The notes under the pieces: generated by a model
The model's input: the letters and a program-made list of their open reading frames with translations, nothing else
Databases searched by the model: none
What the model was told of the DNA's origin: nothing
IMG/VR virus record: IMGVR_UViG_3300046008_001858
Reading direction: 5' to 3' (one strand)
Source: an uncultured virus (IMG/VR IMGVR_UViG_3300046008_001858)
Taxonomy: Duplodnaviria > Heunggongvirae > Uroviricota > Caudoviricetes
Length of the DNA stretch: 20,000 bases
Translations under genes and position numbers: made by a program
Shown: piece after piece, positions 1-20,000 of the stretch
Layout of the letters: every line of letters begins with the position of its first letter
Numbering within the stretch: the stretch's first letter is position 1

Positions 1-144
1 TTTGATTATAACATAGATAATGATAAATCTTATTTGATTTAATATATAAAATTAAAAAATATGATATTATTTTAATAATAAAAAATAACAGCTTTTAAAT
101 TATTATTTAAAATATATATATGAATTAAGTATAAGGGTGATAAA

Positions 145-2091
145 ATGTTGAAATCATTAAATGAATTTTTAGAAATTGGTGTATTAGAAACTGATTCAGA
201 TGACGAAAAACTTGCAAAAAAAATGGTAACATTTTTACCAATAGGTATTGGTGTATTAGCCGTTTTTTGGAGTTCAATATATTTCTATTTAGGTCATTAT
301 CTATCAGCATTAATTCCTTTTATATACGCAGTCATATCAATGATTAGTGTATGGAGAATATCTATTACTAAAAGATTAGAAACTATTCAACTAACACAAT
401 TGACATTGGTATTAATATTACCATTTGTATTAATGTGGACGCTTGGAGGCTATGAAGCAGGAAGTTTTGTTTTAATTTGGGCTTTCTTTGCACCAGTAGC
501 TGCATTATCACTCGGAAAAGAAAGGAGTATTTATTGGTTTTTTGCTTTTTTAATCTTAACTTTAATTTCGGCAGTAATAGACAATCATTTAAAAGAAACT
601 GTTGAGAGAATCCCGTCAATATGGATCCATTCATTCTTTTTATTAAATACTTTCTGTGGGTTTACAGGGATTTATTTAATGTTAAAATATTATGTAAAAA
701 GTAGAAATGAAAGTACACAAAAAATATTAGAAAGAGAACATAAATTACTTTTAGAAAAAAGTGAAGAACTACAAATCTCAGTTGAAAGAGATCATTTAAC
801 AGGATTATATAATAGATTATCATTATTAGAACGTATAAATAATATTTTATCTGAAGATAAAAATAAAAAATTTGCACTTGGATTTATTGATTTGGATAAA
901 TTTAAACAAATAAATGATACTTTGGGCCATAATATCGGTGACGATGTATTAATTCATGTCGCTGAAACATTATCTAAATCCGTAAGAGAAAATGATATTG
1001 TTTGCAGGTTGGGTGGAGATGAGTTTGTAATATTATTTGAAGATATTCAAAACTCAGAAGCATTATTTATAATTGTTCAAAGAATTGTCGAATCATTAAG
1101 ACACTTAATTAATTTTGGTGGAATGGATCTACAAATATCATGCAGCTTAGGAGTTTCAATATATCCAGATGATCTAACAGAAGAAGAAAAACTATTAGAT
1201 CCCAAATTAATAGCTAATTTAATTCTTAGAAATGCAGATACTGCAATGTATAAAGTAAAAGAAATTGGAAGAGATGATTTTATGTTTTATCATGAAGATA
1301 TGTATAATGAAAAAATGGATGAAATCTTAATGGAAAATGATTTAAGAACTGCATTAAAAAACGATGAATTTGAAGTTTATTATCAACCACAAATAAATAT
1401 TTTAAATAATTCAATAATAGGAATGGAAGCATTAGTTAGATGGAATCATCCAGAAAAAGGTATTGTATCTCCTATTGATTTTATTCCTATTGCTGAAAAG
1501 AATGGGTTAATTGTTAGTATAGATAGAAGTGTAATGAAAAAATCAATGAAAAATATAACTATGTGGAATGAAATGCAATTATCACCAGGTATAGTTTCAC
1601 TAAATTTATCAGCTAGACAATTAGAACAAGATGATTTTATTGTTTTTGTACAAGATATTTTAAAAGAAACTGGATGTAGAGCTGAATGGATTGAATTAGA
1701 AGTTACAGAAAGTCATATTATGAAAGATCCTGAAAAAGCAGTGACAGTTTTAAAAGAATTAGGTTTATTAGGGATAAAAATATCTATTGACGATTTTGGA
1801 GTCGGTTATTCATCTTTAACATATTTAAAAAGATTACCTATAGATAAATCATTTGTAGATGGATTACCAAATGATAAAGGAGATGTAACTATTGTTAAGG
1901 CCATAATCGGTATGGCAAAAGGGTTGGGATTAGGAATTATTGCTGAGGGTGTAGAAAATGAAGAGCAAAGTAAATTTTTATCTTCTATAGGTTGTAATTT
2001 AATGCAAGGTTATTTATGTTCAAAACCTTTAAATTCTACTGATTTTGAAGAATTTCTAAAACACGGATGTCAATATAAAAATAAAAGTTAA
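145..2091 (+). CDS. Membrane-anchored GGDEF-EAL (diguanylate cyclase/phosphodiesterase) protein; EAL domain probably degenerate
   Basis: N-terminal ~180 aa multi-TM region. GGDEF motifs DHLTGLYNR, FIDLDKFKQINDTLGHNIGD and RLGGDEF, with an RxxD I-site (REND). EAL motifs YQPQ, EALVRW, LEVTE, DDFGVGYSSL, AEGVE and QGY. Confidence 0.95.
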   Translation: MLKSLNEFLEIGVLETDSDDEKLAKKMVTFLPIGIGVLAVFWSSIYFYLGHYLSALIPFIYAVISMISVWRISITKRLETIQLTQLTLVLILPFVLMWTLGGYEAGSFVLIWAFFAPVAALSLGKERSIYWFFAFLILTLISAVIDNHLKETVERIPSIWIHSFFLLNTFCGFTGIYLMLKYYVKSRNESTQKILEREHKLLLEKSEELQISVERDHLTGLYNRLSLLERINNILSEDKNKKFALGFIDLDKFKQINDTLGHNIGDDVLIHVAETLSKSVRENDIVCRLGGDEFVILFEDIQNSEALFIIVQRIVESLRHLINFGGMDLQISCSLGVSIYPDDLTEEEKLLDPKLIANLILRNADTAMYKVKEIGRDDFMFYHEDMYNEKMDEILMENDLRTALKNDEFEVYYQPQINILNNSIIGMEALVRWNHPEKGIVSPIDFIPIAEKNGLIVSIDRSVMKKSMKNITMWNEMQLSPGIVSLNLSARQLEQDDFIVFVQDILKETGCRAEWIELEVTESHIMKDPEKAVTVLKELGLLGIKISIDDFGVGYSSLTYLKRLPIDKSFVDGLPNDKGDVTIVKAIIGMAKGLGLGIIAEGVENEEQSKFLSSIGCNLMQGYLCSKPLNSTDFEEFLKHGCQYKNKS

Positions 2092-2162
2092 TTTATTCAC
2101 ATTTTAAGTAATATAACAAATAAGTTCTTCAACTGAAGACAAATTTAAGGAAAGGTTGAAAT

Positions 2163-2327
2163 ATGAGTATTTTTCAAGCTTCACGGAATAATCAAATTAC
2201 AGCAGAATACTATTTCTGTTTGGTAGGACAAATCAATCGAGGAACGTGCTCTAAAAAAGTACAAAAAATAACTAGACGCAATGGCAGTCATAATTATGAG
2301 ACTTATCATTTGATAAGTGAAAGATGA
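2163..2327 (+). CDS. Small hypothetical protein (54 aa, MSIFQASRNN...LISER), not in ORF track
   Basis: AAGGAAAGG RBS before the ATG at 2163, open frame to TGA at 2327, directly followed by the RBS of the next gene. Confidence 0.6.
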   Translation: MSIFQASRNNQITAEYYFCLVGQINRGTCSKKVQKITRRNGSHNYETYHLISER

Positions 2328-2339
2328 GAAAGGTTAAAA

Positions 2340-2696
2340 ATGTTTGAAATTAAACTTCTTGAAGATGAACGAGGACGGTTTTTTGTAATCTCGTATAGTT
2401 CTGAACTTCTTGGTACCGCAATAAAAGTAGGTTTAGATGACTTTATCGAACAACTTAAAAGTTTGAATAAAAATGTATCCTTAGAAATAATAAATCTGGA
2501 TAAAAATGTCTCTATTCACTTAATGGATAAAGACGGAATTCTATCAATTTTTGAATTTGACTCTTTTTCGATTGAGACAAGTGATCCAATAGATAAAATT
2601 AATAATTGGTTTTATCAACTGAAAGCAATTCGAGAAAAAATTCTATACAATAGAGATTTTTCTAAAAAACAACTTTTAAATGTATATTCATTTTAA
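2340..2696 (+). CDS. Hypothetical protein (118 aa)
   Basis: ORF with GAAAGG RBS; no recognisable motif. Confidence 0.75.
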   Translation: MFEIKLLEDERGRFFVISYSSELLGTAIKVGLDDFIEQLKSLNKNVSLEIINLDKNVSIHLMDKDGILSIFEFDSFSIETSDPIDKINNWFYQLKAIREKILYNRDFSKKQLLNVYSF

Positions 2697-2700
2697 AGTT

Positions 2701-2719
2701 CAACCACTTTTAGTGGTTG
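2701..2719 (+). terminator. Hairpin/likely terminator CAACCACT-TTT-AGTGGTTG
   Basis: Perfect 8-bp inverted repeat just after the stop at 2696. Confidence 0.55.
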
Positions 2720-2816
2720 TTATAGAAATACCTAAATTAAGTACTTTATAAGCCGAGTTAGTATATAATATCAAAAAAATTTTTGATAAATTTGCTAAAT
2801 AGGAGTTAAAATATTA

Positions 2817-3236
2817 ATGGATGAGTTAAATTTTTTATATAGAAAAGCTGAAGAACCGTCAAAAGACATGTCTGAATATTGGAAATATACTATTTCTAAA
2901 AATGAATATCCAAAACATACAGAATATGGTGGAAAATGGCTAATTTTTTGTGATAAAAAAACAGTTGACAATACTTGGATACGATTGCAGGATATTCAAC
3001 AAAAAGGTATGCTTGGAAATGTAATGAAAGTAGCAACAGCACTATCAGCAATGCGCTTTAATGGACAACATGTAATTTGTATATATACTTATGACTCTCG
3101 AGATAATAATGACGTAATACGTGTCAGAGATAGTTTAAAATCGATTGGATTTAAGGACCCATTAAACTATAAAAGAGATATCGAGACAAAGAATGGAGTT
3201 TATGGAAATGAAAATGAATTTTTCTTAACAATTTAA
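2817..3236 (+). CDS. DUF1917 / BLES03-like (eIF4E-like fold) protein
   Basis: Motif order GGKWLIF...VDNTW...KVAT...HVICIYTYD..D..DV.RV...YK.D..T..GVY matches the DUF1917 pattern as I recall it. AGGAG RBS. Confidence 0.75.
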   Translation: MDELNFLYRKAEEPSKDMSEYWKYTISKNEYPKHTEYGGKWLIFCDKKTVDNTWIRLQDIQQKGMLGNVMKVATALSAMRFNGQHVICIYTYDSRDNNDVIRVRDSLKSIGFKDPLNYKRDIETKNGVYGNENEFFLTI

Positions 3237-3411
3237 ACAAAAAGATAAAGGTCTCTCATTTCCTTTTTAAATCTGTTCTAATTATTAATTAGCGATACTG
3301 CCGAGAGGTTCACAGCGTTATTCTTTTTGTTAAAAGATATTATACATTAATATTCATATATTATCAGATATAATTATAAAAGTAATTATTAAATAAAACG
3401 GGGAAACAGTT

Positions 3412-4497
3412 ATGAAAAAAGTACTATTATTAAATTTAATTTCTATAAATTTAATTTTTGGATCTGATACATTTATTAATCCATTACCTACTTCTGTTAA
3501 GTCTATAGATAATGGTGGAACTTTACAGGCTATAGATGCCTATAAAGATGGCATTGGAGCTGAATTAATGGATAAACCAGGTGTAGCTACAGATAATAGT
3601 GCATTTAACACTCTTTCTTTAAAATATGGTGAGGCAGCCAAGACAAATAATACAACAATAGTTGATCAAGTTATTAATGGAACTGGTTCAGCTGCAGATA
3701 AAATTATTGCTGGTAAATTAACATTAAATGGATCAGCATGTAATGACAGTAATGCTGCAACAACTGGTGAAACATGGTTAAATGGATCATGTCAAGGTGG
3801 AACAAATACAAATGGTAATCCTTGTAACGACGGAAATTCGCAAACTATTAATGATATTTACACCAATGGTATTTGTGCAGGAGCAATTCCATTATCATGT
3901 AATGAAATAAAAATCGCATTACCATCTTCAATTACAGGAAACTATACAATTGATCCAGATGGTTCAGGTGGTAATAGTCCATTTGTAGCTTCTTGTGATA
4001 TGACTACAAATGGCGGTGGATGGACTTTAGTTTTTTATTCAAATAGTGATAATGTTTCAAGAGCGACAATTTCTAGTGGAGATTGGAATAATGGGCCAGC
4101 AATTAATTTTTCTCGTTTATGGTCAATGAGAAATATAAAAAATAATGGGGTTTATGAATTTTATGTAAAAGATAGTTCTATAATAGGAAGAGATATTTGG
4201 TTTACGCAAACCAATTCTTATATCTCTAATCCAATTGGAAATAATTTCTTACAATTGGGAGGAAATTTATATTATTCTAGTCAAACAGATGGAACAACAT
4301 GGCAAGGACTATCAACTGGTAATTATGGAAATACAGCATTTCAAGCAAGTTGTACATTAGCTATGGCGTCAGAAGGTCATTCTTGGACATATTGTTTACA
4401 AGATCAATTAACAGGTAGCTATAATACTGGACCTTGGTTTTATAATGGTGGATATGACGCAGGCTCACAACAATGGGTTCAAGTTTGGCAAAAATAG
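3412..4497 (+). CDS. Secreted modular protein, family copy 1: conserved N-domain + 2 Cys repeats + fibrinogen-like C-domain
   Basis: Signal-peptide-like N-terminus. N-domain shared with 15507-16670 and 19707-end. SCNEIK...GNYTIDPDG...CDMTTNGGGWTLV is the fibrinogen-related (CDxxxxGGGW) signature. Confidence 0.85.
   Translation: MKKVLLLNLISINLIFGSDTFINPLPTSVKSIDNGGTLQAIDAYKDGIGAELMDKPGVATDNSAFNTLSLKYGEAAKTNNTTIVDQVINGTGSAADKIIAGKLTLNGSACNDSNAATTGETWLNGSCQGGTNTNGNPCNDGNSQTINDIYTNGICAGAIPLSCNEIKIALPSSITGNYTIDPDGSGGNSPFVASCDMTTNGGGWTLVFYSNSDNVSRATISSGDWNNGPAINFSRLWSMRNIKNNGVYEFYVKDSSIIGRDIWFTQTNSYISNPIGNNFLQLGGNLYYSSQTDGTTWQGLSTGNYGNTAFQASCTLAMASEGHSWTYCLQDQLTGSYNTGPWFYNGGYDAGSQQWVQVWQK
3727..3891 (+). 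repeat. Two in-frame Cys-pair repeats (NGxxCND..T.....NGxC.G)
   Basis: NGSACNDSNAATTGETWLNGSCQGG and NGNPCNDGNSQTINDIYTNGICAGAIP. Confidence 0.85.
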
Positions 4498-4576
4498 TAT
4501 TTTTTTATTTAAAAATACTATAACAAAATAATACTTTTCATTTTATTGAATTGTAATTTTAACAAAAGGATTTATT

Positions 4577-4792
4577 ATGAGTGAATTAGACACTTTAAAT
4601 AAAGAAGTCATGGAAAGAATTGAGTTACTAGCAGATTCTTATTGTTTATTACTTAAACAAAAACAAAAAGAAGAAGCAGTTAAAATGTCTGAAATTATTA
4701 AGTTTTTTTCAGATTTATATAAATGCGCAGATAAAAACAATAAAGAAGAATTGCAATCAATTTTAAATGAATTAATTGCAAATGAAAGCTAA
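4577..4792 (+). CDS. Hypothetical helical protein (71 aa)
   Basis: AAAGGA RBS, open frame, followed by a hairpin. Confidence 0.75.
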   Translation: MSELDTLNKEVMERIELLADSYCLLLKQKQKEEAVKMSEIIKFFSDLYKCADKNNKEELQSILNELIANES

Positions 4793-4793
4793 C

Positions 4794-4813
4794 GTCAGAC
4801 ATTTTTGTCTGAC
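4794..4813 (+). terminator. Hairpin GTCAGACA-TTTT-TGTCTGAC
   Basis: Perfect 8-bp inverted repeat immediately after the stop codon. Confidence 0.6.
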
Positions 4814-4841
4814 TAAAATTCTTATAGAATATAAACTTATT

Positions 4842-4862
4842 TTAAGAATAATTAAATATAAT
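4842..4862 (+). promoter_or_regulatory. Putative sigma70-type promoter for the ncRNA locus
   Basis: TTAAG-N10-TATAAT, the same pattern seen upstream of several genes in the window, with no credible ORF downstream. Confidence 0.5.
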
Positions 4863-4977
4863 TCGATTGAGTTGATCATCTCGTTTAAAATGATATCCTT
4901 TGTAAAGCCTACTAAAAGTTTAGTTAGGTCGATAATATAGATTAAGGATCGGAAAACTGTTCGGTCGAGGATTCTAT

Positions 4978-5152
4978 TATATAGTGGCGAAAGATAGACG
5001 CAAATTAATAATTGATAGTGAATTAACACAAGTCTGTGTAAAGTTGTAGTTCCTGTGTGGGTAATGCTAAATCATAGACATACTACCAAAATTGGTAGTA
5101 AAAACTTTTATTAATTCCTACAATTTATAGGTGGTAGGCCTATAGCTATATT
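4978..5152 (+). ncRNA. tRNA-like RNA 1 with oversized anticodon-arm insert
   Basis: Acceptor ATATAG/CTATAT; D-arm TG-GCG-AAAGATAGA-CGC; 9-bp stem AATTAATAA(5003-5011)/TTATTAATT(5108-5116) enclosing ~96 nt with internal hairpins; T-like arm ATAGG-TGGTAGG-CCTAT. Confidence 0.6.
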
Positions 5153-5241
5153 AATTAAATTAATATCTGGTTCGATTCCAGTTGGTGGAAGTAACTTCGT
5201 GCGTACTCAAATGCTATTCCATGGTGGAAAATTTTTTTAAT

Positions 5242-5427
5242 AATGAAGTGGCGGAATATAGACGCTAATCAGGATAGGTGCAGAGTTTGAGTTGTACAAC
5301 ACAAAATAACTCGTTTCAATCGTGGCAAGGGGATGTACACCTGGCAATGTCAAAAAGAGCACTTTTCATGCAACGAAAGTTGATCAAGAATTTTATTCGA
5401 AGATGGTGAAAGTCCCATGACTTCATA
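5242..5427 (+). ncRNA. tRNA-like RNA 2 with oversized anticodon-arm insert
   Basis: Acceptor ATGAAG(5243-5248)/CTTCAT(5421-5426); tRNA-Leu-like D-arm TG-GCG-GAATATAGA-CGC; ~110-nt structured insert; T-like arm ATGG-TGAAAGTC-CCAT. Confidence 0.6.
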
Positions 5428-5670
5428 AGTTTACAAAAGTAAACCGTTTTGAACATTACGAAAAATGTCTATCGAGGTGCTAGAACCAGCGTAGCAAACT
5501 AGAAGTAATTTAACACTGAATAAATCGGGTTTAAATTATAGTTTACTGTCTTAACAGGGATTGTGGCTTGAGAGCAAGGTAGCCGAGAAAACTTCTTGCA
5601 GAGTAGATTATCAATCATCTACCAGAGTTGAATAACTCAATAAAATTCCTACAGACGTGTAGGTAATTTT
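5428..5670 (+). ncRNA. Putative multi-hairpin structured RNA of unknown class
   Basis: Successive stems GTTTAC/GTAAAC, ACATT/AATGT, TAATTTAA/TTAAATTA, GGCT/AGCC, GTAGAT/ATCTAC, GAGTT/AACTC and CCTACA/TGTAGG. GC is higher than in flanking intergenic DNA and the track shows no ORF here. Confidence 0.45.
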
Positions 5671-5754
5671 ACCTTTATTATGTTGATTAAATATTTTTAT
5701 TAAGATAAATATCTAACTAATTTTTAAGTTACTACTCATTTATATTCTCTTTAA

Positions 5755-6225
5755 TTACTTAATTTGTATTCCTAATGATTTAAATATAAAAGTTATTATT
5801 AATCCAATAATAATCGCTATAATAATAGATATTATTATTCCAACAATAACGCTACCAGCAGATTGCTTCATATCATTATTTTCGATTGTTTTAAAAAATT
5901 TACCTTTAATTTTAATATTATTATCATTTAAATAAATTATTGTGTATTGATAAAGTCCAAATCCTAATCCCATAACTAAAAATTGTGTCATTTTAAAATC
6001 GACATAAGTCATTATTGACATAATAATTAGTATTGAAATAAATCCTATAGCATAAGTAATATTTCTTTTTTTGTAATCTCCCATAGATTCATAATTTTTT
6101 GCACAAAAGTACATTCCAGCCGCTAAACCACCAATAACTGTTCCGAACACTATTTGTGTTGGAGAAAAGAACTTACCTTTAGGGGTTATATTATTTTCAG
6201 ATACTTCTTTAATATTATTTACCAT
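5755..6225 (-). CDS. Hypothetical integral membrane protein (~4 TM)
   Basis: GAGGA RBS; several hydrophobic segments; motif FFSPTQIVFGTVIGGLAAG...N...G. Confidence 0.8.
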   Translation of the reverse strand: MVNNIKEVSENNITPKGKFFSPTQIVFGTVIGGLAAGMYFCAKNYESMGDYKKRNITYAIGFISILIIMSIMTYVDFKMTQFLVMGLGFGLYQYTIIYLNDNNIKIKGKFFKTIENNDMKQSAGSVIVGIIISIIIAIIIGLIITFIFKSLGIQIK

Positions 6226-6474
6226 CTAATTTTATTCCTCCATATTGAATTATATTATGATCGACAGCAAATAAACTTGCTATTAATAATCTTTTTGTCA
6301 TTATTTTCTCCTGTTTTATGGCCGTTTTACGGTTATAGTATTTATCGAAGTTGAAGTATATCTTATTTTTTTAATAAAAATATATTTTGCATGGTTATTA
6401 TATTTATTTATACAATGATAAGTCAAATTTTAACATTTTTTATAATTATTGCGGATATTTTTACGGCCATTAAA

Positions 6475-6490
6475 TCCCAGAATATTGGGA
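6475..6490 (-). terminator. Hairpin TCCCA-N6-TGGGA, probable terminator of the 6538-7014 gene
   Basis: Short GC-containing inverted repeat with A/T-rich flanks downstream of the minus-strand gene. Confidence 0.4.
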
Positions 6491-6537
6491 CTTAAATGAA
6501 TATATGTACTTAAATATTGCTGATATTTTTGCTGATA

Positions 6538-7014
6538 TTAAATAACTGTAAGATGCTGATATTTTGATTTCAATCTTAAATACTCGTCATATTCTTTTTT
6601 TTCAGATTCATTTTCTAATTTATTGAAAACCATTCTATTTAAATATAGTTTTATACTTTGATTTCCACTTAAATAAGTAAAAGAATTCTTAACAGAATTC
6701 AAAATATAAGGATAAACTTTATTTGATTCTTTTCTATGTAAATCATTATAAGATTCGAAATTTAAATCAATATCTTTAATATAAGATATCAATCCTTCCT
6801 TTTGATTATATTTATTAAAAACTCTTTCTTTAATAGAACTAATTAATGATTCTAAACATTCTTTAATAATATTTTCATCTGCATATTCATTTAAAATAAT
6901 ACTTTTTGAATAAGACTCAAAAGATTCTTCAAAATAACCATCTTCATTTCTTAAATCAAAATCTCCATCTGTTTCAATTTGAATATTAATTTCTAATGCT
7001 TTTTCTACTTTCAT
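6538..7014 (-). CDS. Phage-type hypothetical protein
   Basis: AAGGGG RBS favours the ATG at 7014. Upstream TTAAG-N11-TATAAT (7082-7061). C-terminal EKKEYDEYLRLKSKY resembles ends common in phage hypothetical proteins. Confidence 0.75.
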   Translation of the reverse strand: MKVEKALEINIQIETDGDFDLRNEDGYFEESFESYSKSIILNEYADENIIKECLESLISSIKERVFNKYNQKEGLISYIKDIDLNFESYNDLHRKESNKVYPYILNSVKNSFTYLSGNQSIKLYLNRMVFNKLENESEKKEYDEYLRLKSKYQHLTVI

Positions 7015-7142
7015 GATCAAACCCCTTATTTGGTACTATTTATTTGTAATAATTAATATAATTATAATCAAATTAAACTTAAAGTTACCAATGAACTGAT
7101 ATTTTTTGTTATAATTATATCAATATAACAGGAGAATTAAAA

Positions 7143-7517
7143 ATGAAAAAAATATTATTATTAAGTATTCTATACTCTTTATCTTTTGCATCGTTTAAAG
7201 AAATATCATACAGAGAAGCAACAAAAAATACTGATAAAGCAATTTGGATGCTAGATAGACATAAATGTGTGACTTCTGTTGAGCATGTAAAAGAAGCACT
7301 TGGAAATGAAGATATAAAAACAAAAGAAGCTATCAAAATTATTTTTGAGGATTATTATGCAGCAGGAAAACTTTATGATTCTCAAACATCCTTTTTTATA
7401 GATAAAAATAAAAATAAAATAAAAGTTATCAGTGATTCTGGAGTACATTTATTTTTTAAAAATAAAAAAGATTGTAAAAAATTAGAAAAACCATTAAAAA
7501 ATAGTATTTTTTTATAA
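7143..7517 (+). CDS. Secreted hypothetical protein
   Basis: AGGAG RBS; Sec signal MKKILLLSILYSLSFA. Confidence 0.8.
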   Translation: MKKILLLSILYSLSFASFKEISYREATKNTDKAIWMLDRHKCVTSVEHVKEALGNEDIKTKEAIKIIFEDYYAAGKLYDSQTSFFIDKNKNKIKVISDSGVHLFFKNKKDCKKLEKPLKNSIFL

Positions 7518-7559
7518 AATAATCATATTACTTAGTAATTTTTATACTAAGGATTTATA

Positions 7560-7736
7560 ATGACACGTCTAAACAATGTTCCTACAGCGGATTATATGGG
7601 CTTTTACTTTACTGACGGTACTAAGTATTACTTTGGTGGTACATCTAATATCGAAGGTGAAGTTGCAGAACAAGACATGGAAATCATGTGGCGCAATTTA
7701 CGTGCAGCATGGTATCTCGAATCAAAACGGAAGTAA
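7560..7736 (+). CDS. Small hypothetical protein (58 aa, MTRLNNVPTADYMGFYFTDG...WYLESKRK), not in ORF track
   Basis: AAGGA RBS, ATG at 7560, protein-like composition; the stop lies in the loop of the terminator hairpin. Confidence 0.75.
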   Translation: MTRLNNVPTADYMGFYFTDGTKYYFGGTSNIEGEVAEQDMEIMWRNLRAAWYLESKRK

Positions 7737-7745
7737 TTCCGTTTT
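7724..7745. terminator. Bidirectional intrinsic terminator AAAACGGAA-GTAA-TTCCGTTTT
   Basis: Perfect 9-bp inverted repeat between two convergent small genes. Confidence 0.7.
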
Positions 7746-7749
7746 ACTT

Positions 7750-7848
7750 TTAGTAAAATGATTTTAATTTATCTATTATTGGCAATAAAGTTATTATTAC
7801 TAAAATAATCGTAATGAATATTCTTATTGTAATTTCTTTTTTTGACAT
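7750..7848 (-). CDS. 32-aa single-TM micropeptide (MSKKEITIRIFITIILVIITLLPIIDKLKSFY)
   Basis: Strong AAGGAGA RBS shortly before the ATG; basic N-terminus followed by a hydrophobic helix. Confidence 0.6.
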   Translation of the reverse strand: MSKKEITIRIFITIILVIITLLPIIDKLKSFY

Positions 7849-8025
7849 AAATGTCTCCTTTAATAAAAATATTAGATTAAATATTTAAATATAACTATAA
7901 CATAATTAATTATTTCAATTTTATACATATATAAAAGCTTTAAGCTTAATATAATAAAGTATAAGATATGATTTAAAATCTAAAAAATAAAAAGCGCTTT
8001 AAAATAGCAGCTAGAGGACAAAAAA

Positions 8026-10047
8026 ATGCAAAAAAATATTTTAATTTCTTCATTAAGTTTGATTACATTCTTAACGATTGAAAGCAATGCTTCCAACTTA
8101 TCTGTGTCTTCAAATGAAGATCAAAATATTTCACTTGAATTAAGTGCTGCTCCAAAACCTGGCGTCGATTATACAAGAACATCTCAATTTCTTCAAACAA
8201 GATACACAACATCTCAATTATCACAAATTAATGCACAAGTAGCTCATAATAATGGCTTTACAGGTGGTAATCTATCTAAAACATTATCATATACAAAAGT
8301 TGCTTCTGATACATCTAATAGAAATTTGCAGACAGTTGTTGCGGTATTAGATAGTGGAATCAATGCAACACACGATGATTTAAAATCAGTAGGTAAAATT
8401 GAAGCATTTAAAGATTTTACAAGTACACAAACAGTTGCTTATGATAATTTTGGACATGGAACAATGGTTTCTTCTATTATTGCTGGAGATCGTCAAAGTG
8501 CTACAGATCCTTTTTATGGTATTGCTTATGGAGCTAATTTAATTGAAGGCCAAATCATAACATCTAGTGGAGGAACTAACAATATTCTTTTACAACAAGG
8601 AATTGATTGGGTTGTACAACAAAAAACATTGTTAGATAAACCTAATGTTAAACAAGTTGTTTCTTTAAATCTTAGCTTAGGAACTAATGATTCTAGTTTT
8701 ATTAATACTAGTTTTAAAAATTCATTATTAAATGCATTAAATTCAGGATTATCAATTGTTTCAGCTGCTGGTAATGAAGGACTTGATTGTAAGGATACAG
8801 GAACAGGAATTAATGGTAAATGTAGTTTCCCAGCTGCAGCACCTTGGGTTAATTCTGCAGATACAGCTTCTTATTTAAATAAAAGCGGAGCTTGGGTTGT
8901 TGTTGGTTCTGTTGATAGAACAAATAAAATATCAGCATTTAGTAATAGAGCTGGAGTATCAAAAAGTAATTACATTGTAGCTCCTGGTGAAAATTTAATT
9001 GGTGACTCTAATACTGTTAATAATGGATATGTAGTTGGTTCAGGAACATCTTTTGCTGCACCACTTGTCTCAGGTGCTTTAGCTTTATTCGCTCAAAAAT
9101 GGCCATATTTACAAGGAAGACAACATGCACAAATCATGTTTGATACAGCAACAGATCTTGGTACACCAGGAATTGACGATATATATGGTAACGGATTGTT
9201 AAATTTAACAAAAGCTTTTAATCCTGTTGGAGTTATTGCAATTCCTACTGGTACAAAAAGTGTATTTTCAAAATCAATACAAACAACAAACAATACATCT
9301 TTAAAAACAAGTACAGCAATATCTTTAAAATCATTAACTTTGGATAATAGTATTGTAGTAGATTCTTATAATAGAGATTTTTCCGTAAGTTTAAATAATG
9401 CGGTATCAACAACAGGTTCAAGTCCTGTTGATTTTAAAAATTTCATGACATTTAATTATGGTGATATGCTTTTTGGTGTTGATCAAAGTCGAGATATGTT
9501 AATGGTTGGATATAAATTCAATGATAGCTCAAAACTAAAAGTTTCTTATGACAATACGTTTTTAGGAACTCAATCAGATGGAGCCTTATCTATTGGTAGT
9601 GCAAATAGTATTTATGTAAATTATGATAAAAACGTAGTTAGTTATAATGATTTCGTACTAAATGTTAATGGAACATATGCATATGCTGAAGCAAATACAG
9701 CAAATAATAGTGTTATTACAGATTTATCATCTGCTCAAGCTATTGGTGGTGAAATTACAGCTATGTATAAAGATTTTGGATTAGGATATGAAATTCCATT
9801 AAGAACTATTAATGGAAGTGCTTCTTTAAATACAGCAACTTCTGTTGATTTAGATGGCAATCTTATTTATACTCAAGATAAAACAAGCTTAAATCCAGAT
9901 TCATTTCAACAAGTTTATTCAGTGTTTTATCAAAAACAAATGCAAAATTTATATTTCCAAACAAAACTAAGTAGAACAAATGACGCTTATGGTATTAATA
10001 ATCTTGCGAGTAATGATATTAAAGTAATGTTAAATTATTTTTACTAA
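8026..10047 (+). CDS. S8 subtilisin-family serine protease with putative C-terminal beta-barrel (Sec-exported)
   Basis: Catalytic Asp (VAVLDSG), His (FGHGTMV), oxyanion Asn (SAAGNE) and Ser (GTSFAAP). TATDLG..GIDD.YG.GLL motif. Ends in LNYFY. Confidence 0.92.
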   Translation: MQKNILISSLSLITFLTIESNASNLSVSSNEDQNISLELSAAPKPGVDYTRTSQFLQTRYTTSQLSQINAQVAHNNGFTGGNLSKTLSYTKVASDTSNRNLQTVVAVLDSGINATHDDLKSVGKIEAFKDFTSTQTVAYDNFGHGTMVSSIIAGDRQSATDPFYGIAYGANLIEGQIITSSGGTNNILLQQGIDWVVQQKTLLDKPNVKQVVSLNLSLGTNDSSFINTSFKNSLLNALNSGLSIVSAAGNEGLDCKDTGTGINGKCSFPAAAPWVNSADTASYLNKSGAWVVVGSVDRTNKISAFSNRAGVSKSNYIVAPGENLIGDSNTVNNGYVVGSGTSFAAPLVSGALALFAQKWPYLQGRQHAQIMFDTATDLGTPGIDDIYGNGLLNLTKAFNPVGVIAIPTGTKSVFSKSIQTTNNTSLKTSTAISLKSLTLDNSIVVDSYNRDFSVSLNNAVSTTGSSPVDFKNFMTFNYGDMLFGVDQSRDMLMVGYKFNDSSKLKVSYDNTFLGTQSDGALSIGSANSIYVNYDKNVVSYNDFVLNVNGTYAYAEANTANNSVITDLSSAQAIGGEITAMYKDFGLGYEIPLRTINGSASLNTATSVDLDGNLIYTQDKTSLNPDSFQQVYSVFYQKQMQNLYFQTKLSRTNDAYGINNLASNDIKVMLNYFY

Positions 10048-10118
10048 AAGTTCTTTTTTAATTTTATTTTAAATTTATTCTGATAAAATAACATAATTAA
10101 AATAAAAAGAGAGAATCC

Positions 10119-12203
10119 ATGAAACAAAAAATTCTATTATCGTCATTAAGCTTAATTGCATTTTCATTAGTTGGTTGTAGTGGTGGAGGTGGAGGTGGCC
10201 CTTCAGTTCCAACACAAGTAATCATTCCTCCACCAACAGATACTAATACAAGTACTGAAACAAATACTACAACACCTCCTGTAGTTCCTCCTCCATCTGG
10301 TCCTGGCGTTGATTATACAGATCCGTCACAATTTGTTCAAACAACAAACATTCCTTTACAATTATCACAAATTAATGCTCAAGTAGCTTATAATAATGGT
10401 TTTACTGGTGGTAATCTATCTGAATCTACAACATATACAACTGTTGCTTCTGATACGTCAAATAGAAATCTACAAACAATTATTGCGGTATTAGATAGTG
10501 GAATCAATGCAAATCATGAAGATTTAAATTCAACAGGTAAAATAGAAGCTTTTAAAGATTTTACAGCAACAAATAGTGTAACTCCTTATGATAATTTTGG
10601 ACATGGAACAATGGTTTCTTCTATTTTAGCAGGAACAAGACAAGATGTTAATGATACATATTACGGTGTAGCATACGGTGCACACTTAATTGAAGGTCAA
10701 ATTATTACCTCTGCTGGAACAACTGATAATATTATATTGAAGAATGCGATTGACTGGGCAGTTCAACAAAAATTAGCACTAGATGTAGCAAATGTTAAGC
10801 AAGTTGTTGCATTAAATTTAAGTCTAGGAACTACTGATTCAAGTTTTGTAAATACAACATTTAAAAATTCATTATTAGCAGCATTGAATACAGGAATGTC
10901 AATTGTATCAGCGGCAGGAAATGAAGGTCTTGATTGTTTGGATACAGGCACTGGAATTAATGGAAAATGTAGTTTCCCAGCTGCCGCACCTTGGGTTAAT
11001 CCTGCTGATACAGCATCTTATTTAACAAATAATGGTGGATGGGTTGTTGTTGGATCTGTTGATTCAAATAATAATATTTCTGCATTTAGTAATAAAGCAG
11101 GTGTAACAAAAAGTAATTATATTGTTGCTCCTGGTGAAAATCTTATAGGAGCTGCTTATAATCAAAATGACGGCTATAGAGTCGGATCAGGAACATCTTT
11201 TGCAGCACCATTAGTATCTGGAGCTTTAGCTTTATTTACTCAAAAATGGCCTCACTTATCAGGAAGACAACATTCTCAAATTATGTTTGATACTGCAACT
11301 GATCTTGGTGCTCCAGGAATTGACGATGTATATGGAAATGGGTTATTAGACTTAAGTAAAGCATTTAATCCAGTTGGAACAGTTGCTATTCCTACTGGAT
11401 TAACAAATGTTTTTAATGGTCAATCAACACAAAATGTTGTTAATACATCTTTTAAAACAAGTTCAAGTATTCTTTCATTAAAATCTTTAACTTATTTGAA
11501 CAATACAATTGGAGTTGACTCTTATAATAGAGATTTCACAATGAACTTAACAAATTCAATTTCTACTACTGGTACAAGTCCTGTAGATTTTAAAAATTTC
11601 ATGACCTTTAATTATGGAGATGTTCTTTTTGGTGTAGATTCAGCTAGAAATATGCCTTTAGTAGGATATAAATTTAATGATAACTCAAAAATAAAAGTTT
11701 CTTATGATAATACATTCCTCGGGACTCAATCAGAAGGTGCTTTGTCAATTGGTAATTCTAATACAATTTATGTTAATTATGAAAAAGTTTTAGTTAATGA
11801 AGAAAATTTTAAATTGAATTTTAGTGGAAATTATGCTTATGGTAAAGCAAACACAGCTGCAAATAGTATTATTACTGATATTGATTCTGTACAGGCTATC
11901 GGTGGTGAAGTAACAGCTATGTATAAAGATTTTGGTGTTGGCTATGAAATTCCTTTGCGTGCTGTAAGTGGTTCTATGTCTTTTAATACACCTACAAGTA
12001 TTGATAATAGTGGAAATATTATTTACACTCAAAATACTTCTAGTTTGAATCCAGATACATTTCAACAAGTATATTCTATGTTTTATCAAAAACAAATGAA
12101 TGATTTTTATTTACAAACAAAATTAAGCCATACAAACGATGCTTATGGTATTAATAATCTTATTAGTAATGATTTAAAAGTTAGCTTAAATTATTTCTAT
12201 TAA
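10119..12203 (+). CDS. S8 subtilisin-family serine protease, lipoprotein paralogue
   Basis: Lipobox LVGC followed by a poly-Gly and Pro/Thr linker. Same D/H/N/S motifs and co-linear with 8026-10047. Ends in LNYFY. Confidence 0.92.
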   Translation: MKQKILLSSLSLIAFSLVGCSGGGGGGPSVPTQVIIPPPTDTNTSTETNTTTPPVVPPPSGPGVDYTDPSQFVQTTNIPLQLSQINAQVAYNNGFTGGNLSESTTYTTVASDTSNRNLQTIIAVLDSGINANHEDLNSTGKIEAFKDFTATNSVTPYDNFGHGTMVSSILAGTRQDVNDTYYGVAYGAHLIEGQIITSAGTTDNIILKNAIDWAVQQKLALDVANVKQVVALNLSLGTTDSSFVNTTFKNSLLAALNTGMSIVSAAGNEGLDCLDTGTGINGKCSFPAAAPWVNPADTASYLTNNGGWVVVGSVDSNNNISAFSNKAGVTKSNYIVAPGENLIGAAYNQNDGYRVGSGTSFAAPLVSGALALFTQKWPHLSGRQHSQIMFDTATDLGAPGIDDVYGNGLLDLSKAFNPVGTVAIPTGLTNVFNGQSTQNVVNTSFKTSSSILSLKSLTYLNNTIGVDSYNRDFTMNLTNSISTTGTSPVDFKNFMTFNYGDVLFGVDSARNMPLVGYKFNDNSKIKVSYDNTFLGTQSEGALSIGNSNTIYVNYEKVLVNEENFKLNFSGNYAYGKANTAANSIITDIDSVQAIGGEVTAMYKDFGVGYEIPLRAVSGSMSFNTPTSIDNSGNIIYTQNTSSLNPDTFQQVYSMFYQKQMNDFYLQTKLSHTNDAYGINNLISNDLKVSLNYFY

Positions 12204-12538
12204 TTAGAATCACTATCTGGTTCAGATTCTAAGTCTGAATAAAAATCTTCAGTTAATTCTGAATCTAATTTATTCATATATGAATAATCAGATTTAGAAT
12301 TAGCATAATCGCTATTCATAACAGTCTTAATTATATCAAATTCTGTATTATTAATACCTATATTTCCACTTCCTAAACTATCATGTATGTTTCCTACATC
12401 TAAATTATTAGAACTATTTGAAGACATTAAATAAAAAATATTCTTTAAACTTATTGGATTATCAGAAAGACTTGATATAAAAAACATTAGAAGAAAAAAT
12501 GCTCCTAAAAATATTGCGTATATAATATAATCACCCAT
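12200..12538 (-). CDS. Hypothetical protein with N-terminal TM anchor and acidic tail
   Basis: GAGG RBS, hydrophobic N-terminus; 4-nt stop overlap with the convergent protease gene. Confidence 0.65.
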   Translation of the reverse strand: MGDYIIYAIFLGAFFLLMFFISSLSDNPISLKNIFYLMSSNSSNNLDVGNIHDSLGSGNIGINNTEFDIIKTVMNSDYANSKSDYSYMNKLDSELTEDFYSDLESEPDSDSN

Positions 12539-12589
12539 TTTTAAAACCTCTGCTATTTATTTTTTATAATTATAACGAGTTATTTATAT

Positions 12590-12611
12590 TTAAGTTTAAG
12601 TAATGTATAAT
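12590..12611 (+). promoter_or_regulatory. Putative promoter TTAAG-N11-TATAAT
   Basis: Recurring motif, upstream of the 12647 gene. Confidence 0.55.
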
Positions 12612-12646
12612 TACATATTATTAAAATAGCAATAAAGGAATAAAAA

Positions 12647-13054
12647 ATGCCAAGTTTGACTAAAATTGAAATTAAAAATTATTCAATGGAAGCGCACGTT
12701 CAAGGTGAAGATTTTATTGAAGGATATGGATATGTTATTGAATTAGATGACGATAATCCAACTAAATTTAATACTTCTCACGTAAGAAAAGTTCTTCCAA
12801 CTAAATTAAAACTTTATTACAGAAATATGCAAAAGTTGGAATTTAATATTATAAAAGATGGAAGAGAATTAAGAAAAACTATTCCTTTTGATTTATCTTA
12901 TAAACCTTCATTGAAATTCTTTTTTGACAAAGATGAATGTTTAGAATCATATGCTAAAGATAAAGATCGTGCTATTCAAATTTTAAAAAATAAATATGAA
13001 GCATTAAATTCTCTTCAAGAAGAGTTAAATGCAAATTATCAATATTTAGCATAA
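12647..13054 (+). CDS. Hypothetical protein (135 aa)
   Basis: AAAGGA RBS and upstream promoter motif; C-terminal coiled-coil tendency. Confidence 0.8.
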   Translation: MPSLTKIEIKNYSMEAHVQGEDFIEGYGYVIELDDDNPTKFNTSHVRKVLPTKLKLYYRNMQKLEFNIIKDGRELRKTIPFDLSYKPSLKFFFDKDECLESYAKDKDRAIQILKNKYEALNSLQEELNANYQYLA

Positions 13055-13065
13055 AAGGATAAAAA

Positions 13066-13242
13066 ATGGCAATAAAAGTAGAATGTGAATGGGATCTAGG
13101 TGTTGGTTTGATTTCGTCATGGGATTCGAAAGAAGATGCAGAAGAATTCTTTAAAAAAACAATGAAAGATTATGAAGATGAACTTCAATATACATATGAA
13201 GAAGCAATTCAAGATGGAATGATTACTTATTCTGAAAATTAG
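13066..13242 (+). CDS. Small acidic hypothetical protein (58 aa, MAIKVECEWDLG...ITYSEN), not in ORF track
   Basis: AAAGGA RBS, ATG at 13066, TAG at 13242. Confidence 0.75.
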   Translation: MAIKVECEWDLGVGLISSWDSKEDAEEFFKKTMKDYEDELQYTYEEAIQDGMITYSEN

Positions 13243-13286
13243 TATATAACTATATAATTTTGTTATTGGAACAAAAGATTTTAAAG

Positions 13287-13345
13287 GTGTCTTTAAGACT
13301 TTACTTGCTAATTTTATAGCTAAAAGTCCACTTAGTGGCGAAAGG
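13287..13345 (+). promoter_or_regulatory. Repeated structured leader, copy A
   Basis: GTGTC-N4-AGACT...GCTA-N6-TAGC...CCAC-TTA-GTGG-CGAAAGG, downstream of TATAAT at 13253. Confidence 0.6.
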
Positions 13346-13353
13346 ATTTTGAA

Positions 13354-13641
13354 ATGGCGAAAATATATATTCAAACACTAGAAAATACTGGTGAAGTAAG
13401 AGTTACAGGATCTAAAAAAATTAGATCGTATTTAAAAGATACGTTAAGAGCATTGGAAGATTCTGGAATTTCAACGGAAGATGCACACAATAGAATTGCA
13501 AAATATATAAAAAGTTTTTTTATATGTGATTCAAAAGTTGATTTTTTTGACGAAAAATTTAGTCAAGCGGATATGGTAACATTGGCAACATATAAAGCTC
13601 ATAAAGATTTATTTCTTGACGCTTTAACAGATTTGATTTAA
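13354..13641 (+). CDS. Hypothetical protein (95 aa)
   Basis: GAAAGG RBS within the leader motif. Confidence 0.8.
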   Translation: MAKIYIQTLENTGEVRVTGSKKIRSYLKDTLRALEDSGISTEDAHNRIAKYIKSFFICDSKVDFFDEKFSQADMVTLATYKAHKDLFLDALTDLI

Positions 13642-13645
13642 AAAT

Positions 13646-13663
13646 CCACAAAGTGGTGAAAGG
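13646..13663 (+). promoter_or_regulatory. Repeated structured leader, copy B (last hairpin only)
   Basis: CCAC-AAA-GTGG-TGAAAGG before the ATG at 13670. Confidence 0.6.
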
Positions 13664-13669
13664 TTTATT

Positions 13670-14122
13670 ATGAAATTCGAATTTGAAGTAAGCAGAACTT
13701 ACGTATTTAAAGGAACTGTTTGCGTTGAAGCTGATTCAGAAGAAGAAGCAAAAGAAAAAGCATTTGATATGATTGGTGATACTAATCTATCTATTAGTTA
13801 TGCTATTGACGGTGAAGACCGTGTTGAAGGTGATAATTATGGTGAATTTTTACAATCAGTTGATATTGATCAACTTAATATAAAAATTTTAAGAGAATGG
13901 GCAGAATCTTATGGATATCTATTGCCATCTCATAAAAATACTGCTTTTGAAAAAGATAAATATAATTGTTATCTAAAAACAAAAACTATGTCAGAAGATA
14001 AATGTGTTAAAGCATTTGTCTATAATACTGAATTTGAAGCCATTGAAGCAGCATGTAAATGGCTATTCAATACTTACAAAAAAATTACAACTTATCCTGT
14101 GTTAATTGAAAAAGGAGTTTAA
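13670..14122 (+). CDS. Hypothetical protein, N-terminus resembling DpnD/PcfM-like small phage domains
   Basis: FEVSRTY...VCVEADSEEEAKEKA pattern; family call is tentative. Confidence 0.65.
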   Translation: MKFEFEVSRTYVFKGTVCVEADSEEEAKEKAFDMIGDTNLSISYAIDGEDRVEGDNYGEFLQSVDIDQLNIKILREWAESYGYLLPSHKNTAFEKDKYNCYLKTKTMSEDKCVKAFVYNTEFEAIEAACKWLFNTYKKITTYPVLIEKGV

Positions 14123-14123
14123 A

Positions 14124-14531
14124 ATGCGAATTTTAGGTTTAGATAAAAGAAAAACATCTGCTAAGTTTTATGGGAATCATCCGACAAATCCAACAGAAAT
14201 TTTTATTAATATTAATTATTCTAGAAATGGAATTGAAGGATTTGTTGAATTAACTGAAAGATATGTTTATCAAATGAAATTGAAATATGATAGACCTGTT
14301 ATGTATAAGGGGTTAAATCTTCATTGTAAAGACTTTGATCGTCATTCCACACAAGATATCGTATTAACAGAATCAGTAATTGCTGATATGCTTAAAATGC
14401 TTCTAACTGGCGATGTTATTATTGAGGATGGTTGTTATGTTGTAAATTTCCTATTAAATAAATGTGGAGATAGATATTCAATGCAACTTTTAACTCATAG
14501 AGAAGTTCAAGAGTTGATAAGAAATTCTTAG
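14124..14531 (+). CDS. Hypothetical protein
   Basis: AAGGAG RBS supports the ATG at 14124 rather than the TTG at 14106. Confidence 0.8.
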   Translation: MRILGLDKRKTSAKFYGNHPTNPTEIFININYSRNGIEGFVELTERYVYQMKLKYDRPVMYKGLNLHCKDFDRHSTQDIVLTESVIADMLKMLLTGDVIIEDGCYVVNFLLNKCGDRYSMQLLTHREVQELIRNS

Positions 14532-14586
14532 TGTCGTAAAGACTAAAATAAGCTAATTAGCTTTAAAACCACATTGTGGTGAAAGG
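14531..14586 (+). promoter_or_regulatory. Repeated structured leader, copy C
   Basis: GTGTC-GTAA-AGACT...AAGCTAATTAGCTT...CCAC-ATT-GTGG-TGAAAGG. Confidence 0.6.
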
Positions 14587-14593
14587 GTTTATT

Positions 14594-15022
14594 ATGGAAT
14601 ATTCAATTAAATATCCAAAAATCATATATACTGATCAATTTACAGTTGAAGGTAATTATGAAGAATATATTGAAGGTTATAATAAAAATTGTGTAGGTGA
14701 AAATATTAGAAAAGGAACTTATGAAATTCTTATTGATAAAAATGATATTAACACTATTTTAAGTGAATATAAATTTTTCATGTATTGCTCTGATCAAAAA
14801 TATATTAATTATGTTTCTGATTTAACTTTTTATAAATATTTTATTAAATTTTTCGAAAATATTGATTATAGATATATTTCAAATCAAGTTTTTTACTATT
14901 ATAATGAATATGGAATAAAAGGTGTTCTTGAAATTTCTTACACAAAAGAAGAAGATCAAGAATTTAAATTAAAGATGGATGCTTTAAATTTAATTATTCA
15001 AGCACAAAAAATGTCTTTTTGA
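14594..15022 (+). CDS. Tyr-rich hypothetical protein
   Basis: GAAAGG RBS supports the ATG at 14594. Confidence 0.8.
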   Translation: MEYSIKYPKIIYTDQFTVEGNYEEYIEGYNKNCVGENIRKGTYEILIDKNDINTILSEYKFFMYCSDQKYINYVSDLTFYKYFIKFFENIDYRYISNQVFYYYNEYGIKGVLEISYTKEEDQEFKLKMDALNLIIQAQKMSF

Positions 15023-15040
15023 ACCCTTTGGGTTCTTTTT
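15021..15040 (+). terminator. Rho-independent terminator
   Basis: GAACCC-TTT-GGGTTC followed by a T tract. Confidence 0.8.
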
Positions 15041-15077
15041 ATTGTAAAATAATAAAAAAGATCAGAGGTTTATTTTT

Positions 15078-15488
15078 ATGAATAAAAAAATTATATTTAT
15101 ACTATTAATTTTTGCTTCCACATGTTTCGCAAAAGCATATTATAAACCTACTTATAATTATCATAAAAACTCAATAACAAAAGTTGAGCCAATAGGACAG
15201 AAAAAATATCAACCAAATAATACTGATTTAAAAAATATAAACAATCAACAAATAAGACCTGTAATAAATAATTACAATACTGGATTTGTAAGATCAATGG
15301 TAGGGACTATGGCAGGAATGTATTTATTTAATTCATTAGCTAATGAAAACGAATTAAATAATTTAAGTTATGAAAACTCAAATGAAAGTAGTTTAGGAAT
15401 TATTTTTGGATATATATTATCATTTTTAATAATATTGTTATTCATCTATATTTTTTATAGAATATTAAAATTATTCTTTAAAATATAG
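15078..15488 (+). CDS. Exported/membrane hypothetical protein
   Basis: Signal peptide, GFVRSMVGTMAGMYLF small-residue helix and a C-terminal TM segment. Confidence 0.75.
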   Translation: MNKKIIFILLIFASTCFAKAYYKPTYNYHKNSITKVEPIGQKKYQPNNTDLKNINNQQIRPVINNYNTGFVRSMVGTMAGMYLFNSLANENELNNLSYENSNESSLGIIFGYILSFLIILLFIYIFYRILKLFFKI

Positions 15489-15506
15489 ATATTACTTGTT
15501 ATTATT

Positions 15507-16670
15507 TTAATAACAAACTTTTGATTTTGTTATGTATGCTGGTTTATATCCAGTACTTGTAGATTGCATATATTTTAATTTTATACCGCCTGTACAAATA
15601 GGACTGTCAGCTCTTATTTTTACAGCATAATCCTTATTATCAAAAATAATTGTTTGATCATAAGTGGTATTCTGATTGTGGAAACTAGTTCCTCCAGGAA
15701 GAATAGTTGTAACTCCATTAAGACCACTAATATCTGTTAATTTAGGATTATCATTTAAATATACACTACCAGGAAGTGTTTTTAAATTAGCCAAACCATT
15801 AAGATTTGTTAATTGATACATCCTTACTAAAAAAATACTACTATAATTAACACCTGTAACATTAATTAAATTATCAATATTAGTTAAAGTAAATTGATTA
15901 GTAATCCATAATAATCTGATTGGTCCAACTAAACTTAAATAGGTTGAAGGTAATGATTGTCCTAATATTTTTCCAGAAGTGTTATCCCCACTACATTGTA
16001 TTATCAATCCTGTACTATAAGTAAATCCTCCATTACAAGTATTATTTGGTGTTGAAATAACAGGTATTGTTCCAGCGCAAACATTATTTGTATAAACGTC
16101 ATTTATTGTTTCTGTATTACCATCGTCACAAGAAGTTCCATCTACAAAAGATGTTCCTACATAAGTTACTAAACCACCTTGGCATACGTCATTTAACCAT
16201 GTTTCACCTGTTGTTGCAGGATTTCCATCGTCACATGTAATACCATTTCTATAAACATTATCTATTCCACCTTGACATGTATTGTTTAACCATGTTTCTC
16301 CGTGTGTTGAAGGATCACCATCGTCACATAATGTTCCATCGGCATGAAGTAAAGTTGAGGCTAAGATTAAATCTGTTGAAGTTGGATTTGAATTCCCATT
16401 TAATACTTGATTGACTATTGTTGTATTATTCGCTTTAGCAACTTCTCCATACTTAAGAGTAAGAGTATTCATAGCTGTATTATTTACAGAATCAATACTT
16501 AAATTACTTAATACATAAGCCCCAATTCCATCTTGATATGCATCTATTGCTGACATAGAGGAACCACCATTGTCTATTGCTCTATTAGTAATTGATAATG
16601 GGTTTATGTATACAGTTCCAGCTAAAACCACCGAAGAACAGAATATACTTAATTTAAATATTTTTTTCAT
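15507..16670 (-). CDS. Secreted modular protein, family copy 2: conserved N-domain + 3 Cys repeats + LRR/receptor-L-domain-like C-domain
   Basis: Signal peptide ending VVLA; shared INPL...IDNGG...AIDAY.DGIGA...NTL.LKYGE.AK.NN domain; LTNIDNL/LTNLNGLANL/LTDISGLNGV repeats. Confidence 0.85.
   Translation of the reverse strand: MKKIFKLSIFCSSVVLAGTVYINPLSITNRAIDNGGSSMSAIDAYQDGIGAYVLSNLSIDSVNNTAMNTLTLKYGEVAKANNTTIVNQVLNGNSNPTSTDLILASTLLHADGTLCDDGDPSTHGETWLNNTCQGGIDNVYRNGITCDDGNPATTGETWLNDVCQGGLVTYVGTSFVDGTSCDDGNTETINDVYTNNVCAGTIPVISTPNNTCNGGFTYSTGLIIQCSGDNTSGKILGQSLPSTYLSLVGPIRLLWITNQFTLTNIDNLINVTGVNYSSIFLVRMYQLTNLNGLANLKTLPGSVYLNDNPKLTDISGLNGVTTILPGGTSFHNQNTTYDQTIIFDNKDYAVKIRADSPICTGGIKLKYMQSTSTGYKPAYITKSKVCY
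16062..16340 (-). repeat. Three in-frame Cys-pair repeats (xGxxCDDGN/D..T.....N..C.G)
   Basis: DGTLCDDGDPSTHGETWLNNTCQGG; NGITCDDGNPATTGETWLNDVCQGG; DGTSCDDGNTETINDVYTNNVCAGTIP. CCATCGTCACA recurs three times on the + strand. Confidence 0.9.
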
Positions 16671-16735
16671 TTAATGCCTCTTATATATTATATAGTAGAC
16701 ATTATATCTTCTTTTGATTAACTTTATTTTTTATA

Positions 16736-16864
16736 TCAATTAAATTGTTCATTTCTTTTACGATTAATTTTTGCAGTTATTTCCCCATGTTTTTTAAACT
16801 CTGAATAATTATTTTCCATTGTTCCTGAAAAAGCGTTTAAAAGTCCAAATAAAAATGCTTTCAT
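16736..16864 (-). CDS. Possible 42-aa protein (MKAFLFGLLN...RNEQFN)
   Basis: ATGA start/stop overlap with the SLOG gene and an AAGGAG upstream. Confidence 0.45.
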   Translation of the reverse strand: MKAFLFGLLNAFSGTMENNYSEFKKHGEITAKINRKRNEQFN

Positions 16865-17397
16865 AAAATCAAATCTCCTTTAAATAAATTTCCTTCATAT
16901 TTATTCTCAATTATAGCTTTTTTAATGCAATCTGACGTTCCTATTGAATCAAATAAATGATAAGAATAAATTTCATCTGAATTATCAACAATAAATTGAT
17001 TTCTTTTGTTAAAAACTAATAGAGAATCTTCATCTTTTTCAACTTCAATAATTTTTATTAAGTTTTTATAACTTAAAATTAAATTATAATTCAATGCTTG
17101 AGCTTTTCCGAATTTTGAATGAACTTTTAAATTTTTATGCCACTCTACACTTCCTGGAACACAAATGATTAAATCTAAATTTAATTTCATAGCTACTAAT
17201 GCAAAGATTTCATCTACACCTCTAGCCATACCGCAACAACAAGTTACTTGCCCTTTAGATTTTAAGAATTTTTCTAAATCTGCAAAAATTTTTTTAAAAA
17301 CGTCCATATCATATATATTTGGATCATATTTTCTGTTAAAAGGAAATTCTATATTGGCATGACCAGTTATTCCTATAACAGTCTTCTTTTTAATCAT
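16861..17397 (-). CDS. SLOG-superfamily (YspA/DUF1273-like) nucleotide-binding protein
   Basis: IGITGH...GMARGVDEIFA...RNQFIVDNSD...GTSDCIKKA motifs. The likely start (MIKKK, 17397) overlaps the upstream stop. Confidence 0.8.
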   Translation of the reverse strand: MIKKKTVIGITGHANIEFPFNRKYDPNIYDMDVFKKIFADLEKFLKSKGQVTCCCGMARGVDEIFALVAMKLNLDLIICVPGSVEWHKNLKVHSKFGKAQALNYNLILSYKNLIKIIEVEKDEDSLLVFNKRNQFIVDNSDEIYSYHLFDSIGTSDCIKKAIIENKYEGNLFKGDLIL

Positions 17398-17695
17398 CTT
17401 CTTCATCTTCTTCTTCGTCACACAATTCTTCAAAATAAACATCTGCATAATCTTTAACTGTATCTATAGCTGAACATTTTAAATCTTCGAGTGTATCTAA
17501 ATCAACTGAATCTAATTCAATTGTATTTAATCCTGAATCTAATTGAATTTTATATCTTTTTAAAAAATCTGCTTTTGACTTGGATGCTAAAAGATAATTT
17601 AGATTATGATTGTAAAGATTAAAAGATGAATTTTTATTATCAATATCATCCATAACTGCCTCTAAATTTTTAAGTGATTTTGTTATTTTATTCAT
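17390..17695 (-). CDS. Hypothetical protein with acidic C-terminal tail
   Basis: AAGGA RBS; ends EELCDEEEDEEDD. Confidence 0.75.
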   Translation of the reverse strand: MNKITKSLKNLEAVMDDIDNKNSSFNLYNHNLNYLLASKSKADFLKRYKIQLDSGLNTIELDSVDLDTLEDLKCSAIDTVKDYADVYFEELCDEEEDEEDD

Positions 17696-17713
17696 AATTT
17701 AATTCCTTTTATT

Positions 17714-18133
17714 TTAGTTTATTTTTTTTAAAAATTTATTATACTCTTTCAATATTTTTTCTACGCTTATTTTTTCATTAAAGATTACAATCTTATTTAA
17801 ATTAAAAAAAATATTTTTATTTGCAAGAACTTGCTTACAGATAAAATCAATATGTATTGAATGCAAGTATAAATTTTGATCTTTATATCTTGTAAGAGGA
17901 GATAAATTAATATAGTCCTCATTATTATCATTTTGTAAAACACTATATTCATTTCCACTTACAGAAATTTTTTTACCAAATGAATCAATAAATATAAATG
18001 TATATTCATTGAAAGTCATTATTTTTCTTCCTCTAAAATTACAAACATAATTTATATTAAAATTACCATGTATTTTAGATGGGGATTTTTTAATATTAGA
18101 ATGAATATGTTGATCAAAATGTATTGAATTCAT
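17714..18133 (-). CDS. Hypothetical protein, paralogue of 18183-18569
   Basis: GNFNINYVCNFRGRKI...SIHIDFIC motif shared with its neighbour; GGGGG RBS. Confidence 0.75.
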   Translation of the reverse strand: MNSIHFDQHIHSNIKKSPSKIHGNFNINYVCNFRGRKIMTFNEYTFIFIDSFGKKISVSGNEYSVLQNDNNEDYINLSPLTRYKDQNLYLHSIHIDFICKQVLANKNIFFNLNKIVIFNEKISVEKILKEYNKFLKKIN

Positions 18134-18182
18134 AATAATACCCCCAATTTTTTATCTTATTTTATAATAAATCATCTTAAAA

Positions 18183-18569
18183 TTACATTAAAATATTTTT
18201 TAAATACCTTAAATGTTTTGCTTTAAATGAAGTTAAACTTATGGGTTTATTAATAATTAGTAATTTATTAATACGATAATGCTCTTCATTGTTATCGACA
18301 AAATAAACACACACAATATCCATTGTTATAGATATTAATTTAAATGACATATCATTTATTTCATTGAAAAAATTAAAGTCAAGATAGTGCAATCCAGATT
18401 TTGATTTAACAATATTTTTATTAGTTATTGGAATTGATAAAATTTCATTCTTAGAATTTTTAAATGTTAATAAGTATTTATTTATATTTACTATTTTTCT
18501 ATCTCTAAAATCACAAATATAAGAAATATTTAAATTTCCACTAAGAATTTGTACTTTTGTTGAAAACAT
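18183..18569 (-). CDS. Hypothetical protein, paralogue of 17714-18133
   Basis: GNLNISYICDFRDRKI...SITMDIVC; AAGGA RBS. Confidence 0.75.
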   Translation of the reverse strand: MFSTKVQILSGNLNISYICDFRDRKIVNINKYLLTFKNSKNEILSIPITNKNIVKSKSGLHYLDFNFFNEINDMSFKLISITMDIVCVYFVDNNEEHYRINKLLIINKPISLTSFKAKHLRYLKNILM

Positions 18570-18758
18570 TTTTAAATCCTTTATAATAAATATATTTATT
18601 ATATCAATTTTATTATTAAATGATTATTAGATTTATTTTTATATATAAAAAACTTCTTTTTAAGTTATAAAAACATATAATATATCTATAACAATAAGAT
18701 CCATCTAATGGAAATTTAACTGGTTTTTACTTTTGTAAAAACAAAAAAGGTGTTTAAA

Positions 18759-19415
18759 ATGTCTGTAGAATCTGTTAAAAACGATATTCAATCTGTATTG
18801 AATCGTGTCAATAGAATTGAACTTGCTCATGGTGGTTGTAATTGTTATCATGGAGATAATAAATTTAAAACTAATTCAACTATTAGTTCAGTTGAAAAAG
18901 ATAATCACGGTGGTTATTATCTTAATATGTATAATGACAATTTAAAAATTGGCGGAGAAGATGACGATGACGAAAACGATTCAACTCTAGAAGATAGTTT
19001 ATTTTCAGCCATAAGAAAAGAAGTTGTAAGTGTCAATAAAGATATTGAAATTATTGAAATTTATGGTCAAGAAAAAGGTTATTTTTCTATAAGACTTGCA
19101 TTAAAAAGTGAGGCTTCAAAAAATAAATCATTGAAAAGTATTAATGAAAAAATTCTTAAATTAGAATTAAAATTAAGAGAATTCAATAAAGAAGTTGCTA
19201 TTAAAATTAGCCAACAAAAATCTAAAAAGAAGACATGTACACATTGTGATAGTAATGTGAATATTGATTTTATAAAAGATTCATATAATGCGAGATCTCA
19301 TTTGTGTCCAGTATGTCATAAACCGATGTACACGGATACGGAATTGAAGAAGCTTAAATCAATAACTGATAAAATCAGTGAATTGAAAAGTGAAATACAA
19401 AAAATTATAGCATAA
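18759..19415 (+). CDS. Zinc-ribbon-containing hypothetical protein
   Basis: CTHC...CPVC flanked by coiled-coil-like segments. AAAGG RBS favours the ATG at 18759. TTAAG-N11-TATAAT at 18660-18681. Confidence 0.8.
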   Translation: MSVESVKNDIQSVLNRVNRIELAHGGCNCYHGDNKFKTNSTISSVEKDNHGGYYLNMYNDNLKIGGEDDDDENDSTLEDSLFSAIRKEVVSVNKDIEIIEIYGQEKGYFSIRLALKSEASKNKSLKSINEKILKLELKLREFNKEVAIKISQQKSKKKTCTHCDSNVNIDFIKDSYNARSHLCPVCHKPMYTDTELKKLKSITDKISELKSEIQKIIA

Positions 19416-19425
19416 AGGGCTAAAC

Positions 19426-19626
19426 ATGTTTTTTAAAAAAGAGGAACAAAGTTTTGAAGATATAATGGCATCTATTGAGAGCTATCAAAAATATTTCAAA
19501 ACTCAAACAGAGCTTCATAAATCAAGAATGGTTTCTTTGGAAATTAAAAAAAAGGTAGCAGAAGATTTTGCTCCTATTTTAATGGATTTTAAGAAATTGA
19601 ATTTTAAATTAAAGCATATGCTATAA
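19426..19626 (+). CDS. Small hypothetical protein (66 aa)
   Basis: AAAGGG RBS directly after the upstream stop. Confidence 0.65.
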   Translation: MFFKKEEQSFEDIMASIESYQKYFKTQTELHKSRMVSLEIKKKVAEDFAPILMDFKKLNFKLKHML

Positions 19627-19706
19627 AATATCTGGCAATTTTGTCAGATACTTTCTTTTTAAGATATAATTTTATATAAAATATATTTCTCAGAGGCAAA
19701 TTTAAA

Positions 19707-20000
19707 ATGAAAAAACAATTAATATTACTTAGCTTTGTATCATCTATGTTATTAGCTGATACATTTATAAATCCATTACCAAATTCAGTTAAGGCTACTG
19801 ACAATGGTGGAAGTAAATCAGCTATAGATGCATATAAAGATGGTATAGGTGCTGAACTTATGGATAAGCCAGGAATTGCAACAGATAATTCAGCCTTTAA
19901 TACTTTAACTCTTAAATATGGTGAAGCAGCTAAAGCAAATAATGTAAGTGTAGTTGATCAAGTACTTCATGGAAATTCAAATCCTACTTCAACTGATTTA
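19707..20000 (+). CDS. Secreted modular protein, family copy 3 (truncated by window end; not in ORF track)
   Basis: MKKQLILLSFVSSMLLA-DTFINPLPNSVKATDNGGSKSAIDAYKDGIGAELMDKPGIATDNSAFNTLTLKYGEAAKANNVSVVDQVLHGNSNPTSTDL; clearly homologous to copies 1 and 2. Confidence 0.9.
   Translation, partial: MKKQLILLSFVSSMLLADTFINPLPNSVKATDNGGSKSAIDAYKDGIGAELMDKPGIATDNSAFNTLTLKYGEAAKANNVSVVDQVLHGNSNPTSTDL

Follow-up and report, generated by a model that had tools for sequence, protein, structure and literature searches.

A rare family of putative exported binding proteins with a constant N-terminal domain, a cysteine-pair stalk and swapped tips

Three genes in the window, the whole 20,000-nucleotide stretch of DNA analysed here, carry an N-terminal domain (N-domain) that, judged from sequence comparison, defines a rare and uncatalogued protein family. 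The first-pass annotation had proposed a dispersed family with a constant N-domain, a variable stalk and swapped tips, and this is a real multigene family; the N-domain is absent from every library searched, rather than belonging to an already characterised family, and the other members carry a wide range of C-terminal tips. We give about even chances to the reading that these genes encode small Sec-exported modular binding proteins forming a producer-anchored repertoire of adhesins or lectins, and in our own reading a secreted rather than anchored repertoire of the same kind is to be named alongside it.

The three copies in the window

The ORFs and their alignment confirm that the three genes share a signal peptide and an N-domain, including the motif previously read there (from INPL through DNGG to AIDAY and beyond), with a domain length of about 85 aa (Table 1). 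The signal-peptide-like start and the common domain align to about residue 105, with 42 invariant columns; over the full aligned length, copy 2 is 39% and copy 3 is 69% identical to copy 1, and N-domain DNA identity between copies is 74–79%. The copies are old paralogues. In DNA comparisons we found no long near-identical repeats among them and no conservation of their upstream regions. Against four independent metagenome loci, the window copies give BLASTP E-values of 1e-12 to 1e-22 across the N-domain. The span 3412–20000 also includes many genes unrelated to the family.

Table 1. Positions of the family genes and their parts in the window
Feature	Positions	Strand	Description
Copy 1	3412..4497	+	361 aa ORF; signal peptide, N-domain, 2 Cys-pair repeats, fibrinogen-like (GGGWT) tip
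Copy 1 putative signal peptide	3412..3462	+	~aa 1-17; cleavage site placed by eye
Copy 1 constant N-domain	3463..3735	+	aa 18-108; profile match to positions 1-107; predicted mostly helical
Copy 1 stalk	3739..3882	+	two Cys-pair repeats (Cys110-127, Cys138-155), junction TINDIYTNGICAGAIP at its end
Copy 1 tip	3895..4494	+	aa 162-361; fibrinogen-related domain, bacterial GGGWT type
Copy 2	15507..16670	-	387 aa ORF; signal peptide, N-domain, 3 Cys-pair repeats, LRR/L-domain-like tip
Copy 2 N-domain	16335..16616	-	aa 19-112; from alignments
Copy 2 stalk	16071..16328	-	three Cys-pair repeats (Cys115-132, 146-163, 181-198)
Copy 2 tip	15510..16055	-	aa 206-387; LRR/receptor-L-domain-like via transitive similarity
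Copy 3	19707..20000	+	first 98 aa (signal peptide and N-domain); ORF cut by the window end

Copy 1 is identical in sequence to the family protein P0001. The 98 aa of copy 3 coincide residue for residue with the N-terminus of P0057, its full-length protein of 289 aa, which carries a single Cys-pair repeat and whose tip is weakly SPRY-like. The Cys positions agree with the repeat counts previously given for copies 1 and 2, and the copy 2 repeats are also visible in the DNA as internal repeats D5 and D6. It had further been claimed that homology stops at the junction TINDxYTNxxCAGxIP, and beyond this point copies 1 and 2 indeed no longer align except for scattered identities between gaps.

All members begin with an MKK-plus-hydrophobic segment resembling a signal peptide. 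The leader consists of MKK and about 14 hydrophobic residues followed by the polar DTFINPLP; in copy 1, alignments show MKK, the hydrophobic run and then the conserved mature start DTF/INPL. This start is highly conserved inside the close subfamily but not in the distant loci L002 and L003.

The evidence of transcription is that contigs assembled from a single RNA library contain 31% of the words sampled from 3300–4600, a figure to which DNA carry-over may contribute. Separately, positions 4879–5773 correspond to a strongly covered RNA-run contig of about 0.9 kb with two expanded tRNA-like units.

Stalks and tips across the family

Family proteins are about 200–670 aa long and end with their tips. 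The stalk repeats, each with two cysteines, number 0–12 as counted by a regular expression, which finds no stalk in 68 of 170 proteins; those of copy 1 are modelled as beta-hairpins (pLDDT 84–87). Such cysteine pairing would be in keeping with an oxidising location outside the cytoplasm.

In the 165 family proteins scanned, Pfam distinguishes at least 11 kinds of tip. Fibrinogen_C/COLFI is found in 35, most of these matches reaching no further than about residue 45 of the domain and several scoring under the Pfam cut-off, followed by DUF285 (14), Gly_rich_2 (4), Laminin_G_3 (3), F5/8 type C, LRR_4/LRR_5 and Recep_L_domain (2 each), and by ILEI, Calx-beta, VWA_2 (below cut-off) and Lcl_C (weak) in one protein each. 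Most nameable tips are assigned to folds that bind carbohydrates or proteins: fibrinogen-related/COLFI, LRR types including DUF285, ConA-like, discoidin, ILEI, Calx-beta and the C-type-lectin-like Lcl_C. Since 99 of the 165 tips have no Pfam family, the term "lectin-like" is an extrapolation from the nameable minority.

The fibrinogen-like tip previously assigned to copy 1 was upheld. Residues 162–207 match the whole NCBIfam model NF040941 (positions 1–46 of 46) at 64.2 bits (cut-off 30; E 8.1e-18), and the CDxxxxGGGW motif of that model is visible in the translation as SCDMTTNGGGWT. Against Pfam PF00147 (Fibrinogen_C), the same tip scores 19.3 bits (cut-off 22) over model positions 14–47 of a ~220-residue domain; the paralogue P0038 reaches 66.8 bits over positions 3–195. 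The family profile matches PDB sequences of intelectin/XEEL and tenascin fibrinogen domains at about 1e-5 and fibrinogen beta at 1e-4 over up to ~140 columns, and the copy 1 tip aligns to intelectin/XEEL around CDMTTxGGGWT. Fold matches of copy 1 to procollagen C-propeptide (Z 5.8) and fibrinogen (Z 4.7) cover aa 159–209 only, and the AF2 model of the tip is poor (pLDDT ~30–40).

For copy 2, the proposed LRR/L-domain-like tip is supported by BLASTP similarity to relatives of that type but not by a direct Pfam match, none being found at E<=0.01. Its tip is similar to those of P0101, P0047, P0190, P0071 and P0207. Among these, P0190 (2e-10) hits Recep_L_domain at 30.6 bits (cut-off 21.8; 4e-7), P0071 (2e-8) hits LRR_4 below cut-off, and the more weakly similar P0207 (5e-6) hits LRR_5 at 35 bits (cut-off 27.7; 1.5e-8). 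The tip of P0057, the full-length copy 3, has no Pfam match at E<=5; all ten of its PDB phmmer matches are to ASH2L, Bre2 or TRIM9 entries, which we take to be SPRY-type domains, at E-values of only 0.025–0.18.

The N-domain, its distribution and the probable producer

A profile built from seven N-domain sequences retrieved 189 cluster representatives at E<=1e-3 among 1.8 billion, 147 of them at E<=1e-10. Among the matches listed, all 150 have the domain beginning no later than residue 55; our own HMM scan puts its start at residue 1 for 103 of 170 proteins. Among the 89 first matches, 48 have the N-domain and 41 have a tip without it; one such tip-only relative (P0061, a Candidatus Gracilibacteria MAG protein) joins N_methyl to a fibrinogen-like domain.

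Residues 1–107 match no Pfam family at E<=10, and the N-domain has no match in NCBIfam, PHROGs or PDB sequences. It is predicted to be small and mostly helical in AF2 models, with pLDDT values of 73–93 within the full-length copy 1 model and a mean of 69 when folded alone; by eye, it contains two alike loop-helix segments (xDNGG...AIDAY and xDNSA..NTL..KY). Comparison with solved structures gave at best VIA Z 2.8, and Foldseek gave E>=4 against PDB and E>=2 against the viral folds of BFVD, a weak negative because the model is only moderately confident.

Several paralogues with unlike tips occupy one replicon. Eleven matches and P0092 report the same longest contig, of 228,353 bp, and about 12 paralogues therefore appear to share one 228-kb contig; for five matches the longest contig is 239,299 bp, and for three it is 159,320 bp. 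The habitat of the family is lake water. It was not found in 185,579 GTDB species genomes (pattern scan) or 401 Campylobacterota genomes (profile), and no relatives were found in 72,556 PLSDB plasmids, in phages or in IMG/VR. Two extensions of the first-pass annotation gained no support here: a virion role, since neither phages nor IMG/VR yielded relatives and the signal peptides are Sec-type, and polymorphism in the sense of active switching, as no shufflon-like or cassette repeats flank the family genes.

Both distant loci with usable flanks place their family genes inside conjugative-plasmid-like backbones: L001 has ParA, ArdC, DUF2958 and a TrwB/TraD-type coupling protein, and L004 has Rep3, TraG_N, two ArdC-type genes, ParA and a coupling-protein fragment. 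The window contains no transfer genes that we could find and no evident outer-membrane translocation route. We take the producer to be a freshwater bacterium, probably diderm, with low GC (~27%) and the standard code, or else a large mobile element carried by such a bacterium. We consider it a probable diderm because two neighbouring S8 peptidases match autotransporter peptidase models (weakly, far below cut-offs), both end in ...LNYFY, and an OMP_b-brl gene adjoins the L001 family member. For a neighbouring gene, the nearest relative with a name is from a Sulfuricurvum MAG and reaches only 46% identity.

Known systems and possible functions

The logic of the family appears to be that of the MAT (mosaic adhesive trimer) fibres of Bdellovibrio bacteriovorus and of modular type IV pilins, assembled from unrelated parts; the resemblance would be one of analogy, not homology. 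In the available extracts of the MAT article (Bd2133, Bd1334, Bd2439, Bd2734 and Bd2740; Caulton et al. 2024, PMC10769870), a conserved domain follows the signal peptide immediately in all 21 proteins; it lacks homologues in the PDB and presumably attaches to an element of the predator surface, and the tips, lectin folds included, are diversified by "tip swapping". An exported multigene set (21 per genome in Bdellovibrio) with a conserved post-signal domain, a stalk and unrelated swapped tips is common to both. As far as those extracts go, and compared by description rather than by direct alignment, the MAT N-domain is beta-rich and ~130 aa long, whereas ours is ~85 aa and predicted helical. 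MAT proteins of ~600–1,150 aa have long trimeric beta-helices as stalks in that account, where our 200–670 aa proteins have 0–12 two-cysteine hairpin repeats. The S74 chaperone-protease domain that enters the MAT comparison is absent from our family, and the 150 family matches listed (59–669 aa, from a nameless library) are shorter than the MAT constructs these extracts describe.

Modular pilins, such as Streptococcus sanguinis PilB (vWA) and PilC (ConA-like lectin), likewise graft alternative modules onto a constant N-terminal carrier, and in the available part of that article the pilin modules include PF13385 ConA-like lectin, vWA and He_PIG (Raynaud et al. 2021, PMC8179133); our family uses all three as tips as well. 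It differs in having a short Sec-type leader and a soluble helical carrier instead of a pilin fold, and N_methyl or class III signals were not detected, consensus sequences included. Pfam scans found no N_methyl in the three window copies or in 47 and 118 family members. The N-domain was considered as a type IV or modular pilin, whose hallmark is a class III signal peptide with the N_methyl motif (PF07963/IPR012902) ahead of a ~20-residue hydrophobic helix, and rejected, as these scans and the leader sequence show no such start; members as autotransporter or two-partner secretion passengers were likewise rejected, as Pfam scans found neither a PF03797 barrel nor a TPS domain. NF040941 (GGGWT_bact) covers the tip of some members only, excluding the N-domain and the Cys-pair stalk. 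With the dockerin–cohesin pairs of cellulosomes, the family shares the concept of a small constant module (~70 aa, helical, duplicated loop-helix) that takes many domains to one scaffold; however, no Pfam dockerin match was found (E<=10), dockerins are absent from the N-domain fold-search rows (for a model of pLDDT 69 only), no fold matches, and no cohesin-like scaffold gene was seen here.

The members could instead be soluble secreted multivalent lectins (agglutinins), with the N-domain oligomerising to bundle identical tips for avidity. It would then play the part of the N-terminal segment and collagen stalk of ficolins and collectins, and the proteins would cross-link cells or matrix rather than being anchored to the producer, which we hold to be unlikely. 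As in ficolins, tenascins and intelectins, a fibrinogen-related domain ends an N-terminal module and stalk, the tip finds its PDB sequence matches in the fibrinogen domains of such proteins, the N-domain resembles many oligomerisation modules in being small and helical, and MAT fibres are trimers (PMC10769870). However, the N-domain alignment shows no obvious heptad or coiled-coil pattern, the members found stalkless are numerous (68 of 170), and the N-domain also joins LRR and DUF285 tips, which are normally monomeric. A still less likely reading makes the N-domain a targeting or secretion domain, read by a dedicated export or sorting machine that takes diverse cargo across the outer membrane, like the TPS domain or the N-terminal 22 residues of curli, with no role once outside. 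Its strictly N-terminal place just after the signal peptide in all among the matches listed, the highly conserved mature start of the close subfamily and the very diverse cargo, Gly-rich and unnamed domains included, would suit such a role; the divergent mature N-terminus of L002 and L003 does not, the N-domain matches no known secretion domain, and no transporter gene is conserved beside family members in five loci (the window and L001–L004).

Conjugative adhesins with variable ends are exemplified by the R64 shufflon/PilV and the F-type TraN tip. Family members might similarly be accessory adhesins of a plasmid or ICE, their N-domain docking on a component of the transfer apparatus and their tips binding recipient surfaces for mating-pair formation or recipient choice, a reading that we regard as improbable and the least likely of those weighed here. 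They share with PilV and TraN a constant N-terminal part and alternative C-terminal binding ends, both distant loci with usable flanks (L001 and L004) are of conjugative type, and absence from the GTDB and Campylobacterota genomes fits poorly binned mobile elements. On the other hand, these are two loci only, with the gene amid cargo or leading-region genes (ArdC, restriction-modification) and outside any tra operon; the window lacks transfer genes, PLSDB plasmids hold no relatives, and about a dozen paralogues on one contig exceeds what a mating adhesin needs. Unlike in R64 PilV or TraN, the alternatives are separate full genes, with no recombinase or recombination-site arrangement and no pilin or TraN homology.

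We therefore return to the producer-anchored repertoire of adhesins or lectins. We hypothesize that the N-domain would be a common "carrier" module fixing all members to the same element of the producer-cell surface, and that the disulfide-stiffened stalk would set the tip apart from that surface. The tip would then bind glycans or proteins on another cell, be it prey, host, partner or mating recipient, and the repertoire as a whole would therefore broaden the range of surfaces open to attachment by the producer.

The three window copies

The first-pass annotation had described three secreted genes with a common N-terminus, a stalk of cysteine-pair repeats and interchangeable tips, and all three ORFs are present as described. 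Their alignment shows a signal-peptide-like start followed by a domain that extends to roughly residue 105; 42 columns are invariant. Two cysteine-pair repeats follow in copy 1 and three in copy 2, again as reported, and one is found in P0057, the full-length form of copy 3. The sharp junction was likewise recovered: similarity between copies 1 and 2 stops directly after TINDxYTNxxCAGxIP. At the DNA level, the N-domain is 74–79% identical between copies and the upstream regions are dissimilar. Long near-identical repeats (direct or inverted), recombination-site arrays and invertible segments were searched for and none was found in the window. A switching or cassette mechanism was rejected, since the inverted matches between copies are paralogous coding regions only (74–86%); judged from sequence, the three copies are diverged paralogues and not switching cassettes.

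The window, with a G+C content of 26–27%, reads cleanly under table 11, and its 24 stops comprise 19 TAA, three TAG and two TGA. Genetic code 25/4 was considered because the closest tip-only relatives carry Gracilibacteria or "gcode 4" labels; it was rejected, given long ORFs free of in-frame TGA that are unchanged under table 25.

Features of the window and of two metagenome loci carrying distant family members
Feature	Sequence	Coordinates	Strand	Remarks
MASE6-GGDEF-EAL signalling protein	window	145-2091	+	EAL 7e-70, GGDEF 7e-41
Bles03-like protein	window	2817-3236	+	139 aa; PF08939, 1.2e-16; weak IF4E match
Copy 1	window	3412-4497	+	361 aa ORF
Best-covered part in RNA library	window	4879-5773		916-letter contig, depth 79.8; adapter sequence at 4879
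tRNA-like unit 1	window	~4978-5155	+	173 nt
tRNA-like unit 2	window	~5243-5426	+	184 nt
S8 subtilase 1	window	8026-10047	+	paralogue of subtilase 2, 70% identical; DNA repeats D1-D3
S8 subtilase 2	window	10119-12203	+	paralogue of subtilase 1; Gly-rich, lipoprotein-like start
Copy 2	window	15507-16670	-	387 aa ORF
phrog_289-like protein	window	16861-17448
Small ORF a	window	17714-18133	-	139 aa; no match at Pfam cut-off
Small ORF b	window	18183-18569	-	128 aa; no match at Pfam cut-off
Copy 3	window	19707-20000	+	truncated by window end; 98 residues = start of 289-aa P0057
Distant family member	L001	5514-6620
Distant family member	L004	10001-10642

N-domain, stalk and tips across the family

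With copy 1 as query, a word-indexed search returned 89 proteins, 48 with the N-domain and 41 with a fibrinogen-type tip alone. The multigene family was borne out on a larger scale by a profile built from seven sequences (the three window copies and the members at metagenome loci L001–L004), which matched 189 of 1.84 billion cluster representatives at E ≤ 1e-3; of these, 147 reach E ≤ 1e-10. The N-domain match begins within the first 55 residues in each of the 150 matches listed, and these proteins are 59–669 aa long. An HMM scan of all retrieved proteins gave 170 positives, with the domain starting at residue 1 in 103. Members consistently combine an export signal (read by eye), the N-module, a stalk of variable length and tips that are unrelated to one another; stalk repeats, counted by regular expression in the 170 proteins, number zero in 68, one in 59 and two in 22, with a maximum of 12. 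Paralogues seem to be clustered by replicon, with many per replicon: 11 of the copy 1 search matches, together with the related protein P0092, apparently belong, judged by the equal length of their longest contig, to one 228,353-bp contig, and further contigs are apparently shared by five members (239,299 bp), three members (159,320 bp) and another three (69,184 bp).

Whether the N-domain is an already characterised family was asked of several collections, and it was recognised in none of them. Pfam gave no N-domain match in whole proteins at E ≤ 0.01, nor for residues 1–107 at E ≤ 10; NCBIfam and PHROGs gave none either, and profile matches to PDB sequences are confined to the tip. Text searches on bacterial fibrinogen-like families turned up no description of the domain. 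AF2 predicts that the domain is small and mainly helical, and two loop-helix segments with xDNxx can be picked out in it by eye. Block pLDDT in the full-length model (48 sequences) is 73–93 over residues 21–180, and folded alone (94 sequences), the domain reaches a mean pLDDT of 69. Structural neighbours of the stand-alone model were not convincing (best VIA Z 2.8 over 48,161 chains; best Foldseek E 4 against PDB and 2.1 against BFVD), which, given the quality of the model, means only that nothing known was recognised. A fold search with the full-length model matched only the beginning of the fibrinogen-type tip.

The stalk repeats are modelled as beta-hairpins (pLDDT 84–87), and the cysteine pair of each repeat probably forms a disulfide. 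The ESM Atlas gave no feature match; its structural rows for the repeats point loosely to cysteine-rich repeat proteins (DUF4215, Dicty_CTDC, MopE), and naming the repeat from them was rejected since TM ≤ 0.41 is insufficient.

Diversity of the C-terminal part, proposed from the window copies, is clear among other members, where many unrelated tip families occur. A Pfam scan of 165 family proteins (47 at E ≤ 0.01, 118 at E ≤ 1e-4) assigned Fibrinogen_C/COLFI to 35 proteins, DUF285 to 14, Gly_rich_2 to four, Laminin_G_3 to three, F5/8 type C, LRR_4/LRR_5 and Recep_L_domain to two each, and ILEI, Calx-beta, VWA_2 (below cut-off) and Lcl_C (weak) to one each, leaving 99 proteins with a tip outside any Pfam family. 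Many tips come from binding folds. All-against-all BLAST with single linkage sorted 155 tips into 41 clusters, a rough count, as the largest cluster joins fibrinogen-type and DUF285 tips.

As for the window copies, the tip of copy 1 matches the bacterial fibrinogen-like YCDxxxxGGGW domain (NCBIfam NF040941) at 64.2 bits against a curated cut-off of 30, can be aligned with the fibrinogen domains of intelectin/XEEL and tenascin, and scores slightly below threshold with Pfam Fibrinogen_C. The tip of copy 2 has no direct Pfam match and resembles the tips of members matching Recep_L_domain, LRR_5 and LRR_4. For P0057, all ten PDB matches are to ASH2L, Bre2 and TRIM9 entries, which we take to be SPRY-type domains, at weak E-values (0.025–0.18). 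Beyond the family, the named proteins nearest to the copy 1 tip are P0061 and P0050, labelled Candidatus Gracilibacteria or "uncultured bacterium (gcode 4)". In P0061, the same tip type is fused to a type IV pilin N_methyl motif; at least two carriers, from separate lineages, therefore bear the same tip.

Neighbouring genes and a tRNA-like RNA

Beside the GGDEF-EAL gene, the Bles03-like gene and the two tandem S8 peptidases, the window is full of small family-less ORFs. Neither of the larger genes places the host: the best relatives of the GGDEF-EAL protein are only about 40% identical and scattered over many phyla, and the nearest named match to the S8 gene, in a Sulfuricurvum MAG, has 46% identity, both too weak for the purpose. 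The Bles03 match is to a eukaryote-type domain, unusual in a bacterial or mobile-element setting. Each subtilase has a C-terminal region of about 270 aa with an aromatic end (...LNYFY), and similarity to the autotransporter peptidase models EprS and fusolisin is weak and far below threshold. Family-less small ORFs, often acidic, crowd the 12.2–19.6 kb region, the gene content of which suggests mobile-element cargo. The adjacent small ORFs a and b are paralogue-like by eye, with N(I/L)N(I/Y)(I/V)C(D/N)FR(D/G)RKI near the N-terminus of both.

Reading of the RNA library was confined to the window parts with RNA-run cover, and joints with sides of 20–29 letters were set aside as artefacts of repeats or other organisms. 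Other RNA-run pieces among the matches listed have depths of 2.8–7, far below that of the best-covered part. This part contains no ORF longer than 85 aa and received no Rfam, tRNA or tmRNA assignment. Its folding is better than that of shuffled sequence for either strand (z -2.7 and -3.1). Each of its two tRNA-like units opens with a 7-bp acceptor-like closing stem, continues with U-GGCG(G/A)AAnAUAGACGC and a variable insert, and ends in a T-arm-like hairpin that directly precedes the stem's 3′ strand. At least 122 IMG/VR loci contain the 16-nt motif, and the closing stem is present in 59 of 84 distinct instances versus 396 of 1,680 shuffled controls. With the Rfam tRNA model, one instance scores 25.9 bits, below the cut-off of 29. 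The element is situated in phage ncRNA islands at five IMG/VR loci (L108, L125, L155, L142 and L085). A genuine tRNA (43.7 bits) lies within the closing stem at L108, a tmRNA upstream at L125 and a skipping-rope RNA downstream at L155; tRNAs follow 110–180 nt downstream at L085, L142 and L091. The same motif, with a longer D-loop, is present in a genuine tRNA beside the L142 instance. These units may represent an undescribed phage-associated family of expanded tRNA-like RNAs.

Genomic setting and proposed role of the family

The known range of the family is uncultured freshwater material only, partly on conjugative-type elements. Pattern scans and tblastn did not find it in GTDB species genomes (one for each of 185,579 species) or in IMG/VR, a profile search of 401 Campylobacterota genomes gave 0 matches, and neither the N-domain (tblastn) nor the whole window (megablast) matched PLSDB or phages (GenBank phages for the N-domain); such negatives mean not found in what was searched and are not proof of absence. 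In three further studies, lake-water or freshwater metagenomes include assembled contigs identical to stretches of the window, and one metatranscriptome library contains assembled contigs matching it. The producer is probably diderm, since L001 carries an OMP gene and the S8 proteins have an aromatic C-terminal end.

The most likely of the readings is that the N-module acts as a common carrier by which all members would be fixed to one element of the producer surface. The stalk would then be a spacer holding the tip off that surface, and the tip would bind glycans or proteins on other cells. That the N-domain is instead an oligomerisation module of free multivalent lectins seems unlikely to us; a homo-oligomer prediction with three N-domain copies (score 0.00) is evidence neither way, the partner fold being uncertain and the run without controls. 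We hold it to be quite improbable that a domain in this position, just after the signal peptide, is a secretion or sorting tag.

Two other explanations concern the elements that carry the genes. At both metagenome loci with usable flanks, L001 and L004, the family gene lies within a conjugative-plasmid-like backbone. The L004 backbone contains Rep3 and TraG_N along with a pair of ArdC-type genes, ParA and a fragment of a coupling protein. ParA, ArdC and DUF2958 are present at L001, together with a type III restriction-modification system, a coupling protein of the TrwB/TraD type and a gene for an OMP beta-barrel. Both backbones have, in similar order, ArdC, a small ArdcN protein, ParA, an acidic protein of about 350 aa and a TraD-type coupling protein. 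One of the two members encoded there has two Calx-beta domains and the other a short family-less tip. Transfer genes were not found in the window, and the five loci compared (the window and L001–L004) show no conserved neighbour of the family genes. There is a slim chance that the N-domain is a new mobile-element docking module that plugs plasmid-borne "lectin cartridges" into one element-encoded surface structure, and we find it very doubtful that it docks onto the conjugation apparatus as such. If the cartridge reading were true, a swappable cartridge set would be carried on conjugative plasmids or megaplasmids whose hosts are uncultured diderm bacteria of fresh water, and the surface structure could be, for example, the S8 outer-membrane proteases encoded nearby or a mating apparatus. 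The choice of cells to which the carrier adheres (recipients, prey or eukaryotic hosts) would then lie with the element. It would amount to a plasmid-borne, dockerin-like adhesin display with animal-type domains (fibrinogen-related, SPRY-like, ILEI, L-domain and discoidin).

Returning to the common carrier, the closest described system in its logic is that of the Bdellovibrio MAT fibres. As far as the available part of that report goes, the signal peptide of all 21 MAT proteins is followed directly by a conserved domain that is without a PDB homologue and is presumed to bind an element of the predator surface, and their tips are swapped, with C-type-lectin and TNF-like lectin folds among them (PMC10769870). 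Compared with what is described there, the family seems to differ in each of its parts: the N-domain appears shorter and is predicted to be helical, the stalk is modelled as hairpin repeats and not as a trimeric beta-helix, and the proteins are three times smaller and have no S74 domain. Modular type IV pilins, in the portion of their description at hand (PMC8179133), follow the same idea of grafting modules on a carrier and use some of the same modules, but the pilin signature is missing in the N-domain family. The design is therefore of a known kind, built on an uncatalogued N-domain.

By pairing a constant anchor with interchangeable tips, phages, predatory bacteria and pili broaden surface recognition, and this family is a compact version of that design, with an uncatalogued domain of about 85 aa and a minimal, probably disulfide-bonded stalk. 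Their small size and modularity make the proteins unusually amenable to structural studies and glycan arrays. Identification of a partner for the N-domain would establish a new surface-display module and offer a way into how cells of an uncultured lineage recognise one another. Moreover, the joining of animal-type recognition domains (fibrinogen-related, COLFI, ILEI, L-domain, discoidin and perhaps SPRY) to a single bacterial carrier bears on the history of these folds outside animals.

What the first reader, a model, noticed from the sequence alone, without database searches (positions are those of the whole stretch)
4978..5427. Two tRNA mimics with the same non-canonical architecture but different sequence
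Seen in both units: a 6-bp acceptor-like stem, a tRNA-Leu-type D-arm (AG-TG-GCG-RAWNATAGA-CGC), a closing stem around a ~100-nt multi-hairpin insert in place of the anticodon loop, and a T-like arm with a non-TTC loop (TGGTAGG / TGAAAGTC). Both have 2 extra nt before the 3' acceptor strand and no encoded CCA. The acceptor stems differ in sequence yet both pair (ATATAG/CTATAT vs ATGAAG/CTTCAT), which is internal covariation. Unit 1 may form a pseudoknot (TTGTAG 5044-5049 with CTACAA 5118-5123). Inference: a tRNA scaffold carrying cargo RNA. It could serve as a decoy for anticodon nucleases, as a processing signal, or be a tRNA with an unusual intron.
Basis: partly seen in the sequence, partly recalled or inferred. 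Interest (0 to 1): 0.8.

Follow-up and report, generated by a model that had tools for sequence, protein, structure and literature searches.

The report
Anticodon-less leucine-tRNA-frame RNA pair
Two neighbouring genes encode RNAs that keep the upper body of a leucine tRNA but carry unrelated inserts where the anticodon should be; they belong to a large family, found mostly in phages and not found in Rfam or in my paper searches, whose job is still unknown.

Summary
Units 4978-5152 and 5242-5427 (+) share a 7-nt acceptor-type closing stem, the TG-GCG-RAANATAGA-CGC arm, a long insert, and a T-type hairpin with a non-TTC loop.

They are not chance and not decayed tRNAs. A covariance model built only from 30 members elsewhere scores them 56.7 and 41.6 bits; the next best hit in the window is 13.3.

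The family has 93 distinct members in hand. It is mostly phage or prophage borne and often sits beside ordinary tRNA genes on the same strand. Its acceptor and T stems covary strongly: 96% of cells paired, 0 of 500 shuffles as good.

The frame derives from tRNA-Leu; one phage carries a stepwise series of paralogues. There is no anticodon arm: 4 of 93 against 2.9 expected. The inserts are unrelated to each other, forming 85 clusters among 93. ARAGORN and Rfam 15 do not find these RNAs, and three paper searches found no description.

In lake metatranscriptomes the whole gap, about 4880 to 5640-5773, is assembled as one RNA contig.

Function is unknown. My best guess is a non-decoding tRNA-Leu-derived chassis that gives a variable RNA module its fold and stability. 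The intron and anticodon-nuclease-decoy readings are not supported.

The parts
4880..5672 (+). Transcribed non-coding gap holding both units. The apparent RNA 5' end is at 4879/4880. RNA contigs run to 5638 or 5773.
   Evidence: Metatranscriptome contigs X4 (916 nt, depth 79.8) and X8 (760 nt, depth 19.5) both start at 4879. X4 carries an adapter as a loose end there. A DNA contig of run X2 runs through that point. X13, from another study, covers 4993-5280 and 5329-5526. The strand is inferred from the G-U excess in the stems and from the adapter orientation; it is not shown.
4978..5152 (+). Unit 1: a full member of the tRNA-Leu-frame family (acceptor 4978-4984/5146-5152, D-type arm 4987-5001, insert 5002-5124, T-type arm 5125-5145).
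   Evidence: R2 56.7 bits; R1 81.2 bits (but the unit was in that model's seed); fold z -3.3.
5003..5116 (+). Unit 1 insert domain closed by a 9-bp stem (5003-5011 with 5108-5116), with internal hairpins.
   Evidence: Sequence; MFE fold; insert MFE z -3.2. No homologue of this insert was found.
5167..5189 (+). Lone canonical tRNA 3' half in the spacer: CTGG-TTCGATT-CCAG, then TTGGTGG-A.
   Evidence: Sequence. No tRNA is called here by ARAGORN or by Rfam at E<=10. No matching 5' acceptor strand was seen in the stretch read.
5242..5427 (+). Unit 2: a family member with an irregular T stem (acceptor 5242-5248/5421-5427, D-type arm 5251-5265, insert 5266-5396, T-type arm about 5397-5420).
   Evidence: R2 41.6 bits; R1 68.8 bits with 4 non-standard T-stem pairs; fold z only -1.5.
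5648..5672 (+). Terminator-like hairpin CCTACA-GACG-TGTAGG with a T-rich tail. It also reads as a terminator on the - strand.
   Evidence: The X8 RNA contig ends at 5638, just before it; the X4 contig runs past it to 5773.

Best explanation
Identity (about 0.9 likely). Both units are genes for non-decoding RNAs of a large, mainly phage-borne family that descends from tRNA-Leu.

What the frame keeps:
- a 7-bp closing stem, often 8 bp;
- U8-G9;
- the 3-bp GCG/CGC D stem;
- the Y-C-R-U junction before the T stem;
- a T-type hairpin that stacks on the closing stem.

What has changed:
- the tip of the D loop has lost G18-G19;
- the T loop is UGNRAGU or UAUCRAAU instead of UUCRANY;
- the T stem is usually 7 bp;
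- the anticodon and variable arms are replaced by a 45-265-nt insert that differs between phages.

Mechanism (inferred, about 0.4 likely; the confidence figure given for this explanation refers to this part). The frame is a self-folding chassis. It is transcribed with phage tRNAs or late genes. Its compact tRNA-like upper body gives the RNA defined ends and stability, possibly through RNase P and RNase Z, as is known for other tRNA-like modules. The remodelled elbow and the missing anticodon keep it out of translation. The insert is then the phage-specific working part.

In this window two such modules are made as parts of one RNA of about 0.76-0.9 kb.

Shown: family membership, stem covariation, tRNA-Leu descent, absence of an anticodon arm, phage context, and presence of the gap in RNA libraries. 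Inferred: processing, stability, and any activity of the insert.
For: Membership:
- R2, built from 30 non-window members, scores the units 56.7 and 41.6 bits against 13.3 for the next best hit.

Size and habitat of the family:
- 23 of the 66 genome contigs pattern hits score 40.6 bits or more with R1; the other 43 score 30.9 or less at the pattern site.

Structure on this strand as RNA:
- 96.2% of 1533 cells are paired, 446 cells are changed on both sides, and 0 of 500 shuffles reach this.
- The T stem covaries although I did not select for its pairing.
- G-U 46 against A-C 5 in 1106 stem cells.

Descent from tRNA-Leu:
- The D arm equals that of a true tRNA-Leu(aag) in L062.
- L145 carries three paralogues with the same acceptor and T stems: a tRNA-Leu-like gene (RF00005, 40.8 bits), a copy with a GG D loop and a TATCGAAT T loop, and a full chassis.

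Non-decoding:
- An anticodon stem-loop sits at the canonical place in 4 of 93 against 2.9 in shuffles.
- ARAGORN in the window; in intron mode its only call among the 93 is the tRNA nested in L099.

Insert variability:
- 85 blastn clusters among 93 inserts.
- Lengths run from 78 to 293 nt, median 135.
- One insert is a whole tRNA (L099).

Context:
- The element sits in prophages between a late regulator or sigma factor and terS-terL-portal in Paenibacillus (2), Neobacillus and Chryseobacterium.
- 20 of the 80 viral loci have ARAGORN calls within 1.5 kb (the script's denominator reads 81). In 18 these are tRNAs that flank the element, always on its strand. L099's call is the nested tRNA, and L102 has only a tmRNA call and no element.
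- 107 of 117 flanking ORFs are on the element's strand.

Expression:
- The gap is one RNA contig in two samples, with depth 79.8 and 19.5. The upstream gene has depth about 3 in X4 and none in X8.
Against: - Nothing shows processing. Only assembled contigs were available, so RNA ends, strand and level are hints at best.
- The ends are less tRNA-like than the body. The bases just outside the stem pair in 65 of 93 members against about 38 expected, and 13 of 93 extend by 4 bp or more against 2.3.
- Position 1 is G (as G-C) in only 29 of 93, and pair 1-72 is broken in 17 of 93.
- The base after the 3' strand is not conserved (A 37, T 23, C 22, G 11) and CCA follows in 7 of 93.
- A plain tRNA body would serve equally well as a processing handle. 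The conserved non-canonical D and T loops therefore argue that the frame itself has a partner.
- The inserts are only weakly more stable than shuffles (mean z -0.6; 30% have z above 0; unit 2's insert -0.28).
- No antisense target beyond chance lies in the 20 kb.
- This window shows no phage hallmark gene and no comparator for its own locus was found.
- Retrieval bias: family members were fetched with the exact D-arm pattern, so D-arm invariance is partly by construction, and A2 is fitted to the model.
Confidence: 0.4

Rival explanations
1. The frame itself is the active part. It mimics the upper body of a type II (Leu-like) tRNA and binds or titrates a factor that reads the tRNA body: a host tRNA enzyme, or an anti-phage toxin acting on the acceptor/T-arm half. 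The insert only blocks decoding and is free to drift.
For: - The D-loop and T-loop sequences are conserved across phages of Firmicutes, Bacteroidota, Chloroflexota, Planctomycetota and Campylobacterota hosts, while the inserts are unrelated.
- The inserts are only weakly structured.
- Multi-copy arrays fit dosage: 3 tandem copies in L078 and L120, 5 copies in one 1.4-Mb genome.
- Members that keep GG in the D loop also keep C56 in the T loop, which suggests the elbow is under selection.
Against: - No partner is identified, and no conserved neighbouring gene stands out.
- The acceptor end is not conserved: discriminator, CCA and first pair all vary. This is odd for a mimic of an acceptor-end substrate.
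- The 7-bp T stem makes the stack 14-15 bp against 12 in tRNA, so the mimicry is imperfect.
Confidence: 0.25
2. It is a cis-acting punctuation or stabilising element of polycistronic phage transcripts, comparable to the t-elements of plant mitochondria. The fold marks a cleavage site or protects mRNA ends, and the released RNA has no job of its own.
For: - Recurrent placement at module borders: after a late regulator and before terS/terL. Of the 82 flanking ORFs scanned (82 of 117 candidates), 11 are terminase or portal and 6 are transcription regulators.
- The element is on the same strand as its neighbours in 107 of 117 cases.
- The closing stem often extends beyond 7 bp.
Against: - A punctuation signal needs no 45-265-nt insert and no conserved loop sequences.
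- Tandem arrays of 2-3 units (window; L078; L120) and a position inside tRNA clusters fit genes better than signals.
- In the window no gene follows on the + strand before the terminator-like hairpin.
Confidence: 0.12
3. Decayed tRNA-Leu genes or recombination scars between tandem tRNA-Leu copies, with no function.
For: - tRNA fragments occur in and around members: the window's lone T arm at 5167-5189, and a T arm inside the L032/L116/L120 inserts.
- Unit 2 has an irregular T stem.
- Inserts differ freely.
Against: - Compensatory changes keep 14 stem pairs across 93 members.
- The non-canonical loops are conserved across phyla.
- Related pairs keep insert helices through changes on both sides, for example ACACAC/GTGTGT against ACACAG/CTGTGT in L007/L041.
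- The locus is present as a deep RNA contig.
Confidence: 0.05
4. Intron-containing tRNA-Leu genes that yield a normal tRNA after splicing.
For: The frame is tRNA-Leu-like, and tRNA-Leu is a classic host of group I introns (recalled knowledge, not from a call).
Against: - No anticodon stem-loop flanks the insert.
- ARAGORN in intron mode calls none of the frames; its single call among the 93 is the tRNA nested in L099.
- No Intron_gpI or other Rfam match.
- Inserts as short as 46 nt, unrelated to each other.
- The D and T loops are non-canonical, so even the joined exons would not be a standard tRNA.
Confidence: 0.03
5. A DNA-level site (attachment, packaging or replication site) rather than an RNA.
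For: It lies next to terminase genes in several prophages. One member lies inside a 30-bp inverted repeat (L131).
Against: - The strand asymmetry of wobble pairs, G-U 46 against A-C 5, fits RNA on this strand.
- It is consistently co-oriented with tRNA genes.
- It is present in RNA libraries as a distinct contig.
Confidence: 0.03

Closest known systems
Bacterial and phage tRNA-Leu (type II tRNA; Rfam RF00005)
   Same: - 7-bp acceptor stem.
- TG at positions 8-9.
- 3-bp GCG/CGC D stem with a GAA...AGA loop frame.
- Y-C-R-T junction before the T stem.
- T-type hairpin stacked on the acceptor.
- Paralogy with a tRNA-Leu-like gene in L145, and an identical D arm in the true tRNA-Leu(aag) of L062.
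   Different: - No anticodon arm.
- The D loop lacks G18-G19.
- The T loop is TGNRAGT in 52 of 93 and TATYRAA in 26 of 93; TTCRA occurs in only 3 of 93.
- The T stem is mostly 7 bp.
- Not found by RF00005 or ARAGORN.
Phage T4 species 1 and 2 RNAs (rnaC, rnaD) and phage T5 RNA1, RNA2, RNA3, annotated in GenBank as small or tRNA-like stable RNAs of unknown function
   Same: Phage-encoded, non-decoding, tRNA-sized or larger RNAs that sit in tRNA gene clusters on the tRNA strand, with unknown function (annotations).
   Different: No sequence or structure match to the family model. The best R1 score in either region is 9.3 bits, and that falls on T4's real tRNA-Leu. Whether they have a Leu-type frame was not examined further.
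YrlA-type bacterial and phage Y RNAs (Rfam RF02553; Chen et al. 2014, PMC4201824; I read passages only)
   Same: A tRNA-like module without decoding function. A closing stem can run on beyond the 'acceptor'. They are also found in phages. The M. smegmatis YrlA module is cut by RNase P and receives CCA (passages).
   Different: YrlA has a GNCGAA(N)G Ro-binding motif, tRNA-like T and D arms, and lies within 2 kb of rsr. Here there is no Rfam YrlA match, the loops are non-canonical, and none of the 23 window ORFs scanned has a TROVE/Ro60 domain.
Plant-mitochondrial t-elements and engineered 'tRNA scaffold' RNAs (recalled; the t-element paper PMC1920247 was seen only in a search listing)
   Same: A tRNA-shaped fold used as a processing or stability handle for another RNA.
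   Different: Those keep canonical tRNA features. Here the elbow is remodelled and conserved, and processing is untested.

Membership tests
tRNA-Leu-frame ('chassis') family defined here (models R1, R2) | Full-length match to a covariance model built without the candidate | tested here: met
   R2: unit 1 scores 56.7 bits and unit 2 scores 41.6 bits; background in the window is 13.3 or less.
tRNA-Leu-frame ('chassis') family defined here (models R1, R2) | 7-bp closing stem, TG, GCG-9 nt-CGC arm, and a T-type hairpin directly followed by the 3' strand | tested here: met
   Unit 1 has all of these. Unit 2 has all of these but its T stem is bulged and mismatched.
Canonical tRNA (RF00005) | Anticodon stem-loop (5-bp stem, 7-nt loop with U33 and R37) after position 26 | tested here: not met
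   Neither window unit has one. In the family it occurs in 4 of 93 against 2.9 in shuffles.
Canonical tRNA (RF00005) | Detected by tRNA models | tested here: not met
   ARAGORN finds 0 genes in the window. There is no RF00005 hit at E<=10 in 4300-6300.
Canonical tRNA (RF00005) | G18-G19 in the D loop and a T-Psi-C-type T loop | tested here: not met
   The D loops are AAAGATAGA and GAATATAGA. The T loops are TGGTAGG and TGAAAGT.
tRNA with group I intron | The insert matches the group I intron model and the flanks rebuild an anticodon arm | tested here: not met
   No Rfam hit of that kind. ARAGORN in intron mode calls none of the frames; its single call among the 93 is the tRNA nested in L099. 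The window inserts are about 123 and 131 nt.
YrlA / bacterial Y RNA (RF02553) | Match to the Rfam model, and an rsr (Ro60) gene nearby | tested here: not met
   No match at E<=10. None of the 23 window ORFs scanned has a TROVE domain. The rest of the genome is not held.
YrlA / bacterial Y RNA (RF02553) | Binding to Ro60/Rsr | not testable with these tools
   This needs immunoprecipitation.
T4 rnaC/rnaD and T5 RNA1-3 stable RNAs | Sequence or structure similarity to those RNAs | tested here: not met
   R1 over both annotated regions with filters off: the best score is 9.3 bits, on T4 tRNA-Leu. The reverse search, with models of those RNAs, was not done.
tmRNA | ARAGORN or Rfam tmRNA call with a tag reading frame | tested here: not met
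   None in the window.

The most novel reading that the evidence does not exclude
The leucine-tRNA frame is a phage counter-defence decoy. Its conserved, remodelled upper body is read by an anti-phage effector, or by a host enzyme, that recognises the body of type II tRNAs. The hypervariable insert is the product of an arms race or of cassette-like swapping: it can even be a whole tRNA. In this window two such modules have been fixed in an abundant RNA of about 0.8 kb, in a genome stretch that does not look like a phage.
Probability: 0.12. Interest if true: 0.85.

Novelty: new variant of a known kind. Interest (0 to 1): 0.62.

Why it matters
Phage tRNA-like stable RNAs have been known from T4 and T5 for decades without a function. 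This family offers over a hundred natural variants with one conserved frame and freely changing inserts. It occurs in culturable hosts (Paenibacillus, Neobacillus and Chryseobacterium prophages), so the question becomes testable by genetics and biochemistry.

Standard annotation does not see the family: ARAGORN and Rfam 15 both miss it. Phage and prophage 'non-coding gaps' next to terminase genes and tRNA clusters may therefore hide many such genes.

The frame is also a natural counterpart of the engineered tRNA scaffolds used to express recombinant RNAs.

Tried and rejected
Comparators for the window's own locus:
- No whole genome is held for the window.
- I searched for relatives of the flanking proteins: the 361-aa protein in viral contigs and metagenome contigs, the 156-aa protein in metagenome contigs, and the 673-aa subtilase in viral contigs. 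None was found. The inserts, the pseudoknot and the leader and trailer of the 0.8-kb RNA therefore could not be tested by comparison.
- Earlier notes of this scan by place and by sequence returned nothing.
- The spacer's T-arm pattern in viral contigs gave 2 hits, both inside coding sequence and unrelated.

Deposited phage records:
- BLAST of the gap, the whole window, one whole family member and its 32-nt conserved 5' end gave no family member. Sensitivity for such short conserved blocks is low.

Other tests that led nowhere:
- Antisense targets of the units or of the whole RNA within the 20 kb: the longest exact matches are 12-14 nt, against 12-19 nt for shuffles.
- Protein Atlas on a 387-aa ORFan: no usable lead to the organism.
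- NCBIfam, PHROGs and a tblastn of one subtilase do not show whether the window is phage or cellular.
- The promoter scan lists no sigma-70-like site just upstream of 4880. A TATAAT at 4857-4862 lies too far upstream for a start at 4880, so that end may be a processing site.

Limits of the RNA evidence:
- Parts of the stretch without RNA contig cover (4568-4878, and beyond 5773) prove nothing.

Rows left out:
- L033, a 296-nt candidate from my script, scored only 29.1 bits as a partial R1 match and was left out of the alignments.
- 35 of the 117 flanking ORFs were not sent to PHROGs.

Papers:
- Three full-text searches listed no paper describing this family. I read only their listings and abstract starts.

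Full report
**The observation**

The window is AT-rich (about 27% G+C). It carries bacterial-type genes: a GGDEF-EAL protein, two S8 subtilases and many ORFans. Positions 4793-5754 hold no credible ORF.

Read in the register of their homologues, the '2 extra nt' are the two outer pairs of a 7-bp T stem. Unit 1 forms all seven. Unit 2 forms them only with bulges. ARAGORN finds no tRNA in the window, and Rfam 15 finds nothing at gathering scores or at E<=10 in 4300-6300.

**A real family**

An exact scan for the shared D-arm motif in 185,579 species genomes gave 66 loci. With model R1, 23 of them score 40.6-106 bits over the full length. The other 43 score 30.9 bits or less at the pattern site, that is, for the motif alone. 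One of those 43 is a genuine tRNA-Leu(aag) with the same D arm (L062).

Of the 80 fetched, 70 score 38.9 bits or more, 8 score 26.7-34.5, and 2 have no hit.

The combined alignment A2 has 96 hits, 93 of them distinct. Its 17 model pairs are standard pairs in 96.2% of 1533 cells, with 446 cells changed on both sides; 0 of 500 shuffles reach this, and slid partners give 34-43%.

Caveats on that evidence:
- I picked the seed members by acceptor complementarity and by the T-loop motif, so acceptor pairing in A1 is partly by construction. T-stem pairing was not selected and still covaries.
- A2 is fitted to the model.
- D-arm invariance reflects the search pattern.

Wobble pairs are strand-specific, G-U 46 against A-C 5, so the structure is RNA on the given strand.

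Because both window units were in R1's seed, I built R2 from 30 other members. It scores the units 56.7 and 41.6 bits, against 13.3 for the next best hit in the window.

**What the frame is**

The frame is that of a type II tRNA-Leu:
- a 7-bp acceptor whose seventh pair is G-C in 88 of 93 members;
- TG at positions 8-9;
- a 3-bp GCG/CGC D stem;
- a Y-C-R-T junction;
- a T-type hairpin followed at once by the 3' acceptor strand.

In contig L145 a tRNA-Leu-like gene (RF00005, 40.8 bits) and two family members share the same acceptor and T stems. They differ stepwise in T loop, D loop and middle part.

The elbow is remodelled. The D loop has lost GG. The T loop is TGNRAG[TG] in 52 members, TATYRAA in 26, TTCRA in 3, and other in 12 of 93. 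The few members that keep GG also keep C56.

There is no anticodon arm. A 5-bp/7-nt stem-loop with U33 and R37 sits at the canonical place in 4 of 93 members against 2.9 in shuffled inserts, and anywhere in the insert in 52 against 47.5. This check does not depend on ARAGORN, which needs a canonical T loop.

**The inserts**

- They run from about 45 to 265 nt.
- They fall into 85 blastn clusters among 93.
- As a class they are only slightly more stable than shuffles (mean z -0.6).
- Related pairs keep helices through compensatory changes (L007/L041, L023/L133).
- One insert is a complete tRNA (L099). Three related inserts hold a canonical T arm.

**Where the family lives**

In bacterial genomes, 8 of the 10 wider contexts I annotated are prophage or mobile-element like. 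In two Paenibacillus, one Neobacillus and one Chryseobacterium the element lies between a late regulator, sigma factor or NinG and (HNH)-terS-terL-portal, on the gene strand. L078 and L208 are unclear.

In the viral loci:
- 20 of the 80 have ARAGORN calls within 1.5 kb (the script's denominator reads 81). In 18 these are flanking tRNAs, always on the element's strand. L099's call is the nested tRNA. L102 has only a tmRNA call and no element.
- 107 of 117 flanking ORFs share the element's strand.
- Of the 82 flanking ORFs I scanned, 11 are terminase or portal and 6 are transcription regulators.

Tandem arrays occur: 3 units in L078 and in L120, and 5 copies in one 1.4-Mb Bacilli genome.

**This window**

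No phage hallmark gene was found in the 20 kb, and no relative of its proteins or DNA in the collections I could scan. I cannot say whether it is a cellular genome, an island or a large phage.

Public runs place the DNA in lake and other freshwater metagenomes.

Evidence from assembled RNA contigs:
- In two samples of one study the gap is a single contig: 4879-5773 at depth 79.8 and 4879-5638 at depth 19.5.
- The gene upstream has depth about 3 in one run and none in the other.
- Both contigs start at 4879. One continues there into an Illumina adapter, which points to a dominant fragment end at 4879/4880.
- A DNA contig runs through that point.
- A run from another study covers 4993-5280 and 5329-5526.

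Contigs cannot give strand, level or true ends, so this is a hint that the whole gap is made as one abundant RNA or precursor of 0.76-0.9 kb. Between the units lies a lone canonical tRNA 3' half (5167-5189).

**Mechanism**

Shown: a conserved, tRNA-Leu-derived, non-decoding RNA fold on this strand, which is phage-linked and whose sequence is present in RNA libraries.

Inferred (about 0.4): the frame is a folding, processing and stability chassis for a variable module.

Against that reading:
- The ends are not very tRNA-like. There is an extra outer pair in 65 of 93 members against 38 expected, and the stem extends further in 13 of 93.
- G1 occurs in 29 of 93.
- The discriminator is variable, and CCA follows in 7 of 93.
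- The conserved odd loops suggest the frame has a partner of its own; this is the second reading (0.25).

Punctuation (0.12), pseudogenes (0.05), an intron-bearing tRNA (0.03) and a DNA site (0.03) fit less well.

**Comparison with known RNAs**

- T4 rnaC/rnaD and T5 RNA1-3 are the same kind of thing: stable tRNA-like RNAs in phage tRNA clusters, function unknown. They do not match the model.
- YrlA Y RNAs share the idea of a tRNA-like module with an extended closing stem and RNase P/CCA processing (passages of PMC4201824). Their model, Ro-binding motif and rsr linkage are not met here.

Three full-text searches found no description of this family (listings only). Earlier notes of this scan describe the same 'leucine-tRNA chassis' family in other phage windows. 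Those are leads, not independent support.

**Verdict**

This is a real member pair of a widespread phage-type RNA family that I did not find in Rfam 15 or in my paper searches: a new variant of the long-known tRNA-like stable RNAs. Its function is open.

Noticed in passing
L099:1495-1641: A complete tRNA (ARAGORN Val-AAC; RF00005 43.7 bits) is nested inside the insert of a family member: a tRNA within a tRNA-like frame.
   Followed up: partly
L145:405-491, 1058-1195, 1495-1645: Three paralogues in one viral contig share identical acceptor and T stems. They range from a tRNA-Leu-like gene to a full chassis, which looks like the evolutionary path caught in one genome.
   Followed up: partly
L131:1232-1524: This member is flanked by a perfect inverted repeat of at least 30 bp, so its closing stem could be far longer. 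Alternatively it was inserted into a palindrome.
   Followed up: no
window 5167-5189: A lone canonical tRNA 3' half (T arm CTGG-TTCGATT-CCAG plus TTGGTGG-A) lies between the two units, with no matching 5' half. Similar canonical T arms sit inside the inserts of L032, L116 and L120.
   Followed up: partly
L078:7149-7557 and L079:7347-7925 (genome G004): A 1.4-Mb Bacilli genome from a metagenome carries five family copies: three in tandem, and two next to a transposase and a primase-helicase.
   Followed up: partly
L019:1081-1456, L102:1632-1950, L115:1050-1369; L035:323-407: ARAGORN calls tmRNA-like genes in L019 and L115 next to family members, and in L102, which has no member. Rfam gives a sub-threshold tmRNA hit in a tRNA array in L035. 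These may be phage tmRNA-like genes or false calls.
   Followed up: no
window 2817-3236 and 3412-4497: One small protein has a Bles03-type domain (E 1e-16; weak IF4E similarity). A 361-aa protein carries a fibrinogen-like GGGWT domain. Both are eukaryote-flavoured domains in a bacterial-looking stretch.
   Followed up: no
window 8026-12203: Two tandem S8 subtilases (673 and 694 aa). Their best phage matches are proteases of large Bacillus phages, at 25-32% identity.
   Followed up: partly
window 4883-4892 with 5445-5454: In the minimum-energy fold of the whole 4880-5672 RNA, a 10-bp helix joins the leader to the region after unit 2 and so encloses both units. It is untestable without homologues.
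   Followed up: no
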